A stretch of DNA of 64,000 nucleotides, from IMG/VR virus record IMGVR_UViG_3300029996_000255; one strand, 5' to 3'. Below the pieces are notes generated by a model. That model had not been told where the DNA came from. It was given only the letters and a program-made list of their open reading frames with translations, and searched no databases. This document shows, piece by piece, positions 1 to 64,000 of this stretch. The translations under genes and the position numbers were made by a program. This DNA is from a virus (lineage: Duplodnaviria; Heunggongvirae; Uroviricota; Caudoviricetes). Numbering within the stretch: the first letter of the stretch is position 1; each line of letters starts with the position of its first letter.

Positions 1-471
1 TATGAGGCAGTTCTTACATTTTTAGGACAGCAATCAGCAAGAAAGGCAATGACTGTTGCTGATACATATAGGGCAGGTGTAAAGGCAAACATAAGAGAAT
101 ATATAGATTTTAAAAATTTATTTGAATCTTATAATATTCAGATTGTGACAGATGATGACAAGCTAGAAAACCCAATAGGTAAAGTCACACCATCAAGAAC
201 ATTGTTGAGAATGGTAAGAAATAATACAGATATATTAGAACTTACAATTAAGACAATTAAAGCCCTTAATTGGACAGGAAGTGAAAAGAATGCATTTACA
301 CTTAGAACATTCCATATATTCAAGAAACTGTTTGCAAATTACGAAAATAATACAGTTATTGAGGGACTTCTTATGAATTGTAAGGGAGCTTCATATTTTG
401 AAAATAAGATTGCACCTGTTAAGAGTAATGCTGAAATGTATGATATTTTAGCGAAAGCAATTACAGCTTAA
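1..471 (+). CDS. hypothetical protein; reading frame is open from the window edge, so possibly 5'-partial (first ATG at 49)
   Basis: ORF track 49..471; frame 1 has no stop from nt 1. Confidence 0.45.
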   Translation, partial: YEAVLTFLGQQSARKAMTVADTYRAGVKANIREYIDFKNLFESYNIQIVTDDDKLENPIGKVTPSRTLLRMVRNNTDILELTIKTIKALNWTGSEKNAFTLRTFHIFKKLFANYENNTVIEGLLMNCKGASYFENKIAPVKSNAEMYDILAKAITA

Positions 472-544
472 CGAGAATAATCATATATAAAGCTGTGATA
501 ACGGCTATACGGTCACATTATAATAAGGAAAGGATTGAATCAAT

Positions 545-1009
545 ATGAAATGGATAACAATTTTACGGAATGACAAATATGCTTTGTTACAAAGCGAAAG
601 CGATACACAGTATGCGGTTGTTAGTGGATATGATCCAACACAACCTGAAAATCAGCAATGGGTGAATGGAAATTATTTCTCTTATGGATTGTTTGGTAAA
701 AATGTAGAATTAAAAACACTATACCTTGCAAACGCCTTAGACTGTTTTAGGCAAAAGGTAGAAGAGAATTTTATCCCACGTTGCAGGCTTGAAGAACTTG
801 CAACATTCTTTGCGGATAGACTTATCTCTGACGACAGAGAAAGTGCAATGGAATATTTTGATGAATATTGCGAGATGTCAGAGGAAGAGAAATCTTTCTT
901 TGGTATTGAAGAAGATTCACCTATTGCAAATACAAAATTTGAGAATCCTATGTATAACAAGGGTTACGATGACGGATTTGCAGATGGAGCAAACAGCATA
1001 GAAGAGTAA
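545..1009 (+). CDS. hypothetical protein (154 aa, acidic C-terminus)
   Basis: ORF track; GGAAAGGA upstream; tight + strand packing. Confidence 0.55.
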   Translation: MKWITILRNDKYALLQSESDTQYAVVSGYDPTQPENQQWVNGNYFSYGLFGKNVELKTLYLANALDCFRQKVEENFIPRCRLEELATFFADRLISDDRESAMEYFDEYCEMSEEEKSFFGIEEDSPIANTKFENPMYNKGYDDGFADGANSIEE

Positions 1010-1044
1010 ATGGATATTTCATAGTGAAAGGTAGGTAAAAAAGA

Positions 1045-1395
1045 ATGGATAAATTAAGAGTATGGTGGATTCCACAAGCAGGTGCAACAGAGAATTCATT
1101 TTATGTTCCTGTAGAAACAGTTGAAGAAGGCAAAAAAGTAATGGATATGTTAGCAGCATATGATGCATATCAAAGACAGAATAGAATTAAGCCTGATTAT
1201 TGTAATTGCGGTGGAATTCAGAGATGGGATGAAGACTCTCAGGACTGGGAAGATTGGCATATGGAAACAGAAGATGGCTACTTTGATGATGTGGATGATT
1301 ATTGTGAGCAGTGTGAAAAGGCAGATAAACTTGAAGAGTTTAGAAATGAATTGTTTAAACAGATTGATTGGGAAAAGATAATGGAAATGTCTTAA
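1045..1395 (+). CDS. hypothetical acidic protein with CxC...CxxC motif
   Basis: ORF track; RBS AAAGGTAGG. Confidence 0.55.
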   Translation: MDKLRVWWIPQAGATENSFYVPVETVEEGKKVMDMLAAYDAYQRQNRIKPDYCNCGGIQRWDEDSQDWEDWHMETEDGYFDDVDDYCEQCEKADKLEEFRNELFKQIDWEKIMEMS

Positions 1396-1428
1396 TAAAT
1401 GCATGTTTTTTGGATTGGAGGTATTTAT

Positions 1429-1677
1429 ATGAAAACATATTTTGATAAAAAAACAGATGAAATAAAAAGTTATTGGTATAAGAGATGTGAAAAACTTCTT
1501 AAAAAGTGCGAGAAGTTAGAAAGTGAAGCAGACAAACTTAATGAAAAGGCAGAAGAGCATCTTTCTAATGGCAATGAGTTAGAATGGGAAGAAGCCATAA
1601 AAGAAGCCATTGAAAAAGAGAACTATGCTTTAGGTATTAAAGAAGCGTTAAAAGAACTTGGATTCTTTTTAGAGTAA
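1429..1677 (+). CDS. hypothetical coiled-coil protein (start refined to MKTYFDKK)
   Basis: GGAGGT RBS 8 nt upstream of ATG 1429. Confidence 0.5.
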   Translation: MKTYFDKKTDEIKSYWYKRCEKLLKKCEKLESEADKLNEKAEEHLSNGNELEWEEAIKEAIEKENYALGIKEALKELGFFLE

Positions 1678-1708
1678 ATGCGTGATTCATTAGAAAGGAG
1701 AAATAAAA

Positions 1709-1921
1709 ATGGCAAGAACAAATTTTGATATTATTAGAGGTTTAATGATTGCAGATAATACTCTTGACTCTTGGATTTGTGAAACAGAAGCAGAAGAGAA
1801 AAGAAATTTGACAGCAGAAGAAGAGAATACATATATTCAGAATACTGTGGATATATGCAAAGAGATAATGCAGGATTTGTCTTGTAGTTTAGTAGAAGCA
1901 TATAAAGAGATTTCGGAGTAA
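1709..1921 (+). CDS. hypothetical protein
   Basis: ORF track; AAAGGAGA RBS. Confidence 0.5.
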   Translation: MARTNFDIIRGLMIADNTLDSWICETEAEEKRNLTAEEENTYIQNTVDICKEIMQDLSCSLVEAYKEISE

Positions 1922-1954
1922 ATAAATGTGTGATTTTTTGTAGGAGGTGTCGAT

Positions 1955-2152
1955 TTGAAAAGACAGAATGTTAATAGAAAAAATAATATGATGGAAACAA
2001 GAATTAATGGAATTAACGAATTTGCAAAGGAAACAGCAAGTAATCTTCTTAAAAAATATCCAGATATTGATTTTTACGATTTGATGTTTCAATTTGAAAT
2101 GCAATTCAGACATGAATACTTGAAGGCTATGTTAAAAGAAACAACAGACTAA
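1955..2152 (+). CDS. hypothetical protein
   Basis: ORF track; TAGGAGGTG RBS. Confidence 0.45.
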   Translation: MKRQNVNRKNNMMETRINGINEFAKETASNLLKKYPDIDFYDLMFQFEMQFRHEYLKAMLKETTD

Positions 2153-2188
2153 ATTCGTGTTTCATTAGAAAGGTAAAAGGTAAATATT

Positions 2189-2476
2189 ATGATTAAATTT
2201 TATAATGAATGTATTGATAGTGCTGATTGGATAGAAGAAATTACTGGTTATAGACCTGTTGACAATGTTATTACTTTAGAAAAACTCGATGAAATTGCAA
2301 AAAATCTTCAGTTAAATGGTGGACTTGATAATGAACTTCCTAATCATTGGGATTATTATCCTTTAAGTGAAATTCCTAATCTTGTGCATAATGAAGATTA
2401 TGATAGAAGCGAATTTACACTTGTAAGATTTGAAGATATATACGGTGGTTATAAATACAGAGTATGTAAAATTTAA
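2189..2476 (+). CDS. hypothetical protein
   Basis: ORF track; RBS. Confidence 0.5.
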   Translation: MIKFYNECIDSADWIEEITGYRPVDNVITLEKLDEIAKNLQLNGGLDNELPNHWDYYPLSEIPNLVHNEDYDRSEFTLVRFEDIYGGYKYRVCKI

Positions 2477-2487
2477 GGAGATAAAAA

Positions 2488-2823
2488 ATGATTGGAAATA
2501 GATATGAATTAAAGCAAAATGAAAAGGAACTTCTTGAAATCGAAAAAAATTTAGCTGAATATTTAAAAGTTCCATTCGTAAAATGTAGTTATGATAGTGT
2601 GAATAGTCATAAATACAAAGACAAACACGAAATAGAATATAGAAAGAAAGAAGCAAGAGAAACTGGATTATGGGATATGTGCGATTTCATAATCAACTAT
2701 GAAAAATATAAGACAAAAGAAGATTACGAAGCAAATGATGGTGGTTATGATGGAGAAGTGTATGAGTTACTTTATCTCAAAGGTAACGGAAACTACATTG
2801 TAATTACTGGATGTGCAGAGTAA
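2488..2823 (+). CDS. hypothetical protein
   Basis: ORF track; AAGGAGA RBS. Confidence 0.5.
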   Translation: MIGNRYELKQNEKELLEIEKNLAEYLKVPFVKCSYDSVNSHKYKDKHEIEYRKKEARETGLWDMCDFIINYEKYKTKEDYEANDGGYDGEVYELLYLKGNGNYIVITGCAE

Positions 2824-2859
2824 ATTCGCATTTACTAGAAAAAATGGAGGGAAAAAATA

Positions 2860-3102
2860 ATGAATGAGGAAATGAATAGAATAAAAGATTATTTTAAAGA
2901 ACATAGATGTGTTTTTTTAGCTAAACAATGCAAGCAAGAATATATTGTATATTCTTATTTTTTGAATTATGACGGCACAGCTATAGTTAGGTTGAATAAG
3001 CAGCATTTTAAAAATAGAGATTTAGAAAGTGGAAAAAGCAAAAGAAAAAAATTAAAATTCCTATCAAAAAATTCTTTGATGATACAATTTATGATTTGTT
3101 AA
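2860..3102 (+). CDS. hypothetical basic protein
   Basis: ORF track; TGGAGGG RBS. Confidence 0.45.
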   Translation: MNEEMNRIKDYFKEHRCVFLAKQCKQEYIVYSYFLNYDGTAIVRLNKQHFKNRDLESGKSKRKKLKFLSKNSLMIQFMIC

Positions 3103-3166
3103 TTCGTGGTTATAAATTGGAAGATTGGACTTGAAACTAAGATTTCTTAGGAAGGAGTGAAGGGAA

Positions 3167-3358
3167 ATGGCAAAATATACATGTAGCAAGACAAAGGATG
3201 AAATTCTTGAAATTATTGCAGAGGAATTTAGAAAAGTAAATAAGGATTATGATGATGCAATGCAGAACGACAATGATAAACTCAAAGAACGGAATCAGGG
3301 TAGATATGTAGCAATGTTTGATTTGTTACATAAGTTAGAAATTTATGAAAAGGAGTGA
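3167..3358 (+). CDS. hypothetical protein
   Basis: ORF track; AGGAGTGAAGGG RBS. Confidence 0.5.
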   Translation: MAKYTCSKTKDEILEIIAEEFRKVNKDYDDAMQNDNDKLKERNQGRYVAMFDLLHKLEIYEKE

Positions 3359-3364
3359 AGCGAA

Positions 3365-3580
3365 ATGACAACTATTGAAAAGTCAAAAGAGGATGCACGG
3401 AACTTAAATGAACTCACGGATCATCTGATTAAGCTGCTTGAATCGGATGACAAGCGGTTCTCATTTGAATTTTGTGCAGGTGGCACAATGGAGATTTACG
3501 ACAAAGAAAAAGAAATCGGTTATGCAGTTCACATTGCACCGATTGAATATGATGAGAACGGAAAAGCAATAAATTTATAG
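3365..3580 (+). CDS. hypothetical protein
   Basis: ORF track; AAGGAGTGAAG RBS. Confidence 0.5.
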   Translation: MTTIEKSKEDARNLNELTDHLIKLLESDDKRFSFEFCAGGTMEIYDKEKEIGYAVHIAPIEYDENGKAINL

Positions 3581-3587
3581 TAACCGC

Positions 3588-3632
3588 AAGGCAGTTAGGA
3601 GAATAATCTACTAGCTGCCTATTTTATTACAA
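3588..3632 (+). terminator. putative intrinsic terminator (7-bp stem AAGGCAG/CTGCCTT followed by a T-rich run)
   Basis: inverted repeat read directly, followed by ATTTTATT. Confidence 0.4.
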
Positions 3633-3650
3633 GAAAGCGAGGTTGATTTT

Positions 3651-5279
3651 ATGAGTACCTATTATGAATATCAGGATGTAGGCGTAATGATGGCACATAA
3701 GCTTATGGCAATGGACGGATGGGAAGTGTTCGGATATCATGCAGACCATAGCGACATGATGACAGATTATTATGATCCTGCTTATTGGGGTGGAATTGCT
3801 ACAAAGAATGGATATATATTAGTTGTAAATTGGAGCAGAGATGCAAAGCCAGAAGAAATACGCAAATATAATTATGATGGAATACTTCAGGATAGAAGTA
3901 TTTCAGAAAAGATTGCAAAGCTTGAACAGATGACAATGGAAAGAGGAGCAAGTGAACAGGAAGAAGAATCAGCAAAGAAAATGATTGAGAAGTTACGGAG
4001 TAAGGCAAACGAAACTTCTGAAAAATATATTGTAACTGGTATTATTCCTGGACATATGGCAAACCCACCTAGAATGAATTGGCATATTGAAAAAGATGGT
4101 GTCTATGTAGCGAAAGGAAATGGAATTTTAAAGTTCGCTCATATTGATAACTATTATAGATATGAAGGCTACATGAAAGATATGCAGAATTTCAGAACTA
4201 TGAAGCGAGAAGAATATAAAAAATCTTTGATAACAACCTATATGGGTAGATGGAATGATGATGAAGAAAGTGCAGCACGACAGGCAGACAGTCATATTGA
4301 ATCAATGGAAAAAGATAAGGCACTTATGGATCAGTTCGAGGCATTTATCAATAAAATTGATACTACTTGTGGTGGAATGCTTGGAGAAGGAGATGGAGTT
4401 GTATATGAGAAGGTAAAAGTTACTGAATATAAAAAGGAAAACAAAGCTGTTGAAACAGAAAACGGATGTGTCAAAGATGGTCAGTGCTTTATCTTAAAAA
4501 CATCATTCAATTATGGCAGAAATAAGGGATATGTTTACAGAATTAAAGCAACTGTGTATGAGGATGGAAAAACTTCTTATCATGCATATAAACTTAATGG
4601 AAAACTTACAAAAGAATGTACAGGAAATGCAAATCAGGCTAATCACTGGTTTATTGGTACTATGACCGATGGATTTATGAAGTGGGTAAATAAAGGTGCT
4701 ATTGCATGGTGTGAAATTCAGGAAGTTAAAACACCTTATGAGGTTGAAAAGGTTGTAAAGAAAGTTATCAAGTCTAATACAAATAAGACAGAAACAAAGG
4801 CGACTGAAACTGATGTGGACGTAAATAAATATACCTACGAAGTAACAGAAGATACAGACACACGAACAGGAGAAAAGATATATCTTGCAAAGGTAATTGA
4901 GAAATTAAGCCGTGAAGAATATATCAAGGTAAATCAGTATATCAAATCTCTTGGAGGCTATTATAGTAAGTTCAAACATGCTTTCTTATTCAAAGAGAAT
5001 CCATGTGAAAAATTAAATGTAACTATTAAAGAGACAGAGAATAATACAGTGGACGATGCAACAGAACGTACAGAAACACAAATCACATACACTGTAACAG
5101 AAGATGTACACACCAAGACAGGTGAAAAGCTATTTGTAGTAAAGCCTGATACAGAATTATCAAAATCAGACTTTGCAGATGTAAAGCGAAAGCTGGCAAC
5201 ATTACAGGGATTTTACAGTAGCTTTAAGAAGGGATTTATATTCAAATATGATCCAACTGAAAAACTTAGTACAGTATAA
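3651..5279 (+). CDS. large hypothetical protein (542 aa) with two C-terminal tandem ~60-aa repeats (TGEK[IL]..K...LS..[DE][FY]..VK..L..L.G[FY]YS.FK.[AG]F[LI]FK..P.EKL)
   Basis: ORF track; GCGAGGTTGA RBS; internal repeat read from the translation. Confidence 0.7.
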   Translation: MSTYYEYQDVGVMMAHKLMAMDGWEVFGYHADHSDMMTDYYDPAYWGGIATKNGYILVVNWSRDAKPEEIRKYNYDGILQDRSISEKIAKLEQMTMERGASEQEEESAKKMIEKLRSKANETSEKYIVTGIIPGHMANPPRMNWHIEKDGVYVAKGNGILKFAHIDNYYRYEGYMKDMQNFRTMKREEYKKSLITTYMGRWNDDEESAARQADSHIESMEKDKALMDQFEAFINKIDTTCGGMLGEGDGVVYEKVKVTEYKKENKAVETENGCVKDGQCFILKTSFNYGRNKGYVYRIKATVYEDGKTSYHAYKLNGKLTKECTGNANQANHWFIGTMTDGFMKWVNKGAIAWCEIQEVKTPYEVEKVVKKVIKSNTNKTETKATETDVDVNKYTYEVTEDTDTRTGEKIYLAKVIEKLSREEYIKVNQYIKSLGGYYSKFKHAFLFKENPCEKLNVTIKETENNTVDDATERTETQITYTVTEDVHTKTGEKLFVVKPDTELSKSDFADVKRKLATLQGFYSSFKKGFIFKYDPTEKLSTV

Positions 5280-5283
5280 AACA

Positions 5284-5312
5284 AAGGTGGTTGAAATATA
5301 CCACCTTTTATA
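5284..5312 (+). terminator. intrinsic terminator (stem AAGGTGG / CCACCTT plus TTTTAT)
   Basis: hairpin plus T-run immediately after the 3651..5279 stop. Confidence 0.55.
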
Positions 5313-5322
5313 GTGAAAGGAA

Positions 5323-5529
5323 ATGGTAAATATGGTAATTGGAAATTATGAATATGGAATTAGTTATCTTCCAGATAATTGTATGGCTTATAAAGATGGT
5401 TATAGATATGGTGCATATAAAGAAAATATTAATGACAAAAATGATGCACATATAACAGAATGGTTCAAAACAAAAGATGAGATACAAAAATTCGTAAATC
5501 AACATAGAGAATATGGAAAAGAGGTATAG
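5323..5529 (+). CDS. hypothetical protein
   Basis: ORF track; AAAGGAAATGG RBS. Confidence 0.45.
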   Translation: MVNMVIGNYEYGISYLPDNCMAYKDGYRYGAYKENINDKNDAHITEWFKTKDEIQKFVNQHREYGKEV

Positions 5530-5532
5530 ATT

Positions 5533-7167
5533 ATGTTTACAGATAACAAAGATTTCTACCCAACGCCACAAAATCTTATAGATAAAATGCTTGATGGATT
5601 GGATTGGAAAATGATACATACAGTTCTTGAACCATCAGCAGGTAAGGGAAATATTGTTGAAGCATTAAAGAAAAAGGAAGATTTTAATAACAGATGGTAC
5701 ACAACAATCAAGTTAAATATTGACTGTATAGAGAATGACGTAAACTTACGAGCAGTATTAAAGGAAAAGAATTTCAGAGTTGTACATGATGATTTTTTGA
5801 CATACGACACAATGAAGGAATATGACTTAATTATTATGAATCCTCCGTTCTCAAATGGATGTAAACATCTGTTAAAAGCATTGGAAATGCAACAGAGAAA
5901 TGGCGGTGCTGTTATTTGTCTACTTAACGCAGAGACATTAAAAAATGAATGCAACAATGAAAGAATAATGCTGAATAGAATGTTAGAAGAATACAATGCA
6001 GACATTCAGTATATTCAGGATGCTTTTATGGATGCAGAGAGAAAAACAAACGTTGAAATTGCATTGATAAAAGTAAAACTTCCAGATGTACAGAGAGATT
6101 CTTTTATCTTTGATAGCTTAGAGAAAGCCAAGGAACAGAGAGAATATACATATAACACAGAAAACACGCAGCTTGCAGAAAATGATTTTTTAAAGGCAAT
6201 AGTCGAACAGTATAAAATGGAAGTTGAAGCAGGCGTGAAACTCATTAAAGAGTATTATGCAATGTCACCACATATCCTATATCAGTTTGGAAAAGACAAG
6301 CAGACAGGACAGACAATACAGACTGGCGGTTGCGTGTTAAATCTTAGTATTGGAAAAGATAGTGCATCAGTAAACGGATATATAAGAGAAATTCGTGGTA
6401 AATATTGGTCAGCATTATTTGATAATCCGAAGTTCATTGGTCAGCTCACAAATAATTTGCAGAGAGAATACTATAACAAGGTCGAAGAATTAAAAGACTA
6501 TGAATTTTCGCTGCACAATATATACGAACTGAAAATTGATATGAGCAAGAAAATCATAAAGGGAATTGAAGATACAATTATTTCACTCTTTGAAGAACTG
6601 AGTAATAAATATTCCTATTATGATGAATGCAGTAAGAACATTCATTATTTTAATGGATGGAAAACAAATAAAGCATGGATTATAAATAAAAAAGTAATCA
6701 TTCCATTAAGAGGATGGAGAGATTTGGAATATTCATGGGGTGGATTTAAACCAACCGATCACGATGTAGTAAGCAAATTAAGAGATATTGAAAAGTGCTT
6801 CAATTATCTTGATGGCGGCTTGACAGAAGCAGTTGATTTATTCCAGTCACTAGAATTTGCTGAAGAATATGGAGAGTCAAAAGATATTGTATTGAAGTAT
6901 TTCAATGTAACTTTTTATAAGAAGGGAACTTGCCACATTACATTTACAAATGAAGAGTTATTGAAAAAGTTCAATATATTTGGAGCACAACATAAAGGAT
7001 GGCTGCCACCTTCATATGGAAAGAAAAAATATTCTGATATGACATTAGAAGAAAAAGCAGTTGTAAATGACTTTGAAGGTGAAGTTGAATACAACAAGGT
7101 AATGTGCAACACAAGTTATTATCTGGCAGACACAAACAGTATGTTGATGTTGGATATGGCAGAATAG
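5533..7167 (+). CDS. N6-adenine DNA methyltransferase. The N-terminal domain has the AdoMet-binding motif LEPSAGKGN and catalytic motif IV, IIMNPPFS; a ~340-aa C-terminal extension is a putative target-recognition region
   Basis: motifs I and IV read from the translation; motif order I then IV (gamma-like). Confidence 0.7.
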   Translation: MFTDNKDFYPTPQNLIDKMLDGLDWKMIHTVLEPSAGKGNIVEALKKKEDFNNRWYTTIKLNIDCIENDVNLRAVLKEKNFRVVHDDFLTYDTMKEYDLIIMNPPFSNGCKHLLKALEMQQRNGGAVICLLNAETLKNECNNERIMLNRMLEEYNADIQYIQDAFMDAERKTNVEIALIKVKLPDVQRDSFIFDSLEKAKEQREYTYNTENTQLAENDFLKAIVEQYKMEVEAGVKLIKEYYAMSPHILYQFGKDKQTGQTIQTGGCVLNLSIGKDSASVNGYIREIRGKYWSALFDNPKFIGQLTNNLQREYYNKVEELKDYEFSLHNIYELKIDMSKKIIKGIEDTIISLFEELSNKYSYYDECSKNIHYFNGWKTNKAWIINKKVIIPLRGWRDLEYSWGGFKPTDHDVVSKLRDIEKCFNYLDGGLTEAVDLFQSLEFAEEYGESKDIVLKYFNVTFYKKGTCHITFTNEELLKKFNIFGAQHKGWLPPSYGKKKYSDMTLEEKAVVNDFEGEVEYNKVMCNTSYYLADTNSMLMLDMAE

Positions 7168-7176
7168 GAGGTCATA

Positions 7177-7443
7177 ATGGAAATTCACAAAACTACAGAT
7201 TATTTTAACATTACGAAAGAAGAAGCAGGTAAGATTCGTAACGGACATGATACACGAGAAGAAGCAGAAGTGTTAGATTCTGGGCTTGAGCATTATTTCT
7301 TTGAAACTTTAGAAGGTCTTACGAAGGAATATAATTCTAAAGAACGTAAGGAATATATCAAGAAAAAGGGTTATGACGTAATCTTGTTTGAATTTGTAGC
7401 AGACAATAGTAATCATAATAAATATTGCATGGTCTTTAGATAG
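7177..7443 (+). CDS. hypothetical protein
   Basis: ORF track; AGGAGGTCATA RBS. Confidence 0.5.
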   Translation: MEIHKTTDYFNITKEEAGKIRNGHDTREEAEVLDSGLEHYFFETLEGLTKEYNSKERKEYIKKKGYDVILFEFVADNSNHNKYCMVFR

Positions 7444-7455
7444 GAGCGTGATTAT

Positions 7456-7629
7456 ATGGCATATTACAGTAGTCCACGAAAGTATGAAAACGCAACAGGT
7501 AAAAGATTTACAACAAATTGTAGTTGTATTCATGTAACAGGTAGTGTTAGAGGTATGGTAAAGTTAGGATTTTGGAGTAAATATAGCGACAAGGTAAGAC
7601 ATGGAAACTGGATTTATCAGCAACCATAG
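7456..7629 (+). CDS. small hypothetical protein (57 aa, absent from the ORF track)
   Basis: TAGGAGCGTGA RBS upstream of ATG 7456; fills the gap. Confidence 0.35.
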   Translation: MAYYSSPRKYENATGKRFTTNCSCIHVTGSVRGMVKLGFWSKYSDKVRHGNWIYQQP

Positions 7630-7642
7630 AAAGGATGATTAT

Positions 7643-7918
7643 ATGGCACAACAAATATATTACTTGCATAGCTGCAATGAATGGAAAGAATATTCTAGTA
7701 TGAGTCTTTTATTCATTGGCACATCACAACAGAAGTTAAAGATGAAAATCTCGAAAGAGATTGAAGAAGGCAATATGGAATATTATGATGGCGACTTATC
7801 TCAAAAAGAGCAAGCTAAAAAGTTTCGCAAAGACTGGAAAACTGAAACAAGAGCTACAATTAATTCAAGATTAACATATGGAGATTTTGATTATACATAT
7901 AATAATGAAGAAATGTAA
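7643..7918 (+). CDS. hypothetical protein (start refined to MAQQIYY)
   Basis: GAAAGGATGA RBS before ATG 7643; track ORF 7601..7918. Confidence 0.5.
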   Translation: MAQQIYYLHSCNEWKEYSSMSLLFIGTSQQKLKMKISKEIEEGNMEYYDGDLSQKEQAKKFRKDWKTETRATINSRLTYGDFDYTYNNEEM

Positions 7919-7956
7919 TCAAAGGAAATTGTAATTTCCAAAGGAGAGTGATTAAA

Positions 7957-8250
7957 GTGAAAATAATAAAATGTTATGAAGATTATACAGAATTATGCAA
8001 AGCATTAAAGTCAAAACAATACAATTTAACGAATGATAGCATCGGTCAGTACAATACAGATGAATACAGCGTAGATATTACATTAAGAGATTATGATGGA
8101 AATTGGTGTATTGATTATGATGTGTACAAGCCAAATGGAAATCCAAACTATCTTGACGGTGGTAAGGTATGTGATGTATCTAAAATGCCATTGACCGACA
8201 AAGGATTTTGGAAATTGATTAAAAAGAAATTTGAAAAGCATATAAAATAA
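7957..8250 (+). CDS. hypothetical protein
   Basis: AAAGGAGAG RBS; GTG start. Confidence 0.5.
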   Translation: MKIIKCYEDYTELCKALKSKQYNLTNDSIGQYNTDEYSVDITLRDYDGNWCIDYDVYKPNGNPNYLDGGKVCDVSKMPLTDKGFWKLIKKKFEKHIK

Positions 8251-8264
8251 GGAAGGTGAATGAT

Positions 8265-8810
8265 ATGAAAATTGTAACAGTGAGAATTGAAGATAACTTT
8301 TGTAAAATTAACGAGGTTACAAAACTCGAAAATGTTAAACAGGAAGTAATTGAAAATATTTCTAACAAAATAGATGAGTTGCAGGAAGAAGGTTTTTTGC
8401 AAATTTTAGCTTACGTGAAATGTGCATATGAAGATTATGCCAGTATTGTAGGAAAAAGAAGATACGTTGATGATGGTACTGGCTGGCATGTAAATTTATT
8501 AGATGTATCAAATGTATCAAGAAGTATTAGAATATGTGCAAGGGATGATAGTGTGTTCATTGATTTCAATTATAATGGTTTACCAATCGAACAGCCACCT
8601 AGAATGAGAGCAAAATTTAAAGATAACAATATTATAATTACAGATTCTACAAGACAAGGTATTTGCGATTTAATGAATAAATGGGGAGATATGAAACAAA
8701 AAATTCAAGAAAGGATAGATGCTGTATATAAACAAAAAACAGCAGAAATAAAATCTGATATAAGCAATCTGGAACATCTTTTAAAAGTTGCAGAAAATTT
8801 TAAAGCATAA
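8265..8810 (+). CDS. hypothetical protein (182 aa)
   Basis: AAGGAAGGTGA RBS; ATG 8265. Confidence 0.55.
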   Translation: MKIVTVRIEDNFCKINEVTKLENVKQEVIENISNKIDELQEEGFLQILAYVKCAYEDYASIVGKRRYVDDGTGWHVNLLDVSNVSRSIRICARDDSVFIDFNYNGLPIEQPPRMRAKFKDNNIIITDSTRQGICDLMNKWGDMKQKIQERIDAVYKQKTAEIKSDISNLEHLLKVAENFKA

Positions 8811-8825
8811 TACAGAGAATAATAA

Positions 8826-8858
8826 GGCAGATGCAAATTATTGTGTCTGCCTTTTGTA
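8826..8858 (+). terminator. intrinsic terminator (stem AGGCAGA/TCTGCCT followed by TTTTGT)
   Basis: hairpin plus T-run after the 8810 stop. Confidence 0.5.
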
Positions 8859-8876
8859 ATGGAAGGAGAATTTAGA

Positions 8877-9113
8877 ATGAAGTTAATAGCAAAGACAATT
8901 AAAGGAAAAGAGTTTTTTCATTCACGGAAAGATGCAGCTTTCGCACCTGAATCAAGTGCAAATAAAATATGCAGAATAATGAATGATGAACGATTCAGAT
9001 TAAACAATGAAAACGAAGTATGGCATGTATATGATTATGATTTTACGATGGAAGATTATGTGCTGTATAGATTATGTATCTATAAAGGAATTGTAAAAAT
9101 GAAATTTTTGTAA
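8877..9113 (+). CDS. hypothetical protein
   Basis: GGAAGGAGAA RBS; ATG 8877. Confidence 0.5.
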   Translation: MKLIAKTIKGKEFFHSRKDAAFAPESSANKICRIMNDERFRLNNENEVWHVYDYDFTMEDYVLYRLCIYKGIVKMKFL

Positions 9114-9130
9114 TTGGAGGAGAAAGCGAA

Positions 9131-9322
9131 ATGAAAATACCAAAAGACAATTGGAGAAAATTTGCACGTAGAATCGTTGAAAAGGGGAATAGGATATCTG
9201 TTAAAGACGCAAAGGAATGTGGTATTCCTACAGTATATTTTATAGAAATATGTATGAGAGGATTGTCGGAAGAACAGCTCATAAAAAATGCAAAAACATT
9301 ATTAGAAAGGCTAGGTGAATAA
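9131..9322 (+). CDS. hypothetical protein
   Basis: TTGGAGGAGAAAG RBS. Confidence 0.5.
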   Translation: MKIPKDNWRKFARRIVEKGNRISVKDAKECGIPTVYFIEICMRGLSEEQLIKNAKTLLERLGE

Positions 9323-9323
9323 A

Positions 9324-9635
9324 ATGATTGAATTAAAAGACTTATTAGAAGATGGAGAAGTAATTGTACGGTATCATTTATGTAATGAATATTGGTCACG
9401 GAATGCAATCACAGTAAAAGGAAGTGATGATATTTCTGGTGCATTAGAAATGACATTACATAGAATACTTGAAGCTGGTGGAACAGAAAATGATGTAAAG
9501 AGAATTATGGGTGCTGAAATTCCAACAGAAGATGAACTAAAAGAACTTGAAGAGTTTGATGAATTTAGCTGGATAGATTTAGGTTATGTATTACCTGGTT
9601 TAATTGATTTATGGGAAGAAAGCGAGGTTGATTGA
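9324..9635 (+). CDS. hypothetical acidic protein
   Basis: AGGTGA RBS; ATG 9324. Confidence 0.5.
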   Translation: MIELKDLLEDGEVIVRYHLCNEYWSRNAITVKGSDDISGALEMTLHRILEAGGTENDVKRIMGAEIPTEDELKELEEFDEFSWIDLGYVLPGLIDLWEESEVD

Positions 9636-9636
9636 T

Positions 9637-10611
9637 ATGACAATGGAAATATTAAAAACCAGAATAGATGAAATATTAAAGAAAATGTGGGGTATAAATG
9701 AAGATGGTGGCATCGAAATTTATACTGACTATAGAGAAAGGGAACTTTCTGATAGTTTTTTAAAAGAGATACTTGAGCATGATAATCCAAGGGAAGCTTT
9801 TAATGATAAATTGGCTGATTGGGCTATGGATTATAAGATGGAGTACGGAGAAGATGAGTTTGAAAATAATATTCGTAAAGAACTGACAGATGAAGAAGAA
9901 AAATACTTTACAGATAATTTTGATGAAATATGGGAATATGTGAGAGAAAATACATATTTCTATTATAATTCAGAAGATTTTAATAATAAAGTCAAAGTAA
10001 ATATTATGGTGGATTGTGGTAATTGGAATTACGATTGTGTTTGCGATAATGTTCTGAATTGGTATGGAAATTCAGGAGATGGAAGTATTGATAAAGAGTC
10101 ATCTATGCTGTGGTTAGCGAAAACACAAGGTAAAGCAACTGCATTAAGAAAAGCTTGTAAACAAGTACATAGGAATGACGGATATTATGTAGATAGAGAT
10201 AAGAATAAAGACAAATTTGTTGAAAGCTGCATACAGGAATTTGAAAATCTTCCATCACATATGGCAACTGTAACATTTCTTGTAAAAATGCCGTTATTTG
10301 ATTTATTTGATTTAATCGAATTACAGAATAAAGAATATGACGAAAAGGGAAAATATGATCCACGAAAAAATGAAAAATCAAAATCTTATATAGTTCTTGG
10401 GAAAGAAACAATGTGTGGTTTATATGATTCTTGGTCTGGCAGTGGTTCTGTATTAGAAGTAGAACTGGATAAGGATGTTAAACTTCCTATTAAATATGCA
10501 ATCTTTTGTGTAGAGGGTTGTAAAATGCATGGATATGATATTGATGAAGTCTATGGACTGATTGATAGTTGTTGGAAAGAAACAGTAAAGGAAATAAAAG
10601 AGGTTGCATAA
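9637..10611 (+). CDS. hypothetical protein (324 aa)
   Basis: GCGAGGTTGA RBS; ATG 9637. Confidence 0.6.
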   Translation: MTMEILKTRIDEILKKMWGINEDGGIEIYTDYRERELSDSFLKEILEHDNPREAFNDKLADWAMDYKMEYGEDEFENNIRKELTDEEEKYFTDNFDEIWEYVRENTYFYYNSEDFNNKVKVNIMVDCGNWNYDCVCDNVLNWYGNSGDGSIDKESSMLWLAKTQGKATALRKACKQVHRNDGYYVDRDKNKDKFVESCIQEFENLPSHMATVTFLVKMPLFDLFDLIELQNKEYDEKGKYDPRKNEKSKSYIVLGKETMCGLYDSWSGSGSVLEVELDKDVKLPIKYAIFCVEGCKMHGYDIDEVYGLIDSCWKETVKEIKEVA

Positions 10612-10653
10612 AACCAAAGGAAAGAACTGTTTATTTAGAAAGAGAGGCAAATT

Positions 10654-10827
10654 ATGGTAACAAACGAAATGAAAGAACTGTTAAAGAAAATAGCAGACTT
10701 AGCTTATCGGGCATCAGATGAAGTTTATGATGATGATAATGAAAATGGAACAGCAGGGATATTAAATCTTTGTGACGAATTATATGAAAAAATTGATGAA
10801 TATTTAGGAGGTAATGCAAATGTATAG
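10654..10827 (+). CDS. small hypothetical protein (57 aa)
   Basis: AGAGAGG upstream; ATGTATAG stop/start overlap with the next small ORF at 10820. Confidence 0.35.
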   Translation: MVTNEMKELLKKIADLAYRASDEVYDDDNENGTAGILNLCDELYEKIDEYLGGNANV

Positions 10828-10951
10828 AAGCGCAATAGTAAACGAACTTGGGCATGTAATGTTTTGGTGTGATGAATTACAGGGAGACGAACAGATTGAG
10901 TGTATCTTAAATGGACATCCTGAATGGTCTGTTAAATGTATGGAAATATAG
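10820..10951 (+). CDS. small hypothetical protein (43 aa)
   Basis: translationally coupled ATG overlapping the upstream stop; TAGGAGGTAATGC RBS. Confidence 0.3.
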   Translation: MYRSAIVNELGHVMFWCDELQGDEQIECILNGHPEWSVKCMEI

Positions 10952-10968
10952 AAAGCGAGGTACAAAAT

Positions 10969-11292
10969 ATGAAAACAATAATTGATAAAAGCGAATGTAA
11001 ACCATTAAGTGACAACATTGAAGGTAAGTTGGTAGTAATTAAACCAAATTTTTTCAAACCAGAATTTAGAGAGGCAAAATATCAGATTGTGCTTGCATCT
11101 GGAGGTTTTGGTTGCGATGCAAGTAAGATGGGAAATGCAGTATTTGTAGAAGAAGTTCATACTGATAACCCAGAGCATTACAGACAGGAAAGATATAATC
11201 TTATTGGCGAACCAACAGAAGAGATTATTAAGGAATGGAAATCAATGTATGGTGAATTTAATGAGAAAGTACAGAAAGTATTGGAGGTATAG
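10969..11292 (+). CDS. hypothetical protein
   Basis: GCGAGGTACAAAAT ATG; track ORF 10936..11292. Confidence 0.5.
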   Translation: MKTIIDKSECKPLSDNIEGKLVVIKPNFFKPEFREAKYQIVLASGGFGCDASKMGNAVFVEEVHTDNPEHYRQERYNLIGEPTEEIIKEWKSMYGEFNEKVQKVLEV

Positions 11293-11297
11293 GAATT

Positions 11298-11474
11298 ATG
11301 ATGACGAGAGAAAGGTTTGCAGAGACAAACTGGAAAATGAGTTATGAGGAATATCAGAAATGCGATTGTACTGAATGTAAAAAAGAAGAATGTTCACACA
11401 GAGGAGCATATAGAAGAGTACCTGAAATTGATGGCGGTCTTGGATTATGTCCTAATCTGAAGGAGAGTGATTAA
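11298..11474 (+). CDS. small Cys-containing hypothetical protein (58 aa)
   Basis: GGAGGTATAGG RBS; ATG 11298. Confidence 0.35.
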   Translation: MMTRERFAETNWKMSYEEYQKCDCTECKKEECSHRGAYRRVPEIDGGLGLCPNLKESD

Positions 11475-11475
11475 A

Positions 11476-11670
11476 ATGTGCAAACATAAACCGAAAAATC
11501 TACGAGAATTTGAACCGATTCTCAAAGCAAATGGCTATCACGAAATCAGAAGTCGTGGTAGTCATTTTATTTATGGGAATGGTAAGAATCAGATTACAGT
11601 AAATAAGGATCTGAATAAGATGGTGCAGTTACGGTTGATTAAAGAGAATAACTTAGTGGAGGTGAAATGA
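11476..11670 (+). CDS. hicA: HicA-like mRNA interferase toxin (GSH-containing core NLREFEPILKANGYHEIRSRGSHFIY)
   Basis: size and motif pattern typical of the YcfA/HicA family; AGGAGAGTGA RBS. Confidence 0.5.
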   Translation: MCKHKPKNLREFEPILKANGYHEIRSRGSHFIYGNGKNQITVNKDLNKMVQLRLIKENNLVEVK

Positions 11671-11813
11671 TGGAATTACGGAGCGTAATTGTAGATGAAT
11701 GTGGAACTATCAAGAGATATTGCGGTGATTATTCTGATGTGGAAAATGAAAAATATTTAAAAGAGCATTCTGAGTATTATATGACTATTAGAGAAAGTGA
11801 GGGATTAGAGTGA
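11670..11813 (+). CDS. small hypothetical protein overlapping the hicA stop (TGATG); candidate antitoxin partner
   Basis: translational coupling; 47 aa. Confidence 0.3.
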   Translation: MELRSVIVDECGTIKRYCGDYSDVENEKYLKEHSEYYMTIRESEGLE

Positions 11814-12007
11814 AAATTACACAGACAAGAGTAAAACAGTATAACAGTACATACAAAACAGTTGTTTCAGTTGACGGAGTGCCTGTTTGTATTACAAGGA
11901 GCAATAAGAGAGCCAGTGATATCATGTCTTATCTTTCAGGATATGAAGTTGAAATTAATGATGGAAAATTAAAGAAACAGTTGGATAAAATTAGAAATGG
12001 AAAGTGA
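11810..12007 (+). CDS. hypothetical protein
   Basis: ORF track; GTGA overlap. Confidence 0.45.
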   Translation: MKITQTRVKQYNSTYKTVVSVDGVPVCITRSNKRASDIMSYLSGYEVEINDGKLKKQLDKIRNGK

Positions 12008-12017
12008 GGTTGAGTGA

Positions 12018-12272
12018 ATGATAGTTGATGGAGTATTTACATCTGTGTGGGCAGATGAGGGAGAGCTTAGAACAACATGTAAGGTAAACACAGAAACACA
12101 TGAAGTATTTGATATTAAAAGAGTTGATCCTGCTGATTATGATATGGAGTGTGAAATTCTTGAATATGAATATGTAGAATATGGTGATGGAAATAAATTA
12201 CATCGTTATCCTGTTTATTTTAAAGAAGGTAAAGGCGAAATCGAATTTAGCGATGCATATTGGAGAGAATGA
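12018..12272 (+). CDS. hypothetical acidic protein
   Basis: ORF track; GAGGTTGAGTGA RBS. Confidence 0.5.
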   Translation: MIVDGVFTSVWADEGELRTTCKVNTETHEVFDIKRVDPADYDMECEILEYEYVEYGDGNKLHRYPVYFKEGKGEIEFSDAYWRE

Positions 12273-12316
12273 AAGAAAGAAATAGCAATTTCATTTTAAG
12301 ATTGGAGGAACAGAAT

Positions 12317-12631
12317 ATGTTAGATTATACAAAAATTACATTCAATGAGTTAGATGACACAGACAAGCCATTACAGGCATTTTACAATTATGATTTAAAA
12401 GAAAGCGAAATTGATAGTTTTTTGGAAGAGTACGCAACAGTTGAAGAAGTTCCAGAAGGTGTATCTATTCAGAAAGTAGAATTATGCTTAACAATTTACG
12501 CACAGCATGATTTCAAATTAGAAGCTTGTTGTACAGATACAAATAACGAACAGTATTGGGTTGAAATCAATAAACAGTTTACAAATGCAGATGAATTTAT
12601 TCAGATGATTCCTAACTATGGAAAGGAGTGA
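12317..12631 (+). CDS. hypothetical protein
   Basis: TTGGAGGAACAGAAT ATG. Confidence 0.5.
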   Translation: MLDYTKITFNELDDTDKPLQAFYNYDLKESEIDSFLEEYATVEEVPEGVSIQKVELCLTIYAQHDFKLEACCTDTNNEQYWVEINKQFTNADEFIQMIPNYGKE

Positions 12632-12635
12632 TTAT

Positions 12636-12866
12636 ATGTTAAAGAAGAAACTAAAAACTGGTTCTGTAATTGAGGCATGGAACTATGATACTGGTATTTA
12701 TACAGGAATGTCAATTGGGGCTTATGACAGAATGACATGTAATTCAAAGTCAATAGTTTCTGTAGAAAGTGTAGATTCTGCTGATGGAATTGTAAACAGA
12801 ATTGTTATTAATAAAAAGAAAGCTGAAAAATATGGATTTAGAATTGTAATTGACGAAGAAAATTAA
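12636..12866 (+). CDS. hypothetical protein
   Basis: GGAAAGGAGTGA RBS. Confidence 0.5.
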   Translation: MLKKKLKTGSVIEAWNYDTGIYTGMSIGAYDRMTCNSKSIVSVESVDSADGIVNRIVINKKKAEKYGFRIVIDEEN

Positions 12867-12888
12867 ATAGAAAGGATGGTTGATTTAT

Positions 12889-13107
12889 ATGAGATTACAT
12901 CTGTTTTGGCTTGATAAGAATTGGAAGAAACGTGGTGATTGTGCAAATAATTATAATCTCATTGTTGATATGGAAAATAAAACATATAAGGTATATACGA
13001 ATGCTTTTTATGGATATTATCATCCAGAAGATATTGAGATTAAAAAGAAATCGGATATTGAAGATTACATAGAGTATTTAAAGAGAAATGGATTCAGAGG
13101 AGAGTAA
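12889..13107 (+). CDS. hypothetical protein
   Basis: AAAGGATGG RBS. Confidence 0.45.
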   Translation: MRLHLFWLDKNWKKRGDCANNYNLIVDMENKTYKVYTNAFYGYYHPEDIEIKKKSDIEDYIEYLKRNGFRGE

Positions 13108-13111
13108 TCAT

Positions 13112-13423
13112 ATGAGTAATGAATTTAAAAACGCAGATTTTCTTGATGATAAAGAAAAAATGAGAGATTTTACATATCTTACAAAGGAAGAATTCTTAAG
13201 CAGTTACAGTTATCTTACAGAAGATGAATATAACAACACATATAATAGGTATTATGCAAAACAAATAGCTGATGTATTAAGGAAATTTGCAGAGAAACCA
13301 CAAAACATAGACAATTTTGAGAACTATCTTGAAAATTGTTTTACTGGTTGGAAAGAAAAATTTGCAAATACACCTGAAAAGATGATTGAAGATATGAAGC
13401 ATTTTGCAGAGATGGAGGTATAA
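13112..13423 (+). CDS. hypothetical protein
   Basis: GGAGAGTAATCAT ATG. Confidence 0.5.
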   Translation: MSNEFKNADFLDDKEKMRDFTYLTKEEFLSSYSYLTEDEYNNTYNRYYAKQIADVLRKFAEKPQNIDNFENYLENCFTGWKEKFANTPEKMIEDMKHFAEMEV

Positions 13424-13426
13424 GAT

Positions 13427-13678
13427 ATGCTGAAATTAAGAGAATGGAACGAAGTATTAGATTATGCAGACCAGATAGAAGAAGAACTCACATCTGAAGG
13501 ATACAATGTAAGACTACATGAGTATTCAATGTATGATGGAAGAAAAGGAATTTACCTTACTTTATATGACAATCATAATAAGGTACATCAACAGTATGCA
13601 AGTGGTGTGCATAACAGCGTAAAAGAATATAAAAGATATATTGACTATTATAAGAGAAAACTTATAGAAGAATGTTAG
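13427..13678 (+). CDS. hypothetical protein
   Basis: ORF track; GGAGGTATAAG RBS. Confidence 0.5.
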   Translation: MLKLREWNEVLDYADQIEEELTSEGYNVRLHEYSMYDGRKGIYLTLYDNHNKVHQQYASGVHNSVKEYKRYIDYYKRKLIEEC

Positions 13679-13695
13679 AAATGGAGTGATGATAT

Positions 13696-13884
13696 ATGTA
13701 CAAATGTGGAAATTATGTAAAGCCTGAAATAGATGATTGTAGTTACAAAGATGATAGATGTTGTTACTACTGTGATAAGAAATGGGACTGTAAAGCAAAA
13801 TCAAAATGTGAATTTAATTGTTGGGATGATGACGATGATAATAAAGATGATATAAATGCTTATTGGGAAGATGAAAAGGAGTGA
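13696..13884 (+). CDS. small acidic Cys-rich protein
   Basis: ORF track; TGGAGTGA RBS. Confidence 0.45.
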   Translation: MYKCGNYVKPEIDDCSYKDDRCCYYCDKKWDCKAKSKCEFNCWDDDDDNKDDINAYWEDEKE

Positions 13885-13890
13885 TTTATT

Positions 13891-14067
13891 ATGGCGAAAA
13901 CATTAAGAGATTTTTGGAATAAGGCAGATGGTGTTTATGATTTTGTAGATAAGAATGGAGTTTCTATTGATGATATGAATTATCCCTTAGAAACAGAAGT
14001 GTTAAATGAACGGTTGATTAAAGGTGAACAGTATGAGATTACATTAAATGTAGAAGTAAAGGAGTGA
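13891..14067 (+). CDS. small hypothetical protein (58 aa)
   Basis: AAAGGAGTGA RBS; fills the gap. Confidence 0.35.
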   Translation: MAKTLRDFWNKADGVYDFVDKNGVSIDDMNYPLETEVLNERLIKGEQYEITLNVEVKE

Positions 14068-14073
14068 TGAAGT

Positions 14074-14313
14074 ATGCAGATTGTAAAAGAAAGTATTATC
14101 AAGAAACATTCATATGAAAATGGAATTCATACTTCTTATACAGAAGTGATAGAACAGTACCATTATGATTCAAAAGAGGAACGTAATAAACATGCAGAAC
14201 AAATGACTGAAAAAGGATTTAAAGATAGTGGTCAGGTTAAAGAAAATGTTGGTACGATTATGAATCCAGAGTTGGTCTGGTTTGGAAGTTACTATAAATA
14301 TGAAAGAAATTAG
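14074..14313 (+). CDS. hypothetical protein
   Basis: ORF track; AAGGAGTGA RBS. Confidence 0.5.
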   Translation: MQIVKESIIKKHSYENGIHTSYTEVIEQYHYDSKEERNKHAEQMTEKGFKDSGQVKENVGTIMNPELVWFGSYYKYERN

Positions 14314-14349
14314 CCAAGCAAACAAGAGTTTCAAGGGAAAGGCAAATAT

Positions 14350-14538
14350 ATGAAAGTAAAAGAATTTTTAGAAAATTTCACAGGAGATAATCATATTAAA
14401 ATTTATGATATGCATAGCTTTGATACGCATAGATATAATAATGCAAATGAAGCTATAAGACAATTTGGTTATTATACAGTCAGAGAATGGAAAATTATTG
14501 ATAATGTCTTAAAAATAACTATTAGAACACAATTCTAA
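14350..14538 (+). CDS. hypothetical protein
   Basis: ORF track. Confidence 0.45.
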   Translation: MKVKEFLENFTGDNHIKIYDMHSFDTHRYNNANEAIRQFGYYTVREWKIIDNVLKITIRTQF

Positions 14539-14554
14539 AAATGAGGTGAATTAT

Positions 14555-14734
14555 ATGCACATAACAAAGGAAATGAATATGCATAATTGTCAATTATGTA
14601 GAAAAGAATGGCTTGGAAGATGTTTCGGAAAGAAATATGGGAAAGATGTATCTGTTGATAATGAACCATGTAAGTGTTACGAATTTGGCGGTTCAGAAGA
14701 GAGACTAAAAGAAATTGAGAACAATATGAAATGA
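14555..14734 (+). CDS. small Cys-containing protein
   Basis: ATGAGGTGAATTAT ATG. Confidence 0.45.
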   Translation: MHITKEMNMHNCQLCRKEWLGRCFGKKYGKDVSVDNEPCKCYEFGGSEERLKEIENNMK

Positions 14735-14758
14735 GGATTTACTTGGAAAGGAAATATT

Positions 14759-15001
14759 ATGAAGAATGGAATTTATCACATAAAAGACGATAAAATTTAT
14801 AAAATGTCATTAGATAAGCCAGAAGAACAGATAGGCACTGTTGCGAGTATTGAGGATAGAAACAATCTTATAGATGGTTTTGCAAACAATCTCATAAACA
14901 AAATTGAATTAAAATATTGTAATGGAGATTTAACCAGTCAATATCTTGGAATACAAACTTGTGATTGGATTAGAGAGATTGCAGAAACAATGAAACGATG
15001 A
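14759..15001 (+). CDS. hypothetical protein
   Basis: ORF track; GGAAAGGAAAT RBS. Confidence 0.5.
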   Translation: MKNGIYHIKDDKIYKMSLDKPEEQIGTVASIEDRNNLIDGFANNLINKIELKYCNGDLTSQYLGIQTCDWIREIAETMKR

Positions 15002-15031
15002 TTTATTGAGATTACGAAAGGAGGAACAGCT

Positions 15032-15313
15032 ATGGATTCAAGGTTCTTTGAGAGAAAATGCTTTACAACAACATCTGATTGTTTATTGGAATTTATGAAG
15101 GAACAAAAAGATGATTCAAGCCTTATATTTAATATAGAAGAAGATACAAAAGAAGTATTCTTATATAGTCCAGCGTTTGATGTTGAATATAATGAGGATG
15201 ATATTATGGATTGTGTTGGCAGAGAGTTGGGTGTTGAAATAAATAATCTGTTCGTAGATGGAGACAAATATTGTGCAGCAATTTATTTTACTGTAAGAAA
15301 ATTAGAACAATGA
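15032..15313 (+). CDS. hypothetical protein
   Basis: AAAGGAGGAACAGCT ATG. Confidence 0.5.
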   Translation: MDSRFFERKCFTTTSDCLLEFMKEQKDDSSLIFNIEEDTKEVFLYSPAFDVEYNEDDIMDCVGRELGVEINNLFVDGDKYCAAIYFTVRKLEQ

Positions 15314-15337
15314 ATCGGAAGATTGGAGGTTGATTAC

Positions 15338-15520
15338 ATGAACGAAACACAAGAAAAAATATATGGCTTATTGGAAAGTTATTTAGAATACTGTAGGACA
15401 AACGGATATACAGAGTTTGAGGTGTGGTGTGAAGATAATATTGATACTATTAATGAGGATGTATTAATACAAGATATATATCAGGAAGTAAACTATATAG
15501 CTGATAAATTATTTGAATAG
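15338..15520 (+). CDS. hypothetical acidic protein
   Basis: TTGGAGGTTGA RBS. Confidence 0.45.
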   Translation: MNETQEKIYGLLESYLEYCRTNGYTEFEVWCEDNIDTINEDVLIQDIYQEVNYIADKLFE

Positions 15521-15536
15521 AAAGTGAGGAAATAAT

Positions 15537-15833
15537 ATGGTAAAAAAAATTAACAATAGATTGTATAAAGTTAATACATATGCTTCTGCACACATTATTG
15601 AAGTAGATGATAATTATGATGAAGAAGTACAGAAACTAAGAAAAGAAATCCAACTTGACAGTATTGGATACAAATTGAACTTACTTGCATATCTTGCCAC
15701 ATTAACGGTACAAGGATATGCAATTTTAAGCGTAACAGAATTTAATATTGATGGAAGTAAACCTAGAGTTGCTTATGCAAGTAGTAAAGATTTTAAAAAG
15801 ATTGTTAAGTATTATTTTAAGAAGAAAGCGTAG
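15537..15833 (+). CDS. hypothetical protein
   Basis: AGTGAGGAAAT RBS. Confidence 0.5.
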   Translation: MVKKINNRLYKVNTYASAHIIEVDDNYDEEVQKLRKEIQLDSIGYKLNLLAYLATLTVQGYAILSVTEFNIDGSKPRVAYASSKDFKKIVKYYFKKKA

Positions 15834-15872
15834 GAAACGGAAATTTACAGTGAAGAAAGGCAAGTAAAATTT

Positions 15873-16067
15873 ATGGATAGGAAAGAATATTTACTAAGAC
15901 AGGTACTAAAGTTATTTAAGCAACAGAAAGAAAGCCGTTATGTTTTAAATATTGAAGAGATGACTGTTATGTATGATGGAGCTGAATGCGATGGAAGTTG
16001 TCTTTGTGATGATATTATGGAAGAGTTAGGAATTGACAGCTTAGAAGATATTGAGGATGAGAAATAA
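15873..16067 (+). CDS. hypothetical acidic protein
   Basis: ORF track. Confidence 0.45.
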   Translation: MDRKEYLLRQVLKLFKQQKESRYVLNIEEMTVMYDGAECDGSCLCDDIMEELGIDSLEDIEDEK

Positions 16068-16189
16068 AGTGTGATATAATATGTAAGAAAGAAGGTTAAT
16101 AATATTTTCTGTAGAGTATGGTGTTCAGATACCAAAGGAAGCGGCAATGTTAATGAATTAAAGTAACAAATAGAATAATAGAGAATATA

Positions 16190-16226
16190 GTAAGAGACTT
16201 GTAAAAACAAGTCTCTTATTTTTATG
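16190..16226 (+). terminator. strong intrinsic terminator (10-bp stem AAGAGACTTG/CAAGTCTCTT, loop TAAAAA, then ATTTTTAT)
   Basis: perfect hairpin plus T-run in the 170-bp intergenic region. Confidence 0.75.
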
Positions 16227-16245
16227 GAAAGGAACGGTGATTACT

Positions 16246-16470
16246 ATGTTTGATTACAAAGAATTTAAGAAGGAAATGTCTAAAAGAGGACATGAAGTAC
16301 ATAAACGTGGAGATTATATAACTATTGAACCCAATAATAATTATAAAGGATATAATAAAGGATTTTTATATGCATCAGATGTCATTAAAGGATTTGAGCA
16401 TGAATTAAGACTTATTTATATGCATCATTTTAACACTTGGATATATAGTGTAAGATTTAAAATCGTATGA
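16246..16470 (+). CDS. hypothetical protein
   Basis: GGAACGGTGA RBS. Confidence 0.5.
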   Translation: MFDYKEFKKEMSKRGHEVHKRGDYITIEPNNNYKGYNKGFLYASDVIKGFEHELRLIYMHHFNTWIYSVRFKIV

Positions 16471-16524
16471 TATAATTAATACAGTAACTGTGGAAACGTG
16501 AATTAAAAAACGGAGGTAATTGTT

Positions 16525-16638
16525 ATGATAGAATTAATTAGTGTAATTATAGCTTGGATTGTTGTATTTACAATCCCAAACAGATTTCTAAGTAAATCAG
16601 AAGCTAAGAAAAGAGAAGAAAGATATAAAAATATGTAA
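16525..16638 (+). CDS. very small single-transmembrane protein (37 aa)
   Basis: CGGAGGTAAT RBS; hydrophobic IELISVIIAWIVVFTI segment. Confidence 0.3.
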   Translation: MIELISVIIAWIVVFTIPNRFLSKSEAKKREERYKNM

Positions 16639-16643
16639 GGAGA

Positions 16644-17303
16644 GTGATGAATATGTTAGGATTATTGTTGTCTTTAGGATTATTTGGTGGAGCTGCTGTA
16701 AAAAATGCTTACGATAATGCAGCAATGAAGAAGTATACAAGCTCTTATGATAATAATGGAAATCATCATTATTGTGACAATAACATGAGAGAATACATTA
16801 ATGGTGAGAGAGTAAGGAGTGATGGCTATACTGATAATGATGGAATTTATCATAGGACGGAAATTGGACTGAATAGTGGAAAGACATATACAGATTATGT
16901 ATGTCCATCTGAACAGTTGAAAAAGAAATACGATGACGAAGATAGGGAATATTACCGTAAAAAAGGATTTCCTGCATATCCCGCTTATAATCTACGATTT
17001 AAGAGAAAAGTAACAACTGAATTTGAAACAGGCAAAGTGGTAGCTGCTGTAGTATGGTTTCATAACATATTTACTCAGGAAAATCATTGGGTTAAGTTTT
17101 ATGTTAAGCCTGATGCAAAAGAATATGAATACAATGTACCAGGAGAATATGATAAAGGTATAGAAATTACCAAGGAAGAAGCAGAGTTATATGATAGAAT
17201 ATTAGGGAAATCTCATAGCGGCATGGCATTTAGAAATAAAATCTGGGAAGGGTTTGACACTAGAAAACCTGAAGGATGGGATGAGGCACATAAGAAAAAT
17301 TAA
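16644..17303 (+). CDS. hypothetical protein with N-terminal hydrophobic/signal segment (LGLLLSLGLFGGAAV)
   Basis: ORF track; AAGGAGAGTGA RBS. Confidence 0.55.
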   Translation: MMNMLGLLLSLGLFGGAAVKNAYDNAAMKKYTSSYDNNGNHHYCDNNMREYINGERVRSDGYTDNDGIYHRTEIGLNSGKTYTDYVCPSEQLKKKYDDEDREYYRKKGFPAYPAYNLRFKRKVTTEFETGKVVAAVVWFHNIFTQENHWVKFYVKPDAKEYEYNVPGEYDKGIEITKEEAELYDRILGKSHSGMAFRNKIWEGFDTRKPEGWDEAHKKN

Positions 17304-17334
17304 TAGTTTCATTTGAAGATTGGAGAGAAAATAT

Positions 17335-17778
17335 ATGAAAATTGTGAGTATTGAATGGCTAACAGACGAAATAACGGAACAATTAAATAATGAAGAAACC
17401 TGTTATTTGTCAAGTGATAAAGAATATTGGTTATTTACAGATGATATTGTGTTTAATAAAATTGACAAAGAGTTACATTCGATTTCTGTTGCAGAATGGT
17501 TGTATGGAAAGTGTGAAGACAATGATTTATATACAACATTTATGAATACACAATATGATTGGAGTGATTATAATATGGATGCAGCCGCCGATGTAGATGT
17601 GTCTAAATGCTGCAACAATCAATGGGATCAGGTTATGATAAACTATGTAAGAAATGTAGTTGAAGAATCCATTTCGTATAAATTAGAAGAATCGTTAAGA
17701 GAAATGGTGAATTACAAATTTGAAATGGATTATATAAAAGATGCTGTAAAAAATGTTTTGGACTTAGAAGACAAATAA
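17335..17778 (+). CDS. hypothetical acidic protein
   Basis: TTGGAGAGAAAATAT ATG. Confidence 0.5.
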   Translation: MKIVSIEWLTDEITEQLNNEETCYLSSDKEYWLFTDDIVFNKIDKELHSISVAEWLYGKCEDNDLYTTFMNTQYDWSDYNMDAAADVDVSKCCNNQWDQVMINYVRNVVEESISYKLEESLREMVNYKFEMDYIKDAVKNVLDLEDK

Positions 17779-17877
17779 TAGCCAATGAATCCAAGTTTTC
17801 ATAAAACGGTAACGATGTCCGTAGGCAGAAAATCTCTGATGTGTTATAGTTAATTAAAAACACAAGGAGAATTTAGG

Positions 17878-18120
17878 ATGAAGAATATTGATAGAATGAA
17901 GCTGGCTCTTATAGATCAGATTACAAATATGACAACGGAACAATTTAAAAGATTAAACGATATATTGTGTGAAGAATATGACTTTAATTCTAAGTATGTT
18001 AATAAAGCTGCAATATTTACTTGTGAAGATTGCAGGAGATTATATGGAAAATGTATTGAATCTGAACGAACAGAAGAATGCGATGAACGATTTATGAAGT
18101 ATTTGGAAAGTGAAGAGTAA
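17878..18120 (+). CDS. hypothetical protein
   Basis: ORF track; AAGGAGAATTTAGG RBS. Confidence 0.5.
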   Translation: MKNIDRMKLALIDQITNMTTEQFKRLNDILCEEYDFNSKYVNKAAIFTCEDCRRLYGKCIESERTEECDERFMKYLESEE

Positions 18121-18163
18121 TTTAAATGAAATCTAAGTTTACTATCGAATTAAGGAGAAAAAT

Positions 18164-18388
18164 ATGTCGAAGAAAATTATATATATAGATGAATTTGGAA
18201 ACAAAATAGATATTAATTCAATCGAGGGTATTCATGTTATACTTAATGATATTTTTACAACATGCGATAATGAGAACAGCTGTTTATGCGTTAAAGAGAA
18301 TATCAAAGCAAGCGTAGAAAAATGTTGTGAAACCAGAAAACTAGAAATTAAAACTGGCAAACATCAAGATAAAAGTAGCATTTGGTAA
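18164..18388 (+). CDS. hypothetical protein
   Basis: ORF track; TAAGGAGAAAAAT RBS. Confidence 0.5.
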   Translation: MSKKIIYIDEFGNKIDINSIEGIHVILNDIFTTCDNENSCLCVKENIKASVEKCCETRKLEIKTGKHQDKSSIW

Positions 18389-18432
18389 GGAAATTTAACT
18401 TTCCTTTTATTTTAAAGACGAGGTAAACAAAT

Positions 18433-18633
18433 ATGTCAAATGTAATAGAAAAATTAGTACATGAAATTATAAACCCAACAAAAATTTCTGACTTGGTTAA
18501 ATATGACGCTCCATCAAACCTATTATTAGCAGGTAACGATAAGACAATTTTATATGATCAAAATTGGTTCGTAGATGGAATTCAAAGAACTTCTATAATA
18601 AAAGAATATAAAAATGGGAGTATGAAAATATAA
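18433..18633 (+). CDS. hypothetical protein
   Basis: ORF track; GACGAGGTAAAC RBS. Confidence 0.45.
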   Translation: MSNVIEKLVHEIINPTKISDLVKYDAPSNLLLAGNDKTILYDQNWFVDGIQRTSIIKEYKNGSMKI

Positions 18634-18680
18634 TGATTAGAAATTCGACTTTCATTGGAAGATAGGAGGAAATTAAAAAT

Positions 18681-18938
18681 ATGAAGAAATTTGGAATTAA
18701 TGAGATAGAAGAAGATAGTGAAAGTAAAGTAGGTACTGTAATAGCAGAAGACATTTATGAAGCTGCAAAAATATTTAAAGGTATTACAGATAAAAATTCA
18801 GACAGCAATTATAAAATATATGAAATAAATGATACGTCTGGTAATTATTTAATTATTGGAAATTCAAAGAATGATTTAATGTTTTATAACGCATTGAGAT
18901 GGCAGTTATTAGATGAAGGAAAATTGGAAATGGAATGA
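18681..18938 (+). CDS. hypothetical protein
   Basis: ORF track; TAGGAGGAAAT RBS. Confidence 0.5.
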   Translation: MKKFGINEIEEDSESKVGTVIAEDIYEAAKIFKGITDKNSDSNYKIYEINDTSGNYLIIGNSKNDLMFYNALRWQLLDEGKLEME

Positions 18939-18948
18939 GGTGATATTA

Positions 18949-19125
18949 ATGAAAGAAACAGAGACAAAGAAAATTATTGCAGAAGAGATTTTAAATCGTA
19001 TGAATGATCAAGGCGCAGCAGATGTACTAAGAGACATTTTAAGTAATAATGACAACAAAATTGATTGGGATAAGGCATTTGAGTCTATTCAGAAACATAT
19101 GCCTGAGTTGAAAATGTTTGATTGA
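18949..19125 (+). CDS. hypothetical protein
   Basis: ATGAGGTGATATTA ATG. Confidence 0.45.
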   Translation: MKETETKKIIAEEILNRMNDQGAADVLRDILSNNDNKIDWDKAFESIQKHMPELKMFD

Positions 19126-19146
19126 TTGTGAATTGAGGTGAAGTAA

Positions 19147-19410
19147 ATGGAAAATAAAAAAACATTAAAATATTTAAATGATATGAAGAATAGTAAAATG
19201 CCACCATTTGTTAGTCAATATGAATTTTTCTTTGCTACACTGGAAGATTATTATATTGCAAAATCAAATGGTGCAAAGATAATAAAAGAGGAGCTTATGG
19301 AATGGGATTCTGAAGCGCAAAAAGAAATTGTTAATATATTGGCTGATATTATAGAATCTGATGAATTGATTGGCTTTGATAAAAATGATATTTTATCGTT
19401 AGCTGATTAA
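19147..19410 (+). CDS. hypothetical protein
   Basis: ORF track; TTGAGGTGAAGTAA RBS. Confidence 0.5.
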   Translation: MENKKTLKYLNDMKNSKMPPFVSQYEFFFATLEDYYIAKSNGAKIIKEELMEWDSEAQKEIVNILADIIESDELIGFDKNDILSLAD

Positions 19411-19471
19411 ATGACGATTTACTTGGCTTTTAAACAGAGAATAATACTATATAAAATTGAAATGGAGTGTG

Positions 19472-19681
19472 ATGCATATGTCAAAGCTTATATTACAAAG
19501 AAAAGACAGAAAACTCATAGATAATATTTTCGAGCATCCTGGAAATATTTTCAGTGTACATTTTGCAGGATATGAAGATACAGTTTGGTGTAAATCTATT
19601 TCAGAAATTTATATGGCATTAGAGCAATTTAAGAAAAATGGATTTGTGAAGACAGATGAAAATGCAGAGTTATTAGTATAG
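19472..19681 (+). CDS. hypothetical protein
   Basis: AATGGAGTGTG RBS. Confidence 0.45.
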   Translation: MHMSKLILQRKDRKLIDNIFEHPGNIFSVHFAGYEDTVWCKSISEIYMALEQFKKNGFVKTDENAELLV

Positions 19682-19693
19682 AAAGTGAGAATT

Positions 19694-20002
19694 ATGAGAG
19701 AAGAATGTAAGGCATTAAAGCAATTACTATCTGAACTATATCCATCATCAAAATTCAGTATTCGATTCAAACGGGCGAGAAATTATATAGATACATCGGA
19801 TATGATAATTGTAAGATGTCTATCAAGCATAGATACAGATGAACTTATAAAGCAAATCAAACATTATTCTTCTGGAATAGCAGTATTTAAAGATGGTTCT
19901 TGTGAATCTATATGGAATCGAAAAATTGAACCTAAAATTCTCATACCATCTACAAAAACTGTAATAGATTTAGATACAACAGAATTTATAAAAATAATAT
20001 AG
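19694..20002 (+). CDS. hypothetical protein
   Basis: AAAGTGAGAATT ATG. Confidence 0.5.
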   Translation: MREECKALKQLLSELYPSSKFSIRFKRARNYIDTSDMIIVRCLSSIDTDELIKQIKHYSSGIAVFKDGSCESIWNRKIEPKILIPSTKTVIDLDTTEFIKII

Positions 20003-20019
20003 AAAAGAGGGGAAATATA

Positions 20020-20298
20020 ATGACAAAAAATCAGATAGAAAAATTCGCAGTAGGTTATCCTTATTATCCCACAGATTATGTTGAAGCAGTATTAAAAGTT
20101 TCAAATTTTGATACGGAGATAGCTGAAGAAATTTTAGATGATAAAGAGAAAACATTGGCAATTTGGCAAAATGGAACAATTATGATTGATGGAATTACAT
20201 CTTGTTGTGGTTATGATTTTGGAGAAGATGCATTTAGCAAAAAGATAAATATTGGTTATTGTCCGATTTGTGGAAGAAAAATTGTAATTAAAAAGTAA
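20020..20298 (+). CDS. hypothetical protein with C-terminal CxxC...CPICG zinc-ribbon-like motif
   Basis: ORF track; AGAGGGGAAAT RBS. Confidence 0.5.
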   Translation: MTKNQIEKFAVGYPYYPTDYVEAVLKVSNFDTEIAEEILDDKEKTLAIWQNGTIMIDGITSCCGYDFGEDAFSKKINIGYCPICGRKIVIKK

Positions 20299-20329
20299 TG
20301 AAAGAATTGATTCAAAAGGAGGCATAGTG

Positions 20330-20581
20330 ATGAATGCTTTTGATATAAATAAATATATAATTGAAGAAATGGGATCAGCAGAAGAAAAAGGAGAAGATGT
20401 CACCGTCAGATTATATTTATCAAACAGTGAAATTATAGAGATATGGTTTGATAAGGAAAATGATTATTATACATGGAGTAATGCTTCTTATGGGTATGAA
20501 GATACACTTGCAATTATGAATGATATATTTGAATGGCTTCACGAAGAATCGTTATCTGTAATTAATATGGAAACGATTTAG
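20330..20581 (+). CDS. hypothetical protein
   Basis: AAAGGAGGCATAGTG ATG. Confidence 0.5.
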   Translation: MNAFDINKYIIEEMGSAEEKGEDVTVRLYLSNSEIIEIWFDKENDYYTWSNASYGYEDTLAIMNDIFEWLHEESLSVINMETI

Positions 20582-20670
20582 TATAATAGCTGCTAGTAGA
20601 AATGCTGGCAGTTATTTTTATTGTAAGAGAGAATATTATAATATAAAATAAAAGAAAGGTTGTGATATGA

Positions 20671-20850
20671 ATGATAACAACAGGAATTGTAAGACGCTTT
20701 GACGACTTAGGGAGAATACATATTCCAAAAGAAATTAGAAAAAAGGTGTTTGGAAAATATAATGTAGAAGGTACACCTATGGAAATTTTTTATGATAAGG
20801 ATGGAAATATTATTATAAAACTATACAAGGAGAGCAATGTCAATGAGTAA
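20671..20850 (+). CDS. AbrB/SpoVT/MazE-type swapped-hairpin DNA-binding protein (59 aa; GIVRRFDDLGRIHIPKEIRKKV)
   Basis: near-canonical AbrB N-domain motif; GAAAGGTTGTGATATGA RBS; absent from the ORF track because under 60 aa. Confidence 0.55.
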   Translation: MITTGIVRRFDDLGRIHIPKEIRKKVFGKYNVEGTPMEIFYDKDGNIIIKLYKESNVNE

Positions 20851-21166
20851 ATTAGTACAGAAAGTCAAATGGAATTTAGATGGTTCTAATATAGAAATGT
20901 ATACATATGGCGAAGCTGATTTTGAGGCAAACAAAGCAATGCAAGAACCATTGGAAAAGCTGTATCAGTATGAGAATAAACCTGATATGAGAGAAAAGGT
21001 TGTTGAATATATTGGTGAGCTTGAAATGGAAATTGATAGATGTGAACAATGTATTATTGATAATGGTATTGAAGCAGAAACTACAAATAATATGCTATTA
21101 GCACGTTGTGAGACTCTTCATGAAATTATAGGCGATTTAAAAGGTAGATTGGAGGAAAGAATATGA
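20837..21166 (+). CDS. hypothetical protein
   Basis: ORF track; overlaps the upstream stop. Confidence 0.5.
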   Translation: MSMSKLVQKVKWNLDGSNIEMYTYGEADFEANKAMQEPLEKLYQYENKPDMREKVVEYIGELEMEIDRCEQCIIDNGIEAETTNNMLLARCETLHEIIGDLKGRLEERI

Positions 21167-21387
21167 AATTTAATAATGGAGATAGAGTCTTTCATAAAGG
21201 ATTGCATTTATTTGGAGTTTTCATCGAATATGCATGGAATAGTGATGATGAAGCTATTGTAAGATTTGATAATTGTGATAATCCAGACGATTGTAGACAT
21301 ATTAGTGTTAATCAGTTAGAAAAACTTCCAAATGGTAGTGAGATTGTTAAGAGAATAATCAAATATAACAATTCTAAAAAAGATTGA
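21163..21387 (+). CDS. hypothetical protein
   Basis: ORF track; ATGA overlap coupling. Confidence 0.5.
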   Translation: MKFNNGDRVFHKGLHLFGVFIEYAWNSDDEAIVRFDNCDNPDDCRHISVNQLEKLPNGSEIVKRIIKYNNSKKD

Positions 21388-21416
21388 AAGAGTTATTTCA
21401 AATGGGAGGTGTAATT

Positions 21417-21638
21417 ATGGAAAGAGTATATCCTTCAGATTTTAACATGTCGAAAAATAAATCACAAGAATCCTTTGTTAGAGTGAGCGAAATAAATGAT
21501 ATGATTGCATATGGTGTATTCAAATTAGATAGAAATAAATTAAAAGAATATAAGTTTGATACAACAGTAATATACAATAAGGAAAGATATACGAGAGAGG
21601 AAGCAATGAATTTGTTCGGAAGTTTGGTTGGATTATAA
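21417..21638 (+). CDS. hypothetical protein
   Basis: AATGGGAGGTGTAATT ATG. Confidence 0.5.
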   Translation: MERVYPSDFNMSKNKSQESFVRVSEINDMIAYGVFKLDRNKLKEYKFDTTVIYNKERYTREEAMNLFGSLVGL

Positions 21639-21861
21639 ACCCAAAGGAAAATTGCTTTCAATAGCAGAACGGAGGATAATAAAAATGGAAAGACAGTACA
21701 TTGTAGAAGTGACAATAACGGTTGATGACAAAGATTTGTTTCATGGACAAACAGTTGATGAATTAGTTTTTGGATAGTTTAGAAGAAGCTCCTTTCCAAG
21801 TTGATACTATAGTGGTAAAATAAAGACAGTTGAAGATTGTTTTCAAGAGGAAAGTAATTAT

Positions 21862-22476
21862 ATGGAAATAAATATAGGTGATAAATTTGGTGATTGGACT
21901 GTGCTAGCTTTGTCAGATAAAACAGATTCGTCACACAATAAGTATTACACATGTCAATGTGTGTGTGGGACAATTAGAGCAATTAACAAAGGAAAATTAA
22001 TTTCAGGAAAGTCTAAGTCTTGTGGTTGTAAAAGAAAATTAGATATGACTAGGAAAATCGTAAAAGATTTATTGTTTTTAGAGCCTTTTGGCTATGAAAA
22101 TGGAAAAGTTATATGGAAATGTAAATGTCTAAAATGTGGAAGAATGTGCTACAGAACGGTATCTGAGGCAAAAAAGGTTGGTACTTGTGGAAATCATAGA
22201 GATGGGAAAACATTAAATGAAAATAGAAAAAAGCGTACACAGGTCGATGGAACGATTGTACAAACTTTAACTCAAAAAGTTTCAAAAAATAATACTTCAG
22301 GTATAAAAGGAGTTTCTTTTGACAAAACCAGAAAATTGTGGGTTGCTCAAATTGGATTTCAAGGAAAGAATTATAGTCTCGGTAAATTTAAAAAAATTGA
22401 AGATGCAGAAAAAGCTAGAAAAGATGCAGAAGATAGATTTTTTAAACCGATTATAGATAAGTATAAAAAAGACTGA
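21862..22476 (+). CDS. HNH-family homing-endonuclease-like protein with a C-terminal AP2 DNA-binding domain (GIKGVSFDKTRKLWVAQIGFQGKNYSLGKF) and N-terminal Cys clusters
   Basis: AP2-domain signature and Cys clusters read from the translation. Confidence 0.5.
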   Translation: MEINIGDKFGDWTVLALSDKTDSSHNKYYTCQCVCGTIRAINKGKLISGKSKSCGCKRKLDMTRKIVKDLLFLEPFGYENGKVIWKCKCLKCGRMCYRTVSEAKKVGTCGNHRDGKTLNENRKKRTQVDGTIVQTLTQKVSKNNTSGIKGVSFDKTRKLWVAQIGFQGKNYSLGKFKKIEDAEKARKDAEDRFFKPIIDKYKKD

Positions 22477-22493
22477 TTTGAAAGGAAGGAAAA

Positions 22494-22829
22494 ATGCCAA
22501 GAATTAGAGATTGTGTTATTTGTGGTAAGAGGTTTACAAGTTACCATGGAATAAATGTATGTAGTGAACAATGTAAAATAGAAAAAAAGAAACGACAAGA
22601 TGAAAATTCGAATAAAAGAAGATATAGTAAGGAATCGAATACACCAATAATTAAAATCTGTCCTATTTGTGGAGAAAAGTTTGAAACACTTAGAAGAACA
22701 TATTGTTCAGAAGAGTGTTCTGAGAAAGCACATAAAATACATGTAAAGGAAATTTCAGATCAATACTATAAAGATCATAGAGAAGAAATAATTGATAAAG
22801 TAAAAGAAAGAAAGAGTAATAAATATTAA
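22494..22829 (+). CDS. hypothetical protein with two tandem zinc ribbons (C.ICG[KE][RK]F...CSE[QE]C repeated)
   Basis: ORF track; GGAAGGAAAA RBS; internal repeat. Confidence 0.5.
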   Translation: MPRIRDCVICGKRFTSYHGINVCSEQCKIEKKKRQDENSNKRRYSKESNTPIIKICPICGEKFETLRRTYCSEECSEKAHKIHVKEISDQYYKDHREEIIDKVKERKSNKY

Positions 22830-22844
22830 TCATAAGGAAGCAGA

Positions 22845-22876
22845 AATCAACTGCTTCTTTTTTATTGCAAAAATGA
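22845..22876 (+). terminator. intrinsic terminator (GAAGCAG/CTGCTTC stem, loop AAATCAA, then TTTTTTATT)
   Basis: perfect 7-bp stem plus T6. Confidence 0.7.
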
Positions 22877-22888
22877 GGTGAATAATGT

Positions 22889-23146
22889 TTGAGTAGATAT
22901 AAGAATGGAAACCCAAAACATGCAAGTCGATTCATATGTTTAAAATGTATGAATGAAAATATGTTAGCCAGTGGAATTCAGAGACAGAGACAAAGAGAAC
23001 GAAAACATATTAAGGATTTGTATTGTTTGAAGTGTGGAGAGGTAACGAAGTGCATCGAAGTAAGATTTTGTGATTCTTATGAAGAAATTTTTGAGGTTGC
23101 AAAGATAAAAAGAGAGAATTATTACATAGACAATTATGAAAGGTAG
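22889..23146 (+). CDS. hypothetical zinc-ribbon protein (CLKCMN...CLKCGE)
   Basis: ORF track; AATGAGGTGAATAATG RBS. Confidence 0.45.
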   Translation: MSRYKNGNPKHASRFICLKCMNENMLASGIQRQRQRERKHIKDLYCLKCGEVTKCIEVRFCDSYEEIFEVAKIKRENYYIDNYER

Positions 23147-24152
23147 GTTGATGATAATGTGTTATAAAATAGAAGTGCAGAATAAAAATGCGGAGAAGCT
23201 TAATAAAAAATTAGATGAGTTAAATGCACCACAATTTTTAAGAGATTACTTAAATGAGTTGGAAAGCAAAAACGGAGCGCTAAATTATTTAGTGGCAATT
23301 AAAGATTTTTTACAGTGGTTGATTGAAAGTAATATTATTAATAAGAAATCAATTTCTGAAATAGAAGTTTCTGATTTTAATGACCTAAGACCACAAAATA
23401 TTAGTTCATATCTTAGATATAAGGAAACAAATGGAATGTCACCAACCACAACAGAAACAAGGAAAAATATCATTAAAAGTTTTATACAGGATATTTATTC
23501 ATACAGAGAGTGTTTGTTAAGAGAAGTTTATAGTAATATAGAAGATTTTTACAAAATGATTAAATATAAGGGAATCCCATCTGGAAACAACTTAATAAAA
23601 AAACTTCCAACAGAAAAGCAGCTTAATGACATGGAAGAGAAGATAATGTGGAAAAAGGATATTGCAGTAAAAAATAGGAATATTGCTATCTTTAGGGTAT
23701 TAAGGGGCACTGGTATAAGAGAGTCAGAGCTTGCTGGCTTAGATTTATCTGATTTACATTTGAAGGAAGAAATGCCATACATTACTATTCTTGGCAAAGG
23801 TGTGTACAGAGAAATGCAAAATAGAACCGTATATCTTAGCGGATCAGCCTTAAAAGCATTGAAAGAGTGGTTAGAGTATAGGTTGACATTGGATAATATT
23901 ATTGATACAGAAGCAGTTTTTATTAATAAAAACGGAACACGTACAACAGAGAAAAATATTAAGCAGATATTTGAAAATTACGGAAATGGTATTACTGCAC
24001 ATATGATGAGACATTATTATGCTACTGTAATGAATCAAAATGGAAATCTTGCATTCGTACAACAGCAGCTTGGGCATAGTAGTGTAAAAACAACTGTCAA
24101 AAATTATGCAAATGGAGCAGTGGGAATGAAAGATGTACTAAATAATATGTGA
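23136..24152 (+). CDS. int: tyrosine site-specific recombinase / phage integrase (alternative starts at 23151 and 23157)
   Basis: C-terminal catalytic motifs R..ELAGL, HMMRHYYAT, LGHSSVKTTVKNY read from the translation. Confidence 0.85.
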   Translation: MKGRLMIMCYKIEVQNKNAEKLNKKLDELNAPQFLRDYLNELESKNGALNYLVAIKDFLQWLIESNIINKKSISEIEVSDFNDLRPQNISSYLRYKETNGMSPTTTETRKNIIKSFIQDIYSYRECLLREVYSNIEDFYKMIKYKGIPSGNNLIKKLPTEKQLNDMEEKIMWKKDIAVKNRNIAIFRVLRGTGIRESELAGLDLSDLHLKEEMPYITILGKGVYREMQNRTVYLSGSALKALKEWLEYRLTLDNIIDTEAVFINKNGTRTTEKNIKQIFENYGNGITAHMMRHYYATVMNQNGNLAFVQQQLGHSSVKTTVKNYANGAVGMKDVLNNM

Positions 24153-24186
24153 TATGTAAAGGACAATACAGATTAGTTTGTGTCGT
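24153..24186. terminator. possible bidirectional hairpin between the convergent int and repressor genes (AAGGAC...GTCCTT)
   Basis: 6-bp stem with a long loop. Confidence 0.3.
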
Positions 24187-24439
24187 CCTTATTATTTAAT
24201 TTATAAAATTCATTTGTATAAGCTAGTAATCGTTTCATTTGAGCATCATCTGTATCAAGTATTTCAATTGGTGAACAGTTTAATTCTTTGCAGATTGATT
24301 CTAAAATATCAAATTTAATCGAGGTTGATTCACCTTTATAGATTTTGTCGATTGTTGGATATGTTACTCCTATTTTTTTAGCCAGTTCATAACGTGTCAT
24401 ATTTTTTTCTTTTAACTTATTTTGAATAGATAATCTCAT
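24173..24439 (-). CDS. XRE/cI-like helix-turn-helix repressor (MTRYELAKKIGVTYPTIDKIYKGE...). The upstream part of the track ORF (to 24595) is read-through into the promoter region
   Basis: HTH_XRE motif; AGGAGG RBS before ATG 24439 (minus strand). Confidence 0.8.
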   Translation of the reverse strand: MRLSIQNKLKEKNMTRYELAKKIGVTYPTIDKIYKGESTSIKFDILESICKELNCSPIEILDTDDAQMKRLLAYTNEFYKLNNKDDTN

Positions 24440-24515
24440 AAATGCAATCCTCCTATATACATAGAGTACCATATATAAAAGAAAAAATAAATATAAAAAA
24501 TAATTGTAATAATAC

Positions 24516-24544
24516 TTGACAATATATATAGTGAAGTATATAAT
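24516..24544 (+). promoter_or_regulatory. consensus sigma-70 promoter (TTGACA, 17-bp spacer, TATAAT) driving the mazF-like gene; the spacer contains the recurrent ATATATATAGTG element
   Basis: -35 at 24516-24521, -10 at 24539-24544, read directly. Confidence 0.6.
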
Positions 24545-24587
24545 ACAAAATATCAAAGGAACAAACAGAGAAAGGAGGGCTAAAGCA

Positions 24588-24938
24588 ATGGACATAAAAC
24601 GTGGTGAAATATACTTCGCAGATGTAGGTAGATATGATTCTCAGGGTTCTGAACAGAGTGGTAGAAGACCAGTGTTAATACTTCAGAATGACATTGGAAA
24701 TAAATTTAGCCCTACCACTATTATTGCCATTATAACTACGAAGTCTAAAAGGGAATTACCAACTCACGTTGAGTTACATAAAGATAAATTCAACGGATTA
24801 AAACACGATTCTGTTGTAGCTCTTGAACAAATTACCACAATAGATAAAGATAGACTAAAGTTTAAGATTGGTAATTTATCTAATGATGATAATGTTCGTG
24901 TTATGGAAGCGATGAAAATAAGTCTGGCTATGATATAG
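24588..24938 (+). CDS. mazF: MazF/EndoA(NdoA)/PemK-family endoribonuclease toxin (116 aa), very similar in sequence pattern to B. subtilis EndoA
   Basis: RGEIYFADVG...GSEQSGRRPVLILQNDIGNKFSPTTIIAIITT...LPTHVEL...DSVVALEQITTIDKDRL; AAAGGAGGG RBS. Confidence 0.85.
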   Translation: MDIKRGEIYFADVGRYDSQGSEQSGRRPVLILQNDIGNKFSPTTIIAIITTKSKRELPTHVELHKDKFNGLKHDSVVALEQITTIDKDRLKFKIGNLSNDDNVRVMEAMKISLAMI

Positions 24939-24953
24939 GAGAGAGGAGAGAAT

Positions 24954-25253
24954 ATGTTTATGAAGACAGAAGCATATGATTATTCAACAATTGATGAAGC
25001 TATAGAAAGATTACAGAAGTTGAAAACTGAAGGTAAAAATCCTAAAAATGTAGTAATACTTACAATGGATTTTGATAATAATACTTCGTCAAAAAAAATT
25101 GCGTCACCTGATGATGGATGTCTTTTAGTAAAGAAGTCAAAGACAATTATTATGAATGAAGATGAATATATTCCACACATGCAGCTTTTTAATACAGAAC
25201 AGAATATAAAGAATATCATTAGAAGAGGAATAATGCATGACATACTATTATAA
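24954..25253 (+). CDS. hypothetical protein (99 aa) downstream of mazF-like
   Basis: ORF track; GGAGAGAGGAGAGAATATG RBS. Confidence 0.45.
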   Translation: MFMKTEAYDYSTIDEAIERLQKLKTEGKNPKNVVILTMDFDNNTSSKKIASPDDGCLLVKKSKTIIMNEDEYIPHMQLFNTEQNIKNIIRRGIMHDILL

Positions 25254-25402
25254 TAATTTGTCCAGATAATAGAATAGAAAATATGATAAAATATAGTATT
25301 CGTAATAATTCTGCTATATTTTATCTTTACATAATTTGAGATTTTATGCAGTGTGTATAAAATAAAATGCAAAATTGTTTCGAATATATGTTTGTGTTCT
25401 AT

Positions 25403-25431
25403 TGACATCGAATACATGTTCGGATTATAAT
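25403..25431 (+). promoter_or_regulatory. sigma-70-like promoter (TTGACA, 17 nt, TATAAT) with an overlapping imperfect palindrome ATCGAATACATGTTCGGAT and an upstream TTCGAATA direct repeat
   Basis: read directly; lies in a 450-bp AT-rich intergenic region. Confidence 0.45.
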
Positions 25432-25708
25432 ATGCAATATGGAAATGGAAATAAGAAATAAAAGAGACTATACGGATGCTCGTGCGACCAAACACTTTTT
25501 GAACATCATCATATATAGCCTCTTTCTACGAAGGAGAAGAGCAACAATGTACTCTACTCACATTTATTATATGATATTTCTTTATTTTTAGTCAATGTAC
25601 TTTCGTACATTTTTTCCAAAAATTACCAAATTTAATAGTGTTTTAATTTTTCTTTGGTATACCCAAAGTTTATTAAAGTACGCCAAAAATCAGAAGGGAG
25701 TGATTTTT

Positions 25709-26302
25709 TTGGATTATGTAATAAGAAGTGGCAAAGTTTATATCCGTGTCAATAATGGGAAAACAGAAACTTGTGCAGAAAAAATGAAAGGTATATTTAG
25801 TGAAACAAAAGCAAGAAATATATTACATTCATTACCAAAAACATTAAAGAGATATGGTTTTCATATCGAAGCAATACCTGATATACCACCTAAAACCATA
25901 GAAAATAATACATATAAAATACCCGAATCCGTTTCACAATGGATTGATAAATTCGGTTCAATTGGACAGACGTTAAATGAAGCGGAAGCGAGAAGTAACA
26001 TACTCATAGCTGAACTTAATACTTGTGATGATGAACTTATAGATATTGTTCATGATGCTGAATTAGAGAATGATATGAATATGTATAAAGGATATCTGTT
26101 ATATGTCAGACTTCGTAAGAATCGTAGAAGAAGACGTGAATTAAAGGATGAACTAATGATTATATCTGATGTATTGGATGAAATAAAGCAACCATCAAAA
26201 TTTCAAAAAGAGCGTATTCAGAAAGCTGTTGATGGATTATTACATAGAAAATATAAGTATCGTGTTACGGAAATAGAAGAAGATGAAAAAAGTGCGAAGT
26301 AA
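25709..26302 (+). CDS. hypothetical protein; start refined to TTG 25709 with AGGGAG RBS, since the upstream portion of the track ORF looks like non-coding read-through
   Basis: RBS spacing; codon usage shifts after 25709. Confidence 0.45.
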   Translation: MDYVIRSGKVYIRVNNGKTETCAEKMKGIFSETKARNILHSLPKTLKRYGFHIEAIPDIPPKTIENNTYKIPESVSQWIDKFGSIGQTLNEAEARSNILIAELNTCDDELIDIVHDAELENDMNMYKGYLLYVRLRKNRRRRRELKDELMIISDVLDEIKQPSKFQKERIQKAVDGLLHRKYKYRVTEIEEDEKSAK

Positions 26303-26338
26303 ATCGAGAATATATAAATGGAAAGGTAGGTAGATGGC

Positions 26339-26995
26339 ATGATTAATAAAGAAATGATGTTGGTTATTAAAAACAATCCTAAATTGTCAGAAATACTTGA
26401 TTTATATATGGCAAATGAAATGAAGAAGTTAAAAAATATTTGCTATAAAATATGGAAAGGTAAGGTTGATAATTACGAAGAAGATGAATTGCTTGACGAT
26501 GCTATAGAAGTATTAATAGAATCTTTAGTTACATATGACGCTAAAAGTAAGGCAAAATTTGAAACTTACCTAACGGGTAATATTTCAAGATCGTCTTACA
26601 GTTGGTTTCGGGATAATAAATATACAGGCTGCCGAAATAATCTTGCCAGAGATGGTAATGGAAAGATTATATATGAAGATGTTAATGGCAAGAAAAGACC
26701 TATAAGAATTGACAATGTTTCATTTGACTTGGATAGTGACGAAATACAGAATTTAAAAGAAACACTATCATCCAAGATAAACATAGAAGATATTCTCATT
26801 GCGGAGGAATATACAGATAAGGTTGAACTATATCTTAGCAATTTACCTAAAAGAGTTAGAGGCGTAGCAAAGTTATTTTCTCAAGAATACAATCGAGATG
26901 AAATTATGGAATTATTACATATAACAGAACAACAATTATTAGACTGTATGAAGATTCTAAAGTCATACGAATACATATCATTATTATTTAATTAA
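26339..26995 (+). CDS. sigma-70-family (ECF/phage-type) RNA polymerase sigma factor-like protein; region-2-like segment DDAIEVLIESLVTYDAKSKAKFETYLTGNISRS and region-4-like HTH segment LPKRVRGVAKLFSQEYNRDEIMELLHITEQQL
   Basis: motif resemblance read from the translation. Confidence 0.5.
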   Translation: MINKEMMLVIKNNPKLSEILDLYMANEMKKLKNICYKIWKGKVDNYEEDELLDDAIEVLIESLVTYDAKSKAKFETYLTGNISRSSYSWFRDNKYTGCRNNLARDGNGKIIYEDVNGKKRPIRIDNVSFDLDSDEIQNLKETLSSKINIEDILIAEEYTDKVELYLSNLPKRVRGVAKLFSQEYNRDEIMELLHITEQQLLDCMKILKSYEYISLLFN

Positions 26996-27013
26996 AGAAG
27001 GGAGAATATTACA

Positions 27014-28558
27014 ATGGCAGTAATGTTAGGAAGAGATAAGGTAGTAAAGACACAATTAATGTTAGGAACGGTGATTAAGCAGTTTAGAACAAATGTAATC
27101 AATAAGAATCATCCATTACAGAGAAAACCTGATCAGTGGTCGGACGAAGCAAAATCTGGACTTGCTGCCAGTGTAATTAAACATGAAGATATTGATTCAA
27201 TTAAATTATGTGAACAGATTTACGAAAATAGTTTCACAAACTGGCTTATTGATGGATTACAGAGATTAACTGTATTGGAAGAGTTTAAAAATAATGTCTT
27301 TGCAATGGGAAAATCATTGAGAATGCCTATGATAGCTTATCAAGCTGAAGATGGAAGTGGTAATGTTGTTGAGTATGATTTAAGAGGTAAGAAATACAAA
27401 GACCTTCCAGATGAGTTAAGAGAAGAATTTGATAATTTCCAGGTAGATATAGTTAAGCATCTTGATTGTACTAATGAAGAGATAGCTTATCATATTGATA
27501 GATATAATAAGCAGACAAGTATGAATACAAATCAGAAAAATGTTTTGATGATGTATAAAGTGGTAGATTCACTTAAAAGGGTTACAAAGAATAGATTCTT
27601 CTTGGACTGTGGTGAATATACAGCACCTGAAAGAAAGAAAGAAGTATTAAATAGAGTAGTTGAAGAGTCATTAATGTTAATGTTCCATTCTGATTCTTGG
27701 AAGAAAAACGCAGCTATGGCTAAGTATCTTAATGAAAATGCCGCAGAAGAGGAATTCAATATATTAGAAGAGGAACTTAATAGATTACAAAAAGTAATAG
27801 ATCAAGATACTAACGGACAGTTATTTAATAGCAAGAATAGCTTTATTTGGTTGGCAGCTTTTCATAAGTTTACTTCATATAACATAGAAGATATTAAATT
27901 TGCTGATTTCTTAAATGAATTTCAGGGAATATTACATAGCATGACATTTAAAGAATATGATAATGAATCATTTGATACATATGATAGCAACCGAAGCACA
28001 AAGGATAAAAAAGTTGTAATGGCTAAGTTAGATATGGTTACTAAGCTTATGGAAGAATATTTACATATAAATAAGGAAGAAACTCATTCAGAAATCGAAG
28101 AAGTTGTTGAAAATACAACAGAAAACACAGTACAAATTATCTCTGGAACAGAGAATAATACTATGTCTTCTAATGAAGACGATGAAACAGATAGTAATAT
28201 ATCAGAACAGAATACGGGTAGTTCTGATGTATTACAGTTTGTTCAAAATAGTGTGGCAGAAGATATAGAGAATGAAGATATAAGTGAATATCAAGATTTT
28301 GTTGATGTATATATTGATATAAATTCATCGTTATATAAACAGTGTGAAGCAGCGTTAATGGCATTAACAGCTTATGCTTATAAAACTGATAAGGATGAAG
28401 AACTTGCAACTTGGATTGAACAGTATCAGAAGAATTCAATTGATAAGACATATAGTTCTTCGCAGGAAGTAAATTATAGATATATGAAGAGAGATTTTGA
28501 TAATTACATAAATTTCTTAAATAATATGGAGAAAGGAAGAACAGCTAGTGTTAATTAA
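27014..28558 (+). CDS. DUF262 (ParB/GmrSD-N-like) domain protein with the IDGLQRLT motif; long acidic low-complexity C-terminal tail and no recognisable HNH/DUF1524 domain
   Basis: DGQQR-type motif at residues ~79-86. Confidence 0.55.
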   Translation: MAVMLGRDKVVKTQLMLGTVIKQFRTNVINKNHPLQRKPDQWSDEAKSGLAASVIKHEDIDSIKLCEQIYENSFTNWLIDGLQRLTVLEEFKNNVFAMGKSLRMPMIAYQAEDGSGNVVEYDLRGKKYKDLPDELREEFDNFQVDIVKHLDCTNEEIAYHIDRYNKQTSMNTNQKNVLMMYKVVDSLKRVTKNRFFLDCGEYTAPERKKEVLNRVVEESLMLMFHSDSWKKNAAMAKYLNENAAEEEFNILEEELNRLQKVIDQDTNGQLFNSKNSFIWLAAFHKFTSYNIEDIKFADFLNEFQGILHSMTFKEYDNESFDTYDSNRSTKDKKVVMAKLDMVTKLMEEYLHINKEETHSEIEEVVENTTENTVQIISGTENNTMSSNEDDETDSNISEQNTGSSDVLQFVQNSVAEDIENEDISEYQDFVDVYIDINSSLYKQCEAALMALTAYAYKTDKDEELATWIEQYQKNSIDKTYSSSQEVNYRYMKRDFDNYINFLNNMEKGRTASVN

Positions 28559-28742
28559 AACATTGTTAAAAAGTATTGTATTAAAAAAGAAAATGCAAAT
28601 TGAAATAATGGAAACCTTGTCTGATATTTGTTTATATATGCAATTAGACGGATTCAAAAAAGATAATGGGTATGGTCAATTTATGTATACACATTATAGC
28701 AATTTACAGGATATTTTAAAAGAGTATAAGGGAGAAAAATAA
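28548..28742 (+). CDS. hypothetical protein
   Basis: ORF track. Confidence 0.35.
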   Translation: MLIKTLLKSIVLKKKMQIEIMETLSDICLYMQLDGFKKDNGYGQFMYTHYSNLQDILKEYKGEK

Positions 28743-28744
28743 CT

Positions 28745-28945
28745 ATGCCAGATATTACAATGTGTACAAGCAAAACATGTGAAAGAAGAAAACAGTGTTA
28801 TAGAGCAATAGCAAAGCCAGATAAGATACAAAGTTATGCTGATTTTACTTCGTTATGTGCAGATAGAGATTTTAGATGTCAATGGATTGTTACTGACAGA
28901 GAAGTACTTGCTGATGATATAAGTAGCTTGTTAGTAAGATGCTAA
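28745..28945 (+). CDS. small Cys-rich protein
   Basis: ORF track; ATGC overlap. Confidence 0.4.
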   Translation: MPDITMCTSKTCERRKQCYRAIAKPDKIQSYADFTSLCADRDFRCQWIVTDREVLADDISSLLVRC

Positions 28946-28964
28946 AATACAGGAGAATAATAAA

Positions 28965-29108
28965 ATGGATAAAGATACAAATAAGCGAAATGAACTTAGA
29001 AAACAGTTACAAGCCTTATCAAAGGAGCGAATTATTGAATTATATATTCACTTATTCATGAATTTTTCTAATGATAAGGATGAAACCGATTGGGAAGATA
29101 TTAAATAG
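28965..29108 (+). CDS. small hypothetical protein (47 aa)
   Basis: AGGAGAATAATAAA ATG. Confidence 0.3.
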   Translation: MDKDTNKRNELRKQLQALSKERIIELYIHLFMNFSNDKDETDWEDIK

Positions 29109-29244
29109 AAGAGAACAGATTGCAAAAGTTTGCCGACCTAAACAATCTGCTCAGAGAATAAAATATAGGATAAACTATATATGTTCTATTATAACAAATC
29201 TATTTGGCTAATTCAAGCCAGTTTATCCTATAACAATTAGTCTT

Positions 29245-29324
29245 TTGACTACGGGCTATTTTGAGTCCGAATAGTGAGGATTATATCACTCACTGAAAAG
29301 TATGTAATTTATATGTAATTTGAA
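29245..29324 (+). repeat. module A: ~80-bp structured prefix (..CCGAATAGTGAGG hairpin CTCACTGAAAAGTATGTAATT..TTTGAA) directly preceding repeat unit 1; a ~65%-identical copy (module B) lies at 29508-29587
   Basis: alignment of the two segments by eye. Confidence 0.5.
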
Positions 29325-29688
29325 GTTTTGGAAGTATATGAAATTACATACTAACAAAATACCTGGCAACAGAGAGGAGATGTTTCAGTTGTTTTGGAAG
29401 TATAGTTACATACTAGCAAAATTACATGATATATATCGACACAAGTTATAAAATTTTAGAAGTATATAAAATTACATCTCATTAAAAGAATATATAAATG
29501 AAATTAAAATCAATTCTATTGCGGTAGATTTTACTGCCGAATCGTGAGTGCAATGCAACTCATGAAAATCTATGTAATAAGTTTGAGGTTTTAGATACAT
29601 ATAAAATTACATAGGTATAAAACTAAAAATATGAAAATAAAAGTTAATGACAGTTTTAGATACATATAAAATTACATAGGTATAAAAC
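29325..29688 (+). CRISPR. CRISPR-like mini-array with five 32-36-bp direct repeats: 29325-29360, 29391-29422, 29453-29488, 29588-29623 and 29653-29688, the last two identical (GTTTTAGATACATATAAAATTACATAGGTATAAAAC). Spacers are 30, 30 and 29 bp, plus one ~99-bp interval occupied by module B
   Basis: repeat/spacer periodicity of 62-66 bp; repeats begin GTTTTRGA and end AAAA[CT]/AAAG with GTTTTA...TAAAAC terminal complementarity. Confidence 0.55.
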
Positions 29689-29769
29689 ACTTGCGTTGTT
29701 GTACTTGTAAACTGTTTAATTTTAGAGATATTTAAAATTACAAAAAATATAAAAGGAGATTTACAAATT

Positions 29770-31158
29770 ATGGGAAACAATAGAATGACAATTTGTAGAA
29801 AAATTAAATTATTTCCAGTAGGAGATAAGGATGAAATCAATAGAGTATATGACTTTATTAGAAATGGTCAGTATGCTCAATATCAGGCTTGTAACCTGCT
29901 TATGGGACAGCTTATGAGTGAATATTACAAATATAATCGTGATATTAAGAATGAAGAATTTAAGGCAAGACAGAAAGAAATAATGACAAACTCTAATATC
30001 ATATTAAAAGATATTGATTTTGCAACTGGTGTAGACACTCCATCAGCCGTTACTCAGAAAGTCAAGCAGGATTTCAGCACAGCTTTAAAGAATGGATTGG
30101 CTAAAGGTGAACGAACTGTAACAAATTATAAGAGAACTAATCCACTTATTACAAGAGGCAGAAACTTAACTTTTTATCATGAGTATGAAACATATCATGA
30201 TTTTTTAGACAAGATTAATGATTCTGATTTGGCGGTATATGTCAAGTGGGTTAATAAAATTGTATTTAAGGTTGTGTTTGGCAATCCGCATAGGTCATTA
30301 GAGTTAAGATCTGTTATTCAGAATATATTAGAAGAGAATTATAAAGTGCAAGGAAGTAGCATTGAAATTGATGGTAAGTCAATCATTTTAAATCTCTCAA
30401 TATCTATTCCAAAACAACTTAGAGAGCTGGATGAAAATATAGTAGTAGGTGTTGATTTAGGCATTGCAGTTCCTGCTATGTGTGCTTTAAACAATAATCT
30501 TTACGAGAGATTGGCAATTGGAAATGCAGATGATTTTCTAAGAATAAGAACTAAAATGCAAGCTCAGAGAAAAAGATTACAGAAGTCATTACGAAATACT
30601 TCTGGTGGTCATGGTAGAGCAAAGAAACTGAAAGCATTAGAAAGATTGCAGAAAGCAGAAGTACATTTTGTTGAAACATATTGTCATATGATAAGTAAAA
30701 GAGTCGTTGATTTTGCTTTAAAACATAATGCTAAATACATAAATATTGAGAATTTAACAGGATATGATACAAGTGATTTTATCCTGAGAAATTGGAGTTA
30801 TTATAAACTTCAAGATTATATTACATATAAAGCAGCTAAATACGGAATAGAAGTAAGAAAAATCAATCCTTGTTATACATCACAGATTTGTAGTGTATGT
30901 GGTAATTGGGAGTTTGGTCAGAGAAAGTCACAGTCAGTATTTGAATGTGCAAATGAGAATTGTGATAGTCATAAAAAATATGAAAAAACTGGTTTTAATG
31001 CAGACTTCAATGCTGCCAGAAACATTGCAATGTCAACTCTTTGGATGGGAAGTGGACAAGTTACTGAAAAGAGTAAACAGGAAGCAAGAGAATATTATGA
31101 TATCTCTGAAAAATATGAACAAAGTAAGAATGGTTCAGAGAATAATAAAGTAGCTTAA
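29770..31158 (+). CDS. TnpB/Cas12f-like RuvC nuclease (462 aa): RuvC-I VVGVDLGIAVPAM, Arg-rich helix, RuvC-II YINIENLTG, CxxC...CxxC zinc ribbon (CYTSQICSVCG...FECANENCDSH), RuvC-III NADFNAARNIA; catalytic D/E/D all present
   Basis: domain order and motifs match OrfB_IS605 plus the Zn-ribbon architecture; AAAAGGAGA RBS. Confidence 0.8.
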   Translation: MGNNRMTICRKIKLFPVGDKDEINRVYDFIRNGQYAQYQACNLLMGQLMSEYYKYNRDIKNEEFKARQKEIMTNSNIILKDIDFATGVDTPSAVTQKVKQDFSTALKNGLAKGERTVTNYKRTNPLITRGRNLTFYHEYETYHDFLDKINDSDLAVYVKWVNKIVFKVVFGNPHRSLELRSVIQNILEENYKVQGSSIEIDGKSIILNLSISIPKQLRELDENIVVGVDLGIAVPAMCALNNNLYERLAIGNADDFLRIRTKMQAQRKRLQKSLRNTSGGHGRAKKLKALERLQKAEVHFVETYCHMISKRVVDFALKHNAKYINIENLTGYDTSDFILRNWSYYKLQDYITYKAAKYGIEVRKINPCYTSQICSVCGNWEFGQRKSQSVFECANENCDSHKKYEKTGFNADFNAARNIAMSTLWMGSGQVTEKSKQEAREYYDISEKYEQSKNGSENNKVA

Positions 31159-31268
31159 GTGCTACTTAATCAATCGTAAGATTGCAGGTGATTTTGCACC
31201 TGAATGGCGAGGTTGTTAATTAATGGCACTCGTTAGAATCTATGTTAATAGTATCTGTGTGATTTGAG

Positions 31269-31304
31269 GTTTTAGATATGTTTAATTTAACATAGATACA
31301 AAAC
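31269..31304 (+). repeat. solitary 36-bp repeat downstream of the nuclease gene (GTTTTAGATATGTTTAATTTAACATAGATACAAAAC, ~78% identical to the upstream units), preceded by a partial module-like prefix (AATCTATGTTAATA..GATTTGAG)
   Basis: direct comparison with units 4 and 5. Confidence 0.5.
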
Positions 31305-31419
31305 ACGGTTAAGACAACATTTTACTCAGTAAAATGATTATTCAATATAGATACTACAGAAATGTTGAGATTATCAAGCTAATGGAAGAAAAATATAATA
31401 CGAAAAGGAGAATAGTTAA

Positions 31420-31581
31420 ATGTCAGTATTTTTTATATTAGTTTTAATAGGATTAATAATTTTATGGTTTCTACTGTCACCTTTATTTGAAAAAATTGGT
31501 AAGTTTGTTATCAATGTTATAAATAAAGTATTTTCGACAGATGAAATAAATAATAACGAAGAAAAGGAGACAAAAGAATGA
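31420..31581 (+). CDS. NfeD-like small membrane protein (53 aa), translationally coupled (ATGA) to the SPFH gene
   Basis: hydrophobic N-terminus FFILVLIGLIILWFLL; classic NfeD-SPFH operon arrangement; AAAGGAGAATAG RBS. Confidence 0.4.
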   Translation: MSVFFILVLIGLIILWFLLSPLFEKIGKFVINVINKVFSTDEINNNEEKETKE

Positions 31582-32447
31582 AGAAAACAATCGGAGGAGT
31601 AGTAACAGTAGTAGTAATTGTTGTTGTAGCAATATTATTATTTATGTCAAGTGTGCGTGTACCTGCTGGCTATATTGCCGTACAGTACAGTATGTCGGGT
31701 GGAGTAAAAGGCGATATTCTTACACAAGGATGGCATTTAAAGTCACCAACTGTAAAAACGACACTTTACTCGGTGAGTCTTGAACAGAGTTATTTAACAT
31801 CTGGTAAGGACGGAGACTCTAAAGATGATGACAGCTTTTCAGCGAGTTCATCTGAGGGTAAGGCTATGCAGATAGATCTTACATTTACATATCAGTATAG
31901 TCCTGATAAGGTAGCTGATCTATTTACAAGATTTAGAGGACAATCTGGAAAGGAAGTAAGAGACAGTTTTATTAAACCTAACATTATTTCTTGGACTAAA
32001 GAAATTGTTGCTAACTATAAGGTGTCAGATATTCTTGGTTCTGAAAGAGCAAATGTAAATACAGCATTAACTGATTATCTTAATAAGAAGTTTGAACCAT
32101 ATGGTATAGCGATTAGTAATGTATCATTGATTAATATTTCCGTTGATACAAAGACACAGGAAGCTATTAATGCAAAGATTACAGCACAGCAGGCAGCCGA
32201 AACTCAGGAAATTAATAATCAGACAGCTATTAATAAGGCAAAGGCTGATGCAGAAGTAACTAAGGCAGAAGCACAAGCAAAGGCTGATGCACAGTTAATC
32301 GAAGCCAAAGCACAGGCAGAGGCGAATAATAAGTTAAGTTCTTCTATTACAGATGAGCTTATAAGAATGAAGGAAGCCGAAGCAAGAAATAAATTTGGTT
32401 GGGTTACTATTTCTGGAACTAACAATACAGTTGTAACAGATAAGTAA
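31578..32447 (+). CDS. SPFH/band-7 (HflC/HflK/prohibitin-like) membrane protein with N-terminal TM helix and C-terminal Ala/Gln-rich coiled coil
   Basis: PAGYIAVQYSMSGGVKGDILTQGWHLKSP SPFH core motif. Confidence 0.7.
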   Translation: MKKTIGGVVTVVVIVVVAILLFMSSVRVPAGYIAVQYSMSGGVKGDILTQGWHLKSPTVKTTLYSVSLEQSYLTSGKDGDSKDDDSFSASSSEGKAMQIDLTFTYQYSPDKVADLFTRFRGQSGKEVRDSFIKPNIISWTKEIVANYKVSDILGSERANVNTALTDYLNKKFEPYGIAISNVSLINISVDTKTQEAINAKITAQQAAETQEINNQTAINKAKADAEVTKAEAQAKADAQLIEAKAQAEANNKLSSSITDELIRMKEAEARNKFGWVTISGTNNTVVTDK

Positions 32448-32468
32448 TTATTAATATTAATTAAAAGG

Positions 32469-32490
32469 TGTGATATAACTCACACCTTAC
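32469..32490 (+). terminator. hairpin (AGGTGTGA / TCACACCT, 8 bp) between the SPFH gene and tRNA-Gln; no T-run, so a terminator or processing structure
   Basis: read directly. Confidence 0.35.
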
Positions 32491-32493
32491 TAA

Positions 32494-32566
32494 TGGGATG
32501 TGGTGAAGTGGTCAACACATCAGATTTTGATTCTGACATTCGTGGGTTCGAATCCCACCATCCTAG
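32494..32566 (+). tRNA. tRNA-Gln (anticodon TTG)
   Basis: manual cloverleaf: acceptor TGGGATG/CATCCTA (U1:A72, typical of bacterial tRNA-Gln), anticodon stem TCAGA/TCTGA with loop TTTTGAT, T-arm GTGGG-TTCGAAT-CCCAC. Confidence 0.7.
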
Positions 32567-32570
32567 CTGT

Positions 32571-32643
32571 GTGCTATTAGATCAATAGGTAGAGCACTTG
32601 ACTTTTAATCAAGATGTTACGAGTTCAAGCCTCGTATGGCACA
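32571..32643 (+). tRNA. tRNA-Lys (anticodon TTT)
   Basis: acceptor GTGCTAT/ATGGCAC, D-loop with GG, anticodon stem CTTGA/TCAAG with loop CTTTTAA, T-arm ACGAG-TTCAAGC-CTCGT. Confidence 0.7.
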
Positions 32644-32672
32644 TTATTTATTATATTAGGAGGTATTTCAAA

Positions 32673-33047
32673 ATGAAAACAATATACAATAAATTTGAGA
32701 TTGGCGAAGAATGTTATACATATGCAAGAAAGAATGTAGAAATTGATTGTTCTGTATGCAAAGGGACAAAGAAAATTATCTACAATTGTTACGAAATTCC
32801 TTGTAAACAGTGCAATATGTCTGGGAAAATTATTATTAAACAGACCGTTGTTGCTCCACATAAGGTTAGAATCAGAAGAATCAACGCAAGCATTTGGCAA
32901 GATGTAACAACTGTTAAATATAAGGTTGATCCTATTGGAGAATATGTAAATATCAGGAATAGAAGTGAAAATGCGTTATTCAAAACGTTGGAAGAATGTG
33001 AACAGAAATGTAAGGAAATCAATCAAGGTGAAGCTGGTGAGTTTTAG
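32673..33047 (+). CDS. small zinc-ribbon protein (CSVCKG...CKQCNMSG); start refined, since the track ORF 32598.. overlaps tRNA-Lys
   Basis: AGGAGGTATTTCAAA ATG. Confidence 0.5.
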   Translation: MKTIYNKFEIGEECYTYARKNVEIDCSVCKGTKKIIYNCYEIPCKQCNMSGKIIIKQTVVAPHKVRIRRINASIWQDVTTVKYKVDPIGEYVNIRNRSENALFKTLEECEQKCKEINQGEAGEF

Positions 33048-33087
33048 TAAGAAATGTGGTTTTCTTTGGATTGCTTGGAGGTGCAAT

Positions 33088-33396
33088 ATGATAGATATGC
33101 TTAATATTTTTGCGTTTTCTTTGTTAGAAAGTAAATATAGAGCAGATTTAGAACACTATGACAAAAAGAAAAATAAATATTTTTTAAAAGAATGTATAAA
33201 AGCAAATTCTGATTATTTAGACCTAATGAAAGATACACAAAAAATACTAGCAGAGAGTATTTTGGTTCAAAATAAATCAGAGGAACAATTTGAAAAAATA
33301 AAAGAATTGAAACAAATTTTTGATGAATATTTGGAATACATGAATAGGTTATCAAAGTGTCTTGATATAGTAATTACACCACCTAACCCACATTAA
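33088..33396 (+). CDS. hypothetical protein
   Basis: TGGAGGTGCAAT ATG. Confidence 0.45.
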   Translation: MIDMLNIFAFSLLESKYRADLEHYDKKKNKYFLKECIKANSDYLDLMKDTQKILAESILVQNKSEEQFEKIKELKQIFDEYLEYMNRLSKCLDIVITPPNPH

Positions 33397-33430
33397 AATC
33401 AAATAAAAGTTTTGTTTCAACAGAAGCGAG

Positions 33431-33760
33431 GTGATTATATTGAAATTAATTAACAAATATACTGACAACAAATATAGTAAAATGGAAGAATATTTTTGTG
33501 ATATTACATCAGAGCTGGATAAGTTGGCAGGAATTAACGCAGATGATCTTTGGAAACATTATATATTGGTTGATAAATATTGCATTAATGAAAAATGTTT
33601 AGCAATCAGAATACCAGGAGGTACACTTGGAGGAATTTGGTTTGATGACAATAATATTATCACAAAAATAAAAGTTGATAAAAATTATGTTGTAAAAACT
33701 TATCCAAGTGATGTAAATGAACAAATTCAGAAATTTGTAGGACAGAAAATTGAATTTTAA
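33431..33760 (+). CDS. hypothetical protein, paralog of 55958..56281 (KLINKY..YSKM.EY.C.IT.ELDKLAG......WKHY.L.D......IRIPGGTLG.I..DDN..ITKI.V...YVVKTYP.DVN.Q.QKF.GQKIE)
   Basis: about 55-60% identity between the two translations. Confidence 0.55.
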   Translation: MIILKLINKYTDNKYSKMEEYFCDITSELDKLAGINADDLWKHYILVDKYCINEKCLAIRIPGGTLGGIWFDDNNIITKIKVDKNYVVKTYPSDVNEQIQKFVGQKIEF

Positions 33761-33802
33761 GGAGAATAAATATTGAAATTTCTCTTTCAAGCGGAGGTGA
33801 AC

Positions 33803-34591
33803 ATGAAAAAACATTATTTTATTGATACTATTCACATCATGACAGATTACATGGGTGGATGGTCAAATCAATGGAAAGAAGTTGGTTGGTATGATGATAG
33901 AACAGAAAAATATTTTAATCCAGATGAAGTAAAAGAAATTTTCTTGCAAGGACAAGCAGATAACGTGAATATTGACGAAGACGGGAATTTATATATGGAA
34001 AAACACTGGCTTGATGCAAGAACGGCATTTTCTATTATATGTGGAATTCCATTTGGTGTAACTGATAAATATGAAAATTTACTAAGTTACGCTAAGAAAG
34101 AAAAATGGATAACAGAAACTCCAATTCCAATTCAAATGTATTCTGGAACAAAAACACTTCAAATTAATGATAATAATACATATACAATTAAATACACATT
34201 AGATAAAAATAAATATAATTCTCCGAATATTGATTTTATTCGTAAAATATGTGTTGGTAAAATAAATAAATTAAAAAATAGTGTGTATTTATATTGTCAT
34301 GATGGAATACAAGAAAGTAAAAATTGGTTTACATGTGGAGAAGTTATTTTTGATAGTAAAAATTTAACTCTTGTTATTAATGATATTCCATATTCAGAAG
34401 TATATAAAAGAGAATTAATTGATGCGATAAGAAATTTAGATTTAGAACTTTTGGTATCAAATCGTAATATAGTTAATTTTTCAAATGTGCTATCTGCTTG
34501 TAAAAATTGGTGTAGAGATTGTGGGCAGTATCATTGGATTGATGAAAGTCCAGAAGATAAAAATTCAAATATATATTGGTATGATAAGTAG
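33803..34591 (+). CDS. hypothetical protein (262 aa)
   Basis: GCGGAGGTGAAC ATG. Confidence 0.55.
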   Translation: MKKHYFIDTIHIMTDYMGGWSNQWKEVGWYDDRTEKYFNPDEVKEIFLQGQADNVNIDEDGNLYMEKHWLDARTAFSIICGIPFGVTDKYENLLSYAKKEKWITETPIPIQMYSGTKTLQINDNNTYTIKYTLDKNKYNSPNIDFIRKICVGKINKLKNSVYLYCHDGIQESKNWFTCGEVIFDSKNLTLVINDIPYSEVYKRELIDAIRNLDLELLVSNRNIVNFSNVLSACKNWCRDCGQYHWIDESPEDKNSNIYWYDK

Positions 34592-34630
34592 TTTTGAAAT
34601 TTTCATTTCTTTGGATTGTGAGGTAAAAAT

Positions 34631-35002
34631 ATGCAAATAAATATTAGTTATACATTATATACAGACGGGGATTACAGTTTAAGGAATGCCGAAGATTTTG
34701 GTTGTACTAATAGAGACGTAGTAGTTGATGATTTTGAATATTATGATTATGTTGGTTCTATAGAATTTAAATATGAAGAGGAGTGGCGTTGTAAAAGCGA
34801 AGCAAAAAATTTTCTTTGGAGATTTTTATGTGATGGAATTCATATATCTTATACACATCCTTGGTTACTTAAAGATTTTTATGACATTATGGAATCTTTA
34901 GAGAATATTATTAATGAATATCAAGAGGGAATATCTGTAGCCAAAAAGCATATAACAGGTAACTATGAGGGAACAGAAATTAAAATAGAAATATTGAAGT
35001 AA
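34631..35002 (+). CDS. hypothetical protein
   Basis: ORF track; conserved 5'UTR TTCTTTGGATTGTGAGGT. Confidence 0.5.
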   Translation: MQINISYTLYTDGDYSLRNAEDFGCTNRDVVVDDFEYYDYVGSIEFKYEEEWRCKSEAKNFLWRFLCDGIHISYTHPWLLKDFYDIMESLENIINEYQEGISVAKKHITGNYEGTEIKIEILK

Positions 35003-35030
35003 AGTTCTTTGGATTGTGAGGTGAAAAAGG

Positions 35031-35276
35031 ATGTTTAGAAGAAAAACAAAACTTAAGAAAGTATTAGACAAGAGAACAAATTATGTAACATTTAGAGATT
35101 TTCTAAAATCGTTATCACACAAGGAGTTACATATCTTGGCAGAAGAAATTATCTGGAAAGAATACGATGGATATAATGGTTCATCTTGTCGTATGGAACA
35201 AAATCATTATGACTTAATGGACAGGTGGCAGAAAGAATTTTATATAAAGGAAAGAGAGTATTTATTACCATGGTAA
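35031..35276 (+). CDS. hypothetical protein
   Basis: ORF track; identical 5'UTR TTCTTTGGATTGTGAGGT. Confidence 0.45.
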   Translation: MFRRKTKLKKVLDKRTNYVTFRDFLKSLSHKELHILAEEIIWKEYDGYNGSSCRMEQNHYDLMDRWQKEFYIKEREYLLPW

Positions 35277-35313
35277 AGTTCGATTTATTTTGGAAAAATG
35301 AAAGGAGATTTAT

Positions 35314-35706
35314 ATGGGCGTATCATGTGATATTTGTAAATATGGATGTGAACATGATTATGTGAGAAATAATTATTATTGTTCAAATAAGAACAGCTGC
35401 CATCCAATAGCAGATTCCCCAATTGTTAAGAATTGTAGATATGGAGAAATAGACCAATGGAAATATGATTTTAAATATAAACCAAATAAGAGTGATAAAA
35501 ATGTATCAAAAAAACTTATGTATGAAGAATTGAAAAAGATTCTTTTTGGAATTAAGTTAAAAGATATTGATACTATTATGAAAGAAATTAATGAACTACA
35601 AGATAAAATTACATCATACAGAGAACCATATAAATGTGAAACTTGTGCGGTTAAAGAGTGTGATGTATATGCATTAGGTTGTAGAGATTGTAGTGGTTGG
35701 AAGTAG
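35314..35706 (+). CDS. Cys-rich hypothetical protein
   Basis: ORF track; AAAGGAGATTTAT ATG. Confidence 0.5.
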   Translation: MGVSCDICKYGCEHDYVRNNYYCSNKNSCHPIADSPIVKNCRYGEIDQWKYDFKYKPNKSDKNVSKKLMYEELKKILFGIKLKDIDTIMKEINELQDKITSYREPYKCETCAVKECDVYALGCRDCSGWK

Positions 35707-35799
35707 AAAGAAAACTTCGTTTCCTTTGGATTATAAACGGAGAATATAACAGTAGAAACCATTAACAAAAATAAATATAAGAAAGAAGAGGTACAAAAC

Positions 35800-37911
35800 A
35801 TGGATGGATTTATGATGTTTAAAAAGGCTTTACAGAAGCACTTCGATGAAATGCAGAAAGAGGCAACACATTTATTTGAGGTAAATGTAGATAAGGATGA
35901 ATTATGGAATACATATCTTGATAGCTTCCCTGCTGGTACAAATGAGATTTTCAGAGAGCGTAGAGAACATGATTGTAGTTGTTGTAGACAGTTTATTAAG
36001 AATATTGGTTCTGCTGTCACTATCAAGGATAACCGGATTCATACAATTTGGGAACTGAATCTTGGTGATACAACATATCAGCCAGTATGTGACGCACTTG
36101 ACGCATTTGTAAAGGCTCATACAGTAACAGATATTTACACAACTAAGTTTTCTAAGGTTGGTACAGATTTTAATTTCGAGGAAATCAATGGCAAGTCTCA
36201 TCAGTGGGATCATTTCTTCTTAAAGTTGCCAAGTAAGTTTGTGAACAGAACAAGTCGTTCTAATGAGGAAGTTAAGGGACAGTTTAGAGATACAAGAAAT
36301 GTATTTAAGCGTTCTCTTGATGAAATTACTATGGAAGCACTTGATACAATTCTTGAACTTATCAATTCCAATACTCTTTATAAGGGTGAAGAGTGGAAGG
36401 GTGTTCTCACAGAGTTTAAGAGATATAAGAAGGAATATGATAAGCTCACTTCTGATTCAGAGAAGGAATTATATGCTTGGGAGAAGTCAGTAACAGCAGG
36501 CATGGCTATTGGTAGAATCAGAAATCATTCTATTGGTACACTTCTTATTAATGTAAGCGAGGATATGGACTTAGATACAGCAGTTAAGAAGTATGAGCAG
36601 ATTACCGCTCCGAGCAATTATAAAAGACCAAAGGCTATTTTCACAAAGAAGATGCTTGAAGATGCAAAGAAAACAATCACAGAGCTTGGATATATGGATT
36701 CATTACAGAGAAGATTTGCTAATCTGAATGATATTACTGTGAATAATGTGCTGTTTTCGAATAAAAGTGCTGCAAGAAGAATGGTTGGAGCTGATGATAT
36801 TTTTGGTCAGATGGAGAAGGATGTAGCTGTAAGTCCTAAGAAGTTCTCAAAGGTTGAAGAGATCTCAGCACAGGATTTTATTGATAAGGTACTTCCAACT
36901 GCAAAGGAAATTGAAGCATTTATAGAGAATAAACATGAGAAGAACTTTGTGTCTATGATTGCACCAGTTAATCCAGATGCTAAGACAATGTTCAAGTGGA
37001 ATAATGGATTATCTTGGGCTTATTCAGGAAACATTACTGACTCTGAAATTACAGAAAAAGTGAAAGCTGCTGGTGGAAGAACTGATGGTGTTTTAAGATT
37101 TTCACATAGTTGGAATTATGATGGAATGAGAAATGCTTCTCTTATGGATTTACATGTATTTATGCCTGGTTCAAATCAGAATGTTGTTATCAAGAATGGA
37201 AAAGAAATTCATGATAATTATGGAAATGATGAAAGAGTTGGATGGAATCATAGAAGACATTATGCTTCTGGTGGAGTTCAGGATGTAGATTATACCGCTC
37301 CTGCTCCTATTGGATATGTTCCAGTTGAAAACACAACGTTTCCTTCAATTGATAAATTGAAAGAGGGTGTATACACTTTTAAAATCCATAATTGGAATTT
37401 TAGAAATCCGACAACAGGTGGTTTTAAAGCAGAAATTGCATTTGGCGGTAATGTTTATAGATTTGTAAGAAGAGAACCATTACAGCACAAGGAATGGATT
37501 ACTCTTGCAAAATTAGAATTAAAAAATGGCGAGTTTAGTATTCTTGAGATGGCAGAAAATGATAGTACACCTATTGAAAAGTGGAATATCAAAACAAATC
37601 AGTTTGTGCCTGTATCAGTAATCAGCTATAGTCCAAACTACTTTGATGAGCAGGATGGAATTGGTCATAGACATTTGTTCTTCTTCCTGAAGGATTGTGT
37701 GAATAACGAAGAGCCAAACGGTTACTACAATGAGTTCTTAAAGAGTGACCTTGAAAAGCACAAGAGAGTATTTGAAGCATTAGGTGCTAAGTGTCATGTA
37801 GAAGATACAGATGATCAGCTTTCAGGAATTGGTTTTTCTATGACAAAGAGAGCAGATTTAGTTGTTAAGGTTAAAGGCGCAACAGAGCGTGTAATGAAGA
37901 TTAAATTTTAA
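35800..37911 (+). CDS. large hypothetical protein (703 aa) with an N-terminal HDCSCC motif
   Basis: ORF track; AAGAGGTACAAAAC ATG. Confidence 0.7.
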   Translation: MDGFMMFKKALQKHFDEMQKEATHLFEVNVDKDELWNTYLDSFPAGTNEIFRERREHDCSCCRQFIKNIGSAVTIKDNRIHTIWELNLGDTTYQPVCDALDAFVKAHTVTDIYTTKFSKVGTDFNFEEINGKSHQWDHFFLKLPSKFVNRTSRSNEEVKGQFRDTRNVFKRSLDEITMEALDTILELINSNTLYKGEEWKGVLTEFKRYKKEYDKLTSDSEKELYAWEKSVTAGMAIGRIRNHSIGTLLINVSEDMDLDTAVKKYEQITAPSNYKRPKAIFTKKMLEDAKKTITELGYMDSLQRRFANLNDITVNNVLFSNKSAARRMVGADDIFGQMEKDVAVSPKKFSKVEEISAQDFIDKVLPTAKEIEAFIENKHEKNFVSMIAPVNPDAKTMFKWNNGLSWAYSGNITDSEITEKVKAAGGRTDGVLRFSHSWNYDGMRNASLMDLHVFMPGSNQNVVIKNGKEIHDNYGNDERVGWNHRRHYASGGVQDVDYTAPAPIGYVPVENTTFPSIDKLKEGVYTFKIHNWNFRNPTTGGFKAEIAFGGNVYRFVRREPLQHKEWITLAKLELKNGEFSILEMAENDSTPIEKWNIKTNQFVPVSVISYSPNYFDEQDGIGHRHLFFFLKDCVNNEEPNGYYNEFLKSDLEKHKRVFEALGAKCHVEDTDDQLSGIGFSMTKRADLVVKVKGATERVMKIKF

Positions 37912-37932
37912 TTAGAAAAGGAGATTATTATT

Positions 37933-38322
37933 ATGACAAACAATGAATTATTTATCAATGCAACAAGAGCAAACTATCAGTTCCCATTCAGAGGAATGAT
38001 TAACGTAATTGATTTGTGGGATTTATCTCTCACAAATCTGGACTCAGTATTTAAGACACTCAATGCGGAAGTAAAGAAGTCTGAGGAAGAGAGTCTTCTG
38101 AATACTAAGTCAAAGGAAGACGAGGAGATTTCTAACAAGATTGAAATTGTTAAGTATATTGTTAGCGTAAAGCTTGATGAAAAGAAGAAGAGAGAAGACG
38201 CTAAGAAAAACGCTGAGATGAGACAGAGATTGCTTGGAATCAAAGCTAAGAGACAGGATGCAGCACTTGAGAATATGTCTGATGAGGATCTTGATAAGGC
38301 ACTTGCAGAGTTAGCTGAGTAA
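37933..38322 (+). CDS. hypothetical charged/coiled-coil protein
   Basis: ORF track; AAAGGAGATTATTATT ATG. Confidence 0.5.
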   Translation: MTNNELFINATRANYQFPFRGMINVIDLWDLSLTNLDSVFKTLNAEVKKSEEESLLNTKSKEDEEISNKIEIVKYIVSVKLDEKKKREDAKKNAEMRQRLLGIKAKRQDAALENMSDEDLDKALAELAE

Positions 38323-38436
38323 TTGTTATAAATATACCATATATAGTATTAAAAATAAGCATTGCATACTATATATGGTATATATTTTATATTAGAATGA
38401 ATCGCACATTTCTTGAGAGATTTTGGAGGCTAAGAC

Positions 38437-38808
38437 ATGAAAAATAGAAATAGTTATGAACGATTAAAAAGTATTCAGGTATCGTTATCTGAATTGTCAA
38501 AGAGTCTTGACGAGCAGTATTACAAGATGCGTCAGGAATGTATGGATGAAATTATTGAGGATAGAAAAGAATTTGTGACAAAGAAAAATGAAATGTATTC
38601 ACTGTATGAGAAAATTTCTGAAAGCGATTCTATGAGAATGACATGGATTAAGAATAAATTACCATGGTATATTACAAAATTTTGTAAGATTTCAAGTACA
38701 GAAATATCATTGAGAGATACAAGTATTTTAATTGGTGTAAATTTTGGAAAATCATATAGACCAAATTGTTATATTGAGATTACACCAAGAGATATTGGAT
38801 GGATTTAA
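38437..38808 (+). CDS. hypothetical protein
   Basis: ORF track; TTGGAGGCTAAGAC ATG. Confidence 0.5.
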   Translation: MKNRNSYERLKSIQVSLSELSKSLDEQYYKMRQECMDEIIEDRKEFVTKKNEMYSLYEKISESDSMRMTWIKNKLPWYITKFCKISSTEISLRDTSILIGVNFGKSYRPNCYIEITPRDIGWI

Positions 38809-38822
38809 GGAGAATAAATACA

Positions 38823-39377
38823 ATGTCAAATTTATATGTATATTTAATTCGTTCTCGAAATAAAGACAATAAGGATATTCCAAATTTCAAAGAACGAGCC
38901 GAAACAATTCTTGAATGTAGAGAGAATGAAGACAAGGTAATTGAAGATTTTAAGAGTTTTGCAGCTGAAGGAGTTCCTGGTGAACAGACAAGGTTGTATA
39001 GGTCGGTTAATTCAAGAAACGAAGAGAAAATCAGAGAAGAGTTTGTTATTCGTCTGTTAAGAGATAAACCAAGTATGACCCGGTTAAATCGCACATTAGC
39101 ATCTGTTGCACAACAGGTACAGAATCGTGATGAGAGTAAGTGGTTGTTTGATTTTGATGTGGATGATGATAGTTTAGTTTTAGAATTTATCTATGATATT
39201 ACAAATTATGGAATCGTGTTTAATCAAATCAAATTGTATAAGACACCGAATGGGTTTGCCGTTATAGTTCCGCATGGATTTGATACAAGAGAGCTGATGG
39301 AAAAGTGGAAAGATTATGACATTACATTGAAAAAAGATGAGTTGTTGTTTTTGAATATGATAACGAATGGAGAATAG
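38823..39377 (+). CDS. hypothetical protein (184 aa)
   Basis: TAAGGAGAATAAATACA ATG. Confidence 0.5.
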   Translation: MSNLYVYLIRSRNKDNKDIPNFKERAETILECRENEDKVIEDFKSFAAEGVPGEQTRLYRSVNSRNEEKIREEFVIRLLRDKPSMTRLNRTLASVAQQVQNRDESKWLFDFDVDDDSLVLEFIYDITNYGIVFNQIKLYKTPNGFAVIVPHGFDTRELMEKWKDYDITLKKDELLFLNMITNGE

Positions 39378-39378
39378 T

Positions 39379-40119
39379 ATGTACGAAAAATTGAGAGAAT
39401 ATATAGAAGAATCAAATGATATTGTATTCTTTGGTGGAGCAGGTGTATCTACTGAAAGTGGTATTCCAGATTTTCGTTCCAAGGATGGATTATATAATCA
39501 GCATGATGTTCAGTTTGATAAATACGAGCCAGAGTATCTTTTGAGTAGAGAATGTTTATATAACAATCCAAAAGTATTTTATGAATTCTATCGTCAGAAG
39601 ATGGATACAAGAAACATTGAGCCAAACATTACTCATAAGGTACTTGCTAAAATGGAAAAGATGGGTAAGCTGAAGGCTATTGTTACACAGAATATTGATG
39701 GACTTCATCAGAAGGCTGGCAGTAAAAATGTATTTGAGATTCATGGAACTACTCAGAAAAATTATTGTAGCAAATGCAAAATGGAATATCATCCTGATTT
39801 CTTATTCGATACTAAAGAAGCTATCCCAAAGTGTAAATGTGGTGGACTAATCAGACCTGATGTGACTTTATATGGAGAAAAATTGCCTGATGAAGCTGTA
39901 AATGGTGCTGTTGAAGCAATTAGTAAAGCCGATATGTTGATTATTGGTGGTACTTCATTACAGGTTTATCCAGCAGCAAATTACATCTCATATTTTAGTG
40001 GTAGACATTTGATTGTTATCAATAGAGAAAAAATCCATGTGCTATTGAACGGAGATACTGATTTGATGATTGTTGATTCGTTGGGTAATGTATTTACTGA
40101 GATTGAGAAATGGATGTGA
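39379..40119 (+). CDS. Sir2-family NAD+-dependent protein deacylase / ADP-ribosyltransferase-like protein (CobB-like, 246 aa)
   Basis: GAGVSTESGIPDFRS NAD-binding motif; Zn-binding CSKCK...CKCGG; GTSLQVYPAA motif. Confidence 0.85.
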   Translation: MYEKLREYIEESNDIVFFGGAGVSTESGIPDFRSKDGLYNQHDVQFDKYEPEYLLSRECLYNNPKVFYEFYRQKMDTRNIEPNITHKVLAKMEKMGKLKAIVTQNIDGLHQKAGSKNVFEIHGTTQKNYCSKCKMEYHPDFLFDTKEAIPKCKCGGLIRPDVTLYGEKLPDEAVNGAVEAISKADMLIIGGTSLQVYPAANYISYFSGRHLIVINREKIHVLLNGDTDLMIVDSLGNVFTEIEKWM

Positions 40120-40127
40120 GGTGAACT

Positions 40128-40289
40128 ATGGCGGTATATGTGACAGGTGACATACATGGAACTCCTATAAGATTAAGTAAGGATAGTTTTTATGAACAGA
40201 AAGATTTTTCTGGTAATAAAGATGAAAATATCTTAATTATCCTTGGTGATTTTGGTCTTGTATGGAGCAGAGATGAAGAAAGCAAATAA
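40128..40289 (+). pseudogene. N-terminal fragment (53 aa) of a metallophosphoesterase (GDIHG...ILGDFG), followed by ~290 bp of non-coding DNA; likely a gene remnant
   Basis: only motifs I and II are present; downstream frames do not continue the domain. Confidence 0.4.
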
Positions 40290-40576
40290 GAAAAATATAA
40301 ATCTTATTCATGATCAGTTAATACATATTCTTCAAATTGTTATAACATGGATTGTGTTTATAGCAATTCGATAGAGAATAATTATATATAGAAATTTCTA
40401 TCTTGGCGATTCAGCCAAATTTTCCAAATAAAAGTAACAAGAAATATTTTTTCTTATGGTTTTTGCAGACGTGCAAATTCCATAGGATTTTACAACAAAA
40501 TAATATTAAGAAGAAAGGAATTAAGCAGTAACTCCTAGGTAATTATGGTTACGTAACCTCTGTAAAATAATGTATT

Positions 40577-41065
40577 TTGACAGAGAATAATAAAAAAAAT
40601 AATTCTCAAGGGCTACGAGTGTTAAGTTTATGTGGTGGTGTAGAAACAGGATTATATGCGTTACAACAACTTGGAATACCTATAAGAGAATATCATACAT
40701 ATGAAATTTTACCAGAAGCCATAGCAGTTTCTCAGTATCATTTTCCGCTTGTGGTACATCATGGTGATTTATATGAAGCGGATTTTGAACAGTTCAAAGG
40801 ATTTGATCTTCTATTGGCAGGTACGTGCTGTCAGTCTCTTTCAAGAGTACGAATTGAAAATAAAGAAGTCAACAATGGTCTCGATGGTAAGTCAGGAATT
40901 TTCTTTAAAGCGATTGAGTGTCTTAGGGTAATTCAACCCAAATGTTTCATGTTTGAAAATGTAATACCAAGCAGTGATGAAGATCTAAAGACAATGACAG
41001 ATGAAATTATACATAATTATTACAATGATGATGAATGGGAGATGGTGGAAGATATTACTTACTAA
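40577..41065 (+). CDS. C5-cytosine DNA methyltransferase, N-terminal half (motif I LSLCGGVETG, catalytic-Cys motif IV GTCCQSLS, motif VI FMFENV). The last ~19 codons are insertion-derived
   Basis: motifs read from the translation. Confidence 0.7.
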   Translation: MTENNKKNNSQGLRVLSLCGGVETGLYALQQLGIPIREYHTYEILPEAIAVSQYHFPLVVHHGDLYEADFEQFKGFDLLLAGTCCQSLSRVRIENKEVNNGLDGKSGIFFKAIECLRVIQPKCFMFENVIPSSDEDLKTMTDEIIHNYYNDDEWEMVEDITY

Positions 41066-41699
41066 AGAAGTTAAAGTAAAAGCAAGAAGTAGAAATACAA
41101 AATTATTCGAGAGTTTGGGGTATAAGATTCCAAGAGACAAAGATGATCGAGGAAGAACTCGTGTAGTCCCTAATGCTACCATCATGGTTAAAATAGAGGA
41201 TCTACCAGAAGGGAGCAATGCAATAGTTAAATATCAATGTGATGATTGCGGTTCAATACATACAGTACATTATTCAGATTTAGCATATAGAAAAAATAGT
41301 CGTTTTAAGAAAAATGGTGAGACGTTATGTATTTATTGTTCTAATCATAGAAATTCTGGACAAAATAATCCTCAATATAAACATGGAGAACAAAGGTATT
41401 CTGAATATAGAAGTAACGCACGAAATAGGGGAATAGAGTTTAAACTGTCAGTTGAAGAGTTTAAAAATATAGTAAAACAACCTTGTCATTATTGTGGAGG
41501 ATTTTCATCAGAGTGGAATAAAAATAGCAGAGGTAATGGAATAGATAGAAAAAATAGTGACATAGGTTATATTTATGAAAATTGTGTTCCGTGTTGTAGT
41601 AAATGTAATTTTGTAAAAAACAATACCCCATATGATAAATTTTTGATATATATACGGAGGTTATATGAGACAACAAAGAATTATAAAATTTCGAAATAG
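41001..41699 (+). CDS. HNH homing endonuclease inserted inside the C5-methyltransferase gene (CHYCGG...NGIDRKNSDIGYIYENCVPCCSKCNFVK). Start uncertain; alternative ATGs at 41025-41031
   Basis: HNH motif; sits in a different frame from both methyltransferase halves. Confidence 0.7.
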   Translation: MKLYIIITMMMNGRWWKILLTKEVKVKARSRNTKLFESLGYKIPRDKDDRGRTRVVPNATIMVKIEDLPEGSNAIVKYQCDDCGSIHTVHYSDLAYRKNSRFKKNGETLCIYCSNHRNSGQNNPQYKHGEQRYSEYRSNARNRGIEFKLSVEEFKNIVKQPCHYCGGFSSEWNKNSRGNGIDRKNSDIGYIYENCVPCCSKCNFVKNNTPYDKFLIYIRRLYETTKNYKISK

Positions 41700-42210
41700 A
41701 AAGACAGGTGAAATTCAAACTTTTTCAGTAAGATTGATAGACTCTTCTTTATTTGGTTCTCAGAATCGTGAGAGATATTATTGGACAAACATACCGCTAG
41801 GTGAATTGCCTGAAGAATCTCCATTAGTTTTGAAAGATATTATGGAAAATAATGTAGGTGAGAAGTATTTCTACAAGAAGGACTTTGAGATTTTGGATAT
41901 GAATAAGCGTGTATGTGCTGAACTAAAGGTCAACACAACAGAAATGTGTAAAAGAATTTATAATCCAGATTTCAAAATGTCAACATTAACATGCGTGTCA
42001 GGTGGATATCACGAAAAGAAAGTATTAGATAGTGGTAGACCACGAAAACTTACAGAAGTTGAATATGAAAGATTACAGGGATTGCCTGATAATTTTACAA
42101 AAATTCAGCTTAACAATCGTTGGTTATCATACTCAAAAAGATGTAGTTTGATGGGCAATGGATGGAATGAACCTACTATTGAATGGATTTTGAGTGGGTT
42201 AAGAGAATAA
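41665..42210 (+). CDS. C5-cytosine DNA methyltransferase, C-terminal half (motif VIII QNRERYYW, target-recognition domain, motif IX RKLTEVEYERLQGLPDNF, motif X GNGW), with its own RBS (ACGGAGG) and ATG
   Basis: motifs read from the translation. Confidence 0.7.
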   Translation: MRQQRIIKFRNRKTGEIQTFSVRLIDSSLFGSQNRERYYWTNIPLGELPEESPLVLKDIMENNVGEKYFYKKDFEILDMNKRVCAELKVNTTEMCKRIYNPDFKMSTLTCVSGGYHEKKVLDSGRPRKLTEVEYERLQGLPDNFTKIQLNNRWLSYSKRCSLMGNGWNEPTIEWILSGLRE

Positions 42211-42267
42211 AAGAAAGGAGTAAGAGGTTTGGTATACCGAAAACGCAGCGTTTACTCCTGATACATA

Positions 42268-42771
42268 ATGATAATAAATAGAGTCTGGCAGATGCCAAAT
42301 AGCAACACATTTTCAATTAAGCCAATTAAGGAATTAATTGAGAAATATGCAACTGGTAAGATTGTTGATCCGTTTGCTAATAGCAATAAATTGGCAACAG
42401 TGACAAATGACTTAGATACACAATATGATACTGATTACCATATGGATGCATTGGATTTCTTAAAGATGTTCGATGATAACTCAGTAGATACAGTGTTATA
42501 TGATCCACCATACTCGCCACGACAGGTAAGCGAATGTTACAAAAATCTTGGACAGACAGTAAATATGCAGACAACACAAGCTTCATATTGGTCTAAACAG
42601 AAGGAGCAGATAGGAAGAATTGTAAAGAAAGATGGCATTGTAATTACTTGTAGCTGGAATAGTGGTGGTATTGGTAAGAAGTATGGCTTTGAAATTCAGG
42701 AAATTTTACTTGTTCCGCATGGCGGCTGGCACAATGATACAATTGTTGTGGTTGAGAAGAAGATCGAGTAG
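42268..42771 (+). CDS. small N6-adenine/N4-cytosine DNA methyltransferase-like protein (VDPFANSN ... LYDPPYSP)
   Basis: DPPY catalytic motif and FxGxG-like motif. Confidence 0.5.
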   Translation: MIINRVWQMPNSNTFSIKPIKELIEKYATGKIVDPFANSNKLATVTNDLDTQYDTDYHMDALDFLKMFDDNSVDTVLYDPPYSPRQVSECYKNLGQTVNMQTTQASYWSKQKEQIGRIVKKDGIVITCSWNSGGIGKKYGFEIQEILLVPHGGWHNDTIVVVEKKIE

Positions 42772-42867
42772 AGAATAACATAATATGAAGTTCGCAGGAA
42801 AGCGGAATTTCTTCTAAGTTTTCAGAGAATAAATACATATAAAAAACAAGAAAAGAGGATTAAATGT

Positions 42868-43173
42868 ATGAGTAAAGCTATTTTAGTGTTAGATATGCCT
42901 GGAACTTGTTGTGATTGTAATTTTTGTAGAGAAATACAAGAAGGTATCGAAGCATGTTGTGAATTAATGGATGAGCCAAATGATAATACTCTTTGTAGAA
43001 TGGTTGATAGTAAAAATGAATATTGTCAAGAAAAACCAAATTGGTGTCCATTAAAAGAATTGCCAGAAGAGACTCACAATGATGAATATATGGATGAATA
43101 TTGTGATGGCTACGATGATGGTTGGAACTCATTAAGAAAGAAAATTTTAGGTGAAGATGAAGAGAATAAATAG
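42868..43173 (+). CDS. Cys-rich acidic protein
   Basis: ORF track; AAAGAGGATTAAATGT ATG. Confidence 0.45.
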   Translation: MSKAILVLDMPGTCCDCNFCREIQEGIEACCELMDEPNDNTLCRMVDSKNEYCQEKPNWCPLKELPEETHNDEYMDEYCDGYDDGWNSLRKKILGEDEENK

Positions 43174-43521
43174 ATGACAATTGGTGTAAAAATATGTGAA
43201 GCAAAAGATACAATTAAGAAATACGAAAACCTTGGGTATAGATTTGTTAGTGAAGAAAATGTGGGTGAAGGATACCTAAAGCTCATATTCAGAGAACCAA
43301 TTATTCCAAAAGAGACTTTGATTAAAATACCGAATGTTTCATCTGCTGTTACAGGTACAATTCCAAGAGTATTTCTTTTTAAAACTGATTTACCATTTGA
43401 CGAAGCCGAGAGAACAGGTGAATGGATTTATAAAAACATTAAGAAAGGTGTGCTTGTTATTCCAGAATGTGTTGAATTCATAGGTGTAGAAGATCTATTT
43501 AAGACAGAAAGGATAGAATAA
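43174..43521 (+). CDS. hypothetical protein
   Basis: ORF track; TAGATG coupling. Confidence 0.5.
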   Translation: MTIGVKICEAKDTIKKYENLGYRFVSEENVGEGYLKLIFREPIIPKETLIKIPNVSSAVTGTIPRVFLFKTDLPFDEAERTGEWIYKNIKKGVLVIPECVEFIGVEDLFKTERIE

Positions 43522-43728
43522 ATGAATAAAGAAAAACAAATTGAGGTATTAGAAGATCTAAAATCTTATGTAAATGAAGAGTGGGATGAGTATGAATACG
43601 CAGATGATATAAAGGATGCCAATGTAGTACTGGATGTAGCGATAGCTTTAATCAAATCGTCTAATGTTGCAGGTACATTATCTATAAATGATAAAAATTA
43701 TATAGTTCTTGAAGGTCAAGAATCATAG
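43522..43728 (+). CDS. hypothetical acidic protein
   Basis: ORF track; TAAATG coupling. Confidence 0.45.
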   Translation: MNKEKQIEVLEDLKSYVNEEWDEYEYADDIKDANVVLDVAIALIKSSNVAGTLSINDKNYIVLEGQES

Positions 43729-43755
43729 ATTTCTTTTGGAGTTTAGGAGGGTTTT

Positions 43756-43905
43756 ATGAGAATATATACTGAAATGGAATGCGATATTGGTTGTGAAGAT
43801 GGATTTTTTTGCGAATATTACAATGAAGAAACAAAAAGTTGTAATTATCCAAATGTTTGTAATGTTTATAAAGAAAATAAAAAGAAACATTGGTGGCAGA
43901 AATAA
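43756..43905 (+). CDS. small Cys-rich protein (49 aa)
   Basis: TTAGGAGGGTTTT ATG. Confidence 0.3.
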   Translation: MRIYTEMECDIGCEDGFFCEYYNEETKSCNYPNVCNVYKENKKKHWWQK

Positions 43906-43936
43906 TAGAGAATAAAACAACAGGAGGTGCAAATAA

Positions 43937-44350
43937 ATGCAGAATATTAGTATTAAAGGAGTTTGCGATTGTGTAGACTTAGACAGAAATATCAAATTAA
44001 CAAATGGTGCAGTCGTAGTGCAGAAAGAAAATAATAATGTAATAGGTGTTTATTTAGTGATTTCGTTCAGAGATAATAAAAACAAATATGGTAGCGATAG
44101 TACATCAACATACTGTAGTTTGGTAAATCTCGACAATGGACAATTAGCTTTTGAAGAAAGATGTAGTCGTGCTACAACAGAGAGACGTGTTCTTAGACAT
44201 CTAACAAGAGCAGGTTTTAGTTATCCTTATAATCCAAATTCTCATGAGCAGGATAGTAAGTTTTACAATATGAGAGTTCAGGTTTATAACAATGGAAATT
44301 ACAAAATGAATCTTGAACTTGGTGACGAATACATTATGTATGGTAGATAG
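43937..44350 (+). CDS. hypothetical protein
   Basis: ORF track; CAGGAGGTGCAAATAA ATG. Confidence 0.5.
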   Translation: MQNISIKGVCDCVDLDRNIKLTNGAVVVQKENNNVIGVYLVISFRDNKNKYGSDSTSTYCSLVNLDNGQLAFEERCSRATTERRVLRHLTRAGFSYPYNPNSHEQDSKFYNMRVQVYNNGNYKMNLELGDEYIMYGR

Positions 44351-44363
44351 GAGAATAAATCAT

Positions 44364-44576
44364 ATGAAGAAGAAAATTTTAGCAGTTGTATTAGGATTGA
44401 CATTATGCTTTGGATTATCTGGATGTGCGAATAAACATGAAACAATCACTATAAGTAGTCATGATGATTTTATCTTTGATGATATTACTATCAATTTGAA
44501 AGAAGGATATTGGGTAAGAGATTATAATATTGACTATGAAAATGGGGTTGTAATCATAAATTTGGACAAAGATTAA
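44364..44576 (+). CDS. small lipoprotein (signal peptide MKKKILAVVLGLTLCFGLSGC with lipobox LSGC); candidate superinfection-exclusion-type surface protein
   Basis: lipobox read from the translation; TAGGAGAATAAATCAT ATG. Confidence 0.55.
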   Translation: MKKKILAVVLGLTLCFGLSGCANKHETITISSHDDFIFDDITINLKEGYWVRDYNIDYENGVVIINLDKD

Positions 44577-44675
44577 GAAGCACAAGAATCCGACATTTCA
44601 TGGTAAGTTTAACACTACATATACTGGTTAGATAAAATAATAATAACAAGATATAGTATAGAAAGGAAAAACATT

Positions 44676-45188
44676 ATGAGTAAAACACTAATTGTAATTG
44701 ATATGCAGAATGACTTTATTGATGGCTCACTTGGCACAAATGAAGCACAGAGTATTGTACTTAATGTGGCAAAGAAAATCAAGGAGTACAGAGAAAATGG
44801 TGATAGTGTAATTTTTACAAGAGATACACACCCAAATAATTATTTAGAAACATATGAAGGAAAGCATCTCCCAGTTGTCCATTGTGTAAAAAATACAATC
44901 GGATGGCAGATTTCAGATAAGTTAGATTTTGATATTGAGAATGACGTAGTTATTGATAAGCCGACTTTCGGATGGACACATTGGGATGATTTTGATTTTA
45001 CAGAAGTAGAAGTTTGTGGTCTTTGTACAGACATTTGTGTAGTGTCAAATGCACTTATGATTAGAGCAAATTATCCTAATATTGATATTACAGTGGATGC
45101 AAGTTGCTGTGCAGGTGTTACACCTGAGACGCATAAGGCTGCATTAGAGACAATGAAGATGTGTCAGATTAACGTGATTGGAGAGTAG
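44676..45188 (+). CDS. pncA: isochorismatase-family cysteine hydrolase, nicotinamidase (PncA)-like
   Basis: LIVIDMQNDFIDGSLG N-terminal motif, catalytic Cys in VCGLCTDICV, Zn-binding H...H. Confidence 0.7.
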   Translation: MSKTLIVIDMQNDFIDGSLGTNEAQSIVLNVAKKIKEYRENGDSVIFTRDTHPNNYLETYEGKHLPVVHCVKNTIGWQISDKLDFDIENDVVIDKPTFGWTHWDDFDFTEVEVCGLCTDICVVSNALMIRANYPNIDITVDASCCAGVTPETHKAALETMKMCQINVIGE

Positions 45189-45191
45189 AAT

Positions 45192-46028
45192 ATGATTAAA
45201 ATTAATGGTGAAATTGTAGCAATCAACAAGTTCCCAGATGGAACACCAAGAGTAAATATTGATACAAACAACATCGAGGAAGACACTTATGATGGCTCTC
45301 CTTGCATTTGGATTGAATGGATTTATGAGAGTAACGATGAGATGTTTTATCTGATGTTAGTAAGGAAACATCTTGAAAGATTTTTTACTAATGTGGATTA
45401 TTATTTATATCTTCCATATATTCCTAATGCACGAATGGATAGAGTAAAAAATGATGATGAAGTATTCACATTGAAGTATTTTTGCGATTTTATCAATTGG
45501 TTAGGATTTTCATCAGTTTATGTTTTAGATGCTCATAGCGATGTTTCTACTGCATTACTCAATAATTGTGTAAAAGAAAATCCAAAAGAGTATGTTGATA
45601 AAGCTATTTCAAAGATTGGCATGAGAAATCTTGTACTTTATTTCCCAGACGCAGGTGCAGCTAAGAGATATTCAGATTTATTCCCTGAGTTACCATATTG
45701 TTATGGTGAAAAGAAAAGAGATTGGAAGACTGGCAAAATCCTTGGATTAGACATTATAACAAATGGTATTGATTTGAAGGACAAAGCTGTGTTAATGATT
45801 GATGATATTATCGCATATGGCGGTTCACTTTATTATAGCGCAGAAGAATTAAAGAAGATTGGTGTAAATGAGATTTATGCTTATGCAACACATACAGAAA
45901 ATTCAATTCTTGATAAAGAAAAGGGTACGTTGATTAAGTCTTTGGAGAATAATACAGTGAGAGCATTATTCACAACAAACAGTATTTTTACTGGCAAGCA
46001 TGAAAAGATTACAGTTATGGAGGTTTAA
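45192..46028 (+). CDS. ribose-phosphate pyrophosphokinase (PRPP synthetase)-family protein; candidate ADP-ribose pyrophosphokinase (Adps) of an NARP1-type NAD+ reconstitution pathway
   Basis: PRPP/phosphoribosyl-binding loop VLMIDDIIAYGGSL; adjacent to a NAMPT homolog. Confidence 0.65.
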   Translation: MIKINGEIVAINKFPDGTPRVNIDTNNIEEDTYDGSPCIWIEWIYESNDEMFYLMLVRKHLERFFTNVDYYLYLPYIPNARMDRVKNDDEVFTLKYFCDFINWLGFSSVYVLDAHSDVSTALLNNCVKENPKEYVDKAISKIGMRNLVLYFPDAGAAKRYSDLFPELPYCYGEKKRDWKTGKILGLDIITNGIDLKDKAVLMIDDIIAYGGSLYYSAEELKKIGVNEIYAYATHTENSILDKEKGTLIKSLENNTVRALFTTNSIFTGKHEKITVMEV

Positions 46029-46032
46029 AATT

Positions 46033-47493
46033 ATGGATAACACAATGGCTTTATTACTTAGTGATACTTATAAGCAGTGTCATGATCGTATGTACCCAAA
46101 GGGATTAACTAAGTTAGTCTCATATTGGGTGCCTCGTAAATCAATGTTGGAAAATCAGAATCATATGGTTTTCTTCGGATTACAGGCTTTTATTAAGGAA
46201 TATCTAATTGGATATTTCCAGAAGAATTTCTTTGAATTATCAGAGAATGAGATGTTATCTCTTTATACAGATTCAATGGATGTGCAGATTGGCAGAGATA
46301 ATTACGACTTAGAGAAGATTGTAGAACTTCACAGACTTGGTTATCTGCCACTTGAAATTAGAGCTTTACCAGAGGGAACACTTGTACCAATGGGAGTTCC
46401 TTGTATTGAAATTACCAATACAGATGACAAATTTGCATGGCTTGTTCAGTGGATTGAGTGTATCCTTCAGGTTGAATTATGGAAGCCTTGCTGTCACGCA
46501 ACTATTGGTCATATGTATCGTGAGATTGCAGATTATTGGTATAACAAAACAACAGACGGTTTACCTGGCAATATGGCTTGTGCCGATTTTGGTATGAGAG
46601 GTATGTCTTGTATGGACGAAGCTACAAGATGTTCTGCTTCATGGTTATTATCTTTCAATAAGACTTCAACTATTCCTGCCATTACATATATTGATAAATA
46701 TTACAATGCTGATTGTAAGAATAATGGTATTGGAATTGGTGCAGTGTCAACAGAACATTCCGTAATGGGAGCAAATTACTCAATTGATGGTGATGAGATT
46801 ACATTTGTTAAGAGATTGCTTACAGAATTATATCCAAATACTTCATTCAGTATGGTTTCAGATACTTATGATTATTGGAATATGGTAAACAATATTCTTC
46901 CACAGTGCAAGGAAGAAATTATGAATCATAATGGCAAGTTACTTGTTCGTCCTGATAGTGGTGATATTGTAGAGATTTCAGTTAAGACAGTAGAAAGATT
47001 ATGGGATATCTTTGGTGGTTCTATCAATGGCAAGGGTTATAAGGTGTTAGATCCACATATTGGTATTATCTATGGTGACGGATGTACTCTTTCTAATGTA
47101 GAAACTATTTGGAAAGAATTAGAAAAGCGTGGATTTGCAGCTAATAACATTGCTTATGGTGTAGGTGCATTTTGTTTTACAGCTATTGTCGAGAATGGAA
47201 AGATGATTGTTGTTACAAGAGATACTTTTGGAATTGCAATGAAGGCTACTTATGGAGTTATTGATGGTAAGAAGCTTATGATCTTCAAAGATCCGAAGAC
47301 TGATACAAGCCATTTAAAGAAATCTCATAAGGGGTGTTGCAAAGTATATGAAGAAGATGGAGAACTGAAGTGTCAGGATCAGTTACTCGATATGAATGAA
47401 GATAGTTTGCTTACAACTGTATTCAAGAATGGAGAATTAGTAAGAGAGGATACATTTGAGGACATTAGGAACAGAATGTATGGAGGAAAGTAA
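46033..47493 (+). CDS. nadV: nicotinamide phosphoribosyltransferase (NAMPT/NadV) family protein; candidate Namat
   Basis: N-terminal LLLSDTYKQCHDRMYPKG...VSYWVPR pattern and ~490-aa size typical of NAMPT. Confidence 0.7.
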   Translation: MDNTMALLLSDTYKQCHDRMYPKGLTKLVSYWVPRKSMLENQNHMVFFGLQAFIKEYLIGYFQKNFFELSENEMLSLYTDSMDVQIGRDNYDLEKIVELHRLGYLPLEIRALPEGTLVPMGVPCIEITNTDDKFAWLVQWIECILQVELWKPCCHATIGHMYREIADYWYNKTTDGLPGNMACADFGMRGMSCMDEATRCSASWLLSFNKTSTIPAITYIDKYYNADCKNNGIGIGAVSTEHSVMGANYSIDGDEITFVKRLLTELYPNTSFSMVSDTYDYWNMVNNILPQCKEEIMNHNGKLLVRPDSGDIVEISVKTVERLWDIFGGSINGKGYKVLDPHIGIIYGDGCTLSNVETIWKELEKRGFAANNIAYGVGAFCFTAIVENGKMIVVTRDTFGIAMKATYGVIDGKKLMIFKDPKTDTSHLKKSHKGCCKVYEEDGELKCQDQLLDMNEDSLLTTVFKNGELVREDTFEDIRNRMYGGK

Positions 47494-47494
47494 T

Positions 47495-47902
47495 ATGGAT
47501 TTTTATCTTCAAGCCAATAATTCCTACAATAGATTAGAGGAAGAATTTAAGAAATATGGCAAGCTTATTTTTTGTGTAGATTTCGATGATACGATTTATG
47601 ACTTCCATAAGAAGGGTAGGACATATGAGAATGTCATTAATCTTTTACAAAGATGGGAGAATTATTCAGAGATAATTATTTTTACTGGGAATGGTGAAGA
47701 TAAATACGGAATGATTGAGCAGTATCTAAAGGACAACAATATCAAGTATAGAGGTATCAATTGTGACGCATCTGTAGCTTTTGCAAGTAGAAAAATATAT
47801 GCAAATGTTTATATTGATGACAGAGGCGGTTTAATTCAGGTGTACAATGAATTACTTACATTGATTGAGAAGATTGAAAAAGGAGAGATAAAGCATGAGT
47901 AA
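47495..47902 (+). CDS. HAD-superfamily hydrolase-like protein (motif I FCVDFDDTIY)
   Basis: DxDxT motif; GGAAAGTAAT ATG. Confidence 0.5.
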   Translation: MDFYLQANNSYNRLEEEFKKYGKLIFCVDFDDTIYDFHKKGRTYENVINLLQRWENYSEIIIFTGNGEDKYGMIEQYLKDNNIKYRGINCDASVAFASRKIYANVYIDDRGGLIQVYNELLTLIEKIEKGEIKHE

Positions 47903-48638
47903 TTTTGACGCAAAGACAGTAAAGAATGAAGTAGTACAGTGGATCAGAGATTGGTTTGAGAAGAATGGCAAGGATTGTAATGCAGTAGTTGGGATTTCAG
48001 GAGGTAAGGACTCAAGTGTTGTAGCTGCTCTGTGCGTAGAAGCTCTTGGAAAGGATAGAGTGTTTGGTGTACTTATGCCACAGGGAGAACAGTCAGACAT
48101 TAGTTATTCTCATATGCTTGTTGAACATCTTGGAATTGATAGTTGTGTTGTTAATATTGGTAACACAGTTCGTACATTAAAGCATGAGATTAAGCCACAG
48201 TTAGGAGATCATTGGTCAAAACAGACATCTACAAATCTTCCAGCTCGTATCAGAATGGCTACACTTTATGCAGTATCTCAGACAATCAATGGTCGTGTTG
48301 CTAATACGTGCAATCTTTCAGAGGATTGGGTAGGTTATGCGACCAGATATGGAGATGCAGCAGGTGATTTCAGTCCACTATCGCAGCTCACAGTTTCGGA
48401 AGTTAAGGCGATTGGTCGTGAATTAGGACTTCCATCTGAGTTAGTAGATAAGACACCTACTGACGGTCTTTGTGGAAAGACTGACGAGGACAACCTTGGA
48501 TTCACTTATTACACTCTTGATAGATATATCAGAACAGGGGAGATTGATGATGAGGATGTAAAAGCGAAGATTGATTCAATGCATGAGAAGAATTTATTCA
48601 AGCTTCAGCTTATGCCATCATTTCATCCAAATTTTTAA
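47895..48638 (+). CDS. nadE: NH3-dependent NAD+ synthetase (NadE, PP-loop ATP pyrophosphatase)
   Basis: GISGGKDSSVVAAL PP-loop; typical ~245-aa size. Confidence 0.8.
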   Translation: MSNFDAKTVKNEVVQWIRDWFEKNGKDCNAVVGISGGKDSSVVAALCVEALGKDRVFGVLMPQGEQSDISYSHMLVEHLGIDSCVVNIGNTVRTLKHEIKPQLGDHWSKQTSTNLPARIRMATLYAVSQTINGRVANTCNLSEDWVGYATRYGDAAGDFSPLSQLTVSEVKAIGRELGLPSELVDKTPTDGLCGKTDEDNLGFTYYTLDRYIRTGEIDDEDVKAKIDSMHEKNLFKLQLMPSFHPNF

Positions 48639-48894
48639 AAAAATATATATTATATATAGTGATACATAAAGACAAATACAACTATATATAGTGTTAAATT
48701 GAAAGCGATATTTCATTAGTTTGTAGGAGTTTATTACGGGCTTAGGATTTAGATGGTTTAAAGATTATAAAATATTAGATTCTGGTGAAACATATCAGGC
48801 ATTTGGACATTGTTATTATGATGAATACTCAATTAAATATATCAACTGCGACTCTACATCTCATTCTTATTATAATGTAAGTCTGGTAAGAGAA

Positions 48895-49119
48895 TTGTTT
48901 GAAAAGACGATTGGTGTTCAGTTCCCTAAATTACCAAACGAGGAGTGGATTGACTCAAAGAATTATAAATTAAAATTAATTGAACCAATCGACATGTCCA
49001 AATATTGTGAAAAGATACTAGAGGGAACGGAAGTCGATGCTATTGATATGAGAAATAGATTTGAATGCTTTAAAAAGTTATCAGATCAAGGATATTATAT
49101 AGCGTATGATTGGGAATAA
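48895..49119 (+). CDS. hypothetical protein
   Basis: ORF track. Confidence 0.45.
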   Translation: MFEKTIGVQFPKLPNEEWIDSKNYKLKLIEPIDMSKYCEKILEGTEVDAIDMRNRFECFKKLSDQGYYIAYDWE

Positions 49120-49589
49120 CACCATTTTATATGGTTGCAGGAGGTAAAATAGTGAAAATTAAAGATAAAATACGAGACAAATTAAAACAATGGTTATTTT
49201 CAAAAGAGTTATCAAAATTTGAATCGGCTGAACAGAATTATAAAGATGCAGAAGACTTATATAATAGGGCAAAAGGGTATCTAAATGCTGCAAAGGATGA
49301 ATATAGCTGGTCATTTAAATTAGTTGATGATTGTCATAAGCTAATGAATTCTATGATAGACGTTGGAACAGATGTAGGATTTCTTTCTAATGAGCATTCG
49401 TGGGCGGTTGTATGTATTAAAGGTCATCCAGAATATGTGAAATTTATTCCATTGTCGCATAAAGACGCACGAGATGTATTGGATTTTCTGAAACATTTTA
49501 AATATTCAGATAGAATTGTAGATTCTTCATTTGCGTTTAGAGGTATGGTTGACCATTATATTGTGGAAAATCCGTTTTTGAAAAAATAA
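49110..49589 (+). CDS. hypothetical protein (possible GTG start at 49152 after GCAGGAGGTAAAATA)
   Basis: ORF track. Confidence 0.5.
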   Translation: MGITPFYMVAGGKIVKIKDKIRDKLKQWLFSKELSKFESAEQNYKDAEDLYNRAKGYLNAAKDEYSWSFKLVDDCHKLMNSMIDVGTDVGFLSNEHSWAVVCIKGHPEYVKFIPLSHKDARDVLDFLKHFKYSDRIVDSSFAFRGMVDHYIVENPFLKK

Positions 49590-49737
49590 AGCTATAATGA
49601 AATTTTGGTTTCTTGGCTTGTCACGAAAACTACACAATATTCGAGACAAAAAGAGAATATAACAATATAATTACAAATTAATGAAAGGATTAGAGTTCAC
49701 ATGTGAGTAAAGCTGCGCAGCTACCAGGTGAACAAAT

Positions 49738-50610
49738 TTGAAAAATACATATATCAAATCGCCTCTAAATTATGTCGGAGGCAAGTATAAGTTACTGCCA
49801 CAGATTATACCCCTTATACCAAAAGATATTAATACATTTGTAGATTTATTTGGTGGTGGATTTAATGTTGGGATTAACATTGAAGTAAAGCATTTGGTTT
49901 ACAATGATATTTGTAAACAGGTGGTAGATTTATTGGAACATTTCTACAATAATGATTCTGAGTATATTCATAATATGATTTTAAAAACCATATCTGATTT
50001 TGGATTAAGCAGGTCTGATCTTAATGGTTATGAAGTATATGGATGTGAGTCAAGTAAAGGTCTTGGCGAATATAATAAGCCTAAATACTTTGAATTAAGA
50101 AAAGCATACAACTCTAATCCTGATTGGATTAAATTCTATACACTTATAACGTGTTCGTTTAGTAATCAGATACGATTCAATTCTAAAGGTGAATTTAATA
50201 TGCCTTATGGAAAACGTGATTATAATATTTCCCTACAAGAAAAATTAAAGACTTTTGTTGATGAAATGCATAAAAAAGACATTCAATTTTGGAATAAAGA
50301 TTTTAGAGAATGTAATTTTTTTGCAGACGATTTTATATATGTTGATCCACCATATTACAACTCAGTTGCTACTTATAACGAAAATGGCGGTTGGTCAGAA
50401 CAGGACGAGAAAGATTTGTTAAGTGTGTTAGATGTTGTGGACAAGCATGGCAGATTTGCACTAAGCAACAATCTTAAATATGATAATCCGTTATTAGATG
50501 AATGGAAAAATAAATATAACATTCATTATCTTAATGGTGATTATAGCAACTGTAATTATCAGAAAAAGGACAAGAGTGCCGATTGCGAGGTATTAATCAC
50601 AAATTATTAA
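49738..50610 (+). CDS. dam: Dam-family (D12 class) N6-adenine DNA methyltransferase
   Basis: SPLNYVGGKYKLLPQI, DLFGGGFNVG and YVDPPY motifs. Confidence 0.75.
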   Translation: MKNTYIKSPLNYVGGKYKLLPQIIPLIPKDINTFVDLFGGGFNVGINIEVKHLVYNDICKQVVDLLEHFYNNDSEYIHNMILKTISDFGLSRSDLNGYEVYGCESSKGLGEYNKPKYFELRKAYNSNPDWIKFYTLITCSFSNQIRFNSKGEFNMPYGKRDYNISLQEKLKTFVDEMHKKDIQFWNKDFRECNFFADDFIYVDPPYYNSVATYNENGGWSEQDEKDLLSVLDVVDKHGRFALSNNLKYDNPLLDEWKNKYNIHYLNGDYSNCNYQKKDKSADCEVLITNY

Positions 50611-50626
50611 ATAGGAGAATAAAAAC

Positions 50627-50827
50627 ATGAGAATGTATGAATGCACCAAAGAATTTAAAACAACTCTATTTGATAAAAATGAGTTAGAAAGAATAAAAAT
50701 AGAAATTGGTTCTGTTTGGTTTGTAGCAAAAAAATTATCAGATGGTAGATATATTCTCAGTAATAACAAAATAGAACTTATTCTATGTGAAAATTTATTA
50801 AAAAATAATTTTGAGCAATACGGATAG
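50627..50827 (+). CDS. hypothetical protein
   Basis: ORF track; TAGGAGAATAAAAAC ATG. Confidence 0.45.
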   Translation: MRMYECTKEFKTTLFDKNELERIKIEIGSVWFVAKKLSDGRYILSNNKIELILCENLLKNNFEQYG

Positions 50828-50992
50828 TTTTATTAAAATCCCAATCTCTGAAATGCCCTAAAATCAAGGCTTTCAGAGGTTGAAAACAGCAAGAATTAAA
50901 AGAATATATAAATGTAATTACAAAAAATATTAAGAAAGGTATAGGTTTCTTGCAAGAATTAAACAACGTTGTACCTTTTTGAAAAAATAATA

Positions 50993-51514
50993 ATGATTAA
51001 TAGTCAAGAAGTATTATATAGTAAAGGAAATAATGACGAATGTATGACACCAAATTACGGTGTTAAACCGATAGTAAAATATATACCAAAAGAAGCAACG
51101 GTTTGGTGTCCATTTGACAAGGAAAATAGTGAATTTGTTAAACAAATTAGAGAAGCAGGTCACAAAGTAATCGCTACTCATATAGATAATGGACAAGACT
51201 TCTATACATATGAACCTGATGAGAACTGGGATTGTATTGTGTCTAATCCACCATTTACTAATAAAAGAAAAATCTTTGAAAGAGCATTAAGTTTTGGCAA
51301 ACCATTTGCGCTTATTGCACCCAATACTTGGTGGAATGATGCAGCTCCATATCATTTGTTTAAAGATAAAGAATTACAAATATTATCTTTTAACAAGAGA
51401 ATGAAATTTTTAAATAATGGTGTTATTCAAAATAAAATCACTTTTATGAGTGCTTATTGGTGCTATAAATTATTACCTAAACAAATTGTATTTGAGGAGT
51501 TATATATGGAATGA
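50993..51514 (+). CDS. small phage-type N6-adenine DNA methyltransferase (MTP..., IVSNPPF motif IV)
   Basis: NPPF motif; ~170 aa as in T1 Dam-like phage methyltransferases. Confidence 0.55.
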   Translation: MINSQEVLYSKGNNDECMTPNYGVKPIVKYIPKEATVWCPFDKENSEFVKQIREAGHKVIATHIDNGQDFYTYEPDENWDCIVSNPPFTNKRKIFERALSFGKPFALIAPNTWWNDAAPYHLFKDKELQILSFNKRMKFLNNGVIQNKITFMSAYWCYKLLPKQIVFEELYME

Positions 51515-51721
51515 TTAATATAATTGAAGATTTAGGAAAAATATATTATAAAAATAATTTTAAACAAAGAGTATCATGTGTTTTGGTAGAGTGTAATATC
51601 TGTAAAATTAAAAATATTATATCTAAAACACGATTTAAAAAATAAAGATGTATATATATGCAAACCCTGTGCTGCAAGAATAAAGTAGGAAAACCACGTT
51701 TCATTCGGGGGAGGTGATTGA

Positions 51722-51883
51722 GTGGATACATCATGTGAAACTTGTAAATGTAATACCTGTAAGATGAATGAAAATGGTGGCATTTATGGTGGATGTTTCG
51801 ATTGTGAGGATTGCAAAGAACAAAATTTATACAGTGAAGATTGTTCAATGTATGAATATGACAAATATAGACTGAGTAATTAG
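51722..51883 (+). CDS. small Cys-rich protein (53 aa)
   Basis: GGGGGAGGTGA RBS; preceded by a CGTTTCATT element. Confidence 0.35.
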   Translation: MDTSCETCKCNTCKMNENGGIYGGCFDCEDCKEQNLYSEDCSMYEYDKYRLSN

Positions 51884-51895
51884 GAGAATAACAAT

Positions 51896-52174
51896 ATGAA
51901 CAAAAGACAGAAAAAGAAATTATTTAAGCAGACACTTATCAAGGTTAGAAAATTGCATCCACAGAAGGGCGATGTAATTTGTTTTCAGTTAGATTTAGAT
52001 CGGGTTGATGCTGAAACTATGTGCCAGTTTATGAAAGTTTATTCGAATAATGATGTTTTCGGTGAATCGAAGTTAGCTTTTGTACCTGTTGATATTAAGC
52101 AACTTAAACATAAAAAGGACGCTCAGATATATATTGACAAGTTACAGAGTATTGTAGATCAGATGGGAGAATAA
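51896..52174 (+). CDS. hypothetical protein
   Basis: ORF track; TAGGAGAATAACAAT ATG. Confidence 0.5.
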   Translation: MNKRQKKKLFKQTLIKVRKLHPQKGDVICFQLDLDRVDAETMCQFMKVYSNNDVFGESKLAFVPVDIKQLKHKKDAQIYIDKLQSIVDQMGE

Positions 52175-52178
52175 AACT

Positions 52179-52403
52179 ATGGGTAAAGTTGTAGATATGA
52201 GTAATTTTGATCCGTTATTTGATAATTTGGAAAAGTATGTGAATAAACAAGGATGTACTCTCGGTAAAGACGCTGAGAGATTACAAAAGTTATTATATTC
52301 AATTCAGTATTGTTATATACATGGAGTATTAACAGATAGTCAAAATGAATCGGCTTGTAAGAAATTTAGAAAACAATTTCAGAAAGCTTTATATGAGAAA
52401 TAA
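52179..52403 (+). CDS. hypothetical protein
   Basis: ORF track. Confidence 0.45.
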   Translation: MGKVVDMSNFDPLFDNLEKYVNKQGCTLGKDAERLQKLLYSIQYCYIHGVLTDSQNESACKKFRKQFQKALYEK

Positions 52404-52486
52404 GAAAGAAGCATTTCTTTCGAGTTTTTGAATGACAAAGAGAGAATAAATATATAGAAAATAGAAAGAGAGGTACTGAAAATTTG

Positions 52487-53089
52487 ATGACTCATGAATT
52501 GTATGATGACATACCAAATGCAAATGCTACACCAGAAATGCATTATAGATATGCACATAGATATGATAATTTGAATACTGATATGCTTAAGAATACAGGA
52601 ATCAAAATAGTTAAAAACAATTTTATTCAAAATGATTTGAATAAAAAAGTTGAAACAAAATTAGAGAGAATACATATCTTCTGTGAACATTGTGATTCAG
52701 AATTGGAAATTTCTAAAGAAGATACCCATATTGGATGGCTTGGTGCAGCATTTGTTAAGTGTCCTTGTTGTGGACAAGAATCAATGGTTGATGAATTAGA
52801 AGGAATCACATTAACAAAAAACAATATTGATTATCCTATACATTTCAATAGAACTAACAAGGATCTGAGAAATGTTGTTGAAGTGAAAAAAGATGAAGTA
52901 ATTAAAGAAATTCAGAGAGGTATTGATTATTTTAGAGTAAATAAAAATGAGTTCTATTGGTATACATGTCATGGAGACTTGTTTTTAATTGTATTCAGGT
53001 ACGAAGGTGATGAGGAATATTTTGTCTTAGTAACAAGAGATTTTTACGAGACAGATATTCCCTTTGAAAAGGAGGATTATAATGACTGA
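52487..53089 (+). CDS. hypothetical protein with CxxC...CPCCG zinc ribbon
   Basis: AGAGAGGTACTGAAAATTTG ATG. Confidence 0.55.
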   Translation: MTHELYDDIPNANATPEMHYRYAHRYDNLNTDMLKNTGIKIVKNNFIQNDLNKKVETKLERIHIFCEHCDSELEISKEDTHIGWLGAAFVKCPCCGQESMVDELEGITLTKNNIDYPIHFNRTNKDLRNVVEVKKDEVIKEIQRGIDYFRVNKNEFYWYTCHGDLFLIVFRYEGDEEYFVLVTRDFYETDIPFEKEDYND

Positions 53090-53131
53090 TTTTAAATTTA
53101 CATATTTCCCCGATGACGATAGTATTGAGAA

Positions 53132-54037
53132 TTGGGAGTGAAAATTATGAATAAACCTACATTGTATATCATGTGCGGTTTGAGTGGTAGTGGCAAGTCA
53201 ACCATTGCCGCTCAGATTGCCAACGAGAATCCAAACACAGTAATTGTATCATCAGATGCAATTCGTGAAGAATTGACAGGCAATTACGAAGACCAAGAAC
53301 ATAATGAAGAAGTGTTTAAATTTTTCACGATAGAATCCGCAAGAATTTAGAGAATAAAAAGAATGTAATTGCTGATGCAACTAATCTGACTATGAAATCT
53401 CGCAGAACAATTATCATGAAAGTAAATGGTTTTAAATGTCAGAAAAGTATGTGTAATTATTCCAAAGCCATTTGAACAGTGTAAAGAAGATAATTTACAT
53501 AGAGAACATCCTGTACCTAACTTTGTGTTGGATAAGCAGATTAGAAAATTTCAGATTCCGTTCTACGAGGAAGGATTCGATGAGATTATTATTCATAAAT
53601 TTCATAATACTAATGCAATGACTACAGGTGAATTGATTGCTAAAATGAAAGATTTTGACCAGAAGAATCCCCATCATACTATGACTTTGGAAAATCATTG
53701 TTTTAATACATATGATTTATTTACAGAAAAAGAATATAAGGCTGAATACAATATGGGAGCAGTTCTTCATGATTATGGCAAATTATACTGTCAGATCATT
53801 GATGAAAATGGTATAGCTCATTATTATGACCATCCATCTGTCGGCTGTTATTTGGTTTTAGAGAGCTTAGTGGAAGAGTTTAATAAGGTTGTTTTAGATA
53901 TATGTTTCCTCATCAATTACCATATGATGCCTTTTAGTTGGGATACTGATAAAGCAAAGCAGCGTTGGAAAGAAAGGTTTGGAGAATATAAATATAAGAT
54001 GCTTTTAGATTTCAATGAATGTGATAAAGCGAGGTAA
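53132..54037 (+). pseudogene. P-loop kinase (GLSGSGKST; ...NVIADATNL...RRTII...) fused to an HD phosphohydrolase (H...H, LHDYGK, YYDHP). It is interrupted by two compensating frameshifts at homopolymers, a -1 shift near 53320 (T5) and a +1 shift near 53437 (A4), so it currently reads as three ORF pieces
   Basis: conserved kinase segment is readable only in the alternate frame between the two shift points. Confidence 0.5.
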
Positions 54038-54041
54038 GTGT

Positions 54042-54233
54042 ATGAGATCGGAGATTAAAAGACGACAATTTTCTGAAAATCATCAATCTTGGTTCTCCCA
54101 CGATTATGCTTGTTGGGCAAATAATCACAATGGTTGGAGAAAGATGAAAAAGAAGAATCGTAGATTATTTAAAAAGAAGTATAGAAGAGAAGTTGAGAAA
54201 GATATTAATAAAGAATTGAATGATATGCAATAA
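54042..54233 (+). CDS. small basic protein
   Basis: GCGAGGTAAGTGT ATG. Confidence 0.45.
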   Translation: MRSEIKRRQFSENHQSWFSHDYACWANNHNGWRKMKKKNRRLFKKKYRREVEKDINKELNDMQ

Positions 54234-54302
54234 CAATAAATTCAGGTTTCCTTTGGACGCAAAGAGAGGATAGGAGTTAGAAAAGATAAAAGAGGTGAAT
54301 TA

Positions 54303-54923
54303 ATGTCTTTAGTATATAAAAATGATACATATAGCTATAATGGCGAATATGAAATGGGTTCATTAAATAAGTTTGCACAAGCAGAAAGAAGATTGTCAGC
54401 AAAGAAACAAGCATTGGATGACATAAAAAATGAATATGATCTTATTGAACAACAGGCATTTCGCACTTATAAAGAGAACATTCAGTATATGCTACTCGAT
54501 CAGTCGTCTACAATTAAAATGTGTAGAGAATGGTTAAATATGTTATCAAAGAATCAGGATACTGATGGTAACAAGCTTGATAAAAGAAAGAAGTATAAAG
54601 AAAGGGAAATGTATGATTGGTATATTGATTATATTAAAAAACTTCTTGATATTGAGTATATGAATAACGTTAAATTCATTGATTATAATTTTGGTCAAGC
54701 TACTAATATCCAGTTTGAATATAAAGAGCATAATTGGTATTTAGAAATTCCTCATATTAAAGCTATCAAATTAGATGCATATAAGAATTATGGTGGCAGT
54801 GTATTTAAACTTGCGTTAGTACACAATGATACAGAATGTAGTTGGTCGCAGTTTGGCTCTACATATGAAGAAGACGAATTAAGAGATATTATGACACAAG
54901 GTATTGAAAAATATTGTAATTAG
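54303..54923 (+). CDS. hypothetical protein
   Basis: ORF track; AAGAGGTGAATTA ATG; GGTTTCCTTTGGA element upstream. Confidence 0.55.
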   Translation: MSLVYKNDTYSYNGEYEMGSLNKFAQAERRLSAKKQALDDIKNEYDLIEQQAFRTYKENIQYMLLDQSSTIKMCREWLNMLSKNQDTDGNKLDKRKKYKEREMYDWYIDYIKKLLDIEYMNNVKFIDYNFGQATNIQFEYKEHNWYLEIPHIKAIKLDAYKNYGGSVFKLALVHNDTECSWSQFGSTYEEDELRDIMTQGIEKYCN

Positions 54924-54980
54924 TTGTGGTAGCTTCACAAGAATGCAACATATCATTGGATTATAGAAAAGAGGTATCAA

Positions 54981-55274
54981 ATGGAAGATTATAAAAAGCT
55001 AATTGATTCAACCGAATTACAGAAAACAGTATTGAATTTCATTGGTTCTGAAGAATTTAACAAGATGGTCAATTGTTCAATATTCAAGGATAATCAAGAG
55101 TGTAAATCTGCTATTATTTACGGAATGTCAATCGCATCAATGTTGGTCTGTGATTGTACTCCATTTTATATTAAATTTAATGAAGAAACTGATGAAGACG
55201 ATAACAGACCACAATGCTGCATAGATCACGATAAGTATTTTTCAACATGTGACACTTGTGAGTTTGGAGAATAA
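54981..55274 (+). CDS. Cys-rich hypothetical protein
   Basis: ORF track. Confidence 0.5.
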   Translation: MEDYKKLIDSTELQKTVLNFIGSEEFNKMVNCSIFKDNQECKSAIIYGMSIASMLVCDCTPFYIKFNEETDEDDNRPQCCIDHDKYFSTCDTCEFGE

Positions 55275-55302
55275 CAAAAAATTATAAAGGAGAATATTAA
55301 AC

Positions 55303-55614
55303 ATGGAAACAATTTTAAGATTATTAGCAGAGAACCCAGAAAGTTTAGGAGAGGTAGTAAAGACATACATTACAAAGTATAAAGAGCCTGTATATGATGT
55401 TCTGAAGGAACTTATGATCATTGCAAAGGATTATTCTGAGAATACTGAGTATCCTGCAATTCAGGCGAAAACTAAGAAAAATATGTTTGACGCATATATA
55501 AATGTTGGATTTACAGAGGATCAGGCATTAGCACTTATGATTAACGACAATATTCAGCTTATGAAGAATATTCAGAAGTCAGTTAATAATACTTCTGCAA
55601 AGAAGATCAAGTAG
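55303..55614 (+). CDS. hypothetical protein
   Basis: ORF track; AAAGGAGAATATTAAAC ATG. Confidence 0.5.
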   Translation: METILRLLAENPESLGEVVKTYITKYKEPVYDVLKELMIIAKDYSENTEYPAIQAKTKKNMFDAYINVGFTEDQALALMINDNIQLMKNIQKSVNNTSAKKIK

Positions 55615-55662
55615 TGGTTTCGAAGTAAACCAATCTTTCATTTGGCAGATTGGAGGTGTGAA

Positions 55663-55920
55663 ATGAGAAACTTCTATAGTGGTATCAGTAATGATAAAAC
55701 ACAATTTTTGATAAATATGAATTGGTATAAGGATAATGATGTAGAGACTTGTTTTAACCTTAATAAAAATTTTCATGGATTGTCTAAAAAATGCAGTATT
55801 GAAAAAAATGATTTTGAATTAGTATATTTAAAATTTAAATGGGTTGGTAATACATATTACCCACAAGAAAGTAATAAAAGTGAAGGACAACCAATTAGAG
55901 TATATAAAATTAAGACATAA
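55663..55920 (+). CDS. hypothetical protein
   Basis: TTGGAGGTGTGAA ATG. Confidence 0.5.
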   Translation: MRNFYSGISNDKTQFLINMNWYKDNDVETCFNLNKNFHGLSKKCSIEKNDFELVYLKFKWVGNTYYPQESNKSEGQPIRVYKIKT

Positions 55921-55957
55921 ATAATAAATATATAATTTTGAATCGGAGAATAATATT

Positions 55958-56281
55958 ATGAAATTGATTAACAAATATGCAAATTCAAGATATTCAAAAA
56001 TGAATGAATATTATTGTGGAATCACAACAGAATTGGACAAGCTTGCTGGACTTGATCCTAATGGATATTGGAAACATTATGTGCTTTGCGATTGTGAGGA
56101 TGGTTATTTGTATATCAGAATTCCAGGTGGAACACTTGGAAGTATTGAGTATGATGATAATAGGGTTATTACAAAAATTCATGTTTGCACTGATTATGTT
56201 GTGAAAACTTATCCTGATGATGTAAATAAACAGCTTCAGAAATTCATTGGTCAGAAGATAGAAATAGGAGAAGCAAAATGA
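55958..56281 (+). CDS. hypothetical protein, paralog of 33431..33760
   Basis: alignment of the two translations. Confidence 0.55.
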   Translation: MKLINKYANSRYSKMNEYYCGITTELDKLAGLDPNGYWKHYVLCDCEDGYLYIRIPGGTLGSIEYDDNRVITKIHVCTDYVVKTYPDDVNKQLQKFIGQKIEIGEAK

Positions 56282-56550
56282 GATTAATTGAAGCGGACAA
56301 GTTGAGTTTTCATTGCAACTACGAAGGTGATTGTTCAGGAGATATATCACACTGTCAAGAGTGTAGTAATTATGTGTTAGATTATAGAGATATAAAAGAC
56401 CAACCAGCAGCTTATGATATTGATGGTGTTGTAGGGCAGTTGAAAACGGACTCTTCTGTAAAACTGTATGGAAGTGGCAACAGTAATAATTATCTTATTC
56501 CTCTCAAAAAGGCAATTGAGATAGTGAAAGCAGGTGGAATAAATGGATAA
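56278..56550 (+). CDS. hypothetical protein
   Basis: ORF track; ATGA coupling. Confidence 0.5.
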   Translation: MRLIEADKLSFHCNYEGDCSGDISHCQECSNYVLDYRDIKDQPAAYDIDGVVGQLKTDSSVKLYGSGNSNNYLIPLKKAIEIVKAGGING

Positions 56551-57286
56551 TTTAACACACAGAGAAGAAGTAAATCTTTATGAGGCAATTCAAAAATCGT
56601 TCCCTAAAATTCTAATCAAGGATCTTACAGAACATGAAAGAATTTGTCCTGTCTGCAATGGTCTTGGAATGAGAATTGAAGATAATGCTTATGGAATTAA
56701 AGGTGACACATCCGAAGTTGGCAGAAAATATCATTTTCCATACAAGCATCAATCACTTTCATTCTGCCATAGTTGTTTTAATGGTGTACAGAGATTGTGT
56801 CCTTATTGTGGACATCCTTATAAGAATCAGGCGTATATGTATTGTGACTGTGAAGGACAGAAGAAAGCTGACGAAGAAGAGAGAATAAAGAAGTGGAATG
56901 AGAAAGTAGCAAATGCAGTAGCTGTTGATGAAAAAGATATAGATACAATGCTTTACTGTGAGGAATTTGACGAGTATTACGATACAGTTGATGATTTCTT
57001 TGACGATTATTTTGGGCGTTATACAGATGAAGAATTTAATAATGATGGCAGACCTGAGAGATTATGGGTGTGCAGCGTGGAGAAGATTCATATTGATGCT
57101 GATAATGTAGTTGACAATGCTTGCGAAGAGTTACATGAAGATGCTTATGAACAGTGTGATATTGGTGGTCTGCAAAATTTGTTAGATACCTGGTGTAAAG
57201 ATCAGACAGGAGCTACTACATATTATCCATGTTATAAGCAGTATGTAGAAATTGATTGGAGTGAATATGAAGATTGTAGCAGGTAA
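56543..57286 (+). CDS. DnaJ-type CxxCxGxG zinc-finger-like protein with acidic C-terminal half
   Basis: CPVCNGLG, CHSCFNG and CPYCGHPY repeats. Confidence 0.45.
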   Translation: MDNLTHREEVNLYEAIQKSFPKILIKDLTEHERICPVCNGLGMRIEDNAYGIKGDTSEVGRKYHFPYKHQSLSFCHSCFNGVQRLCPYCGHPYKNQAYMYCDCEGQKKADEEERIKKWNEKVANAVAVDEKDIDTMLYCEEFDEYYDTVDDFFDDYFGRYTDEEFNNDGRPERLWVCSVEKIHIDADNVVDNACEELHEDAYEQCDIGGLQNLLDTWCKDQTGATTYYPCYKQYVEIDWSEYEDCSR

Positions 57287-57581
57287 TTATTTTGGTAAAA
57301 ATATTCAGTTTGTATGTAGATGCTGCAACTGTGTATATGAAGTTGAATCAAAGGATGATTGGAATGTTCAGATGATATTTCCTAATTATTGTAGTTTTAA
57401 ATATAAAGTTCCTGAATATGGAGTAACTTGTCCTAATTGTGGTCATGAAGAATATCTTGGTTGCGATCAAGATGACTTGATAGGAACTGAATCTGAAAAC
57501 CTACACTGTTCTTGGATTCCATTATTAAAGAAGAGAGCAGATTGGAATGAACGATATAGGGTTGAGCCAATAAGAGAATAA
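57267..57581 (+). CDS. Cys-rich hypothetical protein
   Basis: ORF track 57252..57581; ATG 57267. Confidence 0.45.
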   Translation: MKIVAGNYFGKNIQFVCRCCNCVYEVESKDDWNVQMIFPNYCSFKYKVPEYGVTCPNCGHEEYLGCDQDDLIGTESENLHCSWIPLLKKRADWNERYRVEPIRE

Positions 57582-57626
57582 ATTAACAGGAAAGATTCGT
57601 TTCTTGTGGAAATGTGGAGATAAAAA

Positions 57627-58199
57627 ATGGAGAAATTTTATATTGTAACAAATGAGAAATTCCTCAAAGAGATTGATGATTATAGAAAACATGAGGAAGA
57701 AAGAAGAATATTAGTAAATAATTTTTTTGAGAATAAAGGTATTGCTGGAAAAGAATATCATATTAGTGGAGATGGATTTGTAAATCGTCCATTTAAAGAG
57801 CATGAGAAACATAATATTAGATTATATATTGCCCATTGCGATGAAAACAATCAGAAATTTGGTAAGGAATTACTAAAACCAACTAAGTTATTCTGCGATT
57901 CTAATGTATTAATGAGAAAATTTAGAGCCAATAGCAAAACATTAAAAGAGTTCCAGGATTTGTGCATTGAAAAAGAAATTGTTATTAATAATCATCCAAT
58001 TCAAGAAGGAGATTATTTCAAGGAATTACATTTAGGGGGATATTCAATTTTAAAATTTGAGTATGGAAATAAATTATATTTGAAGATTTCTACAACAAAA
58101 TATGAAACTATTACACCAGATAATGATATAGGTTTTACAGAAATTAAAGGTAGTGAATTTTATAAAGCACTTGAAGAATTTGAATCGAAGAACGGATAA
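57627..58199 (+). CDS. hypothetical protein
   Basis: ORF track; TGGAGATAAAAA ATG; TCGTTTCTTGTGG element upstream. Confidence 0.5.
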   Translation: MEKFYIVTNEKFLKEIDDYRKHEEERRILVNNFFENKGIAGKEYHISGDGFVNRPFKEHEKHNIRLYIAHCDENNQKFGKELLKPTKLFCDSNVLMRKFRANSKTLKEFQDLCIEKEIVINNHPIQEGDYFKELHLGGYSILKFEYGNKLYLKISTTKYETITPDNDIGFTEIKGSEFYKALEEFESKNG

Positions 58200-58251
58200 A
58201 TATCGTTTCCTTTAGAAATAATTTTGCACAAAGAAAGGAGAGAATAATAGA

Positions 58252-59514
58252 TTGAACAGTAGTATTTTTGTTCCTAAAACGATAAATGTTGGGTATCAAA
58301 ATCGTTCAGGAACTTACACAGGAAAACTTGCCTATGTCATTTACTATGACGAAAAAGGCAAGCTGCGAAAAGAAGCATCATGGAATAGTTGGCGTGATGA
58401 TAAAATTCCGAATGATGAATTTGACAATATTCCAACAGAAGGATTTGTACTAAATAAGAAAGCTGGTGATTACTCTACAGGATGGGATCACAGACATGCT
58501 TATTGTAGAGTATATGATCCAAGAGGATTTGAGTTTGAAATTACCATTGAAAATTTATTGTATATTCTCGAAAATGCAAACTGTATCAAAGGTAAGGGGC
58601 TTGAAGGAGAATTTATATATGGATGGGACGGTAAGGATTTAGTTCTTATGCCAGTTGAATCACCTGATTATAAGCAGATTGCAGCTTATAATAAGATTGT
58701 ACATAATAATGAGTCCATTAAGACAAAAGATTTAATTCTTGGTGCAACATATCTTACAAAAGAGAATATTGAATGGATTTACATGGGACGTTTCGAAACA
58801 TATGGATATGGTTATGAATTTATGCAGAATGGTAAAATTGTAAGAATAAAATCTTATAAAGATATTCCAACCGAACCAACTCGTTTTGGATATACAAAAA
58901 TTTCTTATAAAGGAATTAACAATCTCTCATATGGTAAAATGCATTGGTTCGCAAGATTAAGCGATGAAAAGTATGAATTTGAGCAATTCAAAAGTGTTCC
59001 TAAAAACAAACTTATTAGTTGTCTTGATGATAAATGCACATCTAAATATTCTGAAATTTATGATTCAATGGAATCATCTTATCAATTTTCCCCTATAGAC
59101 GATAGCAAGGATAAAATTGTAAATATCTCATTTGAAGATTTTTATGAAAAAGCAATTAATACATATGTCGATGATGATATAACAAGAAAATATGTCAATG
59201 TTCGTTTTATGGTAAACAACAATGGAGAATATATTAAATATGAAATGACAACGCCATATAGGTCAGAAGATAACGGCAAATATACTGTTTATAAATATAG
59301 TGTCAAGAATATCTATCATGGAGATAAGGAAGCAATTGATATTTTCCCGACAGAAGAAAGAGAAGTGGAAGTACGTTATAGTCAAAAAGAAATTCAGACG
59401 CATATGATTCCAGTTTCTATTGAAACAGTTTTTGAAAAGTTAAAACCAGTATGTAAGCAGAAATATTTAGCAAATGGCAGAGAATATAAAAAGGAGTACG
59501 AGTTTAATGAGTAA
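58252..59514 (+). CDS. hypothetical protein (420 aa)
   Basis: ORF track; AAGGAGAGAATAATAGA TTG. Confidence 0.6.
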   Translation: MNSSIFVPKTINVGYQNRSGTYTGKLAYVIYYDEKGKLRKEASWNSWRDDKIPNDEFDNIPTEGFVLNKKAGDYSTGWDHRHAYCRVYDPRGFEFEITIENLLYILENANCIKGKGLEGEFIYGWDGKDLVLMPVESPDYKQIAAYNKIVHNNESIKTKDLILGATYLTKENIEWIYMGRFETYGYGYEFMQNGKIVRIKSYKDIPTEPTRFGYTKISYKGINNLSYGKMHWFARLSDEKYEFEQFKSVPKNKLISCLDDKCTSKYSEIYDSMESSYQFSPIDDSKDKIVNISFEDFYEKAINTYVDDDITRKYVNVRFMVNNNGEYIKYEMTTPYRSEDNGKYTVYKYSVKNIYHGDKEAIDIFPTEEREVEVRYSQKEIQTHMIPVSIETVFEKLKPVCKQKYLANGREYKKEYEFNE

Positions 59515-59914
59515 AAATGATGACAGAATTTTAGAATTAAAGAAACAAATTGAAACTAAGAAGAAATCAATTTCTGAGAAGAAGGTTAGGTTTATTCCTG
59601 AAACAAACTGTGTTCTTAATATGGATGGAATGACAATTAATCTCAATGTGTGTTCAGACGATGCATTATTATTACTTTTGATTAGATTGAATTCATATTT
59701 AATGTCTGCAAAAGATCTTGATATGACTGATTTTGAAATTTCAGGATACAGTGTAACAGCATGGATTAAAGATATTAAAAGTAAGTTAGAGGTATCTGAT
59801 CTGAAGAAAGAAGAGTCTGATTTGAAGAAAATGGAGAGCAAGTTGGACAAGCTGCTTTCTGATGATAAGAAAACAGAGCTGGAAATTGATGAGATTGCTG
59901 CTTTATTGAAGTAA
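59507..59914 (+). CDS. hypothetical coiled-coil protein (ATGAGTAA overlap with the upstream stop)
   Basis: translational coupling. Confidence 0.5.
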   Translation: MSKNDDRILELKKQIETKKKSISEKKVRFIPETNCVLNMDGMTINLNVCSDDALLLLLIRLNSYLMSAKDLDMTDFEISGYSVTAWIKDIKSKLEVSDLKKEESDLKKMESKLDKLLSDDKKTELEIDEIAALLK

Positions 59915-60047
59915 AAGAGAGAATAATACAATAGGTGGTATATTTCATAAAATCGCATACTATATATAGTGGTTATATAAATTTAAACTACTATATATAG
60001 TAATAAAAAGGACAAGAAATATCGGTTTCCTTAGGAGGTGAAAAATG

Positions 60048-60224
60048 GACATTAAATACATAGGTGGTGCATATCAAATTTCAATATCAGACTTGCAATG
60101 TACAATTGGTTGCGACAATGTAATGAAATGTAAGCAGAGATTTTTAGATATAATGTCAAAAGAATTTGACAAAGTTGTGAATGAAAAACTTGGTGACTAC
60201 GGTTTCTATAAAGAGGATAATTAA
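60048..60224 (+). CDS. small hypothetical protein (58 aa)
   Basis: TTAGGAGGTGAAAA ATG. Confidence 0.35.
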   Translation, partial: DIKYIGGAYQISISDLQCTIGCDNVMKCKQRFLDIMSKEFDKVVNEKLGDYGFYKEDN

Positions 60225-60590
60225 ATGACTTGCAAATATCCAGTAAATAGCAGAAGTTATAAATTTTGTATAGGCTGTAACGATATAGATTGTTGTAAAG
60301 ACGCAGTTACTCCAATCATTTCTATACCAAAATTTCAGTCACCAAAGAATGTTATTCCGTCTGCATCAGAAGCAAATAAAATGACAAACAATGCAATTGA
60401 TAGTTGCACGACACAGCAATTAGCAGAATTATCTAAATTGATTAGAGATGCGGTTGCAGATGGCAAATTTTCAATCAGTGAAGATGGTTGTTTAAAACCT
60501 GAAATACGAAAGAAATTAGAGGAACTTGGTTATAAAGTTGAAACTGGCAATCAATATAATGAATCGTATTACAGTATAAGTTGGAGATAA
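60225..60590 (+). CDS. hypothetical protein
   Basis: ORF track; TAAATG coupling. Confidence 0.5.
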   Translation: MTCKYPVNSRSYKFCIGCNDIDCCKDAVTPIISIPKFQSPKNVIPSASEANKMTNNAIDSCTTQQLAELSKLIRDAVADGKFSISEDGCLKPEIRKKLEELGYKVETGNQYNESYYSISWR

Positions 60591-60613
60591 ACGAAGCAAA
60601 GGAGATTTAAAAA

Positions 60614-60907
60614 ATGATGAATTTTGGACAGGCAATTGAAGCATTAAAGAATGGTAAGAAAGTAGCAAGAGTTGGATGGAATGGTAAGGGTGTGTTTTTG
60701 TATATGACAACAGGAAGTGTTGTTCATTTAGATGAAATGAAATCAGAAACAGCAAATTATTTAAGAAGTTTTTGTAAAGATAAAGGTATGGACGAAATTG
60801 AAATTTGCCCACATATTGATATGAAGACAGCAGACAATAAGTTAGTTATTGGATGGCTTGCAAGTCAGACAGATATGCTTGCTAAAGATTGGAACGTGGT
60901 AGAGTAA
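60614..60907 (+). CDS. DUF2829-like protein (MNFGQAIEALKNGKKVARVGWNGKGVFLYM); candidate Tad2-type signalling-nucleotide sponge
   Basis: N-terminal sequence pattern characteristic of DUF2829/Tad2 proteins. Confidence 0.5.
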   Translation: MMNFGQAIEALKNGKKVARVGWNGKGVFLYMTTGSVVHLDEMKSETANYLRSFCKDKGMDEIEICPHIDMKTADNKLVIGWLASQTDMLAKDWNVVE

Positions 60908-61011
60908 AATAAGATACTATATACAGTGTGTATTAAATAAATATACACTATATATAGTAATAAAAGTACCATGAAATTTCGATTTCTTTTGGAGAATATA
61001 CATAAGGAGGA

Positions 61012-61905
61012 TTGATACATACGAATTTAGTACAAGCATTAGAAAAGCAGATTAGGTTCTGTGAACAATATGAGAGATATAAATGTGGAGTATTCGTAAG
61101 AACACAAATTCAACGTGAGATTGCAGCGAAATGTATTTCCAATTTATTGTCATCTTCTGTACAAGTTCAGCACAGAGCTAGTAGTCATGAGACAAGATTT
61201 TGGTGGGAGAACGGAAGTTGTATTACGGTTCTTCAAGTTAGTGATTATGTGCGAGGACATAAATTTAATGGTGTAGTAATTGATGGTGAAATTGATAGAG
61301 ATGTTGCTAATTATTCAATTATGCCATATTTAACAACCATTACATACAATATCGAAGATAAACGAATAGAAAATTTTGACAATGTTGAAGAAAGAGTATT
61401 TGTTGTAGATATTAAATGCAAAGATATTAAGGAGTCAGAATTAGCTCAAATTATAAAGCCACTTGTTTATTGTTCTAGTAAAATTGATTTCTCAGAAATG
61501 AGACGATATGACGAAGTATTAAGAAATGCAATAACAGTCGGTAAAGAATTGGGTTTATTTAAGAAGGAGAATAAAAGTATGTTTAATAATTATACAGCAG
61601 CTTTTAGAGTTGCACAGGTAGGAACAGATAAGATTTATATTTACAATGCGATTGGTATTCCAAAGGAGAATATTAAATATGAGACAGAGTTTGTTAATAG
61701 AACTAAGGAAACTTATTTAAATATCAAAGGCGAACATAAAGTTGAAGGTATTGGATTTGAGAATGAAATTGATATTCATTTACTAATTGATACTGATGTA
61801 TATGATAAGTATGAAGTTGATTTCCATGATGGTCTTGTTTTTGTGTTTTTACATGAGATTATCAATGAGAAGCCTGTTTTAGAGGATGTTTCAGGTGAAA
61901 AATAA
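61012..61905 (+). CDS. hypothetical protein (297 aa)
   Basis: ORF track; TAAGGAGGA TTG. Confidence 0.55.
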   Translation: MIHTNLVQALEKQIRFCEQYERYKCGVFVRTQIQREIAAKCISNLLSSSVQVQHRASSHETRFWWENGSCITVLQVSDYVRGHKFNGVVIDGEIDRDVANYSIMPYLTTITYNIEDKRIENFDNVEERVFVVDIKCKDIKESELAQIIKPLVYCSSKIDFSEMRRYDEVLRNAITVGKELGLFKKENKSMFNNYTAAFRVAQVGTDKIYIYNAIGIPKENIKYETEFVNRTKETYLNIKGEHKVEGIGFENEIDIHLLIDTDVYDKYEVDFHDGLVFVFLHEIINEKPVLEDVSGEK

Positions 61906-61955
61906 AACACAAGAATCTGACATTTCTTGGTTCAATTTTAAAGGAGAGTTATAAA

Positions 61956-62126
61956 ATGAGCGATATTTGTAAAGATAGAGAAGCTTTAAGACCTAAATAC
62001 GAACATTTTATTCAGACTGAGAGAGGTAAAGAATGGAAACACTTTTGGCAGAGTCAAATAGGTTCAGATATAGGTGGAGATTTTGGAGATTATTTGTATG
62101 ACTTTTATCCAGAAATGTTGCAGTAA
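61956..62126 (+). CDS. small hypothetical protein (56 aa)
   Basis: AAAGGAGAGTTATAAA ATG. Confidence 0.35.
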   Translation: MSDICKDREALRPKYEHFIQTERGKEWKHFWQSQIGSDIGGDFGDYLYDFYPEMLQ

Positions 62127-62138
62127 GGAGAAAAATAA

Positions 62139-62387
62139 ATGGCGAAAAAGAAAGGTTTTGGTGTAAGTCCAATAACAAATACAATCTACTATGGAACACA
62201 GGATACAGAAAAACATATGTGGGTTGGACAGAAAACAGATGTTACGAATGATGTGATAGCTGCTGTATATGAATGGTTTATGGGTAATATGGAAGACTCT
62301 GAAGGTAAGAAAGAAGAATATCAGATCACATATCCTAATACAGAGTTTGAATTAGTAATGAGAAGAAAGAAAACAGAGAGCATATAG
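62139..62387 (+). CDS. hypothetical protein
   Basis: ORF track; TAAGGAGAAAAATAA ATG. Confidence 0.5.
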   Translation: MAKKKGFGVSPITNTIYYGTQDTEKHMWVGQKTDVTNDVIAAVYEWFMGNMEDSEGKKEEYQITYPNTEFELVMRRKKTESI

Positions 62388-62402
62388 TTGGAGGTGAGAA
62401 AT

Positions 62403-62687
62403 GTGATTCAAGTAATTGAGACAAATTTGAGCATTGATAATGATAATATTATAAGAGATCATCAGTCACTAATTGTTGAAGTTGAAGATTGGGATACATA
62501 TTGCAAAGCATTTGAAAAATACAATGGCAAAGCTGTTTATTTCAAGTCAAAGACTATGCCTGGTAACAGTATCTTATCGAATTGCTCTATAACAGATCTG
62601 ATATATGATGACATTCATCTATCTTGTATAATCTTACACCAATCAGGTTTTATTACGAAGAAACTTGCATATAGAATTGTTTTATAA
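62403..62687 (+). CDS. hypothetical protein
   Basis: TTGGAGGTGAGAAAT GTG. Confidence 0.45.
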   Translation: MIQVIETNLSIDNDNIIRDHQSLIVEVEDWDTYCKAFEKYNGKAVYFKSKTMPGNSILSNCSITDLIYDDIHLSCIILHQSGFITKKLAYRIVL

Positions 62688-62800
62688 TCTATGATTCATT
62701 CGAATCACAATTTCCAATAAAAATGAAAATCGAATAGAGAATAAGTAAGTGAAAGGAGTGAGTGGCAGCCTTAAAGATATATCGCTCTGAGTAAATTACA

Positions 62801-63625
62801 ATGTACGAACCAGTAATTAAATGGAGTGGAAGTAAAAGAAGTCAGGCTGAAAAGATTTTAACATTTTTTCCAAAAGAGATTGATACCTATTATGAACCGT
62901 TTTGTGGTGGAGCTTCAGTTTTAAGGAGACTTCTCGATAGTGATATACGAGTTAAGCATTATATATGTAGTGATTTGAATAGTGGGTTGATTGACTTATG
63001 GAATGAAATTATTAACAATCCGTTAGAAGTTTCTTCTTATTATAAGAAGCTTTGGAATGAATTAAATACAGATGACGACAAGCAACGAAAGAAAGAATAT
63101 TTTGCCAATGTTAGGGACAGATACAACAAAGAGCATAATCCATTAGATTTTATGTTTATTATGAGAACAACAACTAATGGTATGCCAAGATATAACCGTA
63201 ATGGTGAATTTAACAATTCATTTCATGTGACTAGAAATGGTATTATTCCTGAAACATTTGAGAAGATAATTTTTGAATGGAGTCAATTATTAAAACAGAA
63301 TGATGTTAAATTTATCAGTTGTTTGTATGAAGATATAAAACCAACAGAGAATGATTATATGTATCTTGATCCACCTTATGCGAATACAAAAGGCATGTAT
63401 TATGGAACTATTGATTATGAAAAATTTTGGGACTATTTAAGGCAGTTGCCATGCAGATATGCTTTATCTTTTGATGGTAAGAGTGGTGATATAGATAATA
63501 CTTGGAATGTCCCTAAAGACATATATACAACACATGAGTATTTGCTAAGTGGTAATAGCAGTTTTAAGCGTACAATTGGTAAATCAAACGACAGCATTGT
63601 TTACGAAAGTTTGTATGTAAAGTAG
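62801..63625 (+). CDS. dam: Dam-family (D12 class) N6-adenine DNA methyltransferase
   Basis: IKWSGSKRSQAEKIL, EPFCGGASV and LDPPYANT motifs. Confidence 0.8.
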   Translation: MYEPVIKWSGSKRSQAEKILTFFPKEIDTYYEPFCGGASVLRRLLDSDIRVKHYICSDLNSGLIDLWNEIINNPLEVSSYYKKLWNELNTDDDKQRKKEYFANVRDRYNKEHNPLDFMFIMRTTTNGMPRYNRNGEFNNSFHVTRNGIIPETFEKIIFEWSQLLKQNDVKFISCLYEDIKPTENDYMYLDPPYANTKGMYYGTIDYEKFWDYLRQLPCRYALSFDGKSGDIDNTWNVPKDIYTTHEYLLSGNSSFKRTIGKSNDSIVYESLYVK

Positions 63626-63884
63626 AGAATATATAAGTAGTAAGAAACCTGCGTTTCATTGGCTTTGCAAACATAGTATTTACAAGGGTTTTAGAGGTCA
63701 AAAATTTCAAAAAATGCTCAAATCGAGCTAAATTCCATAATTTTCAATGATTTTTAGAGAATAACAAAAATGAGGTGCTAAAAACCCTTATAAATCAATG
63801 GTTTTATAGCATCAATATCAAGAAACAGAGAATATAAGAATAGCAAGAAATCACTGTTTCTTTGGAATTTGAGGAGGTGAGAAA

Positions 63885-64000
63885 GTGTCACAATTTATAT
63901 TTAATGAAGACTTTGCAAATAATTGGAAGTCAGGTCAGATAGTTACTTGTGAAGAAAAAGAGGATGGTTATTTAATTAATAAAGTTGCACTTATTGAAAA
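63885..64000 (+). CDS. hypothetical protein, 3'-partial at the window end
   Basis: GAGGAGGTGAGAAA GTG; open to the end of the window. Confidence 0.4.
   Translation, partial: MSQFIFNEDFANNWKSGQIVTCEEKEDGYLINKVALIE

Follow-up and report, generated by a model that had tools for sequence, protein, structure and literature searches.

What kind of element is encoded by the structured non-coding DNA directly behind a small nuclease gene in a Caudoviricetes phage (IMG/VR record IMGVR_UViG_3300029996_000255), of which a stretch of 64,000 nucleotides, here called the window, was analysed? A sequence-only reading had taken the gene for a TnpB-like one and the region 3' of it for a candidate omega-RNA, with a tracrRNA region as the alternative. 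Our analysis makes it likely that positions 31165-31354 (+ strand) are the last of three cassettes, each a tracrRNA with a mini-array, in a CRISPR-Cas12f system (type V-F1) that the phage carries. Most likely, the element is of a known kind, only its layout is unusually compact, and it is present three times around cas12f. The sequence evidence says that the cassette is probably a functioning CRISPR component, and what had appeared as an oddity of the sequence can be placed in a complete, probably active RNA-guided nuclease system of phages of the human gut and other metagenomes.

The nuclease belongs to the Cas12f1 clade

In profile searches, the gene product matched Pfam Cas12f1-like_TNB (1.7e-15) and PADLOC Cas12f (2.5e-110), with the Cas12f and Cas12u3 models both at about 1e-110; its matches in the PDB included CnCas12f1 (8hr5, 1.3e-87) and RhCas12f1 (9nzp, 2e-81). 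The alignment contains the catalytic and zinc-binding motifs VGVDLG, NIENL, NADFNAARN and CSVCGN..FECANENC, and the catalytic motifs are intact. Judged by these alignments, the nuclease is a member of the Cas12f1 clade, closest to CnCas12f1 and RhCas12f1, and not a transposon TnpB. Membership in the Cas12p 'hacker' phage nuclease family was rejected, as the match to 9jfs had an E-value of 0.0024 and this is a different family.

The protein thus bears directly on the idea of an omega-RNA of an IS200/IS605 TnpB, in which the scaffold would be the right end of a transposon and the guide the DNA flanking its insertion. With a scaffold that begins 13 nt past the stop codon and a guide at the 3' end, the locus does have an omega-RNA layout, it shares with TnpB systems (IS200/IS605, ISDra2) a structured scaffold at the 3' end of the nuclease gene, and the generic 'guided_TnpB' is the best NCBIfam model for the protein; Cas12 is thought to derive from TnpB (PMC10097598). 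The score on IS200_TnpB, however, is 5e-12 and far under the model cut-off, the window has just one copy of the gene, which keeps its place in the related phage genomes of 32-186 kb (IMG/VR contigs), and a scan of ten neighbouring ORFs revealed no transposase domain. Unlike in an omega-RNA, the scaffold does not overlap the coding sequence, and a CRISPR spacer, enclosed by repeats, provides the presumptive guide. On both sides of the gene there are repeats with 29-30 nt spacers that turn over, and the sequence 3' of the repeat is spacer-sized and then runs into a repeat remnant. In L001, L002 and L009-14, the downstream cassette is compact, has no full repeat and borders on flanking DNA that is fixed, and in L001 and L002 it resembles a single-piece guide RNA such as the omega-RNA. 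Weighing both sides, we consider a transposon-derived omega-RNA highly improbable.

Anatomy of the downstream cassette

In each cassette, three hairpins (hp0, hp1 and hp2) are followed by an anti-repeat of 11 nt and, after a short linker, by a 36-nt repeat, the 3' half of which pairs with the anti-repeat (table 1). In the downstream copy, here cassette C, the scaffold occupies 31171-31248, with the stop codon (31158) before it and the repeat (31269) after it. Its anti-repeat:repeat helix of 11 bp is perfect in the window and comprises 10-11 bp overall. The 30 nt after the repeat behave as an old spacer and not as the flank of an omega-RNA, and they are followed by the decayed remains of a terminal repeat, with an alignment score of 12 compared with 7.95 +/- 1.63 in shuffles (p = 0.028). 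A palindrome within the spacer-like 30-mer (31319-31335), which RNAfold folds as an 8-bp stem at 31318-31336, is by our estimate not clearly above chance in DNA of 31% GC.

Table 1. Features of the cas12f locus, with positions in the window.
Feature	Positions	Strand	Remarks
Cassette A (scaffold and array A)	29232-29488	+	repeats 29325-29360, 29391-29422 and 29453-29488; two 30-nt spacers
Cassette B (scaffold and array B)	29501-29754	+	repeats 29588-29623 and 29653-29688, degenerate repeat 29719-29754; spacers of 29 and 30 nt
cas12f gene, Cas12f1 clade	29770-31158	+	462 aa; RuvC D/E/D and CxxC...CxxC zinc finger align with CnCas12f1
Stop-codon hairpin GTAGC-ttaagt-GCTAC	31150-31165	+	spans stop codon TAA 31156-31158 (in loop); role doubtful
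hp0, CAATC-GTAA-GATTG	31171-31184	+	CAATC 31171-31175, GATTG 31180-31184; GNRA-capped; abuts hp1; folds in RNA prediction
hp1, CAGGTG-AUUUUG-CACCTG	31185-31202	+	corresponds to stem 1 of RhCas12f1 tracrRNA
hp2, GGCGAGG...CACTCGTT	about 31205-31235	+	corresponds to stem 2 of Rh tracrRNA
Anti-repeat ATCTATGTTAA	31238-31248	+	helix with repeat positions 31287-31297 (TTAACATAGAT)
ATTTGAG junction motif	31262-31268	+	directly 5' of first repeat (GTTT...); equals type II-A Group 1 leader end
CRISPR repeat, type C, 36 nt	31269-31304	+	3' half pairs with anti-repeat; 31298-31304 (ACAAAAC) predicted single-stranded tail before guide
Spacer, 30 nt, ACGGTTAAGACAACATTTTACTCAGTAAAA	31305-31334	+	old, common to relatives; same 30-mer after last full repeat in relatives with extra spacer
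Decayed terminal repeat, 5'-truncated	31335-31354	+	17/21 identical to repeat positions 11-31
CCA and protospacer-like site in own SPFH gene	31746-31778	+	codons 58-67; 21/30 nt match to cassette C spacer

Much of this had been glimpsed in the sequence-only reading, which had placed the 36-nt repeat exactly and rightly taken the bases after 31304 for the guide-like part of an RNA. Its two hairpins and its palindrome exist, but not quite at the positions given for them (31155-31172, 31186-31203 and 31320-31336, respectively). The first of these hairpins has the stop codon in its loop, so that it straddles the gene end and does not lie 3' of the gene as had been thought; it is kept in close relatives only, with pairing broken in the variant L009, and was flagged as terminator-like on the - strand in the promoter and terminator scan. 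The list of structures, real as far as it went, had missed hp0, hp2 and the anti-repeat:repeat pairing. Its 'solitary repeat' actually opens a mini-array, and its 'partial module prefix' is the anti-repeat. Conservation of hairpins in homologous loci holds for hp0, hp1 and hp2, which also covary, but not for the hairpin at the stop codon beyond its close relatives. Whereas the tracrRNA alternative, i.e. a guide-RNA scaffold just 3' of the nuclease gene, is borne out by covariation and by homology to the RhCas12f1 tracrRNA, the IS200/IS605 frame is not: the protein is of the Cas12f1 clade, CRISPR arrays with varying spacers flank its gene, and the supposed flanking guide is a 30-nt spacer with a decayed terminal repeat, upstream of which relatives insert spacers.

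Covariation points to an RNA of the + strand

The + strand RNA of 31160-31345 folds with -45.9 kcal/mol (z = -3.75), which none of 200 shuffles equalled; for the - strand, z is -2.13. RNAalifold recovers hp1, hp2 and the anti-repeat:repeat helix unguided, and a covariance model built from related cassettes has exactly three matches in the window (29232-29360, 29501-29623 and 31165-31304), all of them on the + strand and with 120-134 bits. Covariation was evaluated in sets of 24 and 76 distinct copies from related phages and Clostridia. Among the 24 cassettes, 97.6% of cells pair, compared with 78.7% in shuffles (0/500 reach this value) and 29-44% with slid partners, and 14 of the 25 pairs show a compensatory change; among the 76, 95.7% of cells pair and 22/25 pairs have changed in a compensatory manner, including 10/10 modelled pairs of the anti-repeat helix. 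All six pairs of hp1 are formed in 98-100% of cases, with compensatory changes in 4-6 of them and an invariant loop GATTT that is also found in the validated Rh sgRNA, whereas in hp2 it is the base and the top of the stem that covary, TGAGG...ACTC being conserved. A hairpin of 4-6 bp at the place of hp0, ending at the base directly before hp1, is present in 24/24 cassettes with at least nine different stem sequences, its mean stem length being 4.67 bp versus 1.68 bp in shuffles. Because 66 of 590 cells are G-U, pairing falls to 87.1% on the - strand. These G-U pairs fix the RNA strand as +, and an RNA read from the - strand was rejected on this ground.

Another reading takes this region for a structure in the 3' UTR of cas12f, or for its terminator, that plays no part as a guide RNA. 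It would explain why structure follows directly past the stop codon, with one hairpin even spanning it, but the hairpins of the + strand are not followed by a T-run, as had been noticed earlier, and the scan found no + strand terminator after cassette C, the sole + strand terminator-like site being at 29204-29221, upstream of cassette A. As two more copies of this structure precede the gene and its homology is to a tracrRNA, a purely 3'-untranslated function can practically be dismissed. The promoter scan returned 19 sites where 16.6 were expected, i.e. no more than by chance, and a transcription start can therefore not be assigned. Rfam, searched over 28900-31600 at a permissive E-value, gave no match, and neither did blastn of the locus against GenBank phages.

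A shortened relative of the RhCas12f1 tracrRNA

The tracrRNA of RhCas12f1 is available as a sequence (PMC10090079, Supplementary Data 1) and in a cryo-EM structure (9NZP; PMC13186708). In an alignment with the Rh and Clostridium sgRNAs (alignment A2), the first two stems of the cassettes proved homologous to this validated tracrRNA, with the hp1 loop (GAUUU in the RNA), the AA spacer and UGAGG...ACUC of stem 2 invariant. The covariance model also matches the Rh-type tracrRNA of Clostridium bornimense (L073) with 40 bits. The phage locus and the RhCas12f1 and CnCas12f1 systems have in common a homologous effector, a tracrRNA just 3' of cas12f on the same strand, an anti-repeat pairing with the 3' part of the repeat, and a 5-7 nt A/U-rich tail before the 3' guide. 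For Sp and AsCas12f1, too, the tracrRNA lies between cas12f1 and the array (PMC8548392).

The differences are equally clear. From hp0 to the anti-repeat, the scaffold here has about 78 nt, compared with 124 nt in Rh and 153-169 nt in Sp and As. It has the additional 5' hairpin hp0 but, with the anti-repeat following 2-4 nt after hp2, no counterpart of the 'AAGGGUUAA plus stem 3' segment of the Rh/Cn and Clostridium tracrRNAs. We treat the missing segment as a clade difference and not as grounds for exclusion; owing to its absence, binding of the scaffold to this Cas12f is assumed by analogy only. The first repeat follows 20 nt after the anti-repeat, whereas a leader of about 170 nt intervenes in the Rh-type C. 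bornimense locus, and repeats of 36 nt alternate with spacers of 30 nt; in the known systems compared, it is the repeat that has about 29-30 nt and the spacer that has about 36 nt. Furthermore, unlike in the Rh, Cn, Sp and As systems, there are three cassettes per locus and the system is borne by a phage, with no cas1, cas2 or cas4 seen near the cas12f locus.

For transcription, processing, Cas12f loading and cleavage, we infer the following course of events. The + strand would be transcribed either from a promoter located in the terminal part of cas12f or together with cas12f on one transcript, and hp0, hp1 and hp2 would fold into a protein-binding scaffold equivalent to stems 1-2 of the RhCas12f1 tracrRNA. 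With the anti-repeat paired to the 3' half of the repeat, the ACAAAAC tail and then the spacer would stay single-stranded and serve as the 3' guide, which to our knowledge is the arrangement of every Cas12f guide RNA. Since scaffold and first repeat are only 20 nt apart and on the same strand, the first unit should be able to fold as a natural single-guide RNA; in relatives with more than one spacer in array C, the same scaffold would act in trans on the later repeats. A Cas12f dimer with its guide RNA would then cleave guide-matching DNA beside a PAM.

If so, a Cas12f of 462 aa appears to use a far shorter natural guide scaffold than the characterized Cas12f enzymes. Long guide RNAs are a recognized drawback of Cas12f editors, and it is for this reason that a short scaffold is of practical interest. 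The layout as a whole, i.e. one scaffold per mini-array, fused to the first repeat, and an anti-repeat that co-evolves with this repeat, was not found in the searchable literature. The cassettes may also serve as natural examples of how the tracrRNA-plus-crRNA arrangement is related to one-piece guides such as the omega-RNA.

Copy number, spacer turnover and decay of the cassettes

The three cassettes of the window share one architecture and all lie on the strand of cas12f, with the degenerate third repeat of array B reaching the ribosome-binding site of the gene. Their position is conserved: in 20/20 close relatives a cassette starts 9-10 nt past the cas12f stop codon, and in 7/9 bacterial loci that encode a homologue of cas12f, with protein identities as low as 34%, one is found within about 60 nt of it, the exceptions being the bacterial loci L045 and L072 with cassettes upstream of the gene. 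L026 and L027 have up to six or seven cassettes per locus, and in each cassette the anti-repeat and the repeat form a covarying pair of their own. RNAduplex energies of each tail against each repeat did not cleanly separate cognate from non-cognate pairs, and we therefore make no claim that the cassettes are orthogonal.

In arrays A and B, spacers differ between near-identical phages, and new spacers enter at the scaffold-proximal end. Array C has gained an extra 30-nt spacer, inserted upstream of the old 30-mer, in L006/7, L018-21 and L023; the old 30-mer is kept in these gainers except for L018/19 and L023, where deletions have removed it. By this sequence record the arrays are live. At the same time, L009-L014 and L017 have retained hp0-hp2 and lost the anti-repeat:repeat helix, which indicates that the downstream cassette can also decay.

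Arrays with a type II-A-like leader end

ATTTGAG is the leader-end motif of type II-A Group 1 systems (PMC5382924), and its junction with the repeat, ATTTGAG/GTTT, is exact at 31262-31272 and the commonest one among 36 cassettes. The phage arrays resemble type II-A Group 1 in this junction, in their 36-nt repeats starting with G, in their 30-nt spacers and in the polarized insertion at the leader-proximal repeat, with repeats ending in C in cassettes B and C and in T in the type A repeat. Unlike in type II-A, the ORFs scanned near the cas12f of the window included no cas9, cas1, cas2 or csn2, and the 3' half of the repeat fits the Cas12f-type anti-repeat and not a Cas9 tracrRNA. Beside the three bacterial homologue loci L079, L069 and L062 there were likewise no adaptation genes and no cas9, cas1, cas2 or csn2. 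The combination of a tracrRNA fused in cis to an array with a II-A-like leader-repeat junction is unusual.

These features raise the question of whether the hairpins are nothing but a CRISPR leader, i.e. a promoter and integration signal in DNA and not an RNA bound by Cas12f. The cassette does occupy the usual position of a leader, its final 7 nt are a II-A leader-anchoring motif, and spacers are newly added on its side of the array. However, covariation through G-U pairs speaks for an RNA and against a site in DNA, the homologue of hp1 and hp2 is an RNA that has been seen bound to RhCas12f1, and a leader would have no reason to covary with the repeat as the anti-repeat does. A leader function alone is therefore improbable, but leader and tracr roles may coexist. 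A solitary-repeat RNA anti-CRISPR seems even less probable. Here, the repeat would mimic that of a host type II-A system and titrate host Cas9 or tracrRNA, which could account for the one intact repeat of cassette C in the window and for its II-A-like ends and length (GTTTTAGA...AAAAC, 36 nt), single viral repeat units having been described as such anti-CRISPRs (PMC11656645). Yet this repeat is of one family with those in the phage's own arrays, it covaries with the anti-repeat of its own cassette, and it carries a spacer, to which relatives add more.

Returning to a cassette read by the phage's own Cas12f, one may tentatively go a step further, although we hold this to be rather less likely than not to be correct in full. 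A type V-F1 tracrRNA would be fused in cis to a II-A-type array, defined by its leader end, repeat and spacer lengths, to form a hybrid of two CRISPR types, in which, with cas1 and cas2 missing near the phage locus, the II-A adaptation machinery of the host could load the arrays that the phage's own miniature nuclease reads. Besides its tracr role, the scaffold would serve as the leader; the first unit would act as a natural sgRNA of about 100 nt, and the 3-7 scaffold/repeat pairs per locus would represent separate guide channels. In any case, the II-A-like junction leads to a testable idea on how effector-only phage CRISPR loci are supplied with spacers.

Origin of the cassette C spacer

The best match of the cassette C 30-mer in the window is found in the SPFH gene of the phage itself (31749-31778), in sense orientation and 445 nt farther downstream. 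At the nucleotide level this match (21/30) is not significant, as 53 of 200 shuffles reach 21. In the reading frame of the gene, the spacer encodes TVKTTFYSVK versus TVKTTLYSVS in SPFH, i.e. 8/10 codons agree, and among 73 spacers it is the only one with at least 8/10 amino acid identity to the window. Seven of the nine nucleotide mismatches fall on codon position 3, and those in the PAM-proximal part, at guide positions 3, 6, 9, 12 and 16, recur at roughly every third base. L023 as well as L018, L019 and L022 have a truncated SPFH region beside array C or have lost it. With the nucleotide test having failed, the argument for SPFH rests on the frame, the codon-position pattern, the uniqueness among 73 spacers and the L023 junction.

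Could the 30-mer then be the fixed guide of a regulatory RNA, a natural sgRNA or cr-like RNA with which Cas12f binds its own SPFH gene without cutting and modulates its expression? Proximity and orientation of the match, its location beside CCA and the SPFH changes next to array C would be in line with such a function, and stand-alone repeats yield regulatory cr-like RNAs in other CRISPR types (bioRxiv 10.1101/2023.03.03.530964). The mismatches, however, have the pattern of a diverged coding homologue and not of a seed match, which makes an R-loop unlikely; the site lies within the coding region and not in a promoter, and relatives add ordinary spacers to the same array. We thus regard SPFH regulation as improbable, if slightly less so than the other alternatives discussed above.

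As part of a CRISPR array, the lone cassette C spacer looks like a relic that may have been acquired from the SPFH gene of a related phage, and such an origin would fit phage-phage competition. Searches with about 70 spacers revealed no protospacers in the window, the fetched loci, GenBank phages or PLSDB plasmids (with concatenated spacers for the latter two). Exact 20-22-mers of four array spacers and the trailer 30-mer retrieved from IMG/VR nothing but the arrays themselves, as did one scan of the metagenome collection, and when IMG/VR was searched with a codon-degenerate pattern for the SPFH allele at the source, it returned trailers only. For one spacer there is a match to the SPFH gene of this phage family, as a diverged homologue only. 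The locus resembles the viral CRISPR mini-arrays implicated in inter-virus competition (PMC11656645), which also reside in virus genomes and contain 1-2 spacers, with at least one spacer here resembling a gene of related phages. Whereas classical viral mini-arrays use the effector of the host, this phage carries an effector and tracrRNAs of its own.

The PAM of RhCas12f1 is 5'-CCD, and the sole hint of a PAM at the present locus is the CCA that precedes the SPFH site.

The cas12f gene and its three cassettes

The gene preceding the structured region matches the PADLOC Cas12f and Cas12u3 models over the full length of both models (~1e-110), and its closest solved structure is 8hr5 (1.3e-87), labelled only 'Transposase' in the PDB, which we take to be CnCas12f1. 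The second-closest structure, 9nzp (2e-81), is RhCas12f (PMC13186708). Since, moreover, its RuvC motifs and zinc finger align with those of CnCas12f1 and its NCBIfam IS200_TnpB score (5e-12) stays far under that model's cut-off, the gene encodes an effector of CRISPR type V-F1 and not a transposon TnpB. The sequence-only reading had proposed an omega-RNA or tracr region immediately 3' of a TnpB-like gene; the omega-RNA explanation fails, as the protein family is the wrong one, transposon context is lacking (no transposase domain in the ten neighbouring ORFs scanned) and CRISPR arrays are present. The guide suggested along with it is reasonable, but as a CRISPR spacer and not as an omega-RNA flank. 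Further upstream there are weak Pfam matches, under curated cut-offs, to Sigma-70 region 2 (26339-26995) and the GmrSD N-terminal domain (27014-28558).

Using a repeat finder and direct reading, we find three units of one architecture flanking cas12f, all on the strand of the gene, i.e. three hairpins (hp0, then hp1 with 6 bp and the loop AUUUUR, then AAU and hp2), an anti-repeat, a linker ending in TTTGAG and a 36-nt CRISPR repeat. The repeat variant differs from cassette to cassette, as does the anti-repeat that matches it, with AGTATGTAATTT pairing with AAATTACATACT in cassette A, ATCTATGTAAT with ATTACATAGGT in cassette B and ATCTATGTTAA with TTAACATAGAT in cassette C. A covariance model built from such cassettes has exactly three matches in the 64-kb window, which are A, B and C, and repeats of this family are absent from the rest of the window.

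Features of the cas12f locus and of cassette C
Feature	Position	Strand	Remarks
Cassette A	29232-29360	+	followed by two 30-nt spacers and two more repeats
Leader-repeat junction A	29318-29328		ATTTGAA/GTTT
Cassette B	29501-29623	+	followed by 29- and 30-nt spacers, one identical repeat and a degenerate repeat, which extends to the cas12f ribosome-binding site
Leader-repeat junction B	29581-29591		GTTTGAG/GTTT
cas12f ORF	29770-31158	+	462 aa, Cas12f1-like TNB domain
GTAGC/GCTAC hairpin	31150-31165		encloses stop codon TAA (31156-31158)
Cassette C	31165-31304	+	element under study
hp0	31171-31184		GNRA-capped hairpin
CAGGTG/CACCTG hairpin	31185-31202
hp2	~31205-31235		longer hairpin
Anti-repeat C	31238-31248		perfect complement of 31287-31297
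Leader-repeat junction C	31262-31272		ATTTGAG/GTTT
Repeat C	31269-31304		36 nt; 3'-half segment at 31287-31297
Old spacer	31305-31334		30 nt
Palindrome	31319-31335
Repeat remnant	31335-31354
SPFH site	31749-31778		best match of the old spacer in the window

The features noted earlier around cassette C all exist on direct reading, at coordinates slightly different from those first assigned, and the 36-nt repeat was placed exactly. The CAGGTG/CACCTG hairpin and the palindrome are real, as is the GTAGC/GCTAC hairpin, which, however, does not follow the stop codon as had been thought. What had been described as a partial module prefix is also there, but its perfect complementarity to the 3' half of the repeat had been overlooked, as had hp0 and hp2. 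On the - strand, where a T-rich tail follows it, the stop-codon hairpin (31148-31167) is flagged by a scan as terminator-like; both annotated flanking ORFs are on the + strand.

A conserved predicted RNA structure

The + strand RNA of 31160-31345 folds with -45.9 kcal/mol (z = -3.75), a value matched by none of 200 shuffled sequences, and the - strand RNA gives z = -2.13. When folded individually, every tested cassette takes the same four-helix shape. For 24 diverse cassettes, RNAalifold recovers hp1, hp2 and the anti-repeat:repeat helix, with 97.6% of cells paired versus 78.7% upon shuffling (0 of 500 shuffles reach the observed level), whereas sliding the partners by 1-3 columns lowers pairing to 29-44%; compensatory change is seen in 14 of the 25 pairs, and none of the 24 lacks hp0, of which there are nine or more different stems. 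An alignment of 76 distinct cassettes, which was fitted to the model and is thus biased towards the structure, has 95.7% of cells paired and 22 of 25 pairs covarying. G-U pairs account for 66 of 590 cells, and the same helices would pair at only 87.1% on the - strand, which places the RNA on the cas12f strand (+). Overall, these sequence comparisons indicate that cassette C is a real structured element and probably a functional one; a plain 3' UTR and an anti-CRISPR decoy both have little support.

Relationship to validated tracrRNAs

RhCas12f1 tracrRNA and sgRNA, which start with ACGGTTGATTTAGCAACCGAAGTCTGAGG at the 5' end, enable human-cell editing (PMC10090079 Supplementary Data 1), and the guide RNA has a cryo-EM structure (PMC13186708). 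The first cassette of L001, a related locus, starts with ACGGTTGATTTGACAGCCGAAAGGTGAGG, and in an alignment (A2) of phage cassettes with the RhCas12f1 and Clostridium sgRNAs the hp1 loop GATTT, an AA spacer and TGAGG...ACTC are invariant. Among the matches of the phage-derived covariance model is also the Rh-type tracr of C. bornimense (L073), which begins ~10 nt past cas12f, with a typical Rh-type array ~170 nt later. In SpCas12f1 and AsCas12f1, the tracrRNA likewise lies between cas12f1 and the array (PMC8548392), and cassette C thus occupies the canonical tracr position. In contrast to the RhCas12f1 tracrRNA, the phage scaffold is shorter (~78 nt), lacks the AAGGGUUAA-plus-stem-3 segment and is nearly contiguous with the first repeat; repeats of 36 nt and spacers of 30 nt also differ from Rh-type V-F1 geometry. 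On the sequence evidence, cassette C is most likely the tracrRNA of a type V-F1 system carried by the phage, together with an array of one spacer; it is a known kind of element, in a variant that is compact, multi-cassette and cis-fused and has a type II-A-like array junction.

In such a system, the + strand RNA would fold into hp0, hp1 and hp2 and, by analogy with the RhCas12f1 structure, be bound by a Cas12f dimer; the anti-repeat would pair with the 3' half of the repeat, and the 3' guide would consist of ACAAAAC and then the spacer. The first unit could by itself be a one-piece guide, and repeats further along could use the scaffold in trans. We infer every step here, from transcription start, processing and loading to the PAM and cleavage; a promoter scan was uninformative.

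Cassettes in related phages and bacteria

More than 1,600 metagenome homologues of the Cas12f protein were found, and the same cassettes occur in 26 IMG/VR phage contigs (32-186 kb), in three further contigs and in Clostridia, Lachnospiraceae and related genomes or MAGs. The cassette starts 9-10 nt past the cas12f stop in 20 of 20 close relatives and, in bacteria, within ~60 nt of it in seven of the nine loci that have a cas12f homologue (protein identity as low as 34%); in the other two (L045, L072) cassettes lie upstream of the gene. Some bacterial loci run on into ordinary arrays, with four spacers in L079 and three in L064. Two loci with a Cas12f 55-58% identical (L026, 1279-4254; L027, 1279-4215) carry six or seven scaffold-plus-mini-array cassettes, most of them downstream of the gene and each with its own repeat variant. 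The closest public contig, from a human gut metagenome (L004/L040; IMGVR_UViG_3300045988_142412 = ENA OWRJ01000136; 109,631 bp), has a Cas12f and a cassette C identical to those of the window, with one more spacer in array A and two more in array B; the window is therefore a strain variant and not that record.

Downstream cassettes can be compact (L001, 4387-4487; L002, 4401-4490; L010-type, 3396-3480), and in L001 a 5-nt loop closes the anti-repeat:repeat hairpin, as in an engineered sgRNA. Among the relatives, L009-14 and L017 have a decayed downstream cassette; L009-L014 have lost the anti-repeat:repeat helix by deletion, and their hp0-hp2 run straight into ...ATACAAAAA and then the ribosome-binding site of the next gene. 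Clostridium sp. AF37-5 (L077) has scaffolds on both sides (4684-4830, 6497-6790) of a 50% identical cas12f homologue, followed by several short hairpin units ending in CACAAAAA; the intervals in place of normal spacers are very short or irregular. The MAG Clostridia bacterium HGM12814 (L049) has cassettes at 1383-1493 and 4221-4396 (up to 100 bits), and tblastn found no cas12f homologue within this 8-kb locus.

Array dynamics and a type II-A-like junction

Near-identical phages share spacers at the far end of an array and have new ones adjoining the scaffold, the same polarity that Cas1-Cas2 integration gives. Scans of the neighbouring genes and of the surroundings of three bacterial homologues turned up no cas1, cas2 or cas4. 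In cassette C, the 7 nt ATTTGAG (31262-31268) immediately precede the first repeat, and this is the commonest junction of 36 cassettes. Group 1 type II-A loci conserve ATTTGAG/GTTT where leader and repeat meet, and adaptation there needs no more than the final 10 nt of the leader and a single repeat (PMC5382924). This type V-F locus resembles Group 1 type II-A loci in its leader-anchoring motif, its 36-nt repeats and its 30-nt spacers, and a type II-A adaptation module of the host may therefore load the arrays. To see the hairpins as a leader only would leave both the RNA-type covariation and the tracr homology unexplained; a dual role as leader and tracr is plausible.

No spacer had a protospacer in the window, the related loci, GenBank phages or plasmids, and exact scans of IMG/VR and a metagenome collection with five of the spacers returned only the arrays. 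The spacer that comes first in array B (29624-29652, TAAAAATATGAAAATAAAAG...) is similar to 34624-34651 (22/28 identical, 17/18 over the first 18), i.e. the ribosome-binding site and start of ORF 34631-35002, the two readings being MKIKVND and MQINISY; it may derive from a rival phage's diverged homologue, or the similarity may be AT-rich chance. Array B of L004 (1723-1818) has two tandem copies of the spacer GTAAAAGGAAAGTGGTCTGATGCTGATCTT and array C of L023 (3536-3565) has one, which suggests duplication within an array and exchange, or else repeated acquisition, between cassettes. A spacer of L014 (1811-1840) is found reversed in the array region of L010-L013 (1860-1886), where 27 nt of the opposite strand match it exactly.

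A probable old spacer and the SPFH gene

The sequence after the cassette C repeat is exactly spacer-sized and is followed by a repeat remnant (17/21 identical to repeat positions 11-31, p = 0.028), similar to the degenerate repeats that end arrays A and B. In related loci (L006/7, L018-21, L023), array C holds a new 30-nt spacer with a full repeat on either side. The window's own sequence ACGGTTAAGACAACATTTTACTCAGTAAAATGATT... comes after the final repeat in L006/7, L020 and L021 and is therefore conserved and not strain-specific; in L018/19 and L023 it has been lost through deletions.

The best match of this old spacer in the window lies inside the downstream SPFH (Band 7) gene; its 21/30 nucleotide identities are not significant alone. 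In frame and in sense, however, the spacer reads TVKTTFYSVK versus TVKTTLYSVS in SPFH, with seven of nine mismatches at codon position 3 (P ~0.008 by our own binomial estimate), and among 73 spacers in six-frame translation it gave the only match with at least 8/10 amino-acid identity. CCA stands directly 5' of the site, and RhCas12f1 uses 5'-CCD. We read the old spacer as acquired from the SPFH allele of a related phage, which fits published accounts of viral mini-arrays (PMC11656645); the resident allele, with 5/20 mismatches in the first 20 positions, should escape. A cr-like RNA by which the system regulates itself is unlikely, because the mismatches recur periodically through the seed.

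In L023 (3566-3700), the terminal repeat of array C is fused to the SPFH interior at the base equivalent to window position 31749, i.e. exactly at the protospacer-like site that the old spacer in the window matches, and this junction looks like a spacer-to-protospacer deletion of ~445 bp that truncates SPFH. In L018, L019 and L022 (~3536-3620), a tRNA-Gln lies ~11 nt past the last array C repeat, and compared with window 31305-32494 a small ORF and the entire SPFH gene are missing. Taken together, the array C flanks of these four loci look like a deletion hot spot, which removes the very gene that the old spacer resembles.

Follow-up and report, generated by a model that had tools for sequence, protein, structure and literature searches.

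The recurrent motif (C)GTTTCYTTGG, which an earlier note had reported in the leaders of many genes, is the right arm, i.e. one half, of a 24-bp two-fold symmetric site with the consensus CCAAAGAAA-N6-TTTCTTTGG in both the window (the whole 64-kb stretch of DNA that was analysed) and related phages. The source is a large (~150-kb) temperate Lachnospiraceae gut phage. The best explanation of this dyad site, to which we would give a probability of about 45%, is that it is an operator, recognised as double-stranded DNA by a putative dimeric helix-turn-helix (HTH) regulator of Cro/CI type that may be encoded by the phage or be common in the host family.

The motif is far commoner than composition predicts. 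In 9.2 kb of intergenic sequence the + strand has 19 copies of the relaxed form TTTC[ACT]T{1,3}[AG]G, compared to 1.62±1.21 expected from 300 dinucleotide-preserving shuffles (maximum 5), and non-coding DNA, 14% of the window, contains 19 of its 26 + strand matches. Since the T-run is of variable length, enrichment of the strict words TTTCYTTGG (6 vs 1.4) and TTTCNTTGG (9 vs 2.8) is only weak. All 18 instances listed in the earlier note were found, either exactly where it had placed them or a few bases off, and the motif is thus real, but as a unit it is incomplete, the left arm 6 nt upstream of TTTC having been missed. In 15 of the 18, [G/T]AA[A/T] stands exactly 6 nt upstream of TTTC, and in a sixteenth (54953) it precedes a degenerate TATC; the remaining two are a truncated right arm lacking a left arm (35004) and a copy one base out of register (58204). 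The longer prefix ACAAGAATC[CT]GACATTTC, said to be shared by two instances (44581 and 61908), is present but simply represents two complete sites with near-identical spacers. Nor is the element confined to 34.6-63.9 kb, the range first given for it, for there are about 33 good dyad sites in the window, first 22 kb included, with 13 of them between 2.1 and 21.7 kb (Table 1).

Table 1. Palindromic sites of the window, with weak, degenerate and truncated copies; arms are separated from the spacer by hyphens.
Position	Class	Strand	Site	Position in earlier note	Remarks
1391..1414	weak	.	CTTAATAAA-tgcatg-TTTTTTGGA		core 6/8
2145..2168	good	.	CAGACTAAA-ttcgtg-TTTCATTAG		upstream TAA stop inside left arm
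2816..2839	weak	.	core TAAA-ttcgca-TTTA
3128..3151	good	.	GACTTGAAA-ctaaga-TTTCTTAGG		start codon 15 nt on
7920..7943	good	.	CAAAGGAAA-ttgtaa-TTTCCAAAG
10615..10638	good	.	CAAAGGAAA-gaactg-TTTATTTAG
12274..12297	good	.	AGAAAGAAA-tagcaa-TTTCATTTT		flanked by stop at 12272 and start at 12317
14314..14337	good	.	CCAAGCAAA-caagag-TTTCAAGGG
14723..14746	good	.	AATATGAAA-tgagga-TTTACTTGG
14987..15010	good	.	ACAATGAAA-cgatga-TTTATTGAG		overlaps end of upstream gene
17782..17805	good	.	CCAATGAAT-ccaagt-TTTCATAAA
18385..18408	good	.	GTAAGGAAA-tttaac-TTTCCTTTT
18635..18658	good	.	GATTAGAAA-ttcgac-TTTCATTGG
19403..19426	weak	.	CTGATTAAA-tgacga-TTTACTTGG		GAGAATAATA 10 nt on, spacing as at 35705
21381..21404	good	.	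AGATTGAAA-gagtta-TTTCAAATG		Shine-Dalgarno directly after
21641..21664	good	.	CCAAAGGAA-aattgc-TTTCAATAG
33046..33069	good	.	AGTAAGAAA-tgtggt-TTTCTTTGG		upstream of gene with start 33088
33770..33793	good	.	ATATTGAAA-tttctc-TTTCAAGCG		upstream of ATG 33803
34591..34614	good	.	GTTTTGAAA-ttttca-TTTCTTTGG	34608	then leader ATTGTGAGGTAAAAAT-ATG
35004..35012	truncated	+	right-arm remnant GTTCTTTGG only	35004	leader ATTGTGAGGTAAAAAT as at 34591; in relatives a full site (N6 attctc) precedes this gene
35269..35292	weak	.	CATGGTAAA-gttcga-TTTATTTTG
35705..35728	good	.	AGAAAGAAA-acttcg-TTTCCTTTG	35717	71 nt before start of 703-aa gene; upstream of conserved ATAAACGGAGAATATAAC block
38394..38417	good	.	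AGAATGAAT-cgcaca-TTTCTTGAG		downstream of paired ACTATATATAGT-like boxes
40436..40459	degenerate	.	AACAAGAAA-tatttt-TTCTTATGG		TATTTT-slot site of relatives has one T more
42793..42816	good	.	CGCAGGAAA-gcggaa-TTTCTTCTA
43715..43738	good	.	GTCAAGAAT-cataga-TTTCTTTTG	43738	overlaps upstream stop
44581..44604	good	.	CACAAGAAT-ccgaca-TTTCATGGT	44596
48696..48719	good	.	AAATTGAAA-gcgata-TTTCATTAG		paired-box region 8 nt upstream
49594..49617	good	.	ATAATGAAA-ttttgg-TTTCTTGGC	49606
51684..51707	good	.	AGTAGGAAA-accacg-TTTCATTCG	51699
52399..52422	good	.	AATAAGAAA-gaagca-TTTCTTTCG	52414
54232..54255	good	.	AACAATAAA-ttcagg-TTTCCTTTG	54248
54936..54959	weak	.	CACAAGAAT-gcaaca-TATCATTGG	54953
55621..55644	good	.	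CGAAGTAAA-ccaatc-TTTCATTTG	55637
57585..57608	good	.	AACAGGAAA-gattcg-TTTCTTGTG	57597
58192..58215	weak, off-register	.	TAAA-tatcg-TTTC	58204	5-nt spacer
60011..60034	good	.	GACAAGAAA-tatcgg-TTTCCTTAG	60024	paired-box region 14 nt upstream
60968..60991	good	.	ACCATGAAA-tttcga-TTTCTTTTG	60978	paired-box region 14 nt upstream
61908..61931	good	.	CACAAGAAT-ctgaca-TTTCTTGGT	61911
63639..63662	good	.	AGTAAGAAA-cctgcg-TTTCATTGG	63649
63842..63865	good	.	AGCAAGAAA-tcactg-TTTCTTTGG	63856

The site is built around a core, GAAA-N6-TTTC, that we call invariant and whose spacer is exactly 6 nt. The window contains 22 copies of the exact core GAAANNNNNNTTTC where 3.0±1.8 would be expected (none of 100 shuffles reached 22), and other spacings of the core occur 1-7 times each. 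Across 1.6 Mb of related phages the N6 core was present in 329 unique contexts compared to 21-56 for spacings of 2-9 and 11; the 98 contexts with N10 are due to GAAAGAAA arms. When the search was anchored on the right arm, GAAA was found at a gap of 6 in 96 contexts and at every other gap in 1-15. The information content is symmetric, with A at -2 (75%) mirrored by T at +15 (73%), G at +18 by an enriched C at -5, and positions -1 and +14 variable on both sides alike; minus-strand matches are no additional sites but those in which the left arm is the better one. The centres of the half-sites are 10 bp, one helical turn, apart. The operators of phage 434, ACAA-N6-TTGT, have the same layout of a 4-bp half-site, a non-conserved 6-bp spacer and a second 4-bp half-site. 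The spacer is GC-richer (42%), with CG enriched 3.9-fold and TA depleted, a bias not obviously explained by a plain non-contacted spacer. TTCG or CG is often found inside it.

Dyad sites lie after the stop codon of one gene and before the Shine-Dalgarno sequence of the next, and all genes of the window are on one strand. The distance from TTTC to the start codon is 20-29 nt in 50 of 99 non-redundant sites (window and related phages together), whilst in nine window sites it is longer, 36-121 nt. The placement in a short leader just upstream of the Shine-Dalgarno of many genes, as first described, is correct, but the left arm adjoins the preceding stop codon or runs into it (-6 to +12), so that the anchor of the element is the short intercistronic gap as a whole and not only the ribosome-binding site (RBS). 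The motif might also, as has been suggested, belong to a promoter class; in that case a sigma-like factor or a phage-directed RNA polymerase would read it and the transcript would start just past the right arm. The orientation of the motif with the genes, just upstream of leader and RBS, would suit this, as would the presence at 26339-26995 of a weak match to sigma-70 region 2 (E = 7e-4, which falls short of the Pfam cut-off). However, two-fold symmetry with a 6-bp gap is not promoter architecture, the right arm is only 3-10 nt from the Shine-Dalgarno and most sites leave no space for a -10 element and start point before the RBS. Furthermore, -10-like hexamers adjoining the sites are not in excess (33% vs 29%), at four places the site stands between a promoter-like paired-box region, 8-19 nt upstream, and the RBS, and the promoter-like block before the 703-aa gene is retained in relatives that lack the palindrome. 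A promoter element is thus a distinctly improbable reading.

The position of sites directly after stop codons would also suit a weak intrinsic terminator, or a structural or selfish repeat forming a PeSL-type stem-loop without a specific binder, and in T4-type phages PeSL stem-loops are found in the same place, upstream of promoter and Shine-Dalgarno (PMC4122927). Yet the stem, rich in A/U, has effectively 4-5 bp and is not followed by a U-tract past the arm, and the phage has conventional GC-rich terminators elsewhere (e.g. 5280-5331, 8811-8876 and 22830-22888). It is the arm sequence rather than pairing that is conserved, which argues for sequence recognition and makes this explanation very improbable indeed. 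That the element, non-random and in the leaders of many genes, is a recognition site for a regulatory factor, as the earlier note proposed, is very probable, so that its interpretation is partly supported.

An important consideration is whether such a factor reads RNA or DNA. A role in the transcript had been argued from position, and an RNA-level operator might consist of a GAAA/UUUC hairpin with a 6-nt loop, or of the U-rich right arm 5' of the Shine-Dalgarno, at which a phage or host RNA-binding protein would repress or enhance translation, promote intercistronic cleavage or stabilise the downstream mRNA. The loop has a fixed length, and since the arms of the consensus can pair with each other, a weak hairpin could still arise in the RNA of many sites. 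The arms nevertheless match the consensus independently of each other. Counts of the L4/R4 combinations (G-C 103, T-C 62, G-A 20, T-A 12) equal the prediction under independence, arm complementarity is 6.20 compared to 6.31±0.08 with shuffled partners, 64.0% of cells are paired compared to 66.5±1.6%, the covariation score is 0.084 compared to 0.105 for shuffles and no compensatory change between the arms was seen at any pair. Predicted folds of 53 sites chosen without bias had a mean energy of -3.38 kcal/mol, those of chimeras -3.36±0.27. In RNA, the TAAA...TTTC found in about a third of sites would place a U·C mismatch within the 4-bp core; pair 5 is unpaired in 19/33 window sites and pairs 1-3 in 22-25/33, and Rfam gave no match for the element. 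With arms that do not covary and chimeras that fold equally well, an RNA stem kept by pairing is therefore unsupported, as is the argument from position for a role in the transcript, and the symmetry, rigid spacer and independent arms are those of an operator on DNA to which a dimer binds, not of an RNA structure.

There are further observations on both sides. The closeness of the right arm to the Shine-Dalgarno favours an RNA operator, as do the start-codon distances, the TTCG or CG in the spacer, the location of four sites near the expected 5' end of the transcript, just past the paired boxes, and the possession by the phage of a PemK/MazF-type endoribonuclease. Against it, the sites at 35705, 19403, 49594 and 52399 lie 45-121 nt from the start with a promoter-like block between site and RBS. 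It has to be said against the DNA operator that an RNA-binding protein reading both sequence and shape would likewise give no covariation, and that the tight packing against the Shine-Dalgarno fits a translational role as well. On balance recognition at the RNA level is considered rather unlikely.

Judged by comparison of the genomes, the dyad site marks the boundaries of gene-cassette exchange. The site and its adjoining leader are the sole conserved sequence between otherwise unrelated neighbouring genes, and gene replacements therefore begin and end there, a part played in T4 by the PeSL cassettes. Spacer alleles each mark one positional slot, with flanking genes that vary widely from genome to genome: beside CGCACA there are 3 gene families on the left and 18 on the right, beside GTTCGA 17 and 16, and beside ACTTCG 21 and 7, and one leader stands before 14 unrelated ORFs. 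It may be asked whether the site, like dif, loxP or FRT, is itself the core at which a tyrosine recombinase acts, its 9-bp arms standing inverted on either side of a 6-bp crossover region and the spacer serving as an address such that only same-slot sites recombine in an integron-like cassette exchange. The geometry suits, the obvious candidate for the enzyme would be the phage's Xer-like integrase (333 aa, 23151-24152), which has a SAM-like domain at its N-terminus, and the slot-specific alleles, the shared leader and the absence of two sites with the same spacer within one locus (0/82) are as such a system would have them. However, homologous recombination at short conserved sequences of syntenic phages accounts for this pattern as well, there are breakpoints at the start codon too and at a promoter-like block without the palindrome, uniqueness of the spacer per genome follows from orthology alone and no cassette with identical sites at both ends was found. 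Site-specific recombination is accordingly thought improbable.

The distribution of the sites and the lifestyle of the phage count in favour of a DNA operator. The sites sit in the short gaps that separate the small genes of accessory and early-type arrays, and between 21.7 and 33.0 kb, where ~6.7 would be expected at the density elsewhere, there is no intergenic dyad site; this block contains the integrase, Xre-HTH/PemK, the sigma-like gene, GmrSD-like, TnpB, SPFH and tRNAs. A temperate lifestyle is indicated by the integrase and by relatives that lie within large contigs of the bacteria Eubacterium segne and Konateibacter massiliensis. The site is kept across the clade of ~150-kb temperate Lachnospiraceae phages, and enrichment persists in relatives in which the marker protein is only 56-67% identical and spacers and flanks differ, but is absent from Bacillus (Bacilli-associated) relatives. 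On the other side, Pfam scanning of 80 window proteins revealed only one clear HTH, of Xre type (24173-24595), and pinpointed no binder; the promoter region of the Xre gene has a different palindrome, ACTATATATAGT-like, and not the 24-bp dyad.

The closest analogues of the site are the Cluster O dyad repeats, the Cluster K ESAS and the stoperators of mycobacteriophages, together with the T4 PeSLs, and we propose it as the symmetric equivalent of a Cluster A stoperator. We infer that a protein binds it, that DNA is the form bound and that the effect would be that of a roadblock. The sites would be occupied in the presence of the regulator, the prophage being the most plausible state for this, and each occupied site would form an obstacle in the path of RNA polymerase, immediately ahead of the next RBS, that blocks or dampens transcription into the following cassette. 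As each cassette would carry its own site, a newly acquired gene would fall under the same control.

The repeated motif (C)GTTTCYTTGG described in the earlier note is only the right arm of a longer element, a 24-bp dyad site with the core GAAA-N6-TTTC and the full consensus CCAAAGAAA-N6-TTTCTTTGG, in which two 9-nt arms flank a 6-nt spacer. All 18 motif instances that had been listed were found in the sequence, and the enrichment can be considered real because a loose regular expression matched 19 times in the 9.2 kb of intergenic plus-strand sequence as against 1.6±1.2 times in dinucleotide shuffles of the same segments (n=300, maximum 5), because 19 of the 26 plus-strand matches are intergenic, and because the words CCTTT, TTTCC, GTTTC, CTTTGG and TTTCATT are 4-8 times commoner in intergenic than in coding DNA. 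The range originally proposed, 34591-63884, was too narrow, the motif also being found within the first 22 kb of the window, and the right arm alone had been seen since in most cases the end of the upstream gene, with its stop codon, overlaps the left arm. GAAA stands exactly 6 nt upstream of TTTC in 14 of 26 instances, with TAAA or GAAT at the same offset in nearly all the others, against a background chance of 0.14 for a GAAA anywhere 3-9 nt upstream of TTTC (p = 2e-7). GAAANNNNNNTTTC occurs 22 times in the window compared to an expected 3.0±1.8 (none of 100 shuffles reached 22), and spacings of 2-5 and 7-12 yield 1-7 occurrences each. When the window was combined with 80 related loci (1.6 Mb) there were 329 unique contexts at N6, as against 21-56 at the other spacings in the range 2-9 and at 11, the 98 contexts at N10 being produced by GAAAGAAA arms; anchoring on the right arm alone placed GAAA at a gap of 6 in 96 contexts and at each other gap in 1-15. 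The position matrix is two-fold symmetric, with A at -2 (75%) answering T at +15 (73%), an enriched C at -5 mirroring G at +18, and both -1 and +14 variable. Minus-strand matches are the same intergenic sites with a better left arm (e.g. CCCAAAGAAA-aattgc-TTTCAAG-TGGAGG), and downstream of paired-box regions, where it is free of coding constraint, the left arm is as conserved as the right. Taking a core match of at least 7/8 to define a good site, the window contains 33 of them, plus approximately seven weaker ones and one truncated copy, and the rigid 4+6+4 core within 24 bp makes the site unusually well defined. A literature search for the motif string gave no matches, and a scan of IMG/VR for the exact pattern CAAGAAA-N6-TTTCTTTGG gave, among the matches listed, a mixture of chance occurrences and related contigs.

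Nearly all the good sites are intergenic and adjoin a ribosome-binding site. Among 99 non-redundant sites the left arm mostly starts between -6 and +12 nt from the upstream stop codon, and in 50 the right-arm core lies 20-29 nt before the next start codon; the usual order is stop codon, palindrome, 3-10 nt, Shine-Dalgarno sequence and start codon. Sites with a different arrangement are listed in the table along with the other features of the window, which has a G+C content of 30% and approximately 146 ORFs, mostly small and nearly all on the plus strand. The region from 21.7 to 33.0 kb has no intergenic dyad site, where by our arithmetic approximately 6.7 would be expected at the density found elsewhere; it encodes an AP2-domain protein, the integrase, an Xre-HTH/PemK pair, a weak sigma-like protein, a GmrSD-like protein, TnpB, an SPFH protein and two tRNAs. 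The non-coding flanks of the TnpB gene are unusually long (approximately 660 nt upstream and 261 nt downstream) and may accommodate the ends of the element together with a guide (omega) RNA. At the other end of the window, the intergenic gaps of a small-gene array that starts with a putative superinfection exclusion gene share the variant TAAAT(T/G)CG..TTT..TTAG.

Location of selected dyad sites, associated sequence elements and genes in the window
Feature	Position	Remarks
Dyad sites after a stop codon, 45-121 nt from the start codon (among others)	35705, 19403, 49594, 52399, 42793	GAGAATAW promoter-like block between
Dyad sites far from the previous gene, directly before the ribosome-binding site	38394, 48696, 60011, 60968	Downstream of a paired ACTATATATAGT-box region
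ACTATATATAGT-like boxes	38337-38378, 48650-48691, 59960-60000, 60917-60957; also 24522-24531	
GAGAATAW (examples)	35740, 19437, 40583, 42825, 49653, 52442, 59919, 63625, 63828	
Small protein at start of small-gene array	1141-1395	PF17420 (superinfection exclusion gp17), E = 9e-11
DUF4942 methyltransferase	5533-7167	
Tyrosine integrase	23151-24152	
HTH/PemK locus	24173-24938	Divergent pair
Cro/C1-type HTH gene	24173-24595	Minus strand
PemK/MazF-type toxin	24588-24938	Plus strand
218-aa protein	26339-26995	Weak sigma-70 region-2 match
TnpB gene	29770-31158	Within 29109-31419; OrfB_IS605 and Cas12f1-like TNB domain
Tandem tRNA-Gln(UUG) and tRNA-Lys(UUU)	32494-32644	
703-aa marker gene	35800-37911	phrog_1735
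Anti-defence style gene set	39379-48638 and 60614-60907	
Sir2	39379-40119	
C-5 cytosine DNA methyltransferase	40619-41065, 41001-41699, 41665-42210	Three overlapping ORFs
Isochorismatase/nicotinamidase	44676-45188	
Phosphoribosyltransferase/PRPP-synthetase-like protein	45192-46028	
NAMPT	46033-47493	
NAD synthase	47895-48638	
D12-class adenine methyltransferases (n=2)	49738-50610, 62801-63625	
Tad2-like anti-Thoeris protein	60614-60907	

It had been suggested that the motif plays a role in the transcript, and an important consideration is whether the two arms form an RNA stem. They do not behave as one, since changes in one arm are not compensated in the other, and a hairpin maintained by pairing was rejected on four independent covariation tests, all of them negative. 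The counts at arm positions L4/R4 (G-C 103, T-C 62, G-A 20, T-A 12) are the exact product of their margins, there is no association at L5/R5 or L1/R1, and the two terminal bases of the spacer show no complementarity. True arm pairs have a mean complementarity of 6.20/9, compared with 6.31±0.08 after random re-pairing. For 53 non-redundant sites, chosen for an exact core and a downstream Shine-Dalgarno sequence and without reference to the outer arms, the mean fold energy was -3.38 kcal/mol as against -3.36±0.27 for chimeras, and outer-arm pairing was 3.47 as against 3.59±0.15. Pair-counting over the 33 window sites gave 64.0% of cells paired and a covariation score of 0.084, the corresponding values in shuffles being 66.5±1.6% and 0.105; pair 5 is unpaired in 19 of these sites and pairs 1-3 in 22-25. 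Single sites fold into weak hairpins (-0.7 to -7.5 kcal/mol; for the 27 instances folded, most z-scores lie between -2 and 2), and a scan of the whole window at Rfam gathering thresholds found the two tRNAs only, leaving the dyad site without a described RNA family. The right arm as an anti-Shine-Dalgarno mimic sequestering the ribosome-binding site was rejected on inspection, as it often lies 3-6 nt from the Shine-Dalgarno sequence and its GAAA partner would go unexplained. A site that is bound by a protein at the level of RNA, close to where translation starts, is considered unlikely.

The reading that we favour, at a probability of about 0.45 and hence somewhat short of an even chance, is that the dyad site is an operator for a dimeric DNA-binding regulator, because the symmetric half-sites each approach the consensus independently, the distance between their centres is rigid and equal to one helical turn, the 6-nt spacing being exclusive, and the sequence of the spacer is variable. 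Operators of the Cro/CI type have a similar design; those of phage 434 (ACAA-N6-TTGT) are 14-bp dyads in which two 4-bp half-sites, one helical turn apart, flank a non-conserved 6-bp spacer, and it is 4 bp that are contacted in each half-site. However, classical operators are few and lie at the immunity region, whereas there are approximately 33 dyad sites in 64 kb and none at the Xre-HTH gene. We infer protein binding, action at the DNA level and a roadblock effect: a regulator dimer would occupy the dyad site before nearly every cassette of the accessory arrays, and the bound protein would hinder the entry of RNA polymerase into the next cistron, or control a nearby promoter where one is present. 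The outcome would be coordinated silencing in the prophage, as with Cluster A stoperators (PMC9283540), with the difference that the binder is presumed to be a dimer because the site, unlike stoperators, is symmetric. The spacers of the window and the 80 related loci are 42% G+C compared to 31% for the genome, with CG enriched 3.9-fold, often as TTCG at varying positions, and TA depleted; the operator model offers no explanation for this, and constraints on DNA shape, or a second reader, could be responsible.

The suggestion that the motif marks a class of promoter fared poorly and is regarded as highly improbable, given that the site is two-fold symmetric, that only a few nucleotides separate it from the Shine-Dalgarno sequence, that four of the sites sit between a promoter-like region and the ribosome-binding site, and that sigma-A-type -10-like hexamers are no more associated with the sequence upstream of sites (33%) than with other gene ends (29%). 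The dyad motif was also rejected as the -35 element of the GAGAATAW block, the spacing between the two varying from 0 to 38 nt. The GAGAATAW block occurs 71 times in the window, 67 of them on the plus strand, compared to 16 expected; part of the excess arises where the upstream TAA stop directly succeeds a Shine-Dalgarno sequence (GGAGAATAA..ATG), and copies far from starts, such as ATAAACGGAGAATATAAC, look like a phage-specific promoter element. ATAAACGGAGAATATAAC is invariant upstream of the 703-aa marker gene in nearly all relatives, being kept with or without the palindrome, and is a better promoter candidate than the palindrome. Only approximately six dyad sites are followed by a GAGAATAW block, and most dyad sites lie directly before the Shine-Dalgarno sequence; the spacing to the block is the same at 35705 and 19403, and the dyad would be centred near -40 if TATAAC/TAATAC is the -10 element. 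The 218-aa protein, whose match to sigma-70 region 2 is weak (E = 7e-4; 19.8 bits against a Pfam cut-off of 24), is probably the sigma-like factor mentioned in the earlier note. A weak terminator, or a repeat without any specific binder, is hardly credible: the stems are A/U-rich, where an intrinsic terminator has a G+C-rich stem and a U-tract, and the element is not the phage's terminator because conventional G+C-rich terminators with T-runs are found elsewhere in the window.

Most of the 80 window proteins scanned against Pfam and PHROG for a binder are ORFans, and none stood out as a convincing candidate. The one clear HTH protein has a control region with a different palindrome, and there is no dyad site at its gene. 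Its true start is probably the ATG at 24439, giving a product of approximately 88 aa; a consensus sigma-A promoter lies between it and the toxin gene, and the locus contains the only clear minus-strand gene(s) in the window. Four pairs of palindromes resembling ACTATATATAGT were found, in each of which the box centres are 31-32 bp apart (11 matches with at most one mismatch, compared with 4.2 expected), and each pair is followed 8-19 nt later by a dyad site and a ribosome-binding site. In geometry and sequence these pairs resemble tandem NrdR boxes, but the genes downstream encode a 123-aa protein of unknown function followed by Sir2, the Tad2-like protein and other unknowns, with no nrd genes. 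They may instead be operators of the Xre-HTH repressor, since a similar ACTATATATAGT-type box overlaps a perfect TTGACA-N17-TATAAT promoter beside that gene.

Comparison of approximately 80 genomes revealed that the genes on either side of the dyad sites change while the sites stay in place. The block AAGAAAACTTCGTTTCCTTTGGATT that precedes the 703-aa gene has at least 10 different genes on its upstream side, and in other genomes it is missing and the junction is at the promoter-like block. One spacer allele corresponds to one positional slot, and the flanking genes vary widely, with 3 left and 18 right families at CGCACA, 6 and 25 at GCGGAA, 17 and 16 at GTTCGA, and 21 and 7 at ACTTCG. A single leader, ...attctc-TTTCTTTGGATTGTGAGGTGAAAA...ATG, precedes 14 unrelated ORFs or N-termini, which accounts for the identical TTCTTTGGATTGTGAGGT that had been recorded at 34608 and 35004, the latter copy having lost the left half of its dyad site. 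Because the neighbours of each slot are so varied and one leader stands before unrelated ORFs, the sites and leaders are a conserved frame within which cargo genes are replaced. The slots contain anti-defence cargo, namely the Tad2-like protein, DNA methyltransferases, and the Sir2, nicotinamidase, PRPP-type, NAMPT and NAD synthase genes, which together constitute an NAD+ salvage pathway. The C-5 methyltransferase has the N-terminal part of PF00145 in its first ORF and the C-terminal part in its third, and is either a disrupted or a frameshift-dependent gene. The element has the inverted 9-13 bp arms around a 6-8 bp centre of a tyrosine-recombinase core site (dif/loxP type), and mosaic junctions coincide with dyad sites, but they coincide also with start codons and the promoter-like block, and a core site is thought very unlikely. 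A more specific version, to be regarded as a long shot, is a position-addressed, integron-like cassette exchange by a phage Xer-like tyrosine recombinase, which would bind the 9-bp arms and use the slot-unique 6-bp spacer as an address, confining recombination to equivalent slots of co-infecting or resident relatives and so swapping anti-defence and accessory genes; the same sites might also act as operators. The same spacer was not found twice in any of 82 loci, and there was no cassette flanked by identical spacers.

A nucleotide search with the window found no close relative among isolated phages. The 703-aa protein shares 55% identity with proteins of Bastille-like Bacillus myoviruses, and IMG/VR contains approximately 395 relatives of it (79-98% identity) on contigs of 90-217 kb. 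Relatives of this protein are also encoded on a 340-kb contig of Eubacterium segne BX4 (NZ_JACOOZ010000003.1; 80% identity), on a 3.0-Mb contig of Konateibacter massiliensis (NZ_LT860099.1; 67% identity) and on large contigs of Lacrimispora, Ruminococcus and other Lachnospiraceae. The tyrosine integrase and the presence of relatives inside large Lachnospiraceae genome contigs indicate that this is a large temperate phage of Lachnospiraceae. The relatives of the phage, close and more distant, in the cultured E. segne and K. massiliensis have the same dyad sites; they identify its host range and offer an experimental system. The N6 enrichment is kept in prophage loci: 22 kb of the E. segne locus contain 9 exact cores, the K. 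massiliensis locus has 8, and that of a Ruminococcus sp. with a marker protein of 56% identity has 5. Spacers and flanks there differ from those of the window, and the arms depart slightly from it (ATGAAA-N6-TTTCAT). The Bacilli-associated loci do not show the enrichment, and neither does Bacillus phage TsarBomba, a relative whose lack of enrichment rules out a general feature of the Herelleviridae. Since enrichment thus follows the Lachnospiraceae loci, the recogniser would be either a protein conserved in this clade of phages or a factor that the Lachnospiraceae share.

Judged by its sequence the dyad site belongs to no described family, and in behaviour the nearest systems are the Cluster O dyad repeat, the Cluster K ESAS, the stoperators and the PeSLs, from each of which it differs in a defining respect: in symmetry, in the rigidity of its spacer, in standing apart from the Shine-Dalgarno sequence or in having no obligatory promoter. 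The 17-bp repeat of Cluster O mycobacteriophages, TGTTCGG-NNN-CCGAACA, is likewise a short dyad with a variable centre, spread through the genome in more than 30 mostly intergenic copies, and was likened by its authors to stoperators, with no function assigned (PMC4351075). However, its 7-bp arms are invariant and its spacer is 3 bp, whereas the dyad site has degenerate arms and a 6-bp spacer; approximately one third of its copies are in coding regions and unlinked to translation starts, whereas nearly all good dyad sites are intergenic and next to the ribosome-binding site; and Cluster O phages have no integrase and stable lysogens were not recovered, whereas the phage here is temperate (PMC4351075). 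The Cluster K SAS/ESAS, also with no function assigned, are similarly found upstream of starts in the non-structural half, in one orientation and before genes of different families, the ESAS being an imperfect inverted repeat just upstream of the ribosome-binding site in which the upstream stop may fall (PMC3203893). The dyad site falls outside the SAS/ESAS definition: the SAS, 13 bp long and not palindromic, includes the Shine-Dalgarno core and lies 3-7 bp from the start, whereas the dyad site is palindromic and stands apart from the Shine-Dalgarno sequence, and the ESAS has 17-bp arms around a spacer that varies from 4 to 13 bp, as against 9-bp arms and a fixed 6 bp (PMC3203893). Cluster A stoperators, for which a role in halting RNA polymerase during elongation and in silencing lytic genes has been proposed, are also many copies of a repressor site in the short intergenic gaps of a temperate phage, but they are asymmetric 13-bp sequences bound by a monomeric repressor in an orientation-dependent manner (PMC9283540, PMC6550527). 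With approximately 33 intergenic copies in 64 kb of a temperate phage the dyad site could by analogy work like a stoperator, yet it is outside that family because it is dyad-symmetric rather than oriented. T4-type PeSLs, composites of an inverted repeat, a promoter and a Shine-Dalgarno sequence, resemble it in combining an inverted repeat and leader before small accessory ORFs of hyperplastic regions and in lying where insertions, deletions and replacements that distinguish related phages begin or end; their stems are read as terminators, their loop length varies and a sigma-70-type promoter is always present (PMC2839356, PMC4122927). The dyad site borders gene replacements in the same way, but has a rigid spacer and specific arm sequences, and is followed by a promoter-like block in a subset of cases only, rather than by a sigma-70-type promoter directly downstream of each element.

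To our knowledge, genome-wide repeated intergenic motifs are confined to a few phage groups (stoperators, SAS/ESAS, Cluster O dyads and PeSLs), and a function has been established for the stoperators only. The phenomenon is extended here to an abundant, uncultured-looking clade of approximately 150-kb temperate phages of human-gut Lachnospiraceae, in which the function of the site is directly testable because a relative resides in the cultured strain E. segne BX4. If the site is a symmetric stoperator, genome-wide roadblock silencing would have arisen independently outside the actinobacteriophages, and if it is a recombination site it would represent a new mechanism of cassette exchange. On either reading the dyad site offers a convenient marker by which the cassettes and leaders of these genomes can be delimited.
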